Source: Glaucostegus cemiculus (taxonomy: Eukaryota). From it: DNA of 64,000 nt. Shown here piece after piece: positions 1 through 64,000 of the stretch (position 1 is its first letter; each line of letters opens with the position of its first letter). The notes beneath the pieces were generated by a model. The model had not been told where the DNA came from and did not search any database. It worked only from the letters and a program-made list of their open reading frames with translations. The stretch spans positions 868,001 through 932,000 of the forward strand of contig CDPCPM010000375.1 of assembly GCA_976551045.1 (NCBI GenBank), in the 5' to 3' direction. The translations under genes and the position numbers were made by a program.

Positions 1-2456
1 TAGAACATGTAACTCCTTGACCTTTAGCATAGCCATGAAGAAAGATAGGAGCAGACATTATTGGAAAGTATTTAATTTGTGGGGGGTGGGTAGTGTGGAA
101 TTACAATGGTATTAGGCAAGAACTGGTTCTCTGGTAAATGTACAGCAGAAACATGAAGGTTGTTTAGGGACCACTTACGTGGGGTTTGAGATAGGTTTGT
201 CCCCCGAGACAAGGAAAGGATGGTAGGGTGAAGGAACCATGGTTAACAAAGAGAGGTGGAAGCTTTAGTCAAGAGGAAGGAAGCATATTTAAGGTTTAGG
301 AAGCAAAAACCAAATAGAGCTCTTGAGAGTTATAAGGTAGCCAGGAAGGAGCTTAAGAGGGGACTTAGAAGAGCTAGAAGAGGACATGAGAAGGCCATGG
401 CAAGTAGGGTTAAAGGAAAACCCTAAGGCATTTTACACATATGTGAGGAAGAAGAGGATGACTAGGGTGAGGGTAGGATCGCTCAGAGAAAAGGGGGGTA
501 AAATGTGTCTGAAGGAGGTAGGGGAGGTCCTAAATGGATATTTTGCTTCAATTGTCCACGAGGGAGAGGGACTTAGATGAATGTGACATTAGTGTAGAAC
601 AGGCAAATGTGCTGGAGCTCGTCAAGGTTAAGAAAGAAGCAAGGTTGGAGCTACTAAAAAGCATTAGGATAGATGTCCCCGCGGTCGGATAGGATATACC
701 CCAGGTTACTATGGGAAGCAAGGGAAGAGATTGCTGGAGTGTTAATAGTGATCTTTGAGTCCTCCCTGGCCACAGGGATGGTACCGGAGGATTGGAGGAT
801 GGCAAACGTTGTTCCATTGTTCAAGAAAGGTAAAAGGGAATTATAGACCAGTGAGTCTTGCATCAGTGGGGGAAAATTATTGGAGAGGATTCTTAGGGAC
901 AAGATTTATGAGCATTTGGAGAAGCATAGTCTTATTAGGCCTTGTGAAGGGCAGGTCATGCCTTGCAAGCCTAATAGTTTTTTTGAGGAAGTAACAAGAC
1001 AAAATGATGAAGGTTGTGTGATGGATGTGTGTATATGGATCTTAGCAAGTCGTTTGACAAGGATACCCCTTGCAGGCTCATTCAGAAAGTCACAATAAGA
1101 TAATATATCTTAACTAATCACATGTACATCGAAACACACAGTGAAATGCAGTAGAGTGCATAGAGTGTTCTGGGGGCAGCCCACAAGTGTTGCCACGCTT
1201 CCGGCGCCAACATAGCATGCCCACAACTTCCTAACCAGTAGGTCTTTGGAATGTGGGAGGAAACCAGCGCACTCAGAGGAAACCCGCAGACATGGGGAGA
1301 ACGTACAAACTCCTTACAAAGAGCAGCTGGAATTGAACCCGGGTCACTGGCGCTGTAAAGCGTTACGCTAACTGCTACACTACTGTGAGGTATAGGATCC
1401 ATGGAGAACTGGCTGTATGGATTTGAAATTGGCTTCCCCAGAGAAGGCAGAAGGTGGTTGTAGAAGGGGAGTTTTCCACCTGGAGGTTGGTGACTAGTGG
1501 TGTTCCTCAGGGATCTGTTCTGGAACCCCTGTTCTTTGTGATTTTTATATATGATTTGGATGAGGAAGTAAAAGAATGGGTTGGTAAGTTTGCAAATGAC
1601 ATGAAGGTTGGTGGTGTAGTAGATAGTGAAGAAGGTTGCCATAGGTTGCAACGGAATTTAGATAGGATGCAGAACTGGGCGGAGAAGTGGCAGATGGAGT
1701 TCAATCCAGAGAAGTGTGAAGTGATACACTTTGGAAGAACAAACTTGAAGGCAGAGTACATGGTTAATGGCAGGATTCTTAGCAGTGTGAAGGAACAGAG
1801 ATATCGCAGGGTCCAAGTACATAGATCCCTCAAAGTTGTTGCACATGTGGATAGGGCAGTTAAAAAGGCATATGGTGTGCTAGCCTTCATCAGCCAAGGG
1901 ATTGAGTTCGAGAGCTGAGAGGTAATGTTGGAGCCCTATAAGACTCTGGTTAGAGCGCAGTTGGAATATTGTACTCAGTTCTGGTCACCACATTATAGGA
2001 AGGATGTGGAAGCTTTCAAGAGGGTGCAGAGGAGATTTACAAGGATGCTACCTGGGTTGGACAGCATGTCTTATGAGGAGATGTGAAGCGAGTTAGGGCT
2101 TGGAGCAACTGGGGATGACAGGAGACTTGATAAAGGTATATATGATTATGAGAGGCATAGAAAGAGTGGTCAGCCAGCTTCTTTTCCCCAGGGTGGCAAT
2201 GGCCAATACTAGAAGTCACCTGTTTAAGGTGCATGGAGGAAAGTTCAGGGAGATGCCAGAGGCAGTTTTTTTACACAGACTGGTAAGGGCTGGTACGAAA
2301 GGATCATTTAAGAGACTATTAGATAGGCGTGTAGACAGAAGAAAAATAGAGGGTTATGGGAGGTGGAGAGGGGGATAGATTGAATGAGGATAAGGTTTAT
2401 ATTTGTTGACACAACATTGTGGGCCGAAGGGCCCATGCTGTGCTATACTGTTCTAT
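1..2456 (+). mobile_element. Degenerate CR1-clade LINE (ORF2 reverse transcriptase region plus 3' end), intronic, antisense to host gene
   Basis: Fragmented ORFs carry KENPKAFYTYV, GNYRPVSL, VTSGVPQGSVL...KFAND(=FADD)...WQMEFNPEKC and GDLIKVY motifs. It has frameshifts and stops and ends in a ...ctgttctatg tail. Confidence 0.9.
1095..1388 (-). mobile_element. tRNA-derived SINE (V-SINE/HE1-like) nested in the CR1 LINE
   Basis: Minus strand shows a tRNA-like head with B box (cgggttcaattcc), a gggtttcctc...ggtttcctcccacattccaaagac core and a ttatctta tail. It interrupts the LINE RT sequence. Confidence 0.85.
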
Positions 2457-2807
2457 GCTCTAATTTATCTTCTTTGATGCCTGAGTTAATTAAGAAATTT
2501 CTTCAAAGTTGACCTATTCCGATTGTATATCTTAACTAATTGGTGCAAGATATTCTTGAGTGACTTTTATGTCAGCTTTCTTAGTTTAATCTCAACACTT
2601 TACAACATTTGAATCACAGAAACAAGCTCCTTGGCCAACCACATCTATGCCGACCATTTTACTTATCCATACTTATCCATACCAGTTCCTCTATTCATTA
2701 ACACTCCCTAGGGCCCTTCCATTTACTGTATATGCTCTACTTTAATTTGGCCTCATAAAATGCAACACTGTATAAAATATGTTGCATAAAGTACTTGCTT
2801 TACTTAC

Positions 2808-2972
2808 CTTTGAATAATATGAGTTAGGCAAACTGATCTCCAGGTTGCGACTGCCATCATATTTCACTGACAGACCAAAATCTGTCTCAACTATTGTGTA
2901 GATACCATTTGTTATAACGTTTATCCCTTTCACATGACGTGGGATTGGTGTGCGGGTCCTTACTCCGTCCAG
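2808..2972 (-). CDS. Exon: middle part of the last visible VWD domain (LDGVRTRTP...[11 protein letters not shown]...YYSK)
   Basis: tag acceptor, gtaagt donor, 165 nt, phase 0-0, VWD TxFGLxVxxDG motif. Confidence 0.85.
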
Positions 2973-3255
2973 CTAGAAAAGAACATACTTTGTATGATAT
3001 AGACATCGTCAACTATGAAGAAACAGAACTATTTTACAACACTGAAAATAGATAAGATAAGATACTTATTAGTCACATGCACATCGAAACACACAGTGAA
3101 ATGCATCTTTTCGTATTACTGAGAATGTACTGGGGGCAGCCCTCAAGTGTCACCACTCTTACGGCACCAACATAGCATGCACACAGCTCCTAACAGGAGC
3201 ACCCGGAGGAAACCCACGCAGACACGGGGAAGAAAGAAAAAGAGAGGGAGAGAGA

Positions 3256-3296
<41 letters not shown>

Positions 3297-6200
3297 AGAG
3301 AGAGAGAGAGAGAGTGAGTGAGTGGTGAAATTGAACCCGGGTCACCAGTGCTGTAGTAGCATTACGCTGAACGCTACGCTACCATGCCAGGATTATTAAC
3401 ACAAGACATTATCCTCCTACTGAAACTCTACATTAGTTGGTAAAAAATGGATTTTGAAATAGCTTGTAGTGTAAAGCCAGTATCTGCATTTGCCAGCACT
3501 TTATAGAAACCGCATGGTTTTCACATTTTCTGACTTTAATGTAAATGAAAATGTTTTTAATGGCCTGCTGATCTACAATGCCATTTTGCAATCATAATTT
3601 GAAATCCTACTTCAAGTAACTTACTATTGTATTAGTTATATTTAGAGAACACCTCCTGCAGTGCCTATGTTTTGTGCTTGAATGGTAGAAAACAGATCTG
3701 ATTTACTGTGTTTCTAATCAATTTAGGATATAATCTGCACAATGCCACCACACAGATATTGATTCACATTTTTGGCTGGTGACATGTACGCAGGCTGGAT
3801 CATGGAGAACTGAATGGAAATCCTTTGATTAATTAACTAGTACTGAATTATCAGTCTCATTCAGAAACTAAGCAATGGTTTCTTTGAGAAACAGAGGTGA
3901 TCATATTGCAGGAATTGCGGTTACTCTTCCAAGGTTGGGAATGAGAAGAATGATCCTTATGTGGCATTTACCCGAGCTTTACAGCTTCTTTGAACAACAA
4001 TACAAAAATGGTTGCCCAATATAGAAAGTGTTTCATTCACTGCCAAGAGAATTCTTCACTTAATGCACTTAATAATGCACCTCACTTAATCCTTAACTAG
4101 TTGGAGAGGGTGCAGAGGAGATTTACCAGGATGCTGCCTAGTCTAGAGAGTATGGATTATGAGGAGAGACTAAAGGAGCTAGGGCTGTTCTCATTGGAGA
4201 GGAGGAGGATGAGGGGGAGACATGATAGAGGTATACATGATATTGAGAGGAATAGATAGAGTGGACAGCCAGTGCCTCTTACCCAGGGTGCCAATGCTCA
4301 AAACAAGAGGACATAGCTTTAAGGTATTGGGTGGGAAGTTCAAGGGTGATGTCAGAAGGAGATTTTTCACCCAGAGAGTGGTTGGTGCATCGAATGCGCT
4401 GCCTGGGGTGGTGGTGGAGGCTGCTACATTGGAAAAGTTCAAGAGATTGTTAGATAAGCATATGGAGGAATTTAAGATAAAGGGATACATGGGAGGAAGG
4501 GGTTATATAGTCTTAGGTGTGGTTTGAAGGGTGGCACAACATGGTGGGCCTGTATTGTGCTGTATTGTTCTATGGTAATGCACATAATAATTACACAAAG
4601 CTAAAGAAAAAAAATCAAAGAGCTGGTACAAATGAAACCTCTTATTGTACAGCAATTGTACAGCATTGTACACCACATTTTCCCTTACCAAGTTCCTCCT
4701 GTTTCTCTGTAGTGTAAGGCGAACACCATACACATCTATGTAGATCTCTCTCAAATAAGGTGAAGGATGTTGTCCTTGTCCTTCATTTAATATGCTGATG
4801 CTGATAGGGATCACACTGCTGTTGTCACACGCTTTCACCAGGGTGTATGCACAAGTGCCCGAGAATGAGTACATGATTTTATCGAAGGTATAATAGTGAG
4901 TACCACTAGTAACATGGCAGGATGCACTTCCTAGATGATAATAATAATACAATGAAATTCTGAACAATGCTTATTGTGCTGAAGTAACATTTTGCTGCTA
5001 GGTACATAGTACTGCAACAAGCATTGATTCTCTATTAAAAAAAATATCTCAGATTCTCCAAGCTGAAATGCATCTCCCTGGGCGTTAATACCTCTCAGAT
5101 GCTTTTCTCCAAACATAACTGTTGACAGTGCAAGCAAAAGGGAAATTCAACCATTCTGGTCATCACAGACCAGCTGTCTCCCTACACTGAATTTCTATTC
5201 ACATATTCATATTTTGTAGGCTTAAAAATTCCCAAAATGATTACAGAGAGAGATGCAGCATGGAAGCAGGCTCTTCAGCCAAATGAGTCTGAGCTGAGCA
5301 TCAGGCACCCATTATTACACTACTCCTACCCTAACTCATTTTACTATCCCTACATTCCAATCAATTCCACCCAGATTCTACCACTGGGGCAATTTACAGC
5401 TGCTGGTTAACCTACAACCCACAAATCTGTGAGATCTGGGAGGAAGCCGGAGCACCTGGAGGAAACCCATGCGGTCACAGGGGGTACGTGCAAACTTCAC
5501 ACACTCAGTATCAGAGGTCAGGACTGAACCAGGGTTGAGGGAGCTGTGAGCCAGTGGCTCTATCAGCTGTACCACTGTGCTGTCCACTAAACTCCCCTGA
5601 ATGCTTAGGGGCCAACACCACTGAAGCAGAATAGAATATAGAACATAGAAAATCTACAGCACAGTTCAGGCCCTTCAGCCCACAAAGCTGTGCCAAACAG
5701 GTCCCTACCTTAGAAATTACTAGGCTTACCCATAGCCCTTTATTTTTCTAAGCTCCATGTACCTATCCACAAGTCCCTTAAAAGACCCTATCGTATCCAT
5801 CTCCACCACCGTTGCTGGCAGCCCATTCCACACACTTACCACTCTCTGAGTAAAAAACTTACCCCCTGACATTTCCTCTGTACCTACTCCCTAGCACCTT
5901 AAACCTGTGACCTCTTGTGGCCACCATTTCAGCCCTGGGAAAAAGCCTCTGACTATCCACACGATCAATGCCTCTCATCATCTTGTACACCTCTATCAGG
6001 TCACCCCTCATCCTCCGTCATTCCAAGAATTATAGTAATGGTGTGGGAAACTAGAAAATGAAGGTGAGAACATGATATGGGTGGTCCCTTTCAATTCAAT
6101 ACAGATTGCTTTCTGGAATCACACTGGATAGCTGTTAGAAACATTGTTCATGTTTGCTTTCCCTTGGGATGGATGCTGAAGGAGACTGTAATACTTCCAA

Positions 6201-9200
6201 TGCTGCCTTAACTAGTCATCTCACTACAACTTCTAAACAAGGAAAATGGAATTAAGGAACACACTAGGTAGTACATTTTTACCAGTAAATAGAAAATCTG
6301 AACTCAAAGCAACTTTCAGGTTTCAATGTCTGTTACATCTTGACTTTTCACAAATGTAATGATCCAGAGGGTCCCACTAATGTTGGGTATCACTTACCCA
6401 ACTGCAGATCAGTACTTCACTCTCTTGTAAAATTACTAACCTGCCATCTGACAGCCGAGCTCTCCATCCCACCTTTCACATTTCTCATGCATTCCACACT
6501 TCCATGCTGTACAGACAGTGATGTTTTTGCCCAAGCATGTACAACGCTCAGTGCAGTTTTCTCTTGTGAACCAGCTTTCAAACGTCTGAAAAAAAATCAA
6601 CCAAGATGACACTGTTAAAGGAAATGGTTTAATGTGAGAAATAGCCAAGTTGTGACAACGAAATTACGGCCTATTATAGCACATCTTCTTACTCTCCACT
6701 GTTAACTAATTAGAAGAGTAGGCAGCCTGGCAATCATATGATTTATTTATAGTTCATTTCACTTTATTAACCAGACAGTGATTTTGGCTTTGCTTTTGTT
6801 TTCTCCATCTCTTCAAATATAAAGGAAATTCAAACCAAGAAGCTTGTTCCCACAACACAGTGAAAACACAGCATAGGACAGACAAAAGTTTGTGAACATG
6901 ATCAGAGTAAAATTGCAACCATTTCTGAGCTCTGAGTGTAGGTACCATTGTAGCATTTGTCAGTGCTGGAAGTGTGGTTCCAGTGTGAAATTCACCCCAA
7001 TAACCTTAGCAACAATACAATGCCAAATTTTTGGATTCCAATGTGATTTTCAATTTCATTGGCTCAGAATAGGATAGTCTTTGTTTACTCACAGAACAAC
7101 TAAGCTTTACTAAAGCAATTTCTCCTGCATCATGCTACTTAAAGTCCAACACAGTACAAAAAAACTGCATTCTTTACTAGGATGTTCCACACAACACTCT
7201 TAAGCCACACTACTTACGTAGACTGAAATGTATGGATACCTATCCACCAGTATGGAAGAGAATAAAACCTAACTCTGAACTTAAGCTGGAGATTCCATTC
7301 TAAAGCTCGGGGAAAGAGCTCTTCACAAGATTGAGGTGGTGCATACAAACAGAATGCACCTGAAATTGTTTGCAAGGAGGTGTAGGATTCCAGTGTTATT
7401 CTGAAAAGGTTACCTTTAGTTCATCCTGCAGCTTGACGTGGGAGACTGGATTAGAGGATTTTCCCATGGCTTCACCCCAGTCATGCCCTCCCTCCCCCAA
7501 CTTCCTCTGGATGTTCACCCTCAACCACCCCAAACAACTGCTGGAATTTAAAAAATCATGCAAAATCAGTGGATTCCTAGAATAACCTTTCAATTCTTTT
7601 TCAGATGTAGATTGGTCAGCATTGCATTTTGAGCATGATTTGTTTACATTCATTTACATGATTATACCAGGCACATGCATTTACCTGATAATATTTGTTG
7701 TTATATGCACAGCCACACTGACTGCTTGGAATACATTTGTCCACACTCAGAATGTATCCAGGGTCACAGAAGCATCCTTCAACAGTTGGTACAAGACAGC
7801 TATTAGGTGCAGATTGGTCCATACAGGTAGCAGGACAACCAGTCCCACACGTCTCATAATGACTACCAACAGGACAGGTCAATGCTAAAGAAAACAGAGA
7901 TAAATAGCAATCAAATGGCAATATTCAAATTATTTATGTAGCCATATGACATCTTGTGTAGTGCTCTAACATCTCACTTGTGTGGTTTATGTTACATAGA
8001 TGAGCAGCACATATCCTTCTGGCTATATTGTCAGGTTCAATTGTTCAATTTTCTGAGGAATGATGAATGGAGTTGAACATGATGCAATTACTGAAGAAGC
8101 AGCAGAACCTAATTTAACCCAGAACAATTCCTACAGCAATGTCCAAGGCCTCAAATGATAAGCATCTAATATCCAAAACCTTCCTTCTTTTGTGGTATGA
8201 TTCGATCCAGTAAAGTGATATAACCCTAGATTTCCAGACTTTCTGGAACTCCTTGCTACCATATTTGATAATGTTTTACCTTAGATCTCAAGGGCAATCA
8301 TTCTCAAGTCCATTCAATTCCTTAAATCATATTGGGATCAAGGTTTGGAACTGTGTGGCAAAACAGACACTAAGCATTGGTGAGCAGGCTGTGATAACAC
8401 TGTCAATGACTGCTTCCATTACTTTTCTAACATTACTGAATAGGCTGAGAGAATGTTAATTGACTTTTTTTTGCTTTTTTGGACAGGTTAAACTTGAGCA
8501 ATGAACCGCAAAATACAACTTACAGCATAATGTATTGTTTCTCCATTCTATACATACTCCTGCTTGAGCACATAAGTCAGCGTAGGTCTGCAGGGCAAAG
8601 CAAAGTGTTGCCGACTGCTCTCCATCCATGCACATATCATAAACACAGTTATCAAAGTAATTCGTGGGAGGAACTTTAGCATGGCATTCTTTAAACAATC
8701 CTAAAAAGACACAGGAAAGATAAAGAAAGTTATATTCTGAAATAAAAATATTTTAAATGTAAATAGTAGGATTGAGAAAATTATTCCAGACAAGCAACTT
8801 TTGAAGTTAAAGATGCAAAGCCAGTGAGATGTGTTGGGAACATGTCGTAGAATGATCCTGTGCCTTATTTGAATTTTGAAAAATAGAACTGTTTTTATTG
8901 CTTTAAGGTTTAATCCCTTTGATTGCACTAAACTAGCTAATCAGTTCTCATGCACACATTATTATTTTGCACTTTCTCTTCTAATGCATTGCTCATACTG
9001 GGAATAACTTGAGCCAAAATTTTGTTTCTCAGATTCCATCAGGTGTGAGGGGAGTCAGTGATTATGTAATGTTCTGAATCTTATAAAGTGAGATATAAAT
9101 CCAAGTTATTTCTTCCTTCATATTGTGCTTCAACACTGGAATTAGATTATAGCTTTCAGCCACTCTTGGAACACAATTTTTCTACTATTTAAGTAATCCT

Positions 9201-12200
9201 ATTTTTAAAATTTCAGCCAGTAATTTGTGTTCAAATATCTATGACTCTGTAAATATAATTATCCAAATCCCTCAGTTAGATTCTACCAACGTGATGAAGG
9301 GTTGAGCGAGCTGGGGCTTTTCTCTGTGGAGCATAGGAGGATGAGAGGCGACTTGATAGAGGTGTACAAGATTGAGGGGCGTAGATAGAGTGAACAGCCA
9401 GCACCTTTTTCCCAGGGTGGCAGTGGCCAATACCAGAGGACATCCGATTAAGGTAAGTGGAGGAAAGTTTAGGGGAGATGTCAGAGGTGCTTTTTTAACA
9501 CAGAGAGTGGTGGGTGCCTGGAACACACTGCCGGGGGTGGGGGTAGAGGCTGATACAATAGGGACGTTTAAGAGACTCTTAGATTGGCACAAGGATGTAA
9601 GAAAAGTGGAGAGTTATGGGCTGTGTAGGAGGGAAGGGTTAGGTTGATTGTGGAGTAGGTTTATAAAGGTTGGCACAATATCGTGAGCCAAAGGCCCCAT
9701 ACTGTGCTGTACTGTTCTATGTTGTATGTAACATATTTGCACACATTCATTATTCTGCATGGAAACCATCTGCATCCCTCAATTAGAATTCATCAGTCTA
9801 TGGCTCATTTTCTATTTTCTCATGAAATCTCTTGTCCTTTCCATTACTAAGGAGCATGTCTTGCCATATTCAGAATGCACAGCATTTTACAATGGGTAAA
9901 ATATGTACTGAAAGGCAATAAGCAGCTGTGGAATAAAGAAGTTTCTTAAAGTAAATTGCATTCCACTATTAACAGTTTGAAACCATTATGGGAATCACCC
10001 ATCCGTCACTCTTATTTACATTTTCTGTTTTAACTGCTTATTTAATTTTTTAAATTAGGCAGCAGATGTGTACCTGTTGGATCTGTAATCATTCCACAAG
10101 CAGTAACTTTTTCTGCATTTTCCATTACTTCTGGATCACATTTAAAGCTACTCCCACCATGATTGCACCTGCATTTGCAAATATATAAAATTATTAGAAT
10201 AAGAAATATGAAATTAGATGAGACATGATCTGAGCCCATTCTTCTATCATCTACATCTTCCTTCACCTCTGTAATTTTGCCTATCTCTCATTTTATTTCA
10301 CCAGATTCTCTGTTGGAATATCCTTATAATTCTTTGTCAGCTCCAGGTTCTTGTATGACAAAACATTATATGCTACCTTCTATTATTGTCACTTCATAAA
10401 CTACAAAATCCAAAAGTCTCATATCTCACCCTATTGTGAATAGGACTCGTAATGTCCCTACAGACCTGAAAGTTCACAATGACTTTACAAATATCATTGT
10501 CATTGAATTTCTCCATGGTCCTTCCTAGTTCTACCTCCATAATCTCCTCACCCCAACTCCCATTTTATTTCTCTATTTATTGGATTTTGGCAATTTGTTC
10601 TTAATCCCTATTCTCCTGCCTTACTCCAGTTCATTTGTCATCAAGTTTCATTCTGGAATTTCTTCCCTTTAATCCCCTTTCTTTTAAAATCCTCTTTAAA
10701 TTCATCCTTTTCAAATTTTACACCTATTTTAATCTTCCATCTTGGCAATGGCAATAGTTTTCTTCACAGGTCTCTGAAATGCCCTGAAACGTTACCCATG
10801 TTGGAGAAGCTAAATAAAGCTTCAGGTTGAGCCTAGAATTTGGTAAACATGGATAATTAGAAGCAGGAACAATAACTATAGCCACTTATTCTCTTGCCCA
10901 AGGGGCCTGTTGTTAATTGTGTTCTTTATGGAATGCAATGGTTGAAAATGGCTCACTAACCCCTTCTCAGGGTAGCTGGGAATGGATAAATGTTGGTTTA
11001 CTCATGATACCTACATTCCAAGAATGCTTGTTAGTTCCAAAGGGTGATAATTAATACTTACTCGGTCTCTCCATTATGCACTTGCCAACTCTCTCCAAGC
11101 ATATTAGAATCTGCTGCAAGGCTGCCATTAGGCATCATAATGTCATCATTAAGGTCACCATTGTAGTTACCTAAATCATACAAAAAACAGTTTCTATAGA
11201 TACTTTGTTATTTGCTCCTTTCTTGATGACTGTATTGAGGCATGTTAGTGCAGAGGGCAGGCACGGTAGTGTAGTGGCAGGCACGGCAGTGTGGCAGTTA
11301 GCGTAACACTTCACAGCGCCAGCAACCTGGGTTCAATTCTGGCTACTGTCTGTAAGGAGTTTGTATGTTCTCCCCATGTCTGTGTGGGTTTCCTCCGGGT
11401 GCTCCAGTTTCCTCCCACATTCCAAAGACACATGGGTTAGGAAATTGTGGGCGTGCTATGTTGGCTATATATATTTTGATGTACATGTGACAAACAAAGT
11501 TATCTTATCTTATCTACTGTGACAACATCTTTTCCATTTCTAATGCTTCTAATAATGCTGCTGAAACTGCCTCAATCTACAAGTGAATACATCATCAACA
11601 GAGTAACTCAAAATAGTTTTCTTTGCACTAGCTGGAATATAACATCCGCTGGTGCAAAATAAGCCTTTGAGTCAAAGAATAATACAGCATAGAAACAGAA
11701 CCTTCAGCCCTCCATGTTATTGGTAAAGTGAAAAGCTTTTGTTTGCGTGCCATTCAAACAGATCTCTCATTCTACCTCGTCATGGCCCTTGCACTTTACT
11801 TGTCTTCCTGCACTGCACCTTCTCTGTAGCTGTAACACCATATTCTACATTCTGTTTTCCCCCCCTTTTGTACTACCTTGATTAGTTATGTATGGAATGA
11901 TCTGTCTGGATGGCAGGAAAACAAAGTTTTTCACTGTAGCTCAGTACATGTGAAAATAATAATAGACCAATTACGAAAAGTAACATAAGGAAATATCTTT
12001 GCATAGCAAGTGATTATGTTCTGCAAAAGTAATTGAAAAAAGAGTGTGTGCAGGTACACAAGGTTTAAGGAGTGGGACTAACTGGACTGCACTTCCGTAG
12101 AACTGGCACGGACTCGACCTTGCGTGCTCTAGCTATTTCAGGATTGTGATTCTGTGAAATTATTTGCAATAATTGTGAAAACCAGGATAGAGGTTAAAAA

Positions 12201-15200
12201 GATCCATTTCCTGGCTTTAAGGGATCAGTGGATAGTCTCAGCAATCACAATCAAGTTCCTGGTGCAGACCTGGCATGAAGCTACCCTCAGGAACAAATTG
12301 ACAATCTCTCTCAGAGTGCCATGTTAATGGACAGTTTGGAGCAGGAATATTTACTATTAAAATTGATATTTACTTTTTACCCAGCCTACAGTCTAACTGC
12401 CCTCACTGTGGTTGATGTTGACAGAAGAGCTAACATGTTCAATTAGCTGACATTATCATTTATTATGATACATTAAACTAATAACTAAGCCTTTCATCAA
12501 ATCACATCACAATTAAAGTGTTGTTAGGTCATTATAAATTAATACCACTCCAACATTTAAAGACAGATAGAAGGGCATCTGTTAGCCAATGAATCATTTT
12601 AAGCGTAGACCTACCACATATGCCGCAAAGCAGTCCAGAATAAGTAGATGGCACTGACACATCAACATGGTGGATACCATCAAACCTCACCAACAAACCA
12701 AAGTCAGTCTCCAGTGAAACATAAGCACCACTCATCCGTACCACCAGAAGGTCCATGACAGACACAGGCAAGTTTACTCGTTCTCCATTCAGCTATAGAA
12801 AGGAACAAAAATGCCACTATTCATCAAAGAGCAAGGTGTCACTTAAATAGTCGCGCTCTAAGTCAACAATTTTCACCTGATCTAACCCAATGGAAGGTAT
12901 AGTCACACAATGCTCTTAGATCTTGAAAGGCCTTGACTGATTATTTAGAGACATAAATTCAAATTGCGCTATGGCAACTGAAGAATTCAACTTCTGTTAA
13001 CTAAATAACAATTTAATTTTAAGTTAGTGATTCTGGAACTATCAGATTGCTAGAAGGAAACATTTGGTTTACTAACGGCTTTAAAGAAAGAAAATTTGCT
13101 GCTGTTAGCCTGTATGTGACTCCAAACCAGCAGAATTTTGGTTGACTCTGAAGTGACCTCAATCTTTTAAGGAAATTAGGGAATAGGGACATTACAGCAA
13201 TTAGGCCCTGTTGGCTATGTCTTCCTGCTATGAATGAGCTTTGAAAATGTGCAAACTCAGGCCAGTGTACTATAACGTAAAAGTTTTGAGAAACTATTAT
13301 CGACGGTTCAGTTAAATATCACATATTTATCATTTCATATTTATGGGATGGAATATTGATTCCACAAATACTGAAAGTGTTCTATTTGAAAGAATGTATT
13401 TCTTCTACAATATGTTATCAGGCCAGCCTATCAGTGGCATCTAGTCTTAAGGGCAGGCTGTTCAATCAAACTTATTGGATTTCGTGTGTCACATTTATAT
13501 AATTTTTTAAAAATTAGATCTGCTACTGAAACTAGAGTTTATGTTGAATAATAAGATAAGCAGAGTGTGCTTTCCTTCAAATTGTTTGCATATTATGAAT
13601 CAGGAAAAGTTCTGCTCAACACAAATGCATCACCAAAAACTTACAAGAATAGATATTGTTCTGTGTTCCTGCAAGTACAGATTCTTACACAATGCAACTA
13701 CTAAATGCCCAGAATAAAAATGGAAAATACTGGAAATACTCAGCAGAAAAGGCAGTATCTTTGAATGGGAGAGATATGTTCTGATATGTTCAGAACTCTG
13801 TTTCCTCTCCACAGAGGTGGACTTGAAATACTCAAATACTCTTGAGTATTTCAAACATTTTGTGTTTTCATTTCAGATTTCCAGCATCAAATGATAAAAT
13901 GGACTCCAAACTCACAAGCTACTCTGTACTGTACTCTTTACTCTGCACTGTTATTGCTTATCCCCTGTACTACATCAATGCACTCTGTATTACTTCAATG
14001 CACTCTGTACTAACCCAATGTAACACTGTGTAATGAATTGATCTGTACGATCGTCAAGCAAGACAAGTTTTTCACTGTACCCCAGTACAAGTGACAATAG
14101 TAAATCAATACAAATACAATACTAATCAGTACTTTCTTTTCTTTCCATTACTAACTGTTCATATTTTATATCAGTGTCCCCAGTCACCAACACCTCCAGC
14201 TTGAGGCTAGCTTATCAGTGGAAAAGTAGAGAGATAAGGCAAATCCTAGATTAGTTTTGAATAAACAAAAAATCTGAATAAAAATACATACCAGGACTTT
14301 ATGACTTTTCATGATTGAAATTGTGTTGTTATATACAAACACGTGCACAGAATTTATCCAGGACACTTTGGTGTTGGTACCCCTGTGCTCATTTGTTGTT
14401 GCCACACTAAAGTAAGGGAGGCCTGAAGCTTCATTGCATAGCTTGGAGAGCAGATACGTGCAAGTTCCCATGAAGTGATGAACGCGTGTGTCAAAAGTGT
14501 TATAGTGAGGATCTCCTGAAGCACTGCATGTGGCACGACCTGTACAGAAAAATTAACGAATGGTGTAACATCATCTGCTAATCTATTTCGGACATCTACC
14601 AAGTTTTAAAAACAGAAGCAACTAACAAGATGCTGGAGGAACTTCGTGGGTAAGGCAGCATCTGTGAAGGAAAATGCACAGTTGACATCTTAGGTCGAGA
14701 TCCTTTATCTGGCCAGATGCTGCCTGACCCACTGAGTTCCTCCACCATCTATTTGTTACTCCAGATTCCAGCATCTGAAGTCTCGTGTCTCCTTCAAAAA
14801 CAGAAAGGCTGGATAAATTCAGCATGTCAGGCAGCATCTGTGAAAATGGAAACAGTCCTCAGTTCAGCTCTGGGGCTCTTCACCTGAACAATTCTGATGA
14901 AGGGTCCTGGATCTGAAATATTAAACGTTTCTCTTTCCACAGATGCTGCCTGGCCTTCTGAGGTTTTCCAGCATTTTCTGTTATTATTTTGGATTTCCAG
15001 AACCTGTGTTTTTGTTAATTTTTATCTATCATCTTTTCCTACTTAAAATCGACATTATCTGCCAAAAAGTTACATATTAGAACACGCAAATTCTTCTTTC
15101 CAAAGTGGTGTCAAGAAAAATTCTTTACTAACAATTTTCTGCCTTCTTTCTCTCCTGAGCATGTTGATTCCTTGCTGTAGGATTTTTTTTTCCAGTGCAG

Positions 15201-18200
15201 GTAAATTAATGGCACTTTCCTTAATTGGCCATTTTATTCTGTTTTGCACAACGGTAAATGTTAAGAGTTCATTCAGCCATGATGGCATGACATCTGAGCC
15301 TGGTGCTTGTCTACCGTAGATGATCAGGAGTGCAAATCCAGGATGTTTTTTCCCTTATTACTGTTTATGACAACAGTCAGTATATTATAACATCTATAAC
15401 CAAATGCTGATCCTAACTGCTTCCTAAACTGATGTTTCCAATTGCTAAGGTTGCTGTTCAATATCAAGACATAATTTACACTCAAAATAAATTACATCCA
15501 TTCTCCCCTTTGGAAAACTGACCTGATCCTCATAGAACCATAGAACAATACAGCACAATACAGGCCATTCGGCCCACCATGTTGTGCCAACCTTCAAACA
15601 ACACCTAAGACTATCTAATCCCTTCCTCCCACATATCCCTCTATCTTAAATTCCTCCATTTGCTGATCTAACAATCTCTTGAACTTGACCAATGTATCAG
15701 CCTCCACCACCACCCCAGGCAGCACATTCCATGGACCAACCACTCTCTGGGTGAAAAACCTCCCTCTGACATCTCCCTTGAACTTCCCACCTATAACCTT
15801 AAAGGTATGCCCTCTTGTATTGAGCATTGGTGCCCTGGGAAAGAAGCACTGGCTGTCCGCTCTATCTATTCCTCTTAATATCTTGCATACCTCTATCATG
15901 TCTCCTTTCCTCTAAAGCCCCAGCTCCTTTAGCCTCTCCTCATAATCCATACTCTCTAATCCAGGCAGCAGATAGGAAGCAGATGTTGAGAATGAATAGG
16001 GAATGCCCATATTACCCAAAATCAGGTCGTGCAAATGATGGTTATAATTATTTATTTAAAATTAAAGAAGGAGCACATAAATAAAACTGTGCAATAGCTG
16101 AACCTGGAACTGCAACAGCACTAGATGGCAGAATTGTGAACAGTCCTGAAAAAGATCTGAATGTAATGAGGAAGACAATAACTACTTATTGACTGCAGTG
16201 ATATGAAAAAATTAGCAAAGCAGATCGCCAAATAAATCGATGAAATGACACCAGACAAAATCCAATCCTTTGACTACTTGCAGAAGATATCGTCATAACA
16301 ACAAAAATTAAAAACATTTTAGAGGGATGCTCGTTCCATTAATCTCCTGTTTCTGTTCATTTGGTGCTCTCTTATTGTTTCTGGAAGGATGGGAATGAAG
16401 AAAATTAACATTGCAGGTGACATGCCACAGCCGAGAAGGTAACACACTAAAAATTGGAATAAGAGAGGGAGAACTGCAAAGCTCTCCTTTTTATGACATG
16501 CCCATGATGGGCAGAATGGCCTCTTTCGCTGCCATGAATTTCTACCCTTCTGTTTGACTCCAATCAAAAACTGCACAATGAGGGGACGGCACGATAGCGC
16601 AGCGGTTAGCGTGATGCTGTTACGGTGCCAGCGATCGGGGTTCGATTCCTGTCGCTGACTGTAAGGAGTTTGTACGTTCTCCCGTGTCTGCGTGGGTTTC
16701 CTCCGGGGGCTCCAGTTTCCTCCCACATTCCAAAGACGTATGGGTAGATTAATTTGGGGGTTTAAAATGGGCGGCGCGGACTCGTTGAGCCGAAAGGGCC
16801 TGTTACCATGCGGTAAGGAAAATTTTAAAAAAAGAAGGTCCCTATTCACATGCACATTGCTTTCCTTTACCTGTCTGGTCAGGCATCGTGGTACTGGCTG
16901 TAGTTGAGATGCTTGTGGTAGCTGTTGTGCCACACCCCTCAGTGGGAAAAGATGGAACAGACTCAGAAGACTTAATAACCTTATCTTTTACACAATAAAC
17001 ACATTGGATCACATTTCCAGGCTGATGAAGCATGAGAAAAGAAAATGCATCTGTAGTGTAACATCAATCGTCATCATGAAAACTATTGCTGGGGTTAGTA
17101 TTGACCACATTTCAGAAATACAGCCACCATATATGTCAGACCAACCTCCACAACATCCGACTTGGAAGGAAATATCATCCACAGCAACATCACTGCGGTA
17201 GTCATTGCCCCGGACTGCTTCAAGGAGGATCTGTCAGAGAAAGTATCACAATATCAATAGACAACAGCAAGTCAAACAGCATAACTGAAGTAATTCACCT
17301 TCATTTGACTCTTAGAAAACACAGGCACAGAGCAGTCCCTAAATTGTGACAAAACAAATCAAAAAAGAACAAATCCGAAGGTGAGGTAAAATGTAACTGC
17401 TGGTTATTCAAGTTTTTCAAGGACAAAAACACTGCACTTGACCTGGTCATTTTGGTCAAGTGAGAGGAAAATGGAATTTCACCCGAAGAAGTGCGAGATG
17501 ATATCTCTGGGAAGCTGCAACAAGAATATACAGTGAATGGCAAAATATAGACTGGTGAGAGGAACAAAAATATATTGGAATGCACATTCCAGACCTTTAA
17601 AGTTTTAATGACAGGTCAAAAAGGTGATGGACAATGGACGCTGCATGCTGCCCATTACCAACTGGGGGATAGAATATCTGAGCAGCAAGGTTACGTTTAA
17701 CATCATGCAACAATACTTAGGCCAAGAGTACAGTATTCTGTACAGGTTTCATGACAAATTACACACAATATGTGATTGCACTGGAGAGGATATAAATCAG
17801 ATTTATGAAGATGTTTCCAGGATGGCAATGTTGCATCGATGACAAAAACATGGATAACCGAAATTTATTTGCAACAGAAATGGGTGAGGAGATACAACTG
17901 AGGAGTATAAAATGATCAACAAGATGAGGAACAGCAGATTCGAAGGGATAGTTTCCCTCAGCACTAAGGAGAATGAGGAAAGCTACCTCAGCCAGCGGCT
18001 GAAAATTAAAAAGAAATTTTAAGGGGCTGAAGCTCATTGCTTGAAGAGACAGAAATCCTCAATGCATTGAAAGAGTATGGACAGACTCATGAACGATGGA
18101 CAAAGTGGTGGAAAATGAAATGAAATTAAGCAGTTCGTTTCAAAGCAACACAGACACCAAAGACTAAATGGCCTCTGCTTTGTTGTTTATTTTCTATGAT

Positions 18201-21200
18201 TTCCATATCGCTTAAATATTATCGACGTAGCTTACCCGAGAGTCTCCAGAGAGGTCAAGGTCTACTTCTCCTTCCATCCATTGGTTTCCCTTATTTCCTG
18301 ACTCAGACCACTTCAGGACTGATGCCCCGCTTTCAACCTGGTAAACATTCAAAGCCATGCTTCGAGCTACTCCATACATATGGTACCAGAATCGCATGCA
18401 ATGAGCTCCTCTCTTCGCACATGGAGCACTGACCAAATGGGCTCGGTCTCCTGGTCGCCCGTCATTGCCTTCAATGTAGATGTAGGAACCACCTGCGCAT
18501 ACCAGAAGGTTTATTAGTCAGACAGAAATCAGCTGCACAGTGGCTAGACGTCAATCTCACATCACTGACCTGCAGTGGTGTGGTCAAAAGGCGGTCCTGT
18601 GTTATATGAAGGTGTCGGCCCACTGATGCGTTTCCAGTCCAACGTATCGGTCTTGGATTGCGTCCACTGGCACAGGTCACCATCAAAGTTACAATCCCAT
18701 GAACAACCTGTGGGTTTCATAAAGGCACATCATTTGTCTGAATGCACTCAACAACAGCTAGAAATCATTCCATATCTGCAATACCATACTATTCAATAAA
18801 GGCATTGAAAAGTGCGGCTCAGGAGTGTACTTTATGGGAGTTATTTGATCATTCTACACAACGACTCATCAGGACTAATTCTACAAATGAGGATGGGCTA
18901 TTAACCAACACGTGCAGGGAAAGGAAGACACATGACATTCTCTCTCATGGCGAGGCTGGCTGCTACGACAGACAGCTGAAAGTATGCAATGAGATGACAG
19001 TGCCAGTCTTCAGAGACATTCCTTCTGCTGCTATAGACAGCTTGAAGTACTTCCTTCTTCTTGCACCAAATTCTGGAAGGACAAAAAACTCCACATTTTT
19101 AAAGCTACACTGACACTGAATTTTCCTTGAGGAGAAACAGTTGCCTGAGTAACTCTCATCCTCTCCCACCCCAACTGTTCTTCCCGACTGAGGCAATTCG
19201 GTACCCCCTTTACCACTCTCTTTCATTACAGCCTGATGCGGTCACAGAAATGTCAATCAAAGATGGCAAACCTAGCTTGTAACAGCAATTGAAACACTAA
19301 GACATCTTGAAATCCAACTTTCATAAATGGACGATAAAATGCATTGAACGAAAAGGCATTTGCACAACGCTCTGCAAAGAAATTCAGCTACAGCTGATTA
19401 AGACCGACAAGCTTATGTTTTCAAGTGAAAATGTGCTTTATCTATTAACTGGATTTCTCCACGTAACACATGCAGGAATAAAACACAGGAACAGAAGAAG
19501 ATTTCAGACTTACTTTTATCAATGCAGCCACTCTGCTGCCTCCAATCTCCCAGAACAACATCAGCTGCTTCACAAGCTGAAGCATAAGACTCCAGCGTGT
19601 TGCACATCTGAACTGAATCTCCGCCAGTCACGCAATGATCATAGACGCAGCTCTCAAAGTAGAGCTGAGGTGGGATATGCCAGTGGCACTCGTTAAATGG
19701 ACCAGGGTTGGCCAAAATTATTTTGCAGTATCTCTCTGCCTCTTGGCTTGCTGCTGGATCGCACAGCGGTGGAACTGGAGCAGTTTGATTACACCTGTGC
19801 AACAGAAACAATCTCTCACTTTTCTCAAATCAAAACTGTCTATCATCCCATTCAATCCCCTTCAAAGCGGGGATGGCTTGGCAGAAAAACCTAGCATGTC
19901 ATCAAAATAGGCAGCAGTCAACATGATTCCATTACGCAACTGAAAAGACTGAAATGCATCCTGAAAACAACACTAGGAAAACCATTTCACTTCCTTCCTG
20001 TGTGCTGCTGTCATTCGAGAGAACAAGACACAAGGGTGGATTTGAATAGCTCCTTGAAATCTCTTCCTTGCCCCAACATTCCTTAACTTCAACCAACCTC
20101 CTCACTTTGCGTGACTTCTCACTCTCATGTCTGGAGAAACCTTAGCATCTGCCTTCACGGAAATAAGAGACAGAAATACTCACAGCCAATCGTCATCAGT
20201 AACCATCCAACTGTTTCCAAACTGATTTGAATCCAAAGCTAGAATTCCATCAGGTTTCAAGAAGTCATCCAACTGGTCATTGGTGTAGGTCCCGCATAAG
20301 CCACACAGCTGTCCTTTGTATCTCTCATCCACAGTCACAACCAGTTGATGGTCTCCGTCAAACTTCACCTGAAGACCAAAGTTGGTCTGCAGCACCACAT
20401 ACGATCCTACCAGTGACAGTCTTACCGAAGAACTGGCTCGCACTGGGAGCTCAACCCTCACTCCGTCAACCTGAGCAAAGCATTAGCGAGTTAGCCACTG
20501 TAAAATCACAAACAACCCAGCTATCGCTCTACGTCATTTCAAGGCTGAAAATTAGACTCATCAGAGTATATCTTACTCACATAAACGTGCTTGTTTTTCC
20601 GCACTGCAATGTGAAGCTTCTCCAGATGCACGCTAACCGAATTAAGGACAGTCCATCTTGGACTACCTCTGTGCTCGTTTCGACTCGTCACAGAAAATCG
20701 AACAGATGTGTTTCCACAAGTCTCAGTCACCGTATAATTGCAAGCACCCTGGAAGTGGTACAGCTTCCCATCAAACGTCGTATAGTGCGGGTCACCGTAG
20801 ACGTGGCAAATGGCAGTGTCCGCGCTGTAACATCCCAAATTGCCGCCCTGCACTTTGCAAATTTCCCCCGCTCCACAAGATCCTGCTTCGCACTCTATTC
20901 GGTCATTCCCAGTGCAGCGGCACCTCTCTCGACAGCCGTCTTCCCAGAACATTGCACCTTTCTGACACACGGACAGCAAGCATTAGTTTCAAAATTGCTG
21001 CATGCTCTGAAAGGAAGCAGAACCCTGCTCCCATACAAACCAAAGCCCACCTCAAACACTCCCAACTGACCTCGTAGTATTTGTCCTTGTGCATGCAGCC
21101 ACAGTTCTCCACAGGCACACACGAGCTTCCACTCAGGACAAAGCCAACGTTACACTCACAGTCCTCCACACAAGGTTTACTGCAGTTAGCTGAAGCTAAA

Positions 21201-24200
21201 CGGTCCGTGCAAGTGGCTGGACAAGCGCTGGCACATGCGTTGTAATGGCTGTTGGCTGGACACCTGACAGCTGAAAGCATACAAGCAGCAAAAACTTTGA
21301 CACTTCAACCAAAGAAACTTCACAGAAGGCAATTCTCTGACACAATGTCGTTCCATCCTCACATTGGCAAGTATTACACCAACTGCATTTGCACCTAACT
21401 CATACGTACCACAGAAACTGGAGTTCCTCCACGGCACGATGGTCACTCCTGCGCTTTGGCAGGCGTCTGCATAGATTTGCAGGGCATTACACAAAGCTCC
21501 TTGGTCTCCATCCAACAAGCACAGTTCAACGACACAACTTTCAAAGCTCCCGTGGGCGTTGATTACAGAGTGGCAGTTTACAAATGGCCCCTGCTGACTG
21601 GTGATCAGACCACAGAAATCATTACTTTGGTAGCGCTCCTCCTCAGCCGGCTCACACACTTCTGGCTCGACCGGGTCACAACCTGGCTCGTCAGGTGGCA
21701 CCTTCCAGCTATTTCCCAGCTCGTTGGAATCTTTAGCTTGCTCTCCGTCAGGTTTCATGTAATCGTCCTTTCTCATCCCATTGTAGTTACCGCACATACC
21801 GCAAGTCTGATTAAAGTACGTGCTCGGCACCTTCACTTCCACTGAATGATCAGTGTCGTAAGAAACCGACAGGCCAAAGTCAGTGGACAGGACCACGTAT
21901 CTTCCGCTCCTACTCACACTCACGCCACCCTCAGCGAGCCGAACAGGTAAGGTCGCCCACACTTCATCCACCTGAGCACGAGAGCAAACACTGTATCAGG
22001 CAGCAATCTTCCTGCCACACCACGGCAACCATTCGCTCCCCGCACCATTCACGCTCCAGCAGCAATCCAAGCAACCGGCATTTCACCACTGTGCACGCCT
22101 AATTAGACGAGGCGTCACATGTATGGACATTCAGATCCGTTCAGACCACTCGCTTCAGCTTGCCATGAAAACTGGCAATGCCACTTCAGCTCAACTCACT
22201 TCCAATGCACTGCATCATAAATTCTTAGTCACTCACATCTTCAACTGCAAACAAAAGGCTTTACCGAAGCAATGATTCCAAATAAGATGATTGGCAGAAA
22301 GGGCTGTACTTTAGCAGACTTAGACTTACAGTACAAGACTTACCAACACGCGGTGACGTTCCATCTTCACCAGCCAAACCCTGTGGCCGTGAACAGCAAC
22401 CTGAACTCTCTGAACGTAAGAGACTTTAGCGTTGCCACGATTTTCATTCTTCGCTTCAATGTTGAAGGGTGCAAGGGAGGACGAATTTCCACACAGCTTG
22501 GCTATGGTGTAGGTACAGCTACCCATAAAATGGAGCGTCGCTTTGTCAAACGTGTTGTAATGCGGATCGTTGTGCACTCTGCAGATACCATATGTATATG
22601 GGTAGCAACCAGGAACGCCGTTCACAACTCCACAGTGGGAATCTGGAGCACACGCTGAATCCCGGCACACCACTTTACTGCCTGCCGAAGGACAGCTACA
22701 TTTTCTTGAGCAGGTATCATCTGTCCAGAATTCAGAGCCCACTGGGTAGTGCTTTCCTTCTGACCAGCAACCGCACTCATGTCTTGGCACACATCGGTCG
22801 TTGTACAAGACGTAACCACTGTCACATACACAGCCTTCCACGCATGGCTGCAAGCAGCTGGACGGAGCACCTGGACTCACGCAAGTAGCTGGGCAAGCTG
22901 AGCCACACTGCTCATAATGACTATTCGCTCCACATTGTAGGGCTGTGAACGGAATCCACAAGGTTACACGTTACTTTCATCCGCAATTCCTTCCGCAGAC
23001 ACGCAACTCAAAACTCATCGCTCAATCTCTTCTGGTTGCTCTCTATCTCCACTAAGTGTTTCATTGAATGATCTAGCAGTGTACTCTCAAGCACTTACGG
23101 CAAAAGCTCTCATTCCTCCAGGCTTCCACTCTCGCTCCCTCGGACTGGCATGCATCTCCATAGGACTCCAAACTACTGCACAGAGACTCCGGCTCCACGC
23201 CTAACGCACAAAGGTCGTACACGCAGTCACCAAAATAGACTTCCGGATCGACCTTGGAATGGCACTCTTTGAAAGGACCCTGTGCATCCGTTATTATTCC
23301 ACAGTAATATTTACTTTCTATCATGTGCCTTTCATCCTTCGTGCAATTTGGTCTGATGCCCACGTCAGGAGTACACCTGCAAAAGCAGCAGCATGCCAAA
23401 TGAGAAATACTTCAAGCTATATCAAATCTCTGCAAGCAAATGATGGAAATTACAAATAGCACACTTTTCAAAGGAACGGAAATATTACCAACAGCTTGGT
23501 TACAAGTGTACCTTGTGTCATTGTTAGACTGCCAACTGTTGCCCAAGCTGACCGAATCAGGCTCCATTATTCCATCCGGGTTCAGGAAATCATCTCCTCT
23601 GTCTCCATTATAGTTTCCACACATGCCACACACCTTGCCTTTGAAGAGACTAGGGAGAGTCACCTCAGCTCGATGCCTGCCATTGAACTTCACTCCCAAT
23701 CCAAAACTGGTGGTAATGACGACATACTGCCCAGTCAGAGCCACCGCAACGTCTGAGCTGACTGACACAGGGAGCACTGCCACTTCCCCATCAACCTGCA
23801 AACATACGGATCACTCGTCAATTCACTCTTCTGCCATCACACACTTCAATACACCTCATCAAGACACTTACCGCATCAAAGTCTTACCTTTACCACACGC
23901 CCCTTTCCTAGCGTGATTCTGTGATTGTAAACATCAACGTTGACTTGTCTGACGTAAGACACGTAGGGATTTCCTGACCTGTGCTCATTTGCAGCTTCAA
24001 CATTGAAAGAGGGCAGACCGCTGCTGCTGCTGCACAGCTTTGATAAGGTATATGTGCATGTTCCCATAAAGTCGTGAGCTTGCTTATCAAAGGTCATGTA
24101 GTGCGGATCTCCTTGCACTGTGCAGGACGATTCTAAATGCAGTAAAACAAAGATCAATTGGTCGAATGTCAGTAAAACACATACAGGCCACTTACAACAC

Positions 24201-27200
24201 TACCAGGAATTATTTGGTTTTCTTTACAAATGGGCCTCAGGGGAGAATTAATTCAAGTCTACCTAATCATTGTTGCATTAGGATCTCAATCCGCAGCTGG
24301 CATCTTCCTCACTACAGACAGATTTTAAGGAACTGGCAGAAGGAATAGACGGGAACTACAAGAAGATATTTCACCCACAGGGTGGACCTCGGTGCTTTGC
24401 AACGCAACAACTTAAAAGAAATGGTCCATGCCAACACAATCCCACAACAACCTTCATATGTGACCACATATTCAGGTGAACTGGCTTAAGCCAGAAGGTT
24501 GCAGACTGAAAACTGGAACAAGCAAAATACAGCCAACTGCTTCTTTGGCATGTCCACGATGGCCTGAGAGGCCTCCTTCTAGCACCTGAATTTCTACCAT
24601 TCTGCAAGTCTCCAATCTAAAACAGCACCACGAAGATCCCACATCACAGGTACATTCTATTCCTTTACTTGTATTGTCAGGCATCACGGTACTGGCTGTA
24701 GTTGAGATGCTTATTGTGGGTGGTGTTCCACAAACCTCTGCAGAAATAAGATAGTCCAGACTCAGGACAATTTAACTTTTATACCATAAACACATCGCGT
24801 CACACTTGCAGCCTACCGAAGCATGCAAAACCAAAAGAGAACCACAGTTTTACAGGAGAAATACCAACCTCCTGAACTAAAACCAATGCCGGCGTGGGCA
24901 TTGTCTACATTTAAGAAATACAGTCAAAGGAGCCACCACATATTTCACACCAACCTCCACAACATCCTACGTGCAAGGAAATGTCATCCACAGCAACATC
25001 ACTCCGGTAGTCATTGCCCCGGACTGCTTCAAGGAGGATCTGTCAGAGAAAGCATTACAATATCAGCAGGCAACAGCCTCAAATAGCATCATTTTAGCAT
25101 CACCCTTTCAATTCACAGTGGCAAAGCAGAGGCACACACCAGCTCTCAACTCTTCACCAAACAAATCCAGAGAATACACACCTCAGTACCGTTTAAAATC
25201 TAACCACATTACTCAAGTTATTCTCGCACAGAGACACGGAAAAAGGTAGGTCGCTACACTCTGCTTTATTGTTTATTTTCTATGAATTCCATGATTTAAA
25301 AGGAACTCTCAACTAATATCCACGTAGCTTACCCGAGAGTCTCCAGAGAGGTCAAGGTCTACTTCTCCTTCCATCCATTGGTTTCCCTTATTTCCTGACT
25401 CAGACCACTTCAGGACTGATGCCCCGCTTTCAACCTGGTAAACATTCAAAGCCATGCTTCGAGCTACTCCATACATATGGTACCAGAATCGCATGCAATG
25501 AGCTCCTCTCTTCGCACATGGAGCACTGACCAAATGGGCTCGGTCTCCTGGTCGCCCGTCATTGCCTTCAATGTAGATGTAGGAACCACCTGCGCATACC
25601 AGAAGGTTTATTAGTCAGACAGAAATCAGCTGCACAGTGGCTAGACGTCAATCTCACATCACTGACCTGCAGTGGTGTGGTCAAAAGGCGGTCCTGTGTT
25701 ATATGAAGGTGTCGGCCCACTGATGCGTTTCCAGTCCAACGTATCGGTCTTGGATTGCGTCCACTGGCACAGGTCACCATCAAAGTTACAATCCCATGAA
25801 CAACCTGTGGGTTTCATAAAGGCACATCATTTGTCTGAATGCACTCAACAACAGCTAGAAATCATTCCATATCTGCAATACCATACTATTCAATAAAGGC
25901 ATTGAAAAGTGCGGCTCAGGAGTGTACTTTATGGGAGTTATTTGATCATTCTACACAACGACTCATCAGGACTAATTCTACAAATGAGGATGGGCTATTA
26001 ATCAACACGTGCAGGGAAAGGAAGACACGTGACATTCTCTCTCATGGCGAGGCTGGCTGCTACGACAGACAGCTGAAAGTATGCAATGAGATGACAGTGC
26101 CAGTCTTCAGAGACATTCCTTCTGCTGCTATAGACAGCTTGAAGTACTTCCTTCTTCTTGCACCAAATTCTGGAAGGACAAAAAACTCCACATTTTTAAA
26201 GCTACACTGACACTGAATTTTCCTTGAGGAGAAACAGTTGCCTGAGTAACTCTCATCCTCTCCCATCCCAACTGTTCTTCCCGACTGAGGCAATTCGGTA
26301 CCCCCTTTACCACTCTCTTTCATTACAGCCTGATGCGGTCACAGAAATGTCAATCAAAGATGGCAAACCTAGCTTGTAACAGCAATTGAAACACTAAGAC
26401 ATCTTGAAATCCAACTTTCATAAATGGACGATAAAATGCATTGAACGAAAAGGCATTTGCACAACGCTCTGCAAAGAAATTCAGCTACAGCTGATTAAGA
26501 CCGACAAGCTTATGTTTTCAAGTGAAAATGTGCTTTATCTATTAACTGGATTTCTCCACGTAACACATGCAGGAATAAAACACAGGAACAGAAGAAGATT
26601 TCAGACTTACTTTTATCAATGCAGCCACTCTGCTGCCTCCAATCTCCCAGAACAACATCAGCTGCTTCACAAGCTGAAGCATAAGACTCCAGCGTGTTGC
26701 ACATCTGAACTGAATCTCCGCCAGTCACGCAATGATCATAGACGCAGCTCTCAAAGTAGAGCTGAGGTGGGATATGCCAGTGGCACTCGTTAAATGGACC
26801 AGGGTTGGCCAAAATTATTTTGCAGTATCTCTCTGCCTCTTGGCTTGCTGCTGGATCGCACGGCGGTGGAACTGGAGCAGTTTGATTACACCTGTGCAAC
26901 AGAAACAATCTCTCACTTTTCTCAAATCAAAACTGTCTATCATCCCATTCAATCCCCTTCAAAGCGGGGATGGCTTGGCAGAAAAACCTAGCATGTCATC
27001 AAAATAGGCAGCAGTCAACATGATTCCATTACGCAACTGAAAAGACTGAAATGCATCCTGAAAACAACACTAGGAAAACCATTTCACTTCCTTCCTGTGT
27101 GCTGCTGTCATTCGAGAGAACAAGACACAAGGGTGGATTTGAATAGCTCCTTGAAATCTCTTCCTTGCCCCAACATTCCTTAACTTCAACCAACCTCCTC

Positions 27201-30200
27201 ACTTTGCGTGACTTCTCACTCTCATGTCTGGAGAAACCTTAGCATCTGCCTTCACGGAAATAAGAGACAGAAATACTCACAGCCAATCGTCATCAGTAAC
27301 CATCCAACTGTTTCCAAACTGATTTGAATCCAAAGCTAGAATTCCATCAGGTTTCAAGAAGTCATCCAACTGGTCATTGGTGTAGGTCCCGCATAAGCCA
27401 CACAGCTGTCCTTTGTATCTCTCATCCACAGTCACAACCAGTTGATGGTCTCCGTCAAACTTCACCTGAAGACCAAAGTTGGTCTGCAGCACCACATACG
27501 ATCCTACCAGTGACAGTCTTACCGAAGAACTGGCTCGCACTGGGAGCTCAACCCTCACTCCGTCAACCTGAGCAAAGCATTAGCGAGTTAGCCACTGTAA
27601 AATCACAAACAACCCAGCTATCGCTCTACGTCATTTCAAGGCTGAAAATTAGACTCATCAGAGTATATCTTACTCACATAAACGTGCTTGTTTTTCCGCA
27701 CTGCAATGTGAAGCTTCTCCAGATGCACGCTAACCGAATTAAGGACAGTCCATCTTGGACTACCTCTGTGCTCGTTTCGACTCGTCACAGAAAATCGAAC
27801 AGATGTGTTTCCACAAGTCTCAGTCACCGTATAATTGCAAGCACCCTGGAAGTGGTACAGCTTCCCATCAAACGTCGTATAGTGCGGGTCACCGTAGACG
27901 TGGCAAATGGCAGTGTCCGCGCTGTAACATCCCAAATTGCCGCCCTGCACTTTGCAAATTTCCCCCGCTCCACAAGATCCTGCTTCGCACTCTATTCGGT
28001 CATTCCCAGTGCAGCGGCACCTCTCTCGACAGCCGTCTTCCCAGAACATTGCACCTTTCTGACACACGGACAGCAAGCATTAGTTTCAAAATTGCTGCAT
28101 GCTCTGAAAGGAAGCAGAACCCTGCTCCCATACAAACCAAAGCCCACCTCAAACACTCCCAACTGACCTCGTAGTATTTGTCCTTGTGCATGCAGCCACA
28201 GTTCTCCACAGGCACACACGAGCTTCCACTCAGGACAAAGCCAACGTTACACTCACAGTCCTCCACACAAGGTTTACTGCAGTTAGCTGAAGCTAAACGG
28301 TCCGTGCAAGTGGCTGGACAAGCGCTGGCACATGCGTTGTAATGGCTGTTGGCTGGACACCTGACAGCTGAAAGCATACAAGCAGCAAAAACTTTGACAC
28401 TTCAACCAAAGAAACTTCACAGAAGGCAATTCTCTGACACAATGTCGTTCCATCCTCACATTGGCAAGTATTACACCAACTGCATTTGCACCTAACTCAT
28501 ACGTACCACAGAAACTGGAGTTCCTCCACGGCACGATGGTCACTCCTGCGCTTTGGCAGGCGTCTGCATAGATTTGCAGGGCATTACACAAAGCTCCTTG
28601 GTCTCCATCCAACAAGCACAGTTCAACGACACAACTTTCAAAGCTCCCGTGGGCGTTGATTACAGAGTGGCAGTTTACAAATGGCCCCTGCTGACTGGTG
28701 ATCAGACCACAGAAATCATTACTTTGGTAGCGCTCCTCCTCAGCCGGCTCACACACTTCTGGCTCGACCGGGTCACAACCTGGCTCGTCAGGTGGCACCT
28801 TCCAGCTATTTCCCAGCTCGTTGGAATCTTTAGCTTGCTCTCCGTCAGGTTTCATGTAATCGTCCTTTCTCATCCCATTGTAGTTACCGCACATACCGCA
28901 AGTCTGATTAAAGTACGTGCTCGGCACCTTCACTTCCACTGAATGATCAGTGTCGTAAGAAACCGACAGGCCAAAGTCAGTGGACAGGACCACGTATCTT
29001 CCGCTCCTACTCACACTCACGCCACCCTCAGCGAGCCGAACAGGTAAGGTCGCCCACACTTCATCCACCTGAGCACGAGAGCAAACACTGTATCAGGCAG
29101 CAATCTTCCTGCCACACCACGGCAACCATTCGCTCCCCGCACCATTCACGCTCCAGCAGCAATCCAAGCAACCGGCATTTCACCACTGTGCACGCCTAAT
29201 TAGACGAGGCGTCACATGTATGGACATTCAGATCCGTTCAGACCACTCGCTTCAGCTTGCCATGAAAACTGGCAATGCCACTTCAGCTCAACTCACTTCC
29301 AATGCACTGCATCATAAATTCTTAGTCACTCACATCTTCAACTGCAAACAAAAGGCTTTACCGAAGCAATGATTCCAAATAAGATGATTGGCAGAAAGGG
29401 CTGTACTTTAGCAGACTTAGACTTACAGTACAAGACTTACCAACACGCGGTGACGTTCCATCTTCACCAGCCAAACCCTGTGGCCGTGAACAGCAACCTG
29501 AACTCTCTGAACGTAAGAGACTTTAGCGTTGCCACGATTTTCATTCTTCGCTTCAATGTTGAAGGGTGCAAGGGAGGACGAATTTCCACACAGCTTGGCT
29601 ATGGTGTAGGTACAGCTACCCATAAAATGGAGCGTCGCTTTGTCAAACGTGTTGTAATGCGGATCGTTGTGCACTCTGCAGATACCATATGTATATGGGT
29701 AGCAACCAGGAACGCCGTTCACAACTCCACAGTGGGAATCTGGAGCACACGCTGAATCCCGGCACACCACTTTACTGCCTGCCGAAGGACAGCTACATTT
29801 TCTTGAGCAGGTATCATCTGTCCAGAATTCAGAGCCCACTGGGTAGTGCTTTCCTTCTGACCAGCAACCGCACTCATGTCTTGGCACACATCGGTCGTTG
29901 TACAAGACGTAACCACTGTCACATACACAGCCTTCCACGCATGGCTGCAAGCAGCTGGACGGAGCACCTGGACTCACGCAAGTAGCTGGGCAAGCTGAGC
30001 CACACTGCTCATAATGACTATTCGCTCCACATTGTAGGGCTGTGAACGGAATCCACAAGGTTACACGTTACTTTCATCCGCAATTCCTTCCGCAGACACG
30101 CAACTCAAAACTCATCGCTCAATCTCTTCTGGTTGCTCTCTATCTCCACTAAGTGTTTCATTGAATGATCTAGCAGTGTACTCTCAAGCACTTACGGCAA

Positions 30201-33200
30201 AAGCTCTCATTCCTCCAGGCTTCCACTCTCGCTCCCTCGGACTGGCATGCATCTCCATAGGACTCCAAACTACTGCACAGAGACTCCGGCTCCACGCCTA
30301 ACGCACAAAGGTCGTACACGCAGTCACCAAAATAGACTTCCGGATCGACCTTGGAATGGCACTCTTTGAAAGGACCCTGTGCATCCGTTATTATTCCACA
30401 GTAATATTTACTTTCTATCATGTGCCTTTCATCCTTCGTGCAATTTGGTCTGATGCCCACGTCAGGAGTACACCTGCAAAAGCAGCAGCATGCCAAATGA
30501 GAAATACTTCAAGCTATATCAAATCTCTGCAAGCAAATGATGGAAATTACAAATAGCACACTTTTCAAAGGAACGGAAATATTACCAACAGCTTGGTTAC
30601 AAGTGTACCTTGTGTCATTGTTAGACTGCCAACTGTTGCCCAAGCTGACCGAATCAGGCTCCATTATTCCATCCGGGTTCAGGAAATCATCTCCTCTGTC
30701 TCCATTATAGTTTCCACACATGCCACACACCTTGCCTTTGAAGAGACTAGGGAGAGTCACCTCAGCTCGATGCCTGCCATTGAACTTCACTCCCAATCCA
30801 AAACTGGTGGTAATGACGACATACTGCCCAGTCAGAGCCACCGCAACGTCTGAGCTGACTGACACAGGGAGCACTGCCACTTCCCCATCAACCTGCAAAC
30901 ATACGGATCACTCGTCAATTCACTCTTCTGCCATCACACACTTCAATACACCTCATCAAGACACTTACCGCATCAAAGTCTTACCTTTACCACACGCCCC
31001 TTTCCTAGCGTGATTCTGTGATTGTAAACATCAACGTTGACTTGTCTGACGTAAGACACGTAGGGATTTCCTGACCTGTGCTCATTTGCAGCTTCAACAT
31101 TGAAAGAGGGCAGACCGCTGCTGCTGCTGCACAGCTTTGATAAGGTATATGTGCATGTTCCCATAAAGTCGTGAGCTTGCTTATCAAAGGTCATGTAGTG
31201 CGGATCTCCTTGCACTGTGCAGGACGATTCTAAATGCAGTAAAACAAAGATCAATTGGTCGAATGTCAGTAAAACACATACAGGCCACTTACAACACTAC
31301 CAGGAATTATTTGGTTTTCTTTACAAATGGGCCTCAGGGGAGAATTAATTCAAGTCTACCTAATCATTGTTGCATTAGGATCTCAATCCGCAGCTGGCAT
31401 CTTCCTCACTACAGACAGATTTTAAGGAACTGGCAGAAGGAATAGACGGGAACTACAAGAAGATATTTCACCCACAGGGTGGACCTCGGTGCTTTGCAAC
31501 GCAACAACTTAAAAGAAATGGTCCATGCCAACACAATCCCACAACAACCTTCATATGTGACCACATATTCAGGTGAACTGGCTTAAGCCAGAAGGTTGCA
31601 GACTGAAAACTGGAACAAGCAAAATACAGCCAACTGCTTCTTTGGCATGTCCACGATGGCCTGAGAGGCCTCCTTCTAGCACCTGAATTTCTACCATTCT
31701 GCAAGTCTCCAATCTAAAACAGCACCACGAAGATCCCACATCACAGGTACATTCTATTCCTTTACTTGTATTGTCAGGCATCACGGTACTGGCTGTAGTT
31801 GAGATGCTTATTGTGGGTGGTGTTCCACAAACCTCTGCAGAAATAAGATAGTCCAGACTCAGGACAATTTAACTTTTATACCATAAACACATCGCGTCAC
31901 ACTTGCAGCCTACCGAAGCATGCAAAACCAAAAGAGAACCACAGTTTTACAGGAGAAATACCAACCTCCTGAACTAAAACCAATGCCGGCGTGGGCATTG
32001 TCTACATTTAAGAAATACAGTCAAAGGAGCCACCACATATTTCACACCAACCTCCACAACATCCTACGTGCAAGGAAATGTCATCCACAGCAACATCACT
32101 CCGGTAGTCATTGCCCCGGACTGCTTCAAGGAGGATCTGTCAGAGAAAGCATTACAATATCAGCAGGCAACAGCCTCAAATAGCATCATTTTAGCATCAC
32201 CCTTTCAATTCACAGTGGCAAAGCAGAGGCACACACCAGCTCTCAACTCTTCACCAAACAAATCCAGAGAATACACACCTCAGTACCGTTTAAAATCTAA
32301 CCACATTACTCAAGTTATTCTCGCACAGAGACACGGAAAAAGGTAGGTCGCTACACTCTGCTTTATTGTTTATTTTCTATGAATTCCATGATTTAAAAGG
32401 AACTCTCAACTAATATCCACGTAGCTTACCCGAGAGTCTCCAGAGAGGTCAAGGTCTACTTCTCCTTCCATCCATTGGTTTCCCTTATTTCCTGACTCAG
32501 ACCACTTCAGGACTGATGCCCCGCTTTCAACCTGGTAAACATTCAAAGCCATGCTTCGAGCTACTCCATACATATGGTACCAGAATCGCATGCAATGAGC
32601 TCCTCTCTTCGCACATGGAGCACTGACCAAATGGGCTCGGTCTCCTGGTCGCCCGTCATTGCCTTCAATGTAGATGTAGGAACCACCTGCGCATACCAGA
32701 AGGTTTATTAGTCAGACAGAAATCAGCTGCACAGTGGCTAGACGTCAATCTCACATCACTGACCTGCAGTGGTGTGGTCAAAAGGCGGTCCTGTGTTATA
32801 TGAAGGTGTCGGCCCACTGATGCGTTTCCAGTCCAACGTATCGGTCTTGGATTGCGTCCACTGGCACAGGTCACCATCAAAGTTACAATCCCATGAACAA
32901 CCTGTGGGTTTCATAAAGGCACATCATTTGTCTGAATGCACTCAACAACAGCTAGAAATCATTCCATATCTGCAATACCATACTATTCAATAAAGGCATT
33001 GAAAAGTGCGGCTCAGGAGTGTACTTTATGGGAGTTATTTGATCATTCTACACAACGACTCATCAGGACTAATTCTACAAATGAGGATGGGCTATTAATC
33101 AACACGTGCAGGGAAAGGAAGACACGTGACATTCTCTCTCATGGCGAGGCTGGCTGCTACGACAGACAGCTGAAAGTATGCAATGAGATGACAGTGCCAG

Positions 33201-36200
33201 TCTTCAGAGACATTCCTTCTGCTGCTATAGACAGCTTGAAGTACTTCCTTCTTCTTGCACCAAATTCTGGAAGGACAAAAAACTCCACATTTTTAAAGCT
33301 ACACTGACACTGAATTTTCCTTGAGGAGAAACAGTTGCCTGAGTAACTCTCATCCTCTCCCATCCCAACTGTTCTTCCCGACTGAGGCAATTCGGTACCC
33401 CCTTTACCACTCTCTTTCATTACAGCCTGATGCGGTCACAGAAATGTCAATCAAAGATGGCAAACCTAGCTTGTAACAGCAATTGAAACACTAAGACATC
33501 TTGAAATCCAACTTTCATAAATGGACGATAAAATGCATTGAACGAAAAGGCATTTGCACAACGCTCTGCAAAGAAATTCAGCTACAGCTGATTAAGACCG
33601 ACAAGCTTATGTTTTCAAGTGGAAATGTGCTTTATCTATTAACTGGATTTCTCCACGTAACACATGCAGGAATAAAACACAGGAACAGAAGAAGATTTCA
33701 GACTTACTTTTATCAATGCAGCCACTCTGCTGCCTCCAATCTCCCAGAACAACATCAGCTGCTTCACAAGCTGAAGCATAAGACTCCAGCGTGTTGCACA
33801 TCTGAACTGAATCTCCGCCAGTCACGCAATGATCATAGACGCAGCTCTCAAAGTAGAGCTGAGGTGGGATATGCCAGTGGCACTCGTTAAATGGACCAGG
33901 GTTGGCCAAAATTATTTTGCAGTATCTCTCTGCCTCTTGGCTTGCTGCTGGATCGCACGGCGGTGGAACTGGAGCAGTTTGATTACACCTGTGCAACAGA
34001 AACAATCTCTCACTTTTCTCAAATCAAAACTGTCTATCATCCCATTCAATCCCCTTCAAAGCGGGGATGGCTTGGCAGAAAAACCTAGCATGTCATCAAA
34101 ATAGGCAGCAGTCAACATGATTCCATTACGCAACTGAAAAGACTGAAATGCATCCTGAAAACAACACTAGGAAAACCATTTCACTTCCTTCCTGTGTGCT
34201 GCTGTCATTCGAGAGAACAAGACACAAGGGTGGATTTGAATAGCTCCTTGAAATCTCTTCCTTGCCCCAACATTCCTTAACTTCAACCAACCTCCTCACT
34301 TTGCGTGACTTCTCACTCTCATGTCTGGAGAAACCTTAGCATCTGCCTTCACGGAAATAAGAGACAGAAATACTCACAGCCAATCGTCATCAGTAACCAT
34401 CCAACTGTTTCCAAACTGATTTGAATCCAAAGCTAGAATTCCATCAGGTTTCAAGAAGTCATCCAACTGGTCATTGGTGTAGGTCCCGCATAAGCCACAC
34501 AGCTGTCCTTTGTATCTCTCATCCACAGTCACAACCAGTTGATGGTCTCCGTCAAACTTCACCTGAAGACCAAAGTTGGTCTGCAGCACCACATACGATC
34601 CTACCAGTGACAGTCTTACCGAAGAACTGGCTCGCACTGGGAGCTCAACCCTCACTCCGTCAACCTGAGCAAAGCATTAGCGAGTTAGCCACTGTAAAAT
34701 CACAAACAACCCAGCTATCGCTCTACGTCATTTCAAGGCTGAAAATTAGACTCATCAGAGTATATCTTACTCACATAAACGTGCTTGTTTTTCCGCACTG
34801 CAATGTGAAGCTTCTCCAGATGCACGCTAACCGAATTAAGGACAGTCCATCTTGGACTACCTCTGTGCTCGTTTCGACTCGTCACAGAAAATCGAACAGA
34901 TGTGTTTCCACAAGTCTCAGTCACCGTATAATTGCAAGCACCCTGGAAGTGGTACAGCTTCCCATCAAACGTCGTATAGTGCGGGTCACCGTAGACGTGG
35001 CAAATGGCAGTGTCCGCGCTGTAACATCCCAAATTGCCGCCCTGCACTTTGCAAATTTCCCCCGCTCCACAAGATCCTGCTTCGCACTCTATTCGGTCAT
35101 TCCCAGTGCAGCGGCACCTCTCTCGACAGCCGTCTTCCCAGAACATTGCACCTTTCTGACACACGGACAGCAAGCATTAGTTTCAAAATTGCTGCATGCT
35201 CTGAAAGGAAGCAGAACCCTGCTCCCATACAAACCAAAGCCCACCTCAAACACTCCCAACTGACCTCGTAGTATTTGTCCTTGTGCATGCAGCCACAGTT
35301 CTCCACAGGCACACACGAGCTTCCACTCAGGACAAAGCCAACGTTACACTCACAGTCCTCCACACAAGGTTTACTGCAGTTAGCTGAAGCTAAACGGTCC
35401 GTGCAAGTGGCTGGACAAGCGCTGGCACATGCGTTGTAATGGCTGTTGGCTGGACACCTGACAGCTGAAAGCATACAAGCAGCAAAAACTTTGACACTTC
35501 AACCAAAGAAACTTCACAGAAGGCAATTCTCTGACACAATGTCGTTCCATCCTCACATTGGCAAGTATTACACCAACTGCATTTGCACCTAACTCATACG
35601 TACCACAGAAACTGGAGTTCCTCCACGGCACGATGGTCACTCCTGCGCTTTGGCAGGCGTCTGCATAGATTTGCAGGGCATTACACAAAGCTCCTTGGTC
35701 TCCATCCAACAAGCACAGTTCAACGACACAACTTTCAAAGCTCCCGTGGGCGTTGATTACAGAGTGGCAGTTTACAAATGGCCCCTGCTGACTGGTGATC
35801 AGACCACAGAAATCATTACTTTGGTAGCGCTCCTCCTCAGCCGGCTCACACACTTCTGGCTCGACCGGGTCACAACCTGGCTCGTCAGGTGGCACCTTCC
35901 AGCTATTTCCCAGCTCGTTGGAATCTTTAGCTTGCTCTCCGTCAGGTTTCATGTAATCGTCCTTTCTCATCCCATTGTAGTTACCGCACATACCGCAAGT
36001 CTGATTAAAGTACGTGCTCGGCACCTTCACTTCCACTGAATGATCAGTGTCGTAAGAAACCGACAGGCCAAAGTCAGTGGACAGGACCACGTATCTTCCG
36101 CTCCTACTCACACTCACGCCACCCTCAGCGAGCCGAACAGGTAAGGTCGCCCACACTTCATCCACCTGAGCACGAGAGCAAACACTGTATCAGGCAGCAA

Positions 36201-39200
36201 TCTTCCTGCCACACCACGGCAACCATTCGCTCCCCGCACCATTCACGCTCCAGCAGCAATCCAAGCAACCGGCATTTCACCACTGTGCACGCCTAATTAG
36301 ACGAGGCGTCACATGTATGGACATTCAGATCCGTTCAGACCACTCGCTTCAGCTTGCCATGAAAACTGGCAATGCCACTTCAGCTCAACTCACTTCCAAT
36401 GCACTGCATCATAAATTCTTAGTCACTCACATCTTCAACTGCAAACAAAAGGCTTTACCGAAGCAATGATTCCAAATAAGATGATTGGCAGAAAGGGCTG
36501 TACTTTAGCAGACTTAGACTTACAGTACAAGACTTACCAACACGCGGTGACGTTCCATCTTCACCAGCCAAACCCTGTGGCCGTGAACAGCAACCTGAAC
36601 TCTCTGAACGTAAGAGACTTTAGCGTTGCCACGATTTTCATTCTTCGCTTCAATGTTGAAGGGTGCAAGGGAGGACGAATTTCCACACAGCTTGGCTATG
36701 GTGTAGGTACAGCTACCCATAAAATGGAGCGTCGCTTTGTCAAACGTGTTGTAATGCGGATCGTTGTGCACTCTGCAGATACCATATGTATATGGGTAGC
36801 AACCAGGAACGCCGTTCACAACTCCACAGTGGGAATCTGGAGCACACGCTGAATCCCGGCACACCACTTTACTGCCTGCCGAAGGACAGCTACATTTTCT
36901 TGAGCAGGTATCATCTGTCCAGAATTCAGAGCCCACTGGGTAGTGCTTTCCTTCTGACCAGCAACCGCACTCATGTCTTGGCACACATCGGTCGTTGTAC
37001 AAGACGTAACCACTGTCACATACACAGCCTTCCACGCATGGCTGCAAGCAGCTGGACGGAGCACCTGGACTCACGCAAGTAGCTGGGCAAGCTGAGCCAC
37101 ACTGCTCATAATGACTATTCGCTCCACATTGTAGGGCTGTGAACGGAATCCACAAGGTTACACGTTACTTTCATCCGCAATTCCTTCCGCAGACACGCAA
37201 CTCAAAACTCATCGCTCAATCTCTTCTGGTTGCTCTCTATCTCCACTAAGTGTTTCATTGAATGATCTAGCAGTGTACTCTCAAGCACTTACGGCAAAAG
37301 CTCTCATTCCTCCAGGCTTCCACTCTCGCTCCCTCGGACTGGCATGCATCTCCATAGGACTCCAAACTACTGCACAGAGACTCCGGCTCCACGCCTAACG
37401 CACAAAGGTCGTACACGCAGTCACCAAAATAGACTTCCGGATCGACCTTGGAATGGCACTCTTTGAAAGGACCCTGTGCATCCGTTATTATTCCACAGTA
37501 ATATTTACTTTCTATCATGTGCCTTTCATCCTTCGTGCAATTTGGTCTGATGCCCACGTCAGGAGTACACCTGCAAAAGCAGCAGCATGCCAAATGAGAA
37601 ATACTTCAAGCTATATCAAATCTCTGCAAGCAAATGATGGAAATTACAAATAGCACACTTTTCAAAGGAACGGAAATATTACCAACAGCTTGGTTACAAG
37701 TGTACCTTGTGTCATTGTTAGACTGCCAACTGTTGCCCAAGCTGACCGAATCAGGCTCCATTATTCCATCCGGGTTCAGGAAATCATCTCCTCTGTCTCC
37801 ATTATAGTTTCCACACATGCCACACACCTTGCCTTTGAAGAGACTAGGGAGAGTCACCTCAGCTCGATGCCTGCCATTGAACTTCACTCCCAATCCAAAA
37901 CTGGTGGTAATGACGACATACTGCCCAGTCAGAGCCACCGCAACGTCTGAGCTGACTGACACAGGGAGCACTGCCACTTCCCCATCAACCTGCAAACATA
38001 CGGATCACTCGTCAATTCACTCTTCTGCCATCACACACTTCAATACACCTCATCAAGACACTTACCGCATCAAAGTCTTACCTTTACCACACGCCCCTTT
38101 CCTAGCGTGATTCTGTGATTGTAAACATCAACGTTGACTTGTCTGACGTAAGACACGTAGGGATTTCCTGACCTGTGCTCATTTGCAGCTTCAACATTGA
38201 AAGAGGGCAGACCGCTGCTGCTGCTGCACAGCTTTGATAAGGTATATGTGCATGTTCCCATAAAGTCGTGAGCTTGCTTATCAAAGGTCATGTAGTGCGG
38301 ATCTCCTTGCACTGTGCAGGACGATTCTAAATGCAGTAAAACAAAGATCAATTGGTCGAATGTCAGTAAAACACATACAGGCCACTTACAACACTACCAG
38401 GAATTATTTGGTTTTCTTTACAAATGGGCCTCAGGGGAGAATTAATTCAAGTCTACCTAATCATTGTTGCATTAGGATCTCAATCCGCAGCTGGCATCTT
38501 CCTCACTACAGACAGATTTTAAGGAACTGGCAGAAGGAATAGACGGGAACTACAAGAAGATATTTCACCCACAGGGTGGACCTCGGTGCTTTGCAACGCA
38601 ACAACTTAAAAGAAATGGTCCATGCCAACACAATCCCACAACAACCTTCATATGTGACCACATATTCAGGTGAACTGGCTTAAGCCAGAAGGTTGCAGAC
38701 TGAAAACTGGAACAAGCAAAATACAGCCAACTGCTTCTTTGGCATGTCCACGATGGCCTGAGAGGCCTCCTTCTAGCACCTGAATTTCTACCATTCTGCA
38801 AGTCTCCAATCTAAAACAGCACCACGAAGATCCCACATCACAGGTACATTCTATTCCTTTACTTGTATTGTCAGGCATCACGGTACTGGCTGTAGTTGAG
38901 ATGCTTATTGTGGGTGGTGTTCCACAAACCTCTGCAGAAATAAGATAGTCCAGACTCAGGACAATTTAACTTTTATACCATAAACACATCGCGTCACACT
39001 TGCAGCCTACCGAAGCATGCAAAACCAAAAGAGAACCACAGTTTTACAGGAGAAATACCAACCTCCTGAACTAAAACCAATGCCGGCGTGGGCATTGTCT
39101 ACATTTAAGAAATACAGTCAAAGGAGCCACCACATATTTCACACCAACCTCCACAACATCCTACGTGCAAGGAAATGTCATCCACAGCAACATCACTCCG

Positions 39201-42200
39201 GTAGTCATTGCCCCGGACTGCTTCAAGGAGGATCTGTCAGAGAAAGCATTACAATATCAGCAGGCAACAGCCTCAAATAGCATCATTTTAGCATCACCCT
39301 TTCAATTCACAGTGGCAAAGCAGAGGCACACACCAGCTCTCAACTCTTCACCAAACAAATCCAGAGAATACACACCTCAGTACCGTTTAAAATCTAACCA
39401 CATTACTCAAGTTATTCTCGCACAGAGACACGGAAAAAGGTAGGTCGCTACACTCTGCTTTATTGTTTATTTTCTATGAATTCCATGATTTAAAAGGAAC
39501 TCTCAACTAATATCCACGTAGCTTACCCGAGAGTCTCCAGAGAGGTCAAGGTCTACTTCTCCTTCCATCCATTGGTTTCCCTTATTTCCTGACTCAGACC
39601 ACTTCAGGACTGATGCCCCGCTTTCAACCTGGTAAACATTCAAAGCCATGCTTCGAGCTACTCCATACATATGGTACCAGAATCGCATGCAATGAGCTCC
39701 TCTCTTCGCACATGGAGCACTGACCAAATGGGCTCGGTCTCCTGGTCGCCCGTCATTGCCTTCAATGTAGATGTAGGAACCACCTGCGCATACCAGAAGG
39801 TTTATTAGTCAGACAGAAATCAGCTGCACAGTGGCTAGACGTCAATCTCACATCACTGACCTGCAGTGGTGTGGTCAAAAGGCGGTCCTGTGTTATATGA
39901 AGGTGTCGGCCCACTGATGCGTTTCCAGTCCAACGTATCGGTCTTGGATTGCGTCCACTGGCACAGGTCACCATCAAAGTTACAATCCCATGAACAACCT
40001 GTGGGTTTCATAAAGGCACATCATTTGTCTGAATGCACTCAACAACAGCTAGAAATCATTCCATATCTGCAATACCATACTATTCAATAAAGGCATTGAA
40101 AAGTGCGGCTCAGGAGTGTACTTTATGGGAGTTATTTGATCATTCTACACAACGACTCATCAGGACTAATTCTACAAATGAGGATGGGCTATTAACCAAC
40201 ACGTGCAGGGAAAGGAAGACACGTGACATTCTCTCTCATGGCGAGGCTGGCTGCTACGACAGACAGCTGAAAGTATGCAATGAGATGACAGTGCCAGTCT
40301 TCAGAGACATTCCTTCTGCTGCTATAGACAGCTTGAAGTACTTCCTTCTTCTTGCACCAAATTCTGGAAGGACAAAAAACTCCACATTTTTAAAGCTACA
40401 CTGACACTGAATTTTCCTTGAGGAGAAACAGTTGCCTGAGTAACTCTCATCCTCTCCCACCCCAACTGTTCTTCCCGACTGAGGCAATTCGGTACCCCCT
40501 TTACCACTCTCTTTCATTACAGCCTGATGCGGTCACAGAAATGTCAATCAAAGATGGCAAACCTAGCTTGTAACAGCAATTGAAACACTAAGACATCTTG
40601 AAATCCAACTTTCATAAATGGACGATAAAATGCATTGAACGAAAAGGCATTTGCACAACGCTCTGCAAAGAAATTCAGCTACAGCTGATTAAGACCGACA
40701 AGCTTATGTTTTCAAGTGGAAATGTGCTTTATCTATTAACTGGATTTCTCCACGTAACACATGCAGGAATAAAACACAGGAACAGAAGAAGATTTCAGAC
40801 TTACTTTTATCAATGCAGCCACTCTGCTGCCTCCAATCTCCCAGAACAACATCAGCTGCTTCACAAGCTGAAGCATAAGACTCCAGCGTGTTGCACATCT
40901 GAACTGAATCTCCGCCAGTCACGCAATGATCATAGACGCAGCTCTCAAAGTAGAGCTGAGGTGGGATATGCCAGTGGCACTCGTTAAATGGACCAGGGTT
41001 GGCCAAAATTATTTTGCAGTATCTCTCTGCCTCTTGGCTTGCTGCTGGATCGCACGGCGGTGGAACTGGAGCAGTTTGATTACACCTGTGCAACAGAAAC
41101 AATCTCTCACTTTTCTCAAATCAAAACTGTCTATCATCCCATTCAATCCCCTTCAAAGCGGGGATGGCTTGGCAGAAAAACCTAGCATGTCATCAAAATA
41201 GGCAGCAGTCAACATGATTCCATTACGCAACTGAAAAGACTGAAATGCATCCTGAAAACAACACTAGGAAAACCATTTCACTTCCTTCCTGTGTGCTGCT
41301 GTCATTCGAGAGAACAAGACACAAGGGTGGATTTGAATAGCTCCTTGAAATCTCTTCCTTGCCCCAACATTCCTTAACTTCAACCAACCTCCTCACTTTG
41401 CGTGACTTCTCACTCTCATGTCTGGAGAAACCTTAGCATCTGCCTTCACGGAAATAAGAGACAGAAATACTCACAGCCAATCGTCATCAGTAACCATCCA
41501 ACTGTTTCCAAACTGATTTGAATCCAAAGCTAGAATTCCATCAGGTTTCAAGAAGTCATCCAACTGGTCATTGGTGTAGGTCCCGCATAAGCCACACAGC
41601 TGTCCTTTGTATCTCTCATCCACAGTCACAACCAGTTGATGGTCTCCGTCAAACTTCACCTGAAGACCAAAGTTGGTCTGCAGCACCACATACGATCCTA
41701 CCAGTGACAGTCTTACCGAAGAACTGGCTCGCACTGGGAGCTCAACCCTCACTCCGTCAACCTGAGCAAAGCATTAGCGAGTTAGCCACTGTAAAATCAC
41801 AAACAACCCAGCTATCGCTCTACGTCATTTCAAGGCTGAAAATTAGACTCATCAGAGTATATCTTACTCACATAAACGTGCTTGTTTTTCCGCACTGCAA
41901 TGTGAAGCTTCTCCAGATGCACGCTAACCGAATTAAGGACAGTCCATCTTGGACTACCTCTGTGCTCGTTTCGACTCGTCACAGAAAATCGAACAGATGT
42001 GTTTCCACAAGTCTCAGTCACCGTATAATTGCAAGCACCCTGGAAGTGGTACAGCTTCCCATCAAACGTCGTATAGTGCGGGTCACCGTAGACGTGGCAA
42101 ATGGCAGTGTCCGCGCTGTAACATCCCAAATTGCCGCCCTGCACTTTGCAAATTTCCCCCGCTCCACAAGATCCTGCTTCGCACTCTATTCGGTCATTCC

Positions 42201-45200
42201 CAGTGCAGCGGCACCTCTCTCGACAGCCGTCTTCCCAGAACATTGCACCTTTCTGACACACGGACAGCAAGCATTAGTTTCAAAATTGCTGCATGCTCTG
42301 AAAGGAAGCAGAACCCTGCTCCCATACAAACCAAAGCCCACCTCAAACACTCCCAACTGACCTCGTAGTATTTGTCCTTGTGCATGCAGCCACAGTTCTC
42401 CACAGGCACACACGAGCTTCCACTCAGGACAAAGCCAACGTTACACTCACAGTCCTCCACACAAGGTTTACTGCAGTTAGCTGAAGCTAAACGGTCCGTG
42501 CAAGTGGCTGGACAAGCGCTGGCACATGCGTTGTAATGGCTGTTGGCTGGACACCTGACAGCTGAAAGCATACAAGCAGCAAAAACTTTGACACTTCAAC
42601 CAAAGAAACTTCACAGAAGGCAATTCTCTGACACAATGTCGTTCCATCCTCACATTGGCAAGTATTACACCAACTGCATTTGCACCTAACTCATACGTAC
42701 CACAGAAAGTGGAGTTCCTCCACGGCACGATGGTCACTCCTGCGCTTTGGCAGGCGTCTGCATAGATTTGCAGGGCATTACACAAAGCTCCTTGGTCTCC
42801 ATCCAACAAGCACAGTTCAACGACACAACTTTCAAAGCTCCCGTGGGCGTTGATTACAGAGTGGCAGTTTACAAATGGCCCCTGCTGACTGGTGATCAGA
42901 CCACAGAAATCATTACTTTGGTAGCGCTCCTCCTCAGCCGGCTCACACACTTCTGGCTCGACCGGGTCACAACCTGGCTCGTCAGGTGGCACCTTCCAGC
43001 TATTTCCCAGCTCGTTGGAATCTTTAGCTTGCTCTCCGTCAGGTTTCATGTAATCGTCCTTTCTCATCCCATTGTAGTTACCGCACATACCGCAAGTCTG
43101 ATTAAAGTACGTGCTCGGCACCTTCACTTCCACTGAATGATCAGTGTCGTAAGAAACCGACAGGCCAAAGTCAGTGGACAGGACCACGTATCTTCCGCTC
43201 CTACTCACACTCACGCCACCCTCAGCGAGCCGAACAGGTAAGGTCGCCCACACTTCATCCACCTGAGCACGAGAGCAAACACTGTATCAGGCAGCAATCT
43301 TCCTGCCACACCACGGCAACCATTCGCTCCCCGCACCATTCACGCTCTAGCAGCAATCCAAGCAACCGGCATTTCACCACTGTGCACGCCTAATTAGACG
43401 AGGCGTCACATGTATGGACATTCAGATCCGTTCAGACCACTCGCTTCAGCTTGCCATGAAAACTGGCAATGCCACTTCAGCTCAACTCACTTCCAATGCA
43501 CTGCATCATAAATTCTTAGTCACTCACATCTTCAACTGCAAACAAAAGGCTTTACCGAAGCAATGATTCCAAATAAGATGATTGGCAGAAAGGGCTGTAC
43601 TTTAGCAGACTTAGACTTACAGTACAAGACTTACCAACACGCGGTGACGTTCCATCTTCACCAGCCAAACCCTGTGGCCGTGAACAGCAACCTGAACTCT
43701 CTGAACGTAAGAGACTTTAGCGTTGCCACGATTTTCATTCTTCGCTTCAATGTTGAAGGGTGCAAGGGAGGACGAATTTCCACACAGCTTGGCTATGGTG
43801 TAGGTACAGCTACCCATAAAATGGAGCGTCGCTTTGTCAAACGTGTTGTAATGCGGATCGTTGTGCACTCTGCAGATACCATATGTATATGGGTAGCAAC
43901 CAGGAACGCCGTTCACAACTCCACAGTGGGAATCTGGAGCACACGCTGAATCCCGGCACACCACTTTACTGCCTGCCGAAGGACAGCTACATTTTCTTGA
44001 GCAGGTATCATCTGTCCAGAATTCAGAGCCCACTGGGTAGTGCTTTCCTTCTGACCAGCAACCGCACTCATGTCTTGGCACACATCGGTCGTTGTACAAG
44101 ACGTAACCACTGTCACATACACAGCCTTCCACGCATGGCTGCAAGCAGCTGGACGGAGCACCTGGACTCACGCAAGTAGCTGGGCAAGCTGAGCCACACT
44201 GCTCATAATGACTATTCGCTCCACATTGTAGGGCTGTGAACGGAATCCACAAGGTTACACGTTACTTTCATCCGCAATTCCTTCCGCCGACACGCAACTC
44301 AAAACTCATCGCTCAATCTCTTCTGGTTGCTCTCTATCTCCACTAAGTGTTTCATTGAATGATCTAGCAGTGTACTCTCAAGCACTTACGGCAAAAGCTC
44401 TCATTCCTCCAGGCTTCCACTCTCGCTCCCTCGGATTGGCATGCATCTCCATAGGACTCCAAACTACTGCACAGAGACTCCGGCTCCACGCCTAACGCAC
44501 AAAGGTCGTACACGCAGTCACCAAAATAAACTTCCGGATCGACCTTGGAATGGCACTCTTTGAAAGGACCCTGTGCATCCGTTATTATTCCACAGTAATA
44601 TTTACTTTCTATCATGTGCCTTTCATCCTTCGTGCAATTTGGTCTGATGCCCACGTCAGGAGTACACCTGCAAAAGCAGCAGCATGCCAAATGAGAAATA
44701 CTTCAAGCTATATCAAATCTCTGCAAGCAAATGATACAAATAGCACACTTTTCAAAGGAACGGAAATATTACCAACAGCTTGGTTACAAGTGTACCTTGT
44801 GTCATTGTTAGACTGCCAACTGTTGCCCAAGCTGACCGAATCAGGCTCCATTATTCCATCCGGGTTCAGGAAATCATCTCCTCTGTCTCCATTATAGTTT
44901 CCACACATGCCACACACCTTGCCTTTGAAGAGACTAGGGAGAGTCACCTCAGCTCGATGCCTGCCATTGAACTTCACTCCCAATCCAAAACTGGTGGTAA
45001 TGACGACATACTGCCCAGTCAGAGCCACCGCAACGTCTGAGCTGACTGACACAGGGAGCACTGCCACTTCCCCATCAACCTGCAAACATACGGATCACTC
45101 GTCAATTCACTCTTCTGCCATCACACACTTCAATACACCTCATCAAGACACTTACCGCATCAAAGTCTTACCTTTACCACACGCCCCTTTCCTAGCGTGA

Positions 45201-48200
45201 TTCTGTGATTGTAAACATCAACGTTGACTTGTCTGACGTAAGACACGTAGGGATTTCCTGACCTGTGCTCATTTGCAGCTTCAACATTGAAAGAGGGCAG
45301 ACCGCTGCTGCTGCTGCACAGCTTTGATAAGGTATATGTGCATGTTCCCATAAAGTCGTGAGCTTGCTTATCAAAGGTCATGTAGTGCGGATCTCCTTGC
45401 ACTGTGCAGGACGATTCTAAATGCAGTAAAACAAAGATCAATTGGTCGAATGTCAGTAAAGCACATACAGGCCACTTACAACACTACCAGGAATTATTTG
45501 GTTTTCTTTACAAATGGGCCTCAGGGGAGAATTAATTCAAGTCTACATAATCATTGTTGCATTAGGATCTCAATATGCAGCTGGCATCTTCCTCACTACA
45601 GACAGATTTTAAGGAACTGGCAGAAGGAATAGACGGGAACTACAAGAAGATATTTCACCCACAGAGTGGACCTCGGTGCTTTGCAACGCAACAACTTAAA
45701 AGAAATGGTCCATGCCAACACAATCCCACAACAACCTTCATATGTGACCACATATTCAGGTGAACTGGCTTAAGCCAGAAGGTTGCAGACTGAAAACTGG
45801 AACAAGCAAAATACAGCCAACTGCTTCTTTGGCATGTCCACGATGGCCTGAGAGGCCTCCTTCTAGCACCTGAATTTCTACCATTCTGCAAGTCTCCAAT
45901 CTAAAACAGCACCACGAAGATCCCACATCACACGTACATTCTATTCCTTTACCTGTATTGTCAGGCATCACGGCTGTAGTTGAGATGCTTATTGTGGGTG
46001 GTGTTCCACAAACCTCTGCAGAAATAAGATAGTCCAGACTCAGGACAATTTAACTTTTATACCATAAACACATCGCGTCACACTTGCAGCCTACCGAAGC
46101 ATGCAAAACCAAAAGAGAACCACAGTTTTACAGGAGAAATACCAACCTCCTGAACTAAAACCAATGCCGGCGTGGGCATTGTCTACATTTAAGAAATACA
46201 GTCAAAGGAGCCACCACATATTTCACACCAACCTCCACAACATCCTACGTGCAAGGAAATGTCATCCACAGCAACATCACTCCGGTAGTCATTGCCCCGG
46301 ACTGCTTCAAGGAGGATCTGTCAGAGAAAGCATTACAATTTCAGCAGGCAACAGCCTCAAATAGCATCATTTTAGCATCACCCTTTCAATTCACAGTGGC
46401 AACGCAGAGGCACACACCAGCTCTCAACTCTTCACCAAACAAATCCAGAGAATACACACCTCAGTACCGTTGAAAATCTAACCACAGTACTCAAGTTATT
46501 CTCGCACAGAGACACGGAAAAAGGTAGGTCGCTACACTCTGCTTTACTGTTTATTTTCTATGAATTCCATGATTTAAAAGGAACTCTCAACTAATATCCA
46601 CGTAGCTTACCCGAGAGTCTCCAGAGAGGTCAAGGTCTACTTCTCCTTCCATCCATTGGTTTCCCTTATTTCCTGACTCAGACCACTTCAGGACTGATGC
46701 CCCGCTTTCAACCTGGTAAACATTCAAAGCCATGCTTCGAGCTACTCCATACATATGGTACCAGAATCGCATGCAATGAGCTCCCCTCTTCGCACATGGA
46801 GCACTGACCAAATGGGCTCGGTCTCCTGGTCGCCCGTCATTGCCTTCAATGTAGATGTAGGAACCACCTGCGCATACCAGAAGGTTTATTAGTCAGACAG
46901 AAATCAGCTGCACAGTGGCTAGACGTCAATCTCACATCACTGACCTGCAGTGGTGTGGTCAAAAGGCGGTCCTGTGTTATATGAAGGTGTCGGCCCACTG
47001 ATGCGTTTCCAGTCCAACGTATCGGTCTTGGATTGCGTCCACTGGCACAGGTCACCATCAAAGTTACAATCCCATGAACAACCTGTGGGTTTCATAAAGG
47101 CACATCATTTGTCTGAATGCACTCAACAACAGCTAGAAATCATTCCATATCTGCAATACCATACTATTCAATAAAGGCATTGAAAAGTGCGGCTCAGGAG
47201 TGTACTTTATGGGAGTTATTTGATCATTCTACACAACGACTCATCAGGACTAATTCTACAAATGAGGATAGGCTATTAACCAACACGTGCAGGGAAAGGA
47301 AGACACATGACATTCCCTCTCATGAGGAGGCTGGCTGCTACGACAGACAGCTGAAAGTATGCAATGAGATGACAGTGCCAGTCTTCAGAGACATTCCTTC
47401 TGCTGCTATAGACAGCTTGAAGTACTTCCTTCTTCTTGCACCAAATTCTGGAAGGACAAAAAACTCCAAATTTTCAAAGCTACACTGACACTGAATTTTC
47501 CTTGAGGAGAAACAGTTGCCTGAGTAACTCTCATCCTCTCCCACCCCAACTGTTCTTCCCGACTGAGGCAATTCGGTACCCCCTTTACCACTTTCTTTCA
47601 TTACAGCCTGACGCGGTCACAGAAATATCAATCAAAGATGGCAAACCTAGCTTGTAACAGCAATTGAAACACTAAGACATCTTGAAATCCAACTTTCATA
47701 AATGGACGATAAAATGCATTGAACGTAAAGGCATTTGCACAACGCTCTGCAAAGAAATTCAGCTACAGCTGATTAACACCGACAAGCTTGTGTTTTCAAG
47801 TGAAAATGTGCTTTATCTATTAACTTTATCTATTAACACATGCAGGAATAAAACACAGGAACAGAAGAAGATTTCAGACTTACTTGTATCAATGCAGCCA
47901 CTCTGCTGCCTCCAATCTCCCAGAACAACATCAGCTGCTTCACAAGCTGAAGCATAAGACTCCAGCGTGTTGCACATCTGAACTGAATCTCCGCCAGTCA
48001 CGCAATGATCATAGACGCAGCTCTCAAAGTAGAGCTGAGGTGGGATATGCCAGTGGCACTCGTTAAATGGACCAGGGTTGGCCAAAATTATTTTGCAGTA
48101 TCTCTCTGCCTCTTGGCTTGCTGCTGGATCGCACGGCGGTGGAACTGGAGCAGTTTGATTACACCTGTGCAACAGAAACAATCTCTCACTTTTCTCAAAT

Positions 48201-51200
48201 AAAAACTGTCTATCATCCCATTCAATCCCCTTCAAAGCGGGGATGGCTTGGCAGAAAAACCTAGCATGTCATCAAAATAGGCAGCAGTCAACATGATTCC
48301 ATTACGCAACTGAAAAGACTGAAATGCATCCTGAAAACAACACTAGGAAAACCATTTCACTTCCTTCCTGTGTGCTGCTGTCATTCGAGAGAACAAGACA
48401 CAAGGGTGGATTTGAATAGCTCCTTGAAATCTCTTCCTTGCCCCAACATTCCTTAACTTCAACCAACCTCCTCACTTTGCGTGACTTCTCACTCTCATGT
48501 CTGGAGAAACCTTAGCATCTGCCTTCACGGAAATAAGAGACAGAAATACTCACAGCCAATCGTCATCAGTAACCATCCAACTGTTTCCAAACTGATTTGA
48601 ATCCAAAGCTAGAATTCCATCAGGTTTCAAGAAGTCATCCAACTGGTCATTGGTGTAGGTCCCGCATAAGCCACACAGCTGTCCTTTGTATCTCTCATCC
48701 ACAGTCACAACCAGTTGATGGTCTCCGTCAAACTTCACCTGAAGACCAAAGTTGGTCTGCAGCACCACATACGATCCTACCAGTGACAGTCTTACCGAAG
48801 AACTGGCTCGCACTGGGAGCTCAACCCTCACTCCGTCAACCTGAGCAAAGCATTAGCGAGTTAGCCACTGTAAAATCACAAACAACCCAGCTATCGCTCT
48901 ACGTCATTTCAAGGCTGAAAATTAGACTCATCAGAGTATATCTTACTCACATAAACGTGCTTGTTTTTCCGCACTGCAATGTGAAGCTTCTCCAGATGCA
49001 CGCTAACCGAATTAAGGACAGTCCATCTTGGACTACCTCTGTGCTCGTTTCGACTCGTCACAGAAAATCGAACAGATGTGTTTCCACAAGTCTCAGTCAC
49101 CGTATAATTGCAAGCACCCTGGAAGTGGTACAGCTTCCCATCAAACGTCGTATAGTGCGGGTCACCGTAGACGTGGCAAATGGCAGTGTCCGCGCTGTAA
49201 CATCCCAAATTGCCGCCCTGCACTTTGCAAATTTCCCCCGCTCCACAAGATCCTGCTTCGCACTCTATTCGGTCATTCCCAGTGCAGCGGCACCTCTCTC
49301 GACAGCCGTCTTCCCAGAACATTGCACCTTTCTGACACACGGACAGCAAGCATTAGTTTCAAAATTGCTGCATGCTCTGAAAGGAAGCAGAACCCTGCTC
49401 CCATACAAACCAAAGCCCACCTCAAACACTCCCAACTGACCTCGTAGTATTTGTCCTTGTGCATGCAGCCACAGTTCTCCACAGGCACACACGAGCTTCC
49501 ACTCAGGACAAAGCCAACGTTACACTCACAGTCCTCCACACAAGGTTTACTGCAGTTAGCTGAAGCTAAACGGTCCGTGCAAGTGGCTGGACAAGCGCTG
49601 GCACATGCGTTGTAATGGCTGTTGGCTGGACACCTGACAGCTGAAAGCACACAAGCAGCAAAAACTTTGACACTTCAACCAAAGAAACTTCACAGAAGGC
49701 AATTCTCTGACACAATGTCGTACCATCCTCACATTGGCAAGTATTACACCAACTGCATTTGCACCACAGTACCACATACGTACCACAGAAAGTGGAGTTC
49801 CTCCACGGCACGATGGTCACTCCTGCGCTTTGGCAGGCGTCTGCATAGATTTGCAGGGCATTACACAAAGCTCCTTGGTCTCCATCCAACAAGCACAGTT
49901 CAACGACACAACTTTCAAAGCTCCCGTGGGCGTTGATTACAGAGTGGCAGTTTACAAATGGCCCCTGCTGACTGGTGATCAGACCACAGAAATCATTACT
50001 TTGGTAGCGCTCCTCCTCAGCCGGCTCACACACTTCTGGCTCGACCGGGTCACAACCTGGCTCGTCAGGTGGCACCTTCCAGCTATTTCCCAGCTCGTTG
50101 GAATCTTTAGCTTGCTCTCCGTCAGGTTTCATGTAATCGTCCTTTCTCATCCCATTGTAGTTACCGCACATACCGCAAGTCTGATTAAAGTACGTGCTCG
50201 GCACCTTCACTTCCACTGAATGATCAGTGTCGTAAGAAACCGACAGGCCAAAGTCAGTGGACAGGACCACGTATCTTCCGCTCCTACTCACACTCACGCC
50301 ACCCTCAGCGAGCCGAACAGGTAAGGTCGCCCACACTTCATCCACCTGAGCACGAGAGCAAACACTGTATCAGGCAGCAATCTTCCTGCCACACCACGGC
50401 AACCATTCGCTCCCCGCACCATTCACGCTCCAGCAGCAATCCAAGCAACCGGCATTTCACCACTGTGCACGCCTAATTAGACGAGGCGTCACATGTATGG
50501 ACATTCAGATCCGTTCAGACCACTCGCTTCAGCTTGCCATGAAAACTGGCAATGCCACTTCAGCTCAACTCACTTCCAATGCACTGCATCATAAATTCTT
50601 AGTCACTCACATCTTCAACTGCAAACAAAAGGCTTTACCGAAGCAATGATTCCAAATAAGATGATTGGCAGAAAGGGCTGTACTTTAGCAGACTTAGACT
50701 TACAGTACAAGACTTACCAACACGCGGTGACGTTCCATCTTCACCAGCCAAACCCTGTGGCCGTGAACAGCAACCTGAACTCTCTGAACGTAAGAGACTT
50801 TAGCGTTGCCACGATTTTCATTCTTCGCTTCAATGTTGAAGGGTGCAAGGGAGGACGAATTTCCACACAGCTTGGCTATGGTGTAGGTACAGCTACCCAT
50901 AAAATGGAGCGTCGCTTTGTCAAACGTGTTGTAATGCGGATCGTTGTGCACTCTGCAGATACCATATGTATATGGGTAGCAACCAGGAACGCCGTTCACA
51001 ACTCCACAGTGGGAATCTGGAGCACACGCTGAATCCCGGCACACCACTTTACTGCCTGCCGAAGGACAGCTACATTTTCTTGAGCAGGTATCATCTGTCC
51101 AGAATTCAGAGCCCACTGGGTAGTGCTTTCCTTCTGACCAGCAACCGCACTCATGTCTTGGCACACATCGGTCGTTGTACAAGACGTAACCACTGTCACA

Positions 51201-54200
51201 TACACAGCCTTCCACGCATGGCTGCAAGCAGCTGGACGGAGCACCTGGACTCACGCAAGTAGCTGGGCAAGCTGAGCCACACTGCTCATAATGACTATTC
51301 GCTCCACATTGTAGGGCTGTGAACGGAATCCACAAGGTTACACGTTACTTTCATCCGCAATTCCTTCCGCCGACACGCAACTCAAAACTCATCGCTCAAT
51401 CTCTTCTGGTTGCTCTCTATCTCCACTAAGTGTTTCATTGAATGATCTAGCAGTGTACTCTCAAGCACTTACGGCAAAAGCTCTCATTCCTCCAGGCTTC
51501 CACTCTCGCTCCCTCGGATTGGCATGCATCTCCATAGGACTCCAAACTACTGCACAGAGACTCCGGCTCCACGCCTAACGCACAAAGGTCGTACACGCAG
51601 TCACCAAAATAAACTTCCGGATCGACCTTGGAATGGCACTCTTTGAAAGGACCCTGTGCATCCGTTATTATTCCACAGTAATATTTACTTTCTATCATGT
51701 GCCTTTCATCCTTCGTGCAATTTGGTCTGATGCCCACGTCAGGAGTACACCTGCAAAAGCAGCAGCATGCCAAATGAGAAATACTTCAAGCTATATCAAA
51801 TCTCTGCAAGCAAATGATACAAATAGCACACTTTTCAAAGGAACGGAAATATTACCAACAGCTTGGTTACAAGTGTACCTTGTGTCATTGTTAGACTGCC
51901 AACTGTTGCCCAAGCTGACCGAATCAGGCTCCATTATTCCATCCGGGTTCAGGAAATCATCTCCTCTGTCTCCATTATAGTTTCCACACATGCCACACAC
52001 CTTGCCTTTGAAGAGACTAGGGAGAGTCACCTCAGCTCGATGCCTGCCATTGAACTTCACTCCCAATCCAAAACTGGTGGTAATGACGACATACTGCCCA
52101 GTCAGAGCCACCGCAACGTCTGAGCTGACTGACACAGGGAGCACTGCCACTTCCCCATCAACCTGCAAACATACGGATCACTCGTCAATTCACTCTTCTG
52201 CCATCACACACTTCAATACACCTCATCAAGACACTTACCGCATCAAAGTCTTACCTTTACCACACGCCCCTTTCCTAGCGTGATTCTGTGATTGTAAACA
52301 TCAACGTTGACTTGTCTGACGTAAGACACGTAGGGATTTCCTGACCTGTGCTCATTTGCAGCTTCAACATTGAAAGAGGGCAGACCGCTGCTGCTGCTGC
52401 ACAGCTTTGATAAGGTATATGTGCATGTTCCCATAAAGTCGTGAGCTTGCTTATCAAAGGTCATGTAGTGCGGATCTCCTTGCACTGTGCAGGACGATTC
52501 TAAATGCAGTAAAACAAAGATCAATTGGTCGAATGTCAGTAAAGCACATACAGGCCACTTACAACACTACCAGGAATTATTTGGTTTTCTTTACAAATGG
52601 GCCTCAGGGGAGAATTAATTCAAGTCTACATAATCATTGTTGCATTAGGATCTCAATCCGCAGCTGGCATCTTCCTCACTACAGACAGATTTTAAGGAAC
52701 TGGCAGAAGGAATAGACGCGAACTACAAGAAGATATTTCACCCACAGAGTGGACCTCGGTGCTTTGCAACGCAACAACTTAAAAGAAATGGTCCATGCCA
52801 ACACAATCCCACAACAACCTTCATATGTGACCACATATTCAGGTGAACTGGCTTAAGCCAGAAGGTTGCAGACTGAAAACTGGAACAAGCAAAATAAAGC
52901 CAACTGCTTCTTTGGCATGTCCACGATGGCCTGAGAGGCCTCCTTCTAGCACCTGAATTTCTACCATTCTGCAAGTCTCCAATCTAAAACAGCACCACGA
53001 AGATCCCACATCACACGTACATTCTATTCCTTTACCTGTATTGTCAGGCATCACGGCTGTAGTTGAGATGCTTATTGTGGGTGGTGTTCCACAAACCTCT
53101 GCAGAAATAAGATAGTCCAGACTCAGGACAATTTAACTTTTATACCATAAACACATCGCGTCACACTTGCAGCCTACCGAAGCATGCAAAACCAAAAGAG
53201 AACCACAGTTTTACAGGAGAAATACCAACCTCCTGAACTAAAACCAATGCCGGCGTGGGCATTGTCTACATTTAAGAAATACAGTCAAAGGAGCCACCAC
53301 ATATTTCACACCAACCTCCACAACATCCTACGTGCAAGGAAATGTCATCCACAGCAACATCACTCCGGTAGTCATTGCCCCGGACTGCTTCAAGGAGGAT
53401 CTGTCAGAGAAAGCATTACAATATCAGCAGGCAACAGCCTCAAATAGCATCATTTTAGCATCACCCTTTCAATTCACAGTGGCAACGCAGAGGCACACAC
53501 CAGCTCTCAACTCTTCACCAAACAAATCCAGAGAATACACACCTCAGTACCGTTGAAAATCTAACCACAGTACTCAAGTTATTCTCGCACAGAGACACGG
53601 AAAAAGGTAGGTCGCTACACTCTGCTTTACTGTTTATTTTCTATGAATTCCATGATTTAAAAGGAACTCTCAACTAATATCCACGTAGCTTACCCGAGAG
53701 TCTCCAGAGAGGTCAAGGTCTACTTCTCCTTCCATCCATTGGTTTCCCTTATTTCCTGACTCAGACCACTTCAGGACTGATGCCCCGCTTTCAACCTGGT
53801 AAACATTCAAAGCCATGCTTCGAGCTACTCCATACATATGGTACCAGAATCGCATGCAATGAGCTCCCCTCTTCGCACATGGAGCACTGACCAAATGGGC
53901 TCGGTCTCCTGGTCGCCCGTCATTGCCTTCAATGTAGATGTAGGAACCACCTGCGCATACCAGAAGGTTTATTAGTCAGACAGAAATCAGCTGCACAGTG
54001 GCTAGACGTCAATCTCACATCACTGACCTGCAGTGGTGTGGTCAAAAGGCGGTCCTGTGTTATATGAAGGTGTCGGCCCACTGATGCGTTTCCAGTCCAA
54101 CGTATCGGTCTTGGATTGCGTCCACTGGCACAGGTCACCATCAAAGTTACAATCCCATGAACAACCTGTGGGTTTCATAAAGGCACATCATTTGTCTGAA

Positions 54201-57200
54201 TGCACTCAACAACAGCTAGAAATCATTCCATATCTGCAATACCATACTATTCAATAAAGGCATTGAAAAGTGCGGCTCAGGAGTGTACTTTATGGGAGTT
54301 ATTTGATCATTCTACACAACGACTCATCAGGACTAATTCTACAAATGAGGATAGGCTATTAACCAACACGTGCAGGGAAAGGAAGACACATGACATTCCC
54401 TCTCATGAGGAGGCTGGCTGCTACGACAGACAGCTGAAAGTATGCAATGAGATGACAGTGCCAGTCTTCAGAGACATTCCTTCTGCTGCTATAGACAGCT
54501 TGAAGTACTTCCTTCTTCTTGCACCAAATTCTGGAAGGACAAAAAACTCCAAATTTTCAAAGCTACACTGACACTGAATTTTCCTTGAGGAGAAACAGTT
54601 GCCTGAGTAACTCTCATCCTCTCCCACCCCAACTGTTCTTCCCGACTGAGGCAATTCGGTACCCCCTTTACCACTTTCTTTCATTACAGCCTGACGCGGT
54701 CACAGAAATATCAATCAAAGATGGCAAACCTAGCTTGTAACAGCAATTGAAACACTAAGACATCTTGAAATCCAACTTTCATAAATGGACGATAAAATGC
54801 ATTGAACGTAAAGGCATTTGCACAACGCTCTGCAAAGAAATTCAGCTACAGCTGATTAACACCGACAAGCTTGTGTTTTCAAGTGAAAATGTGCTTTATC
54901 TATTAACTTTATCTATTAACACATGCAGGAATAAAACACAGGAACAGAAGAAGATTTCAGACTTACTTGTATCAATGCAGCCACTCTGCTGCCTCCAATC
55001 TCCCAGAACAACATCAGCTGCTTCACAAGCTGAAGCATAAGACTCCAGCGTGTTGCACATCTGAACTGAATCTCCGCCAGTCACGCAATGATCATAGACG
55101 CAGCTCTCAAAGTAGAGCTGAGGTGGGATATGCCAGTGGCACTCGTTAAATGGACCAGGGTTGGCCAAAATTATTTTGCAGTATCTCTCTGCCTCTTGGC
55201 TTGCTGCTGGATCGCACGGCGGTGGAACTGGAGCAGTTTGATTACACCTGTGCAACAGAAACAATCTCTCACTTTTCTCAAATAAAAACTGTCTATCATC
55301 CCATTCAATCCCCTTCAAAGCGGGGATGGCTTGGCAGAAAAACCTAGCATGTCATCAAAATAGGCAGCAGTCAACATGATTCCATTACGCAACTGAAAAG
55401 ACTGAAATGCATCCTGAAAACAACACTAGGAAAACCATTTCACTTCCTTCCTGTGTGCTGCTGTCATTCGAGAGAACAAGACACAAGGGTGGATTTGAAT
55501 AGCTCCTTGAAATCTCTTCCTTGCCCCAACATTCCTTAACTTCAACCAACCTCCTCACTTTGCGTGACTTCTCACTCTCATGTCTGGAGAAACCTTAGCA
55601 TCTGCCTTCACGGAAATAAGAGACAGAAATACTCACAGCCAATCGTCATCAGTAACCATCCAACTGTTTCCAAACTGATTTGAATCCAAAGCTAGAATTC
55701 CATCAGGTTTCAAGAAGTCATCCAACTGGTCATTGGTGTAGGTCCCGCATAAGCCACACAGCTGTCCTTTGTATCTCTCATCCACAGTCACAACCAGTTG
55801 ATGGTCTCCGTCAAACTTCACCTGAAGACCAAAGTTGGTCTGCAGCACCACATACGATCCTACCAGTGACAGGCTTACCGAAGAACTGGCTCGCACTGGG
55901 AGCTCAACCCTCACTCCGTCAACCTGAGCAAAGCATTAGCGAGTTAGCTACTGTAAAATCACAAACAACCCAGCTATCGCTCTACGTCATTTCAAGGCTG
56001 AAAATTAGACTCATCAGAGTATATCTTACTCACATAAACGTGTTTGTTTTTCCGCACTGCAATGTGAAGCTTCTCCAGATGCACGCTAACCGAATTAAGG
56101 ACAGTCCATCTTGGACTACCTCTGTGCTCGTTTCGACTCGTCACAGAAAATCGAACAGATGTGTTTCCACAAGTCTCAGTCACCGTATAATTGCAAGCAC
56201 CCTGGAAGTGGTACAGCTTCCCATCAAACGTCGTATAGTGCGGGTCACCGTAGACGTGGCAAATGGCAGTGTCCGCGCTGTAACATCCCAAATTGCCGCC
56301 CTGCACTTTGCAAATTTCCCCCGCTCCACAAGATCCTGCTTCGCACTCTATTCGGTCATTCCCAGTGCAGCGGCACCTCTCTCGACAGCCGTCTTCCCAG
56401 AACATTGCACCTTTCTGACACACGGACAGCAAGCATTAGTTTCAAAATTGCTGCATGCTCTGAAAGGAAGCAGAACCCTGCTCCCATACAAACCAAAGCC
56501 CACCTCAAACACTCCCAACTGACCTCGTAGTATTTGTCCTTGTGCATGCAGCCACAGTTCTCCACAGGCACACACGAGCTTCCACTCAGGACAAAGCCAA
56601 CGTTACACTCACAGTCCTCCACACAAGGTTTACTGCAGTTAGCTGAAGCTAAACGGTCCGTGCAAGTGGCTGGACAAGCGCTGGCACATGCGTTGTAATG
56701 GCTGTTGGCTGGACACCTGACAGCTGAAAGCACACAAGCAGCAAAAACTTTGACACTTCAACCAAAGAAACTTCACAGAAGGCAATTCTCTGACACAATG
56801 TCGTTCCATCCTCACATTGGCAAGTATTACACCAACTGCATTTGCACCTAACTCATACGTACCACAGAAACTGGAGTTCCTCCACGGCACGATGGTCACT
56901 CCTGCGCTTTGGCAGGCGTCTGCATAGATTTGCAGGGCATTACACAAAGCTCCTTGGTCTCCATCCAACAAGCACAGTTCAACGACACAACTTTCAAAGC
57001 TCCCGTGGGCGTTGATTACAGAGTGGCAGTTTACAAATGGCCCCTGCTGACTGGTGATCAGACCACAGAAATCATTACTTTGGTAGCGCTCCTCCTCAGC
57101 CGGCTCACACACTTCTGGCTCGACCGGGTCACAACCTGGCTCGTCAGGTGGCACCTTCCAGCTATTTCCCAGCTCGTTGGAATCTTTAGCTTGCTCTCCG

Positions 57201-60200
57201 TCAGGTTTCATGTAATCGTCCTTTCTCATCCCATTGTAGTTACCGCACATACCGCAAGTCTGATTAAAGTACGTGCTCGGCACCTTCACTTCCACTGAAT
57301 GATCAGTGTCGTAAGAAACCGACAGGCCAAAGTCAGTGGACAGGACCACGTATCTTCCGCTCCTACTCACACTCACGCCACGCTCAGCGAGCCGAACAGG
57401 TAAGGTCGCCCACACTTCATCCACCTGAGCACGAGAGCAAACACTGTATCAGGCAGCAATCTTCCTGCCACACCACGGCAACCATTCGCTCCCCGCACCA
57501 TTCACGCTCCAGCAGCAATCCAAGCAACCGGCATTTCACCACTGTGCACGCCTAATTAGACGAGGCGTCACATGTATGGACATTCAGATCCGTTCAGACC
57601 ACTCGCTTCAGCTTGCCATGAAAACTGGCAATGCCACTTCAGCTCAACTCACTTCCAATGCACTGCATCATAAATTCTTAGTCACTCACATCTTCAACTG
57701 CAAACAAAAGGCTTTACCGAAGCAATGATTCCAAATAAGATGACTGGCAGAAAGGGCTGTACTTTAGCAGACTTAGACTTACAGTACAAGACTTACCAAC
57801 ACGCGGTGACGTTCCATCTTCACCAGCCAAACCCTGTGGCCGTGAACAGCAACCTGAACTCTCTGAACGTAAGAGACTTTAGCGTTGCCACGATTTTCAT
57901 TCTTCGCTTCAATGTTGAAGGGTGCAAGGGAGGACGAATTTCCACACAGCTTGGCTATGGTGTAGGTACAGCTACCCATAAAATGGAGCGTCGCTTTGTC
58001 AAACGTGTTGTAATGCGGATCGTTGTGCACTCTGCAGATACCATATGTATATGGGTAGCAACCAGGAACGCCGTTCACAACTCCACAGTGGGAATCTGGA
58101 GCACACGCTGAATCCCGGCACACCACTTTACTGCCTGCCGAAGGACAGCTACATTTTCTTGAGCAGGTATCATCTGTCCAGAATTCAGAGCCCACTGGGT
58201 AGTGCTTTCCTTCTGACCAGCAACCGCACTCATGTCTTGGCACACATCGGTCGTTGTACAAGACGTAACCACTGTCACATACACAGCCTTCCACGCATGG
58301 CTGCAAGCAGCTGGACGGAGCACCTGGACTCACGCAAGTAGCTGGGCAAGCTGAGCCACACTGCTCATAATGACTATTCGCTCCACATTGTAGGGCTGTG
58401 AACGGAATCCACAAGGTTACACGTTACTTTCATCCGCAATTCCTTCCGCAGACACGCAACTCAAAACTCATCGCTCAATCTCTTCTGGTTGCTCTCTATC
58501 TCCACTAAGTGTTTCATTGAATGATCTAGCAGTGTACTCTCAAGCACTTACGGCAAAAGCTCTCATTCCTCCAGGCTTCCACTCTCGCTCCCTCGGACTG
58601 GCATGCATCTCCATAGGACTCCAAACTACTGCACAGAGACTCCGGCTCCACGCCTAACGCACAAAGGTCGTACACGCAGTCACCAAAATAGACTTCCGGA
58701 TCGACCTTGGAATGGCACTCTTTGAAAGGACCCTGTGCATCCGTTATTATTCCACAGTAATATTTACTTTCTATCATGTGCCTTTCATCCTTCGTGCAAT
58801 TTGGTCTGATGCCCACGTCAGGAGTACACCTGCAAAAGCAGCAGCATGCCAAATGACAAATACTTCAAGCTATATCAAATCTCTGCAAGCAAATGATACA
58901 AATAGCACACTTTTCAAAGGAACGGAAATATTACCAACAGCTTGGTTACAAGTGTACCTTGTGTCATTGTTAGACTGCCAACTGTTGCCCAAGCTGACCG
59001 AATCAGGCTCCATTATTCCATCCGGGTTCAGGAAATCATCTCCTCTGTCTCCATTATAGTTTCCACACATGCCACACACCTTGCCTTTGAAGAGACTAGG
59101 GAGAGTCACCTCAGCTCGATGCCTGCCATTGAACTTCACTCCCAATCCAAAACTGGTGGTAATGACGACATACTGCCCAGTCAGAGCCACCGCAACGTCT
59201 GAGCTGACTGACACAGGGAGCACTGCCACTTCCCCATCAACCTGCAAACATACGGATCACTCGTCAATTCACTCTTCTGCCATCACACACTTCAATACAC
59301 CTCATCAAGACACTTACCGCATCAAAGTCTTACCTTTACCACACGCCCCTTTCCTAGCGTGATTCTGTGATTGTAAACATCAACGTTGACTTGTCTGACG
59401 TAAGACACGTAGGGATTTCCTGACCTGTGCTCATTTGCAGCTTCAACATTGAAAGAGGGCAGACCGCTGCTGCTGCTGCACAGCTTTGATAAGGTATATG
59501 TGCATGTTCCCATAAAGTCGTGAGCTTGCTTATCAAAGGTCATGTAGTGCGGATCTCCTTGCACTGTGCAGGACGATTCTAAATGCAGTAAAACAAAGAT
59601 CAATTGGTCGAATGTCAGTAAAACACATACAGGCCACTTACAACACTACCAGGAATTATTTGGTTTTCTTTACAAATGGGCCTCAGGGGAGAATTAATTC
59701 AAGTCTACCTAATCATTGTTGCATTAGGATCTCAATCCGCAGCTGGCATCTTCCTCACTACAGACAGATTTTAAGGAACTGGCAGAAGGAATAGACGGGA
59801 ACTACAAGAAGATATTTCACCCACAGGGTGGACCTCGGTGCTTTGCAACGCAACAACTTAAAAGAAATGGTCCATGCCAACACAATCCCACAACAACCTT
59901 CATATGTGACCACATATTCAGGTGAACTGGCTTAAGCCAGAAGGTTGCAGACTGAAAACTGGAACAAGCAAAATACAGCCAACTGCTTCTTTGGCATGTC
60001 CACGATGGCCTGAGAGGCCTCCTTCTAGCACCTGAATTTCTACCATTCTGCAAGTCTCCAATCTAAAACAGCACCACGAAGATCCCACATCACAGGTACA
60101 TTCTATTCCTTTACTTGTATTGTCAGGCATCACGGTACTGGCTGTAGTTGAGATGCTTATTGTGGGTGGTGTTCCACAAACCTCTGCAGAAATAAGATAG

Positions 60201-63200
60201 TCCAGACTCAGGACAATTTAACTTTTATACCATAAACACATCGCGTCACACTTGCAGCCTACCGAAGCATGCAAAACCAAAAGAGAACCACAGTTTTACA
60301 GGAGAAATACCAACCTCCTGAACTAAAACCAATGCCGGCGTGGGCATTGTCTACATTTAAGAAATACAGTCAAAGGAGCCACCACATATTTCACACCAAC
60401 CTCCACAACATCCTACGTGCAAGGAAATGTCATCCACAGCAACATCACTCCGGTAGTCATTGCCCCGGACTGCTTCAAGGAGGATCTGTCAGAGAAAGCA
60501 TTACAATATCAGAAGGCAACAGCCTCAAATAGCATCATTTTAGCATCACCCTTTCAATTCACAGTGGCAAAGCAGAGGCACACACCAGCCCTCAACTCTT
60601 CACCAAACAAATCCAGAGAATACACACCTCAGTACCGTTTAAAATCTAACCACATTACTCAAGTTATTCTCGCACAGAGACACGGAAAAAGGTAGGTCGC
60701 TACACTCTGCTTTATTGTTTATTTTCTAGGAATTCCATGATTTAAAAGGAACTCTCAACTAATATCCACGTAGCTTACCCGAGAGTCTCCAGAGAGGTCA
60801 AGGTCTACTTCTCCTTCCATCCATTGGTTTCCCTTATTTCCTGACTCAGACCACTTCAGGACTGATGCCCCGCTTTCAACCTGGTAAACATTCAAAGCCA
60901 TGCTTCGAGCTACTCCATACATATGGTACCAGAATCGCATGCAATGAGCTCCTCTCTTCGCACATGGAGCACTGACCAAATGGGCTCGGTCTCCTGGTCG
61001 CCCGTCATTGCCTTCAATGTAGATGTAGGAACCACCTGCGCATACCAGAAGGTTTATTAGTCAGACAGAAATCAGCTGCACAGTGGCTAGACGTCAATCT
61101 CACATCACTGACCTGCAGTGGTGTGGTCAAAAGGCGGTCCTGTGTTATATGAAGGTGTCGGCCCACTGATGCGTTTCCAGTCCAACGTATCGGTCTTGGA
61201 TTGCGTCCACTGGCACAGGTCACCATCAAAGTTACAATCCCATGAACAACCTGTGGGTTTCATAAAGGCACATCATTTGTCTGAATGCACTCAACAACAG
61301 CTAGAAATCATTCCATATCTGCAATACCATACTATTCAATAAAGGCATTGAAAAGTGCGGCTCAGGAGTGTACTTTATGGGAGTTATTTGATCATTCTAC
61401 ACAACGACTCATCAGGACTAATTCTACAAATGAGGATGGGCTATTAACCAACACGTGCAGGGAAAGGAAGACACATGACATTCTCTCTCATGGCGAGGCT
61501 GGCTGCTACGACAGACAGCTGAAAGTATGCAATGAGATGACAGTGCCAGTCTTCAGAGACATTCCTTCTGCTGCTATAGACAGCTTGAAGTACTTCCTTC
61601 TTCTTGCACCAAATTCTGGAAGGACAAAAAACTCCACATTTTTAAAGCTACACTGACACTGAATTTTCCTTGAGGAGAAACAGTTGCCTGAGTAACTCTC
61701 ATCCTCTCCCACCCCAACTGTTCTTCCCGACTGAGGCAATTCGGTACCCCCTTTACCACTCTCTTTCATTACAGCCTGATGCGGTCACAGAAATGTCAAT
61801 CAAAGATGGCAAACCTAGCTTGTAACAGCAATTGAAACACTAAGACATCTTGAAATCCAACTTTCATAAATGGACGATAAAATGCATTGAACGAAAAGGC
61901 ATTTGCACAACGCTCTGCAAAGAAATTCAGCTACAGCTGATTAAGACCGACAAGCTTATGTTTTCAAGTGAAAATGTGCTTTATCTATTAACTGGATTTC
62001 TCCACGTAACACATGCAGGAATAAAACACAGGAACAGAAGAAGATTTCAGACTTACTTTTATCAATGCAGCCACTCTGCTGCCTCCAATCTCCCAGAACA
62101 ACATCAGCTGCTTCACAAGCTGAAGCATAAGACTCCAGCGTGTTGCACATCTGAACTGAATCTCCGCCAGTCACGCAATGATCATAGACGCAGCTCTCAA
62201 AGTAGAGCTGAGGTGGGATATGCCAGTGGCACTCGTTAAATGGACCAGGGTTGGCCAAAATTATTTTGCAGTATCTCTCTGCCTCTTGGCTTGCTGCTGG
62301 ATCGCACGGCGGTGGAACTGGAGTAGTTTGATTACACCTGTGCAACAGAAACAATCTCTCACTTTTCTCAAATCAAAACTGTCTATCATCCCATTCGATC
62401 CCCTTCAAAGCGGGGATGGCTTGGCAGAAAAACCTAGCATGTCATCAAAATAGGCAGCAGTCAACATGATTCCATTACGCAACTGAAAAGACTGAAATGC
62501 ATCCTGAAAACAACACTAGGAAAACCATTTCACTTCCTTCCTGTGTGCTGCTGTCATTCGAGAGAACAATACACAAGGGTGGATTTGAATAGCTCCTTGA
62601 AATCTCTTCCTTGCCCCAACATTCCTTAACTTCAACCAACCTCCTCACTTTGCGTGACTTCTCACTCTCATGTCTGGAGAAACCTTAGCATCTGCCTTCA
62701 CGGAAATAAGAGACAGAAATACTCACAGCCAATCGTCATCAGTAACCATCCAACTGTTTCCAAACTGATTTGAATCCAAAGCTAGAATTCCATCAGGTTT
62801 CAAGAAGTCATCCAACTGGTCATTGGTGTAGGTCCCGCATAAGCCACACAGCTGTCCTTTGTATCTCTCATCCACAGTCACAACCAGTTGATGGTCTCCG
62901 TCAAACTTCACCTGAAGACCAAAGTTGGTCTGCAGCACCACATACGATCCTACCAGTGACAGTCTTACCGAAGAACTGGCTCGCACTGGGAGCTCAACCC
63001 TCACTCCGTCAACCTGAGCAAAGCATTAGCGAGTTAGCCACTGTAAAATCACAAACAACCCAGCTATCGCTCTACGTCATTTCAAGGCTGAAAATTAGAC
63101 TCATCAGAGTATATCTTACTCACATAAACGTGCTTGTTTTTCCGCACTGCAATGTGAAGCTTCTCCAGATGCACGCTAACCGAATTAAGGACAGTCCATC

Positions 63201-64000
63201 TTGGACTACCTCTGTGCTCGTTTCGACTCGTCACAGAAAATCGAACAGATGTGTTTCCACAAGTCTCAGTCACCGTATAATTGCAAGCACCCTGGAAGTG
63301 GTACAGCTTCCCATCAAACGTCGTATAGTGCGGGTCACCGTAGACGTGGCAAATGGCAGTGTCCGCGCTGTAACATCCCAAATTGCCGCCCTGCACTTTG
63401 CAAATTTCCCCCGCTCCACAAGATCCTGCTTCGCACTCTATTCGGTCATTCCCAGTGCAGCGGCACCTCTCTCGACAGCCGTCTTCCCAGAACATTGCAC
63501 CTTTCTGACACACGGACAGCAAGCATTAGTTTCAAAATTGCTGCATGCTCTGAAAGGAAGCAGAACCCTGCTCCCATACAAACCAAAGCCCACCTCAAAC
63601 ACTCCCAACTGACCTCGTAGTATTTGTCCTTGTGCATGCAGCCACAGTTCTCCACAGGCACACACGAGCTTCCACTCAGGACAAAGCCAACGTTACACTC
63701 ACAGTCCTCCACACAAGGTTTACTGCAGTTAGCTGAAGCTAAACGGTCCGTGCAAGTGGCTGGACAAGCGCTGGCACATGCGTTGTAATGGCTGTTGGCT
63801 GGACACCTGACAGCTGAAAGCACACAAGCAGCAAAAACTTTGACACTTCAACCAAAGAAACTTCACAGAAGGCAATTCTCTGACACAATGTCGTACCATC
63901 CTCACATTGGCAAGTATTACACCAACTGCATTTGCACCTAACTCATACGTACCACAGAAACTGGAGTTCCTCCACGGCACGATGGTCACTCCTGCGCTTT
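2808..64000 (-). CDS. Giant multi-exon MAM/VWD-C8-TIL repeat protein (zonadhesin-like / IgGFc-binding protein-like / alpha-tectorin-like); partial, extends beyond both window ends
   Basis: Minus-strand exons with GT-AG borders and compatible phases. They encode VWD (GDPHYxTFD...CGxCGNYNG), C8 (GPFxxCH...CVYDxC...YAxAC), TIL (CPxNSHYxxCxSACPATC) and MAM ([10 protein letters not shown]...DHTT...[10 protein letters not shown]...VAVDDI) motifs. Exact orthology cannot be assigned from sequence alone. Confidence 0.9.
3049..3388 (-). mobile_element. tRNA-derived SINE copy containing a GA/GAGTGA microsatellite
   Basis: Same head, core and (ttatc)n tail as 1095-1388, with a purine microsatellite at about 3230-3322. 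Confidence 0.8.
3230..3322. repeat. (GA)n/(GAGTGA)n microsatellite
   Basis: Directly visible. Confidence 0.95.
4100..4575 (+). mobile_element. 5'-truncated CR1 LINE 3' fragment
   Basis: [13 protein letters not shown]...GDMIEVY...TRGHSFK...FFTQRVV translation and tgttcta tail. Confidence 0.88.
4689..4930 (-). CDS. Exon: VWD N-terminal part ([17 protein letters not shown]...)
   Basis: tag acceptor, gtaagg donor, 242 nt, phase 1-0. The GDPH motif is replaced by SGTH. Confidence 0.88.
5340..5583 (-). mobile_element. Older tRNA-derived V-SINE-like element
   Basis: Minus strand reads gcacagtggtacagctg...ggttcagtcctgacctc...gggtttcctccaggtgctccggcttcctccca. Confidence 0.7.
5630..6028 (-). mobile_element. 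CR1 LINE 3' fragment
   Basis: Reverse complement of a CR1 3' end (gggtgacctgatagaggtgtacaag...), with a (tagaaca)-type tail at the left end. Confidence 0.8.
6441..6585 (-). CDS. Exon: TILa/VWC-like module ([17 protein letters not shown]...GCQMA)
   Basis: cag acceptor, gttagt donor, 145 nt, phase 0-1, typical Cys pattern. Confidence 0.88.
7685..7884 (-). CDS. Exon: TIL domain ([20 protein letters not shown]...NNKYYQ)
   Basis: tag acceptor, gtaaat donor, 200 nt, phase 1-0. Confidence 0.9.
8524..8700 (-). CDS. Exon: C8 domain ([10 protein letters not shown]...CVYDMC...WRNNTLC)
   Basis: tag acceptor, gtaagt donor, 177 nt, phase 1-1. Confidence 0.9.
9292..9725 (+). mobile_element. CR1 LINE 3' fragment
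   Basis: [14 protein letters not shown]...TRGH...[11 protein letters not shown] translation and tgttcta tail. Confidence 0.88.
10074..10168 (-). CDS. Exon: VWD-C8 linker and start of C8 ([13 protein letters not shown]...CGMITDPT)
   Basis: cag acceptor, gtacac donor, 95 nt, phase 2-1. Confidence 0.85.
11062..11170 (-). CDS. Exon: VWD C-terminal part ([31 protein letters not shown])
   Basis: tag acceptor, gtaagt donor, 109 nt, phase 1-2. Too short to appear in the ORF track. Confidence 0.88.
11256..11514 (+). mobile_element. tRNA-derived SINE (V-SINE/HE1-like)
   Basis: ggcacggtagtgtag head (locally duplicated), ggttcaattc B box, core and (ttatc)n tail. Confidence 0.85.
11717..11965. repeat. 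Interspersed-repeat remnant with imperfect inverted arms (probable retroelement 3' ends)
   Basis: gtgaaaagcttttgtttgcgtgccattcaaacagatc is approximately the reverse complement of gatctgtctggatggcaggaaaacaaagtttttcac. The right arm resembles 14040-14120. Confidence 0.5.
12615..12792 (-). CDS. Exon: VWD middle part ([12 protein letters not shown]...[11 protein letters not shown]...LLCGIC)
   Basis: tag acceptor, gtaggt donor, 178 nt, phase 0-1. Confidence 0.9.
13920..14122 (+). mobile_element. Non-LTR retroelement 3'-end remnant with (caata)n-like tail
   Basis: ttttcactgtaccccagtacaagtgacaatagtaaatcaatacaaatacaatac, plus short internal tandem repeats (caatgcactctgta)x2. Confidence 0.5.
14292..14539 (-). 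CDS. Exon: VWD N-terminal part ([17 protein letters not shown]...HKVL)
   Basis: cag acceptor, gtatgt donor, 248 nt, phase 1-0. Confidence 0.92.
14622..15002. mobile_element. Two adjacent palindromic repeats (Penelope-like pLTR-type remnants) with decayed hammerhead cores
   Basis: Inverted arms ggcagcatctg / cagatgctgcc occur twice. CTGATGA-AGGGTC-CTG-GATCT-GAAA lies at 14894-14918. Confidence 0.6.
15530..15966 (-). mobile_element. CR1 LINE 3' fragment
   Basis: [13 protein letters not shown]...[14 protein letters not shown] on the minus strand; close relative of 4100-4575. Confidence 0.88.
16581..16836 (+). mobile_element. tRNA-derived SINE (V-SINE-like) with A-rich tail
   Basis: ggcacgatagcgcagcgg A box, ggttcgattcc B box and gggtttcctccggg core; CpG-rich, so probably young. 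Confidence 0.85.
16871..16939 (-). CDS. Exon (uncertain): Thr/Ser-rich linker after the last MAM ([23 protein letters not shown])
   Basis: Codon-for-codon paralogue of the 69-nt array linker exon, with an intact gtaaag donor. The acceptor position reads cactg rather than cag. Confidence 0.6.
17146..17230 (-). CDS. Exon: C-terminal part of the last MAM domain ([28 protein letters not shown])
   Basis: cag acceptor, gttggt donor, 85 nt, phase 0-1; paralogue of 24955-25039. Confidence 0.88.
17460..18170 (+). mobile_element. Old, highly decayed CR1-like remnant
   Basis: Residual CR1-like tracts (atggaatttcacccgaagaagtgcgag, gggatagaatatctgagcag, ggagaggatataaatcagatttatgaagatg). It is absent from the homologous intron in the array units. 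Confidence 0.55.
18236..18492 (-). CDS. Unit 1 exon: MAM middle (GGSYIYIEG...[10 protein letters not shown]...GDSR)
   Basis: cag / gtaagc, 257 nt, phase 1-0. Confidence 0.92.
18570..18707 (-). CDS. Unit 1 exon: MAM N-terminal part ([14 protein letters not shown]...[10 protein letters not shown])
   Basis: cag / gtcagt, 138 nt, phase 1-1. Confidence 0.92.
19514..19794 (-). CDS. Unit 1 exon: third C8 domain (CNQTAPVPP...[12 protein letters not shown]...WRQQSGCID)
   Basis: cag / gtaagt, 281 nt, phase 2-1. Confidence 0.92.
20184..20470 (-). CDS. Unit 1 exon: third VWD, C-terminal half (VDGVRVELP...CGLCG...GNSW)
   Basis: cag / gtgagt, 287 nt, phase 0-2. Confidence 0.92.
20581..20961 (-). CDS. 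Unit 1 exon: TILa/VWC-like module plus third VWD N-terminal half ([11 protein letters not shown])
   Basis: cag / gtgagt, 381 nt, phase 0-0. Confidence 0.92.
21071..21270 (-). CDS. Unit 1 exon: second TIL domain ([12 protein letters not shown]...DKYYE)
   Basis: cag / gtcagt, 200 nt, phase 1-0. Confidence 0.92.
21410..21971 (-). CDS. Unit 1 exon: second VWD C-terminal half plus C8
   Basis: cag / gtacgt, 562 nt, phase 0-1; CGMCGNYNG and GPFVNCH motifs. Confidence 0.92.
22344..22942 (-). CDS. Unit 1 exon: first TIL, TILa and second VWD N-terminal half ([10 protein letters not shown])
   Basis: cag / gtaagt, 599 nt, phase 1-0. Confidence 0.92.
23099..23376 (-). CDS. Unit 1 exon: first C8 domain
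   Basis: cag / gtaagt, 278 nt, phase 2-1. Confidence 0.92.
23512..23795 (-). CDS. Unit 1 exon: first VWD C-terminal half (VDGEVAVLP...CGMCGNYNG)
   Basis: cag / gtacac, 284 nt, phase 0-2. Confidence 0.92.
23888..24132 (-). CDS. Unit 1 exon: first VWD N-terminal half ([15 protein letters not shown])
   Basis: tag / gtaaga, 245 nt, phase 1-0. Confidence 0.92.
24669..24737 (-). CDS. Unit 1 exon: Thr/Ser/Pro linker ([23 protein letters not shown])
   Basis: cag / gtaaag, 69 nt, phase 1-1. Confidence 0.8.
24955..25039 (-). CDS. Unit 1 exon: MAM C-terminal part ([28 protein letters not shown])
   Basis: cag / gttggt, 85 nt, phase 0-1. Confidence 0.9.
25333..32136 (-). CDS. Unit 2: 13 exons (MAM + 3x VWD-C8 module), 1,222 aa
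   Basis: Unit 1 exons at offset +7097; same translations and splice sites. Confidence 0.9.
32430..39233 (-). CDS. Unit 3: 13 exons, 1,222 aa
   Basis: Unit 1 exons at offset +14194. Confidence 0.9.
39527..46317 (-). CDS. Unit 4: 13 exons, 1,220 aa (6-nt in-frame deletion in linker exon)
   Basis: Same exon set; deletion at about 45972. Confidence 0.9.
46611..53400 (-). CDS. Unit 5: 13 exons, 1,220 aa (6-nt in-frame deletion in linker exon)
   Basis: Same exon set; deletion at about 53055. Confidence 0.9.
53694..60485 (-). CDS. Unit 6: 13 exons, 1,222 aa
   Basis: Same exon set; private substitutions R>S (about 55873) and G>R (about 57381). Confidence 0.9.
60779..64000 (-). CDS. Unit 7 (partial): end of C8, TIL, VWD, C8 and two MAM exons
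   Basis: Same exons as unit 1 at 18236-21457; truncated by the window edge. Confidence 0.88.

Follow-up and report, generated by a model that had tools for sequence, protein, structure and literature searches.

The window analysed here, a 64,000-nucleotide stretch of genomic DNA from Glaucostegus cemiculus, raises the question of whether MAM domains really alternate with triplets of VWD domains in a single protein, as the original prediction had it, and to which gene family such a protein would belong. On the minus strand a gene body open at both window ends (2808..64000) encodes about 8,400 aa within the window, and no neighbouring gene was found in these 64 kb. It contains a tandem array (18173..64000, minus strand) of about 6.5 copies of a 7.09-kb, 13-exon unit that are 99.3-99.6% identical including introns. 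Exon joints were inferred from the genome sequence and orthologous gene models, and the spliced frame comprises 7,870 aa with 0 stops, with the first MAM exon starting at 61250 and the last ending at 17146, in exact agreement with the predicted coordinates, which confirmed that the alternation is real. The frame reads [MAM-Thr/Ser linker-VWD-C8-TIL-E-VWD-C8-TIL-E-VWD-C8]n with seven MAM domains, each unit being 1,219-1,221 aa long and containing 86 cysteines. A single-copy 3' tail (2808..14539, minus strand; 9 exons, 519 aa, no stop) encodes VWD (GDPH)-C8-TIL-E-VWD, the last VWD with a degenerate motif, and matches the Hypanus sabinus model P0003 at 86% identity. A pseudogene or frameshifted reading was ruled out by the absence of stops in both the 7,870-aa frame and the tail. 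Among the sequencing runs, the unit was present as DNA in 2 of 14 rows, both from one sample.

All 13 exons of the unit have AG/GT ends and their lengths are equal across copies, except for the linker exon, where a 6-nt in-frame indel separates two copies from the rest. The seven complete MAM domains predicted were recovered as seven three-exon sets on the minus strand, all with AG/GT ends and each beginning at its upper coordinate: MAM 1 at 60401..61250 (138, 257 and 85 nt), MAM 2 at 53316..54165, MAM 3 at 46233..47082, MAM 4 at 39149..39998, MAM 5 at 32052..32901, MAM 6 at 24955..25804 and MAM 7 at 17146..18707, the third exon of the last lying outside the homogenised array. Since the seven MAMs are copies of a single tandem unit of about 7.09 kb, they count as one event repeated. 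In the reference unit, headed by MAM 6, the minus-strand order continues with a Thr/Ser/Pro linker exon of 69 nt at 24669..24737 (63 nt in two others, at 53098 and 46015), VWD-a (GDPH) and C8 in three exons at 23099..24132, TIL, E/TILa, VWD-b (NDPH) and C8 in two exons at 21410..22942, and TIL, E/TILa, VWD-c (GDPH) and C8 in four exons at 19514..21270, with no TIL after them. When one unit was searched with Pfam (12 of 13 exons, all but the linker exon), MAM, VWD, C8, TIL and TILa were found in this order. The predicted formula was thus right in the order of MAM, VWD, C8 and TIL and had left out the E/TILa module that follows each TIL. By sequence count the array contains 13 GDPH, 6 NDPH and 19 CG[LM]CG motifs, with the upstream cysteine present. 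A GDPH-type VWD follows the MAM in 7/7 cases (6 QGDPH, 1 SGDPH), as claimed, and the middle VWD of each triplet carries NDPH rather than GDPH.

The claim that each MAM directly follows a C8 without a TIL depends on the introns between them. Our own profiles for TIL, TILa, MAM, C8 and VWD gave no match in any of six frames in 7/7 C8-to-MAM introns, and the 806-nt intron at 18708..19513 (minus strand) contains 0 open AG..GT candidates of 120-400 nt with at least 6 cysteines; a missed TIL exon was thereby ruled out. The suggestion that the MAM replaces every third TIL is valid for its position in the chain only, namely the third TIL-E slot. An AlphaFold2 model of the Narcine VWD-c-C8-MAM segment (10-row alignment; mean pLDDT 64.7, pTM 0.42) was matched in a fold search to both VWD/C8 and MAM folds; whether the MAM docks in the place of a TIL lies beyond the reach of this model. 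A Thr/Ser linker of 21-23 aa follows the MAM in the units as predicted; after MAM 7, the terminal linker exon at 16871..16939 (minus strand) has a non-canonical TG in place of the acceptor AG and may be skipped in splicing, the frame being open with or without it.

To see how far the architecture extends, we looked for the string M-D-c-t-e-D-c-t-e-D-c-M, with Pro/Thr/Ser inserts allowed between domains. Of the 384 proteins retrieved, 224 bear VWD domains, and 55 of these 224 contain the string. These 55 proteins cover two further records and 46 named species, assigned by hand (9 chondrichthyans, 1 lungfish, 6 amphibians, 4 turtles, 8 squamates and 18 birds). The architecture is therefore not lineage-specific, contrary to what had been proposed, and the gene is a new member of a known, barely studied family. 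Its novelty had also been largely anticipated, in that a chicken "FCGBP-like" protein with three MAMs is described in the parts of Hunt et al. (2005; PMC1325057) used here. The expectation of a poorly described family related to zonadhesin and FCGBP was right. Our literature search found nothing in print beyond the 2005 chicken note on the unit in its strict form, on how widely it occurs or on its concerted evolution. The nearest proteins, named "zonadhesin-like" in the databases, are gene models from rays that share the C8-MAM-linker-VWD junction (Hypanus P0003 and, in part, Pristis P0012), and the shark, ray, lungfish, amphibian, reptile and bird models are commonly labelled "IgGFc-binding protein-like" (e.g. 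XP_059507175.1, XP_060690392.1, XP_032302492.1). Among the named matches listed (best 120 per list), the C8-MAM junction occurred in no mammalian protein, which suggests that the family is absent from mammals.

The plan of the orthologues comprises a signal peptide, a zonadhesin-type first MAM, n three-D cassettes, three terminal D assemblies and an EGF domain; within each cassette, a MAM peculiar to the family and then a Thr/Ser/Pro linker come after the third D assembly, which has no TIL-E. In tetrapod orthologues a transmembrane segment follows the EGF. Among orthologue tails of at least 40 aa a transmembrane-like segment was present in 30/39 but in 0/4 from sharks, all four of which stop after the EGF, and two of these shark models have a similar short C-terminus. 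It is conceivable, and we would give it roughly one chance in three, that in sharks and rays the protein is a secreted soluble or fibrillar scaffold and not a membrane-tethered coat. Against this, gene models often lose their last exons (16/55 family models are shortened), and a transmembrane segment is present in the tetrapod orthologues, in shark zan and in both lamprey relatives. The even number of 86 cysteines per unit, together with orthologue ends consisting of EGF with or without a transmembrane segment, means that nothing indicates disulfide polymerisation, and the predicted "polymer" is better described as one repeated polypeptide.

In 8/8 shark and ray models, neighbouring triplets of one protein are 99-100% identical to each other and 78-86% identical to those of the window, and over the family's "IgGFc-binding protein-like" models the identity to the window is 56-86%. 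This pattern points to independent homogenisation of the unit within each lineage. When six units of the window were compared with each other, 10 of 3,666 exon columns and 46 of 3,435 intron columns were variable, in mosaic blocks; because the intron variants are clustered, the nominal p of 2×10−7 for this contrast overstates the evidence. Four exon variants are synonymous (802 sites) and six non-synonymous (2,864 sites). The units at 39998, 32901 and 25804 are only 1-5 substitutions apart in 7.1 kb, and the retrieved proteins have at most five full MAM-led triplets compared with six in the window, as would be expected if the gene were real but its copy number inflated by the assembly. We consider this improbable given that the other units are 28-48 substitutions apart with mosaic blocks shared by different neighbours, and that copies are equally identical in independent shark, ray, owl and snake models. 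Furthermore, the protein searches reached 8,465 aa at most, so longer arrays could not appear.

The relationships were examined with trees made by a quick method with SH-aLRT support only; in the VWD and MAM trees, copies from the same protein that were at least about 90% identical were collapsed and partial domains omitted. Two teleost proteins, P0055 and P0057, were chosen by architecture as stand-ins for Zlg, and quail P0047 (3 MAM, 9 VWD, 7 TIL) was used as a stand-in for chicken XP_422715. In the VWD tree (143 rows) the three triplet positions formed cross-species clades (a, 99; b, 93; c, 98), of which b joined the teleost Zlg-type D1 and c joined D2, while the last three VWDs of the family clustered with those of zonadhesin and the FCGBP VWDs fell outside all three clades. 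These groupings match the pairing of VWD1/4, 2/5 and 3/6 reported for the chicken protein in the available parts of Hunt et al. (PMC1325057). In the MAM tree (57 rows) the interleaved MAMs formed one clade (98) beside the teleost Zlg-type MAMs (94; join, 84) and apart from the zonadhesin MAMs, and the first MAM of the family lay within zonadhesin MAM1 (99). In the tail tree (28 rows) the window fell in a family clade of 14 rows (100) that includes quail P0047, among the batoids (97), and grouping with zonadhesin was rejected (p-AU = 9×10−6, with no mammalian ZAN among the rows). The phylogeny called for by the original prediction thus places the gene in a paralogue clade of its own beside zonadhesin and apart from FCGBP, and it very probably belongs to the family that Hunt et al. 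(2005) described as "zonadhesin-like gene" (zlg), with the chicken "FCGBP-like" protein among its members.

If the gene were instead the zan orthologue of the ray, its middle part rearranged and its role one in gamete or egg-coat adhesion, this would explain the shared MAM, Thr/Ser and VWD content, the zan-type first MAM and terminal D assemblies with EGF, and the "zonadhesin-like" names of the nearest matches. This reading is nevertheless very unlikely, and zan orthology is largely refuted: sharks and rays have zan-type proteins besides (P0067, P0091, P0154), built as MM-mucin-TIL-E-(D)n-EGF-TM, with which the MAM-less model P0296 also groups, Pristiophorus has both the zan-type and the M-D-D-D-M gene, and the window tail was excluded from the zan-type group by the test given above. 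Equally improbable is the reading suggested by the "IgGFc-binding protein-like" label, in which an FCGBP acquired MAM domains, since the numerous D assemblies in tandem with their GDPH sites, the repetition of nearly identical triplets that human FCGBP also shows and a best solved-structure match to FCGBP are outweighed by the position of the FCGBP VWDs in the tree, by orthologue ends in EGF instead of a lone dimerising VWD, and by the absence of PF17517 from 3/3 orthologues scanned (quail, zebra shark, gecko; the N-terminus of the gene itself lies outside the window).

The gene is thus very probably the batoid orthologue of an ancient zonadhesin paralogue of jawed vertebrates, of which the window takes in the middle and some of the 3' end, and the full protein in Glaucostegus cemiculus is probably longer than 10,000 aa. 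Unequal crossing-over and gene conversion would multiply and homogenise the 7-kb cassette in each lineage while selection would keep the frame. By homology, the protein would enter the secretory pathway, VWD-a and VWD-c would self-cleave at GD/PH, and the pieces would be held together by a disulfide between the cysteine before the motif and a CGxCG cysteine, giving a protease-resistant chain in which the O-glycosylated linker may serve as a hinge, leaving the MAMs exposed as a series of putative binding beads. GDPH cleavage, the linking disulfide and protease resistance have been demonstrated in FCGBP, according to the parts used of PMC8267560 and PMC10880436. The product is most likely a giant, self-cleaved, disulfide-held mucosal glycoprotein with a membrane anchor in tetrapods, whereas sharks and rays may secrete it; it would form a non-gel-forming coat or glycocalyx, most likely in the gut. 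The coat function, argued by homology, is somewhat favoured; the gut assignment is carried over from relatives in teleosts, whose number of units differs, gut expression having been demonstrated for salmon zlg and zebrafish zan. FCGBP, IgGFc or zonadhesin are not mentioned in the main text of a shark skin mucus proteome paper, as far as the available part goes (PMC10707392).

On the broadest reading, for and against which we find the case evenly poised, jawed vertebrates except mammals carry an unnamed giant zonadhesin paralogue, mislabelled as FCGBP, whose cassette is conserved from sharks to birds and, in each lineage, re-homogenised and altered in copy number like a coding VNTR; in this ray it would be a self-cleaving chain of MAM beads, and mammals would have lost this main mucosal-coat protein as its sister gene became sperm zonadhesin. 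Many non-mammalian "IgGFc-binding protein-like" genes are not FCGBP, which calls for caution in annotation and affects the reading of mucus transcriptomes and proteomes from birds, reptiles, amphibians and sharks. A missing sister gene is also added to the account of zonadhesin origin; in the consulted part of a study in which birds yielded neither Zan nor ZanL, the M-D-D-D-M paralogue is not treated (PMC9275260). The natural D assembly without TIL-E fused to a MAM offers material for structural work, and the array shows cleanly how a 7-kb coding unit evolves in concert, though not by a new mechanism.

Gel-forming mucins are marked by a long PTS domain and a C-terminal cystine knot, a pattern that the ray gene does not fit; here, the linkers are short and the orthologue tails consist of EGF with or without a transmembrane segment. 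FCGBP resembles the ray gene in its long run of D assemblies, its GDPH sites, which in the array have the upstream cysteine and CGxCG of a predicted cleavage site, and its near-identical three-assembly repeat (vWD3-5, 6-8 and 9-11 in human FCGBP). The ray-type family differs in having MAMs and Thr/Ser linkers, every third assembly without TIL-E where FCGBP has only complete ones, another C-terminus and no FCGBP N-domain. That domain, PF17517, is the N-terminal hallmark of FCGBP (PMC4948705) and was carried by true FCGBPs but absent from the precomputed lists of family matches. The Bombina "FCGBP" was set aside as a true FCGBP outside the M-D-D-D-M family, judging from the part of the source used (PMC10206775). 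Zonadhesin shares the domain content, the first MAM, the last three D assemblies, the EGF and, with tetrapod orthologues, the transmembrane end, but its order is MAMs at the N-terminus only, one long mucin region, a partial TIL-E and then tandem VWDs (PMC9275260, in part), and this is not the order of the ray gene. The closest resemblance is to the zlg family, which comprises the zlg genes of salmon and zebrafish together with chicken XP_422715 and, as far as the consulted parts of PMC1325057 describe it, has internal MAMs after VWD-C8, mucin-type sites after each MAM and triplet VWD pairing; the ray gene combines MAM, mucin-type, TIL and VWD modules in the same way, with O-glycosylation-type sites after each internal MAM (the seventh in the linker with the TG acceptor). 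It has at least 7 MAMs and at least 21 VWDs in near-identical units, compared with the three MAMs reported there for the chicken relative. Teleost zlg-type members have kept two VWDs and multiplied the MAM (11 in P0055 and P0057), and the middle VWD, NDPH in the ray gene, is mostly GDPH in the four birds compared. The "IgGFc-binding protein-like" RefSeq-type models have the same unit in the same order as the ray gene; they differ only in how many copies they have, 2-5 full triplets in those examined, and in how long the linkers are.

The window gene lies on the minus strand and spans nearly all of the 64-kb window. Between 18173 and 64000 (minus strand) it is a tandem array of about 6.5 copies of a 7.09-kb unit with 99.3-99.6% identity, introns included. 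Every unit comprises 13 exons bounded by AG/GT, and exon lengths are equal across copies except in the linker exon, where two copies show an in-frame indel of 6 nt. The exons spliced from 63813 to 17146 gave 7,870 aa without any stop codon, with 1,219-1,221 aa and 86 cysteines per unit. In one unit, of which 12 of 13 exons were scanned with Pfam, the domains came in the order MAM (three exons), VWD-C8, TIL-TILa-VWD-C8 and TIL-TILa-VWD-C8. The original prediction of MAM domains interleaved with VWD triplets was confirmed by this order, by seven MAM domains at the predicted positions and by the open frame, and a missed TIL exon before the MAM was not found, all seven C8-to-MAM introns being empty of TIL/TILa signal. 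The seven MAM domains are copies of one unit. The middle VWD of the triplet (VWD-b) has the motif NDPH in the window units; the array has 13 GDPH and 6 NDPH motifs in total and CG[LM]CG in 19/19 VWDs.

The seventh MAM is followed on the same strand by a single-copy tail, VWD-C8-TIL-E-VWD (E, TILa), of 519 aa with an open frame to 2808. The last linker exon (16871-16939, minus strand) has TG rather than AG at the acceptor position; it is present in the Hypanus sabinus model P0003 and absent from the Pristis model P0012. Exons make up 52% of the array (18173-64000, introns 77-806 nt) and 12% of the tail region (2808-17230, introns up to 2,331 nt). Introns are fewer in the unit than in the tail over homologous coding sequence: the second half of the VWD and the C8 together form a single 562-nt exon in VWD-b, whereas the tail splits them over four exons (559 nt). 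This may reflect intron loss in the array or intron gain in the tail. Dispersed repeats in the tail introns (1427-1915, plus strand; 4132-4576 and 15537-15970; 1206-1387 and 16595-16747; pairs 80-86% alike) carry reverse-transcriptase-like reading frames and presumably resemble CR1-type LINE and SINE fragments; no such pairs were mapped inside the array.

The top matches of the MAM exon among VWD-bearing proteins were ray and shark models (Hypanus sabinus 82%, Pristis pectinata 88% over half of the exon, Chiloscyllium 66%), and identity of the tail was 86% with Hypanus and 85% with Narcine; the source animal is thus a ray. Among 384 proteins obtained from longer searches, a representative search and a cluster look-up, and scored with profiles built for this analysis, 224 had VWD, 91 a VWD-C8-MAM junction and 55 the full MAM-triplet-MAM string, Pro/Thr/Ser inserts between domains being permitted. 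Mapped by hand, these 55 represent 46 named species (plus two further records): 9 sharks/rays, 1 lungfish, 6 amphibians, 4 turtles, 8 squamates and 18 birds. The unit is therefore not lineage-specific as originally proposed, and the family was noted already in 2005. No mammalian protein with a VWD-C8-MAM junction was found among the matches listed. The teleost form is short and has two VWDs and as many as 11 MAMs; in P0055, P0057 and P0064 the MAM is multiplied (11 copies) following the two VWDs, and these three bear the source label 'MAM and LDL-receptor class A domain-containing protein 1', with LDLa missing from their Pfam lists. Two other fish proteins, P0345 and P0356 (NIDO and ZP in their Pfam lists), have a similar periodic plan, in which runs of four D assemblies are split by inserts of 207-242 aa that may be NIDO domains; in P0345 these inserts follow a C8 that has no TIL.

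In a quick VWD tree, triplet positions a, b and c each formed one cross-species clade (99, 93 and 98), two of which take in the teleost short form; the last three VWDs of the family clustered with zonadhesin VWDs, and FCGBP VWDs fell outside the triplet-position clades. The family's first MAM was like zonadhesin MAM1 in the MAM tree (99), where the internal MAMs formed a separate clade (98). The single-copy-tail tree, for which group names were assigned by architecture beforehand, placed the window within a 14-row family clade (100), beside batoids (97). Given these trees and the presence of both the family gene and the zonadhesin gene in sharks, the window gene is a zonadhesin paralogue with an inserted, repeated cassette. 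Constraining it into the zonadhesin group of the tail tree was rejected (p-AU = 9e-6), and its identity as FCGBP was discarded since PF17517 was missing in 3/3 orthologues scanned. Two lamprey proteins (P0315, P0353) carry two zonadhesin-type MAMs and lack an interleaved cassette, and their final VWD branches as the sister of both jawed-vertebrate genes, which suggests that the cassette originated in jawed vertebrates.

Among the six full window units compared there were 10 variable sites in exons and 46 in introns, arranged as blocks common to different neighbours, a pattern consistent with unequal exchange and conversion. Clustering of the sites makes the nominal p of 2e-7 for the exon/intron contrast too strong. 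The units at 25804-61250, named by MAM start, are mosaics: 61250 and 54165 have the same C8-to-MAM intron type, and 54165 and 47082 the same first-half exon/intron variants. Neighbouring triplets were 99-100% identical within 8/8 shark/ray models compared to 78-86% against the window, and in 13 lungfish/tetrapod models the first pair was 66-73% identical in five and all remaining pairs 89-100%. Homogenisation thus occurs repeatedly and independently in each lineage. Part of the window copy number may be assembly inflation, given that three units differ by 1-5 bases.

FCGBP is self-cleaved at GDPH sites in the ER, the pieces being joined by one disulfide (PMC8267560), and cleavage increases protease resistance and needs Asp and His, Gly not being among the mutants described (PMC10880436). 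The middle-VWD motif in 55 orthologues was GDPH in 27, NDPH in 25, NDPY in two and SDPH in one. By homology, the product would most likely be a chain routed through the secretory pathway, its compact triplets set apart by a MAM plus a short O-glycosylated hinge, and would probably act as a mucosal coat; with the ends outside the window added, the full chain is probably >10,000 aa. Canonical MAM domains have four cysteines, two fewer than the six kept in 46-47 of 47 internal MAM sequences; an extra pair occurs in 12-14 of 47, and the cysteines would pair within the domain. Membrane anchoring is uncertain, a transmembrane-like segment being present in 30/39 sufficiently long orthologue tails and in 0/4 shark tails. 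The structure prediction (low overall confidence) was too weak for MAM placement.

The window gene is genuine and well formed, and belongs to a family that was reported in 2005 and occurs across non-mammalian jawed vertebrates. Of remaining interest are the missing name and wrong labelling of the family (usually 'IgGFc-binding protein-like' for full-string proteins), the strict MAM-triplet unit and its concerted evolution, for which no published account was found, and the length of the window copy, greater than that of any relative retrieved in searches that covered proteins up to 8,465 aa. The literature search, which covered few subscription journals, also found no paper on the family after Hunt et al. 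2005. According to the main text of Lang et al. 2016 (PMC4948705), the N-domain defines FCGBP, and MAM appears there once, for zonadhesin. The available text of Roberts et al. 2022 (PMC9275260) states that Zan/ZanL were not found in birds or amphibians; however, a caecilian and the axolotl (P0071, P0352) have proteins of zonadhesin order, with four MAMs, a long mucin stretch, TIL-E and tandem D assemblies. As described in the sections available of Hunt et al. 2005 (PMC1325057), zlg of salmon and of zebrafish together with the chicken 'FCGBP-like' protein (4,770 aa, chromosome 9) were named a family separate from zonadhesin, salmon zlg is expressed in gut, and the chicken protein has three MAMs, each followed by mucin-type sites; the quail model P0047 has 3 MAM, 9 VWD and 7 TIL. 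The pairings published there, chicken VWD2/5 with Zlg VWD1 and VWD3/6 with Zlg VWD2, were reproduced by our trees.

Follow-up and report, generated by a model that had tools for sequence, protein, structure and literature searches.

The window, a stretch of 64,000 nucleotides from the ray Glaucostegus cemiculus, contains a long run of near-identical blocks on its minus strand, and the question it raises is whether these blocks form one gene, to which family that gene belongs and how the blocks have been kept alike. An earlier note on this DNA had proposed a single gene growing by whole-block duplication. Our analysis indicates, with a probability of roughly 0.7, that positions 18,173-64,000 and the downstream exons represent the central and 3′ portion of a single giant gene of this batoid. 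The gene extends beyond window base 1, and no other genes were identified within the 64-kb window.

Self-BLAST of the window showed six parallel diagonals that were 99.2-99.6% identical, at offsets of 7,086, 14,183, 21,280, 28,364, 35,447 and 42,532. Every diagonal began at 18,173 and ran off the right end of the window, giving ~6.5 units of 7.08-7.10 kb (Table 1), in agreement with the previous count of at least 6.4 near-identical ~7.1-kb units of 13 exons. The tandem array is real, as claimed; its edge was revised to 18,173, within the intron 3′ of the MAM-middle exon, with the last MAM-end exon lying beyond it. As far as the window covers them, 13/13 exons were present in each unit with AG/GT borders. 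The exon lengths and borders given previously hold for the units generally, except that the linker exon was 63 nt, not 69 nt, in two of the six complete units (53,098-53,036 and 46,015-45,953), an in-frame 6-nt deletion that results in 1,220-codon units. Three VWD assemblies (modules A, B and C) are encoded in each unit, along with one MAM domain and a short Ser/Thr linker.

Table 1. Features of the array and of the adjoining exons, numbered from the first letter of the window.
Feature	Position	Strand	Remark
Tandem array	18173..64000	-	~6.5 units, 7,083-7,097 bp each; right side open at window end
Unit 7, partial	60486..64000	-	module B end, module C, MAM start and middle exons (63,813 to 60,779)
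Unit 6	53401..60485	-	13 exons
Unit 5	46318..53400	-	linker exon 63 nt
Unit 4	39234..46317	-	63-nt linker exon; a mosaic, resembling unit 5 in its first half and units 1-3 in its second
Unit 3	32137..39233	-	1 substitution vs unit 2
Unit 2	25040..32136	-	
Unit 1	18173..25039	-	Pfam domain calls on 12/13 exons
Unit 1 MAM end exon	25039-24955	-	
Unit 1 Ser/Thr linker exon	24737-24669	-	
Unit 1 VWD-A exons	24132-23888 + 23795-23512	-	GDPH
Unit 1 C8 exon (after VWD-A)	23376-23099	-	
Unit 1 exon: TIL, TILa, VWD-B start	22942-22344	-	NDPH
Unit 1 exon: VWD-B end, C8	21971-21410	-	
Unit 1 TIL exon	21270-21071	-	
Unit 1 exon: TILa, VWD-C start	20961-20581	-	GDPH
Unit 1 VWD-C end exon	20470-20184	-	
Unit 1 C8 exon (after VWD-C)	19794-19514	-	
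Unit 1 MAM start exon	18707-18570	-	
Unit 1 MAM middle exon	18492-18236	-	
Last MAM-end exon	17146..17230	-	outside homogenised array; 5/85 bases differ
Degenerate linker-exon copy	16871..16939	-	acceptor AG lost; frame intact if skipped
Nine unique exons downstream	2808..14539	-	VWD assembly T1 (GDPH) and first part of T2
Nine unique exons (1-5)	14539-14292, 12792-12615, 11170-11062, 10168-10074, 8700-8524	-	
Nine unique exons (6-9)	7884-7685, 6585-6441, 4930-4689, 2972-2808	-	
Two neighbouring Y-subtype copies, shifted register	~42600..56800	-	boundaries within 56,733-56,871 and 42,571-42,709

Between 63,813 and 17,146 on the minus strand, the 85 exons joined into 7,870 codons in one frame with no stops, compared with 300 and 611 stops in the two alternative frames. 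Adding the nine downstream exons (14,539 to 2,808) gave 8,390 aa, again stop-free and close to the ~8,400 aa estimated before. An independent gene model of the basking shark aligned with the joined ORF over 6,837 residues with 78.7% identity and five gap positions. As this alignment is near-gapless, it supports all of the exon junctions, including the junction between units. The same exons were joined across units in all four models compared (basking shark, sawshark, electric ray and catshark), and the Narcine model likewise lacked a linker corresponding to the degenerate copy. The earlier statements that the exons carry no stop or frameshift, and that they form a single ORF and not a cluster of genes, were therefore borne out by the stop-free join and by orthologous models that read through the units. 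The accompanying statement that there is no break between units was slightly overstated: the exons are stop-free, but the junction intron contains an in-frame stop a few codons 3′ of the donor and two AATAAA motifs (25,277 and 25,270 in that unit). The AATAAA pair represents a possible but unproven intronic polyadenylation site.

When the units were recut in a shifted register, two subtypes, X and Y, were found in the order X′ Y Y X X X. The numbers of substitutions were 1-3 between X units, 12 between the Y units, 12-14 between X′ and X, and 39-49 between X and Y. The 36 informative variants lay in long runs with 10 pattern changes (as few in 0/10,000 shuffles), and 234/630 site pairs failed the four-gamete test. 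The tract structure and the four-gamete failures demonstrate recombination between units. The duplication breakpoints lie near the intron following the 562-nt exon and not at the unit junction defined in the earlier note. Variable sites occupied 11/3,666 exon columns and 48/3,435 intron columns (Fisher P = 2.5e-7); four indels were present among the units, and the only exonic one measured 6 nt. The exonic variable sites included four synonymous and seven non-synonymous changes, and dN/dS is uninformative at 11 sites. As the synonymous density (0.5%) was also below the intron density (1.4%), the deficit in exons may in part reflect better homogenisation and not selection. Misaligned recombination between the 7-kb units, by unequal crossing-over with or without gene conversion, very probably adds, removes and homogenises units. 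An exchange in any register would be workable, because exchange at homologous positions would regenerate whole in-frame units and domains, and damaged units would be eliminated by selection. Consistent with the suggestion that copy number shifts by whole-block recombination, the models of relatives held 2 to 6 module-B copies.

Inflation of the copy number by the assembly, with over-expansion of the X units or placement of two haplotypes in tandem within a real array, appears improbable. Near-identity of the X units, the single difference between units 2 and 3 included, would be expected in that case, and the 12-14 differences between X′ and X and between the two Y units are compatible with allelic pairs. 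However, the array includes no fewer than four different types of unit, their variants form coherent tracts and avoid exons, 0/4 indels lie in a homopolymer run, and the basking-shark model, open at both ends, also contains six module-B copies. It is less probable still, and highly unlikely, that the units represent independent genes or duplicates in decay instead of parts of one transcript. The candidate polyadenylation signal would suit such an arrangement, but the unit contains no signal-peptide-like or membrane stretch (best 19-residue hydropathy 1.39), the array-edge junction falls inside the MAM domain, the 85 exons are stop-free and orthologous models cross the units. A model with one gene per unit was rejected on the first two of these grounds.

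Judged by its domains and by its place in the tail tree, the giant gene is probably a zonadhesin/zanl paralogue of jawed vertebrates that carries the database label 'IgGFc-binding protein-like'. The predicted family plan consists of a signal peptide, one divergent MAM and then [VWD-A, VWD-B, VWD-C, MAM, Ser/Thr linker] x n, followed by three unique VWD assemblies and an EGF domain, with a membrane anchor and cytoplasmic tail in tetrapods. This predicted architecture matches that of the 'FCGBP-like' gene in chicken (Hunt et al. 2005, PMC1325057), with its repeated MAM, short O-glycosylated linker and VWD triplet all found here. FCGBP proteins are composed of VWD without MAM, whereas one MAM is present per unit; the N-terminal FCGBP_N domain (Pfam PF17517; Lang et al. 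2016) was listed in 0/51 family proteins but for true FCGBPs in the same search, and family models with a complete start open with MAM. The zonadhesin ZAN has N-terminal MAMs only (Roberts et al. 2022), whereas here MAM recurs in every unit, between VWD triplets. The FCGBP-type cysteine before the motif and CGxCG were present in A, B, C and T1; the motif was GDPH in A, C and T1, NDPH in B, and neither in T2. The closest solved structures were FCGBP chains. In a quick tree run of 39 rows, which did not include mammalian ZAN and in which zanl/zan was not monophyletic as drawn, the window tail fell within the shark-to-bird family clade (SH-aLRT 100), separate from zanl/zan and from FCGBP/TECTA. 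Mammalian ZAN was not returned by the MAM-region protein search, in which invertebrate multi-MAM proteins crowded the results. Both genes, zanl and the family member, were present in sharks, as in the sawshark (P0136 and P0178). The tail was considered as a neighbouring zanl gene and this was rejected, because the tail clusters with the family and many models link it to MAM. The eggshell-membrane protein CREMP, which has similar database labels, is a different protein (bioRxiv 10.1101/2025.09.16.676614). An RGD in module A was discounted as an integrin site, as it was not among the 20 commonest variants listed at that position in the family module-A copies.

To place the unit among vertebrates, 51 hand-picked family proteins were used, all of them automated or predicted models. 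Predicted proteins in which this unit recurs came from sharks, rays, lungfish, amphibians, reptiles and birds, with unit identity of 55-85% between species (55-64% from rays to birds) and mostly 95-100% within species. At least two module-B copies were present in 42/51 proteins; the best pair was at least 95% identical in 38 of these 42, and every pair was at least 90% identical in 37. Compared with the window's module, the family module-B copies were 53-87% identical. A maximum-likelihood tree of module B recovered species-only clades in 17/17 multi-copy taxa. A quail model was colinear with the window unit (59.8% over 1,197 residues), and the DPH motif was retained in 141/144 A, 139/149 B and 130/131 C modules of the family. 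Birds and sea turtles had a diverged first unit (62-69% in module A), as would be expected of an edge copy, and the copies were more diverged (65-91%) in lungfish and three or four amphibian/gecko models. On the evidence of these predicted proteins, the unit is ancient and not an invention of the ray lineage, and its concerted evolution is very old. Turnover thus fits better than the growth proposed in the earlier note, since the unit is common to sharks, rays, lungfish and tetrapods and is homogenised within species.

The window encodes 14 GDPH sites, with NDPH in six further VWDs. The product would be a ~1 MDa chain with at least 20 VWD domains that self-cleaves at the GDPH sites and, like FCGBP, stays joined via a conserved disulfide across each cut. 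Such a chain could form an extended, protease-tolerant scaffold on the gut or another mucosal surface, either tethered or shed, with the number of units setting its length and valency. By analogy with FCGBP, we lean somewhat towards this model of a self-cleaving, disulfide-held mucosal scaffold. A C-terminal membrane segment, in a part of the gene outside the window, was predicted in 22/51 models, all tetrapod (22/42 of the non-chondrichthyan models), and in 0/9 cartilaginous-fish models. The description as a giant extracellular or mucus-matrix protein was apt for the VWD/MAM mucus type, but tetrapod orthologues are predicted to be membrane-anchored and not simply matrix. Two shark models ended at the same place, ~25 residues past the EGF, and two batoid models ended alike just before it.

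These shared model ends and the missing membrane segment would suit a protein that is secreted in cartilaginous fish, or a series of shorter secreted products arising through polyadenylation within the junction introns, each of which has the in-frame stop and two AATAAA motifs followed by a T/GT-rich stretch; salmon zlg also lacks a membrane segment. We consider this unlikely, although not remote, as small last exons are often missing from automated models and the anchor is retained in shark zanl paralogues and in the 22 tetrapod models. For the short forms in particular, three AATAAA motifs in 3.4 kb of intron are near chance (~1 expected, by estimate), and the products would end in a MAM minus its last 28 residues. 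It is similarly doubtful that the unit number is a neutral by-product, with frame-safe tandem units drifting in number and length without a selected role. Copy number is widely spread among the models, and relatives have expanded other registers: a skate carries MAM+T1 four times, a softshell turtle has expanded MAM+T1 as well as T1, sea turtles have expanded T1, and catfish carry MAM 10-15 times. Pure drift, however, should often leave one copy or diverged arrays, and the multi-unit homogenised state was found in nearly every sampled lineage (42/51 models). A role in gamete recognition or the egg coat like that of mammalian zonadhesin, with the repeats homogenised for that reason, is more improbable again. 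Sharks and rays fertilise internally, and the nearest paralogue, zan/zanl, has the same domain set; against this, zan of zebrafish and zlg of salmon show gut but no testis expression (PMC1325057), the sperm role of zonadhesin has been argued to have arisen in eutherians (PMC9275260), and the unit is kept at 55-64% from rays to birds.

Our broadest proposal is a tentative one. The gene would belong to an unrecognised jawed-vertebrate zonadhesin paralogue, mislabelled FCGBP-like and the most VWD-rich vertebrate family, in which the unit has evolved concertedly for >400 million years and the unit number is a selected, polymorphic length setting of a tethered or shed mucosal barrier protein; the family would have been reduced in teleosts, retained in the platypus and lost in therians. 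Duplication of a multi-exon block within a VWD mucus protein was already known, as was the outline of the gene in chicken, and the resolved array showing unit turnover is added here. The pattern that appears new is a 1,222-residue unit whose copies, from sharks to birds, are homogenised within species, in a separate zonadhesin paralogue that pipelines label FCGBP. A search with little coverage of subscription journals returned no earlier description of the array or its concerted evolution; Hunt 2005, Lang 2016 and Roberts 2022 were the sole relevant papers. As Zan/ZanL was not found in birds and amphibians (Roberts et al. 2022), the existence of a close paralogue there may bear on the origin of zonadhesin. 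Whether selection acts on the number of repeats in a barrier protein could be tested in chicken or Xenopus. Spider silk genes and other domain-repeat proteins likewise have repeats that resemble each other more inside a species than across species and that bear marks of recombination; in PMC5100051, concerted evolution in domain-repeat proteins is called rare and lineage-specific. The present case differs in its 1,222-residue, four-module, 13-exon unit and in its occurrence in all of the multi-copy taxa examined, which range from sharks to birds.

The chicken chromosome 9 gene (XP_422715.1) was predicted to encode 4,770 aa with three MAMs, compared with at least seven MAMs and 20 complete VWDs in the window. 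In it, MAM precedes a short O-glycosylation stretch and VWD triplets, and VWD1/4, 2/5 and 3/6 pair up (PMC1325057), in parallel with the A, B and C modules here. Proteins of quail and chicken aligned with the window unit, and the link to XP_422715.1 is by architecture and these matches; near-identical units and concerted evolution were not described by Hunt et al. 2005 (PMC1325057). FCGBP, which cleaves itself at GDPH, shares the serial VWD-C8-TIL-E assemblies, the GDPH motif and compact exons, but has no MAM, carries FCGBP_N and forms a separate clade. In human FCGBP, vWD3-5 is described as a three-assembly block repeated three times (PMC11796319), and FCGBP cleavage at GDPH is described as leaving fragments joined by an interfragment disulfide (PMC8267560). 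The 13 VWDs of human FCGBP, given as the largest number in any vertebrate family (Lang et al. 2016), are exceeded by the at least 20 found here. The domain drawings of Lang 2016 and Table S1 of Roberts 2022 may already list family members. The gut-expressed salmon zlg, whose VWDs group with those of the chicken gene (PMC1325057), represents a reduced teleost form (B, C and MAMs) without the anchor. ZAN and zan/zanl share MAM, a mucin-like linker, VWD assemblies and a predicted EGF with the family, as well as a predicted membrane anchor with its tetrapod models, and the C-terminal assemblies of zan/zanl are homologous, with 48-56% identity over the window's tail. Zebrafish zan itself contains three ~5-kb multi-exon blocks with 85-87% identity.

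Self-comparison of the window gave six diagonals, each beginning at position 18,173 and continuing past the right end; they recur every ~7.09 kb and are 99.2-99.6% identical; the array copy number in the window was about 6.5 units. The tandem feature described in the earlier note as a series of near-identical coding units is real. One unit on the minus strand was comprised of 13 exons with AG/GT borders, and identical borders were recovered in each of the window's units. Joining of 85 exons (63,813 to 17,146) gave 7,870 stop-free codons, which a further nine unique exons (14,539 to 2,808) lengthened to 8,390. The earlier reading of a single ORF also holds. Neither end of the gene is reached within the window. 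The linker exon carried an in-frame 6-nt deletion in two of the six complete units. A degenerate linker exon lies beyond the array (table below); the Narcine model is also without the last linker, and the skate and shark models retain one of 25-43 residues.

Pfam analysis covered 12 of the 13 unit exons and assigned VWD-C8-TIL-TILa to modules A and B and VWD-C8 to module C, followed by MAM; the thirteenth exon encodes a Ser/Thr-rich linker of 23 residues. Each unit contains 86 cysteines and 10 N-glycosylation sequons, and an exon-list count places 20 complete VWD domains and 7 MAMs in the window. The A, B and C modules share only 43-48% mutual identity, which indicates that the triplet is old and that what repeats is the whole block. 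GDPH occurs in A and C and also in the first assembly of the tail, and NDPH in B; the second assembly lacks a motif of this kind. For the 599-nt exon, the nearest relatives of known structure (16 sequences matched) were FCGBP chains, followed by VWF and mucins. The array modules A, B and C (18236-25039) have three intron positions each, a subset of the seven in the tail assembly T1 (6441-14539), consistent with either loss in the array or gain in the tail.

Homologue searches returned 130 matches for one exon (best 120 listed), and 233 (best 120 listed) and 84 for longer homologues; the matches listed were labelled 'IgGFc-binding protein-like' or 'zonadhesin-like'. Colinear alignment of the entire unit was obtained with shark and ray models (77-85% identity) and with those of turtle, bird, lizard, frog and paddlefish (53-64%). 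Among the matches listed, Narcine (electric ray) and Mobula (manta) ranked highest (84-85%), which makes a batoid the probable source, in agreement with the copy tree below. The joined ORF matched 6,837 residues of a basking-shark model with five gap positions. A platypus fragment was 56% identical to the A and B modules of this shark model. The only therian proteins among the matches listed were true FCGBPs (<=43% per module), and loss of the family gene in therians is weakly suggested.

In a quick tree of 39 rows, which held no mammalian ZAN, the window tail joined the family, from sharks to birds, with SH-aLRT of 100. It stood apart from zan/zanl of shark, teleost, coelacanth, caecilian and reptile, and far from FCGBP and TECTA. 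The sawshark carries both the family gene and zanl. FCGBP, defined by the FCGBP_N domain, has 13 VWDs unmatched by other vertebrate families, according to Lang et al. 2016 (PMC4948705); FCGBP_N was listed for none of the 51 family proteins. Complete-start models open with a signal-like stretch, then MAM. A terminal membrane segment was found in 22 of the 51 models, every one tetrapod, and in none of nine chondrichthyan models. The cytoplasmic tail of 20 of the 22 anchored models (e.g. P0141, P0292, P0295, P0298) carries a conserved N-x-A-F/Y motif, which we take to resemble NxxY-type sorting signals.

In Roberts et al. 2022 (PMC9275260), Zan is defined by its domain order together with synteny, and no Zan/ZanL is reported for birds or amphibians; the caecilian 'zonadhesin' P0169 nevertheless falls with zan/zanl in the tail tree. 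The predicted chicken 'FCGBP-like' protein has, in Hunt et al. 2005 (PMC1325057), 4,770 aa, three MAMs with O-glycosylation sites after each, and VWDs pairing 1/4, 2/5 and 3/6, the same architecture as the family's; those authors linked it to salmon zlg, expressed in gut with none in testis.

Pairwise differences among full units ranged from 1 to 44 substitutions. With the eroded edge of unit 1 excluded, variable sites numbered 11 in 3,666 exon columns versus 48 in 3,435 intron columns (P = 2.5 × 10−7); the exon sites comprised four synonymous and seven non-synonymous changes, too few for a dN/dS claim. Across the six full units, 36 informative variants lay in long tracts, with as few pattern changes in 0 of 10,000 shuffles, and the four-gamete test failed for 234 of 630 site pairs. 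With the units recut immediately past the 562-nt exon, the order of unit subtypes is X' Y Y X X X (substitutions: X versus X, 1-3; Y versus Y, 12; X versus Y, 39-49). Exchange therefore took place in another register than that of the array edge, which unequal crossing-over permits. The number of the three X units could have been raised by assembly, as they are extremely alike, and the divergence of X' from X and of Y1 from Y2 is about what alleles might show; however, none of the four indels lies within a homopolymer run. At the DNA level, a mechanism is well supported in which misaligned recombination between the 7-kb units alters their number and homogenises them, exchange at homologous positions always restores complete in-frame units, and selection holds the frames open.

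The family comparison used 51 proteins from 47 species, chosen by module identity from the matches listed in the longer-homologue searches; zanl, FCGBP, teleost zlg-type proteins, unnamed matches and three duplicate duck isoforms were excluded. At least two module-B copies were present in 42 of the 51, although copy numbers are soft, coming from automated models and assemblies of mixed quality. The closest module-B pair was >=95% identical in 38 of these 42, and all pairs were >=90% identical in 37; identity was lower in lungfish and some amphibian and gecko models. A copy tree of 54 rows (18 family proteins, six window copies and one outgroup) gave species-only clades for all 17 multi-copy taxa. 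In birds and sea turtles the first unit is diverged, resembling an edge copy. Other registers of the same gene were expanded: MAM plus T1 in skate (P0160) and softshell turtle (P0298), T1 in sea turtles (P0304, P0308) and MAM alone in catfish (P0248, P0261). The internal VWD repeats of the paralogous shark zanl (P0178, P0180) are also homogenised (83-99% identical).

The block-repeat mechanism, intragenic concerted evolution and the gene's outline in chicken are already known: multi-exon block repeats occur in FCGBP and zebrafish zan, as in the window gene, and intragenic concerted evolution is described for other repeat proteins in PMC5100051. Neither the homogenisation of one four-module unit throughout the family, sharks to birds, nor the separate zonadhesin-paralogue status of the gene was found in the literature searched, most subscription journals lying outside it. 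The DPH motif is conserved in family modules (A 141/144, B 139/149, C 130/131), and by analogy at the protein level a self-cleaved, disulfide-held mucosal scaffold is expected. The chain would be ~1 MDa and would act at the mucosal surface or in mucus, its length and valency set by unit number.

Introns measured 77-806 bp in the array versus 639-2,606 bp in the unique tail. In the tail region, 3,561 bases are taken up by interspersed repeats, a reverse-transcriptase fragment included, in contrast to the array, where none was found; the LINE fragments are presumably CR1-like. CpG observed/expected was 0.56 in the array (18173-64000) versus 0.24 in the tail (1-17000), and third-position GC 0.52 versus 0.41. 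We infer that this contrast fits GC-biased conversion in the homogenised array.

Degenerate exon and interspersed repeats in the tail region
Feature	Position	Strand	Remark
Degenerate linker exon	16,939-16,871	minus	acceptor AG lost; frame kept if skipped
LINE, reverse-transcriptase match	1,427-1,915		intron of tail
Related LINE 3' ends	near 2,019-2,457, 4,105-4,576, 5,638-6,027, 9,308-9,728, 15,531-15,970		introns
Short-repeat fragments	1,095-1,387, 11,280-11,465, 16,588-16,747		introns

Just past the MAM-middle donor, the junction intron (25270-25333 and equivalents) carries a read-through stop together with two AATAAA hexamers; through these signals, shorter secreted forms might be made. It is with this same stop/AATAAA spot that the edge of the array (18,173) coincides.
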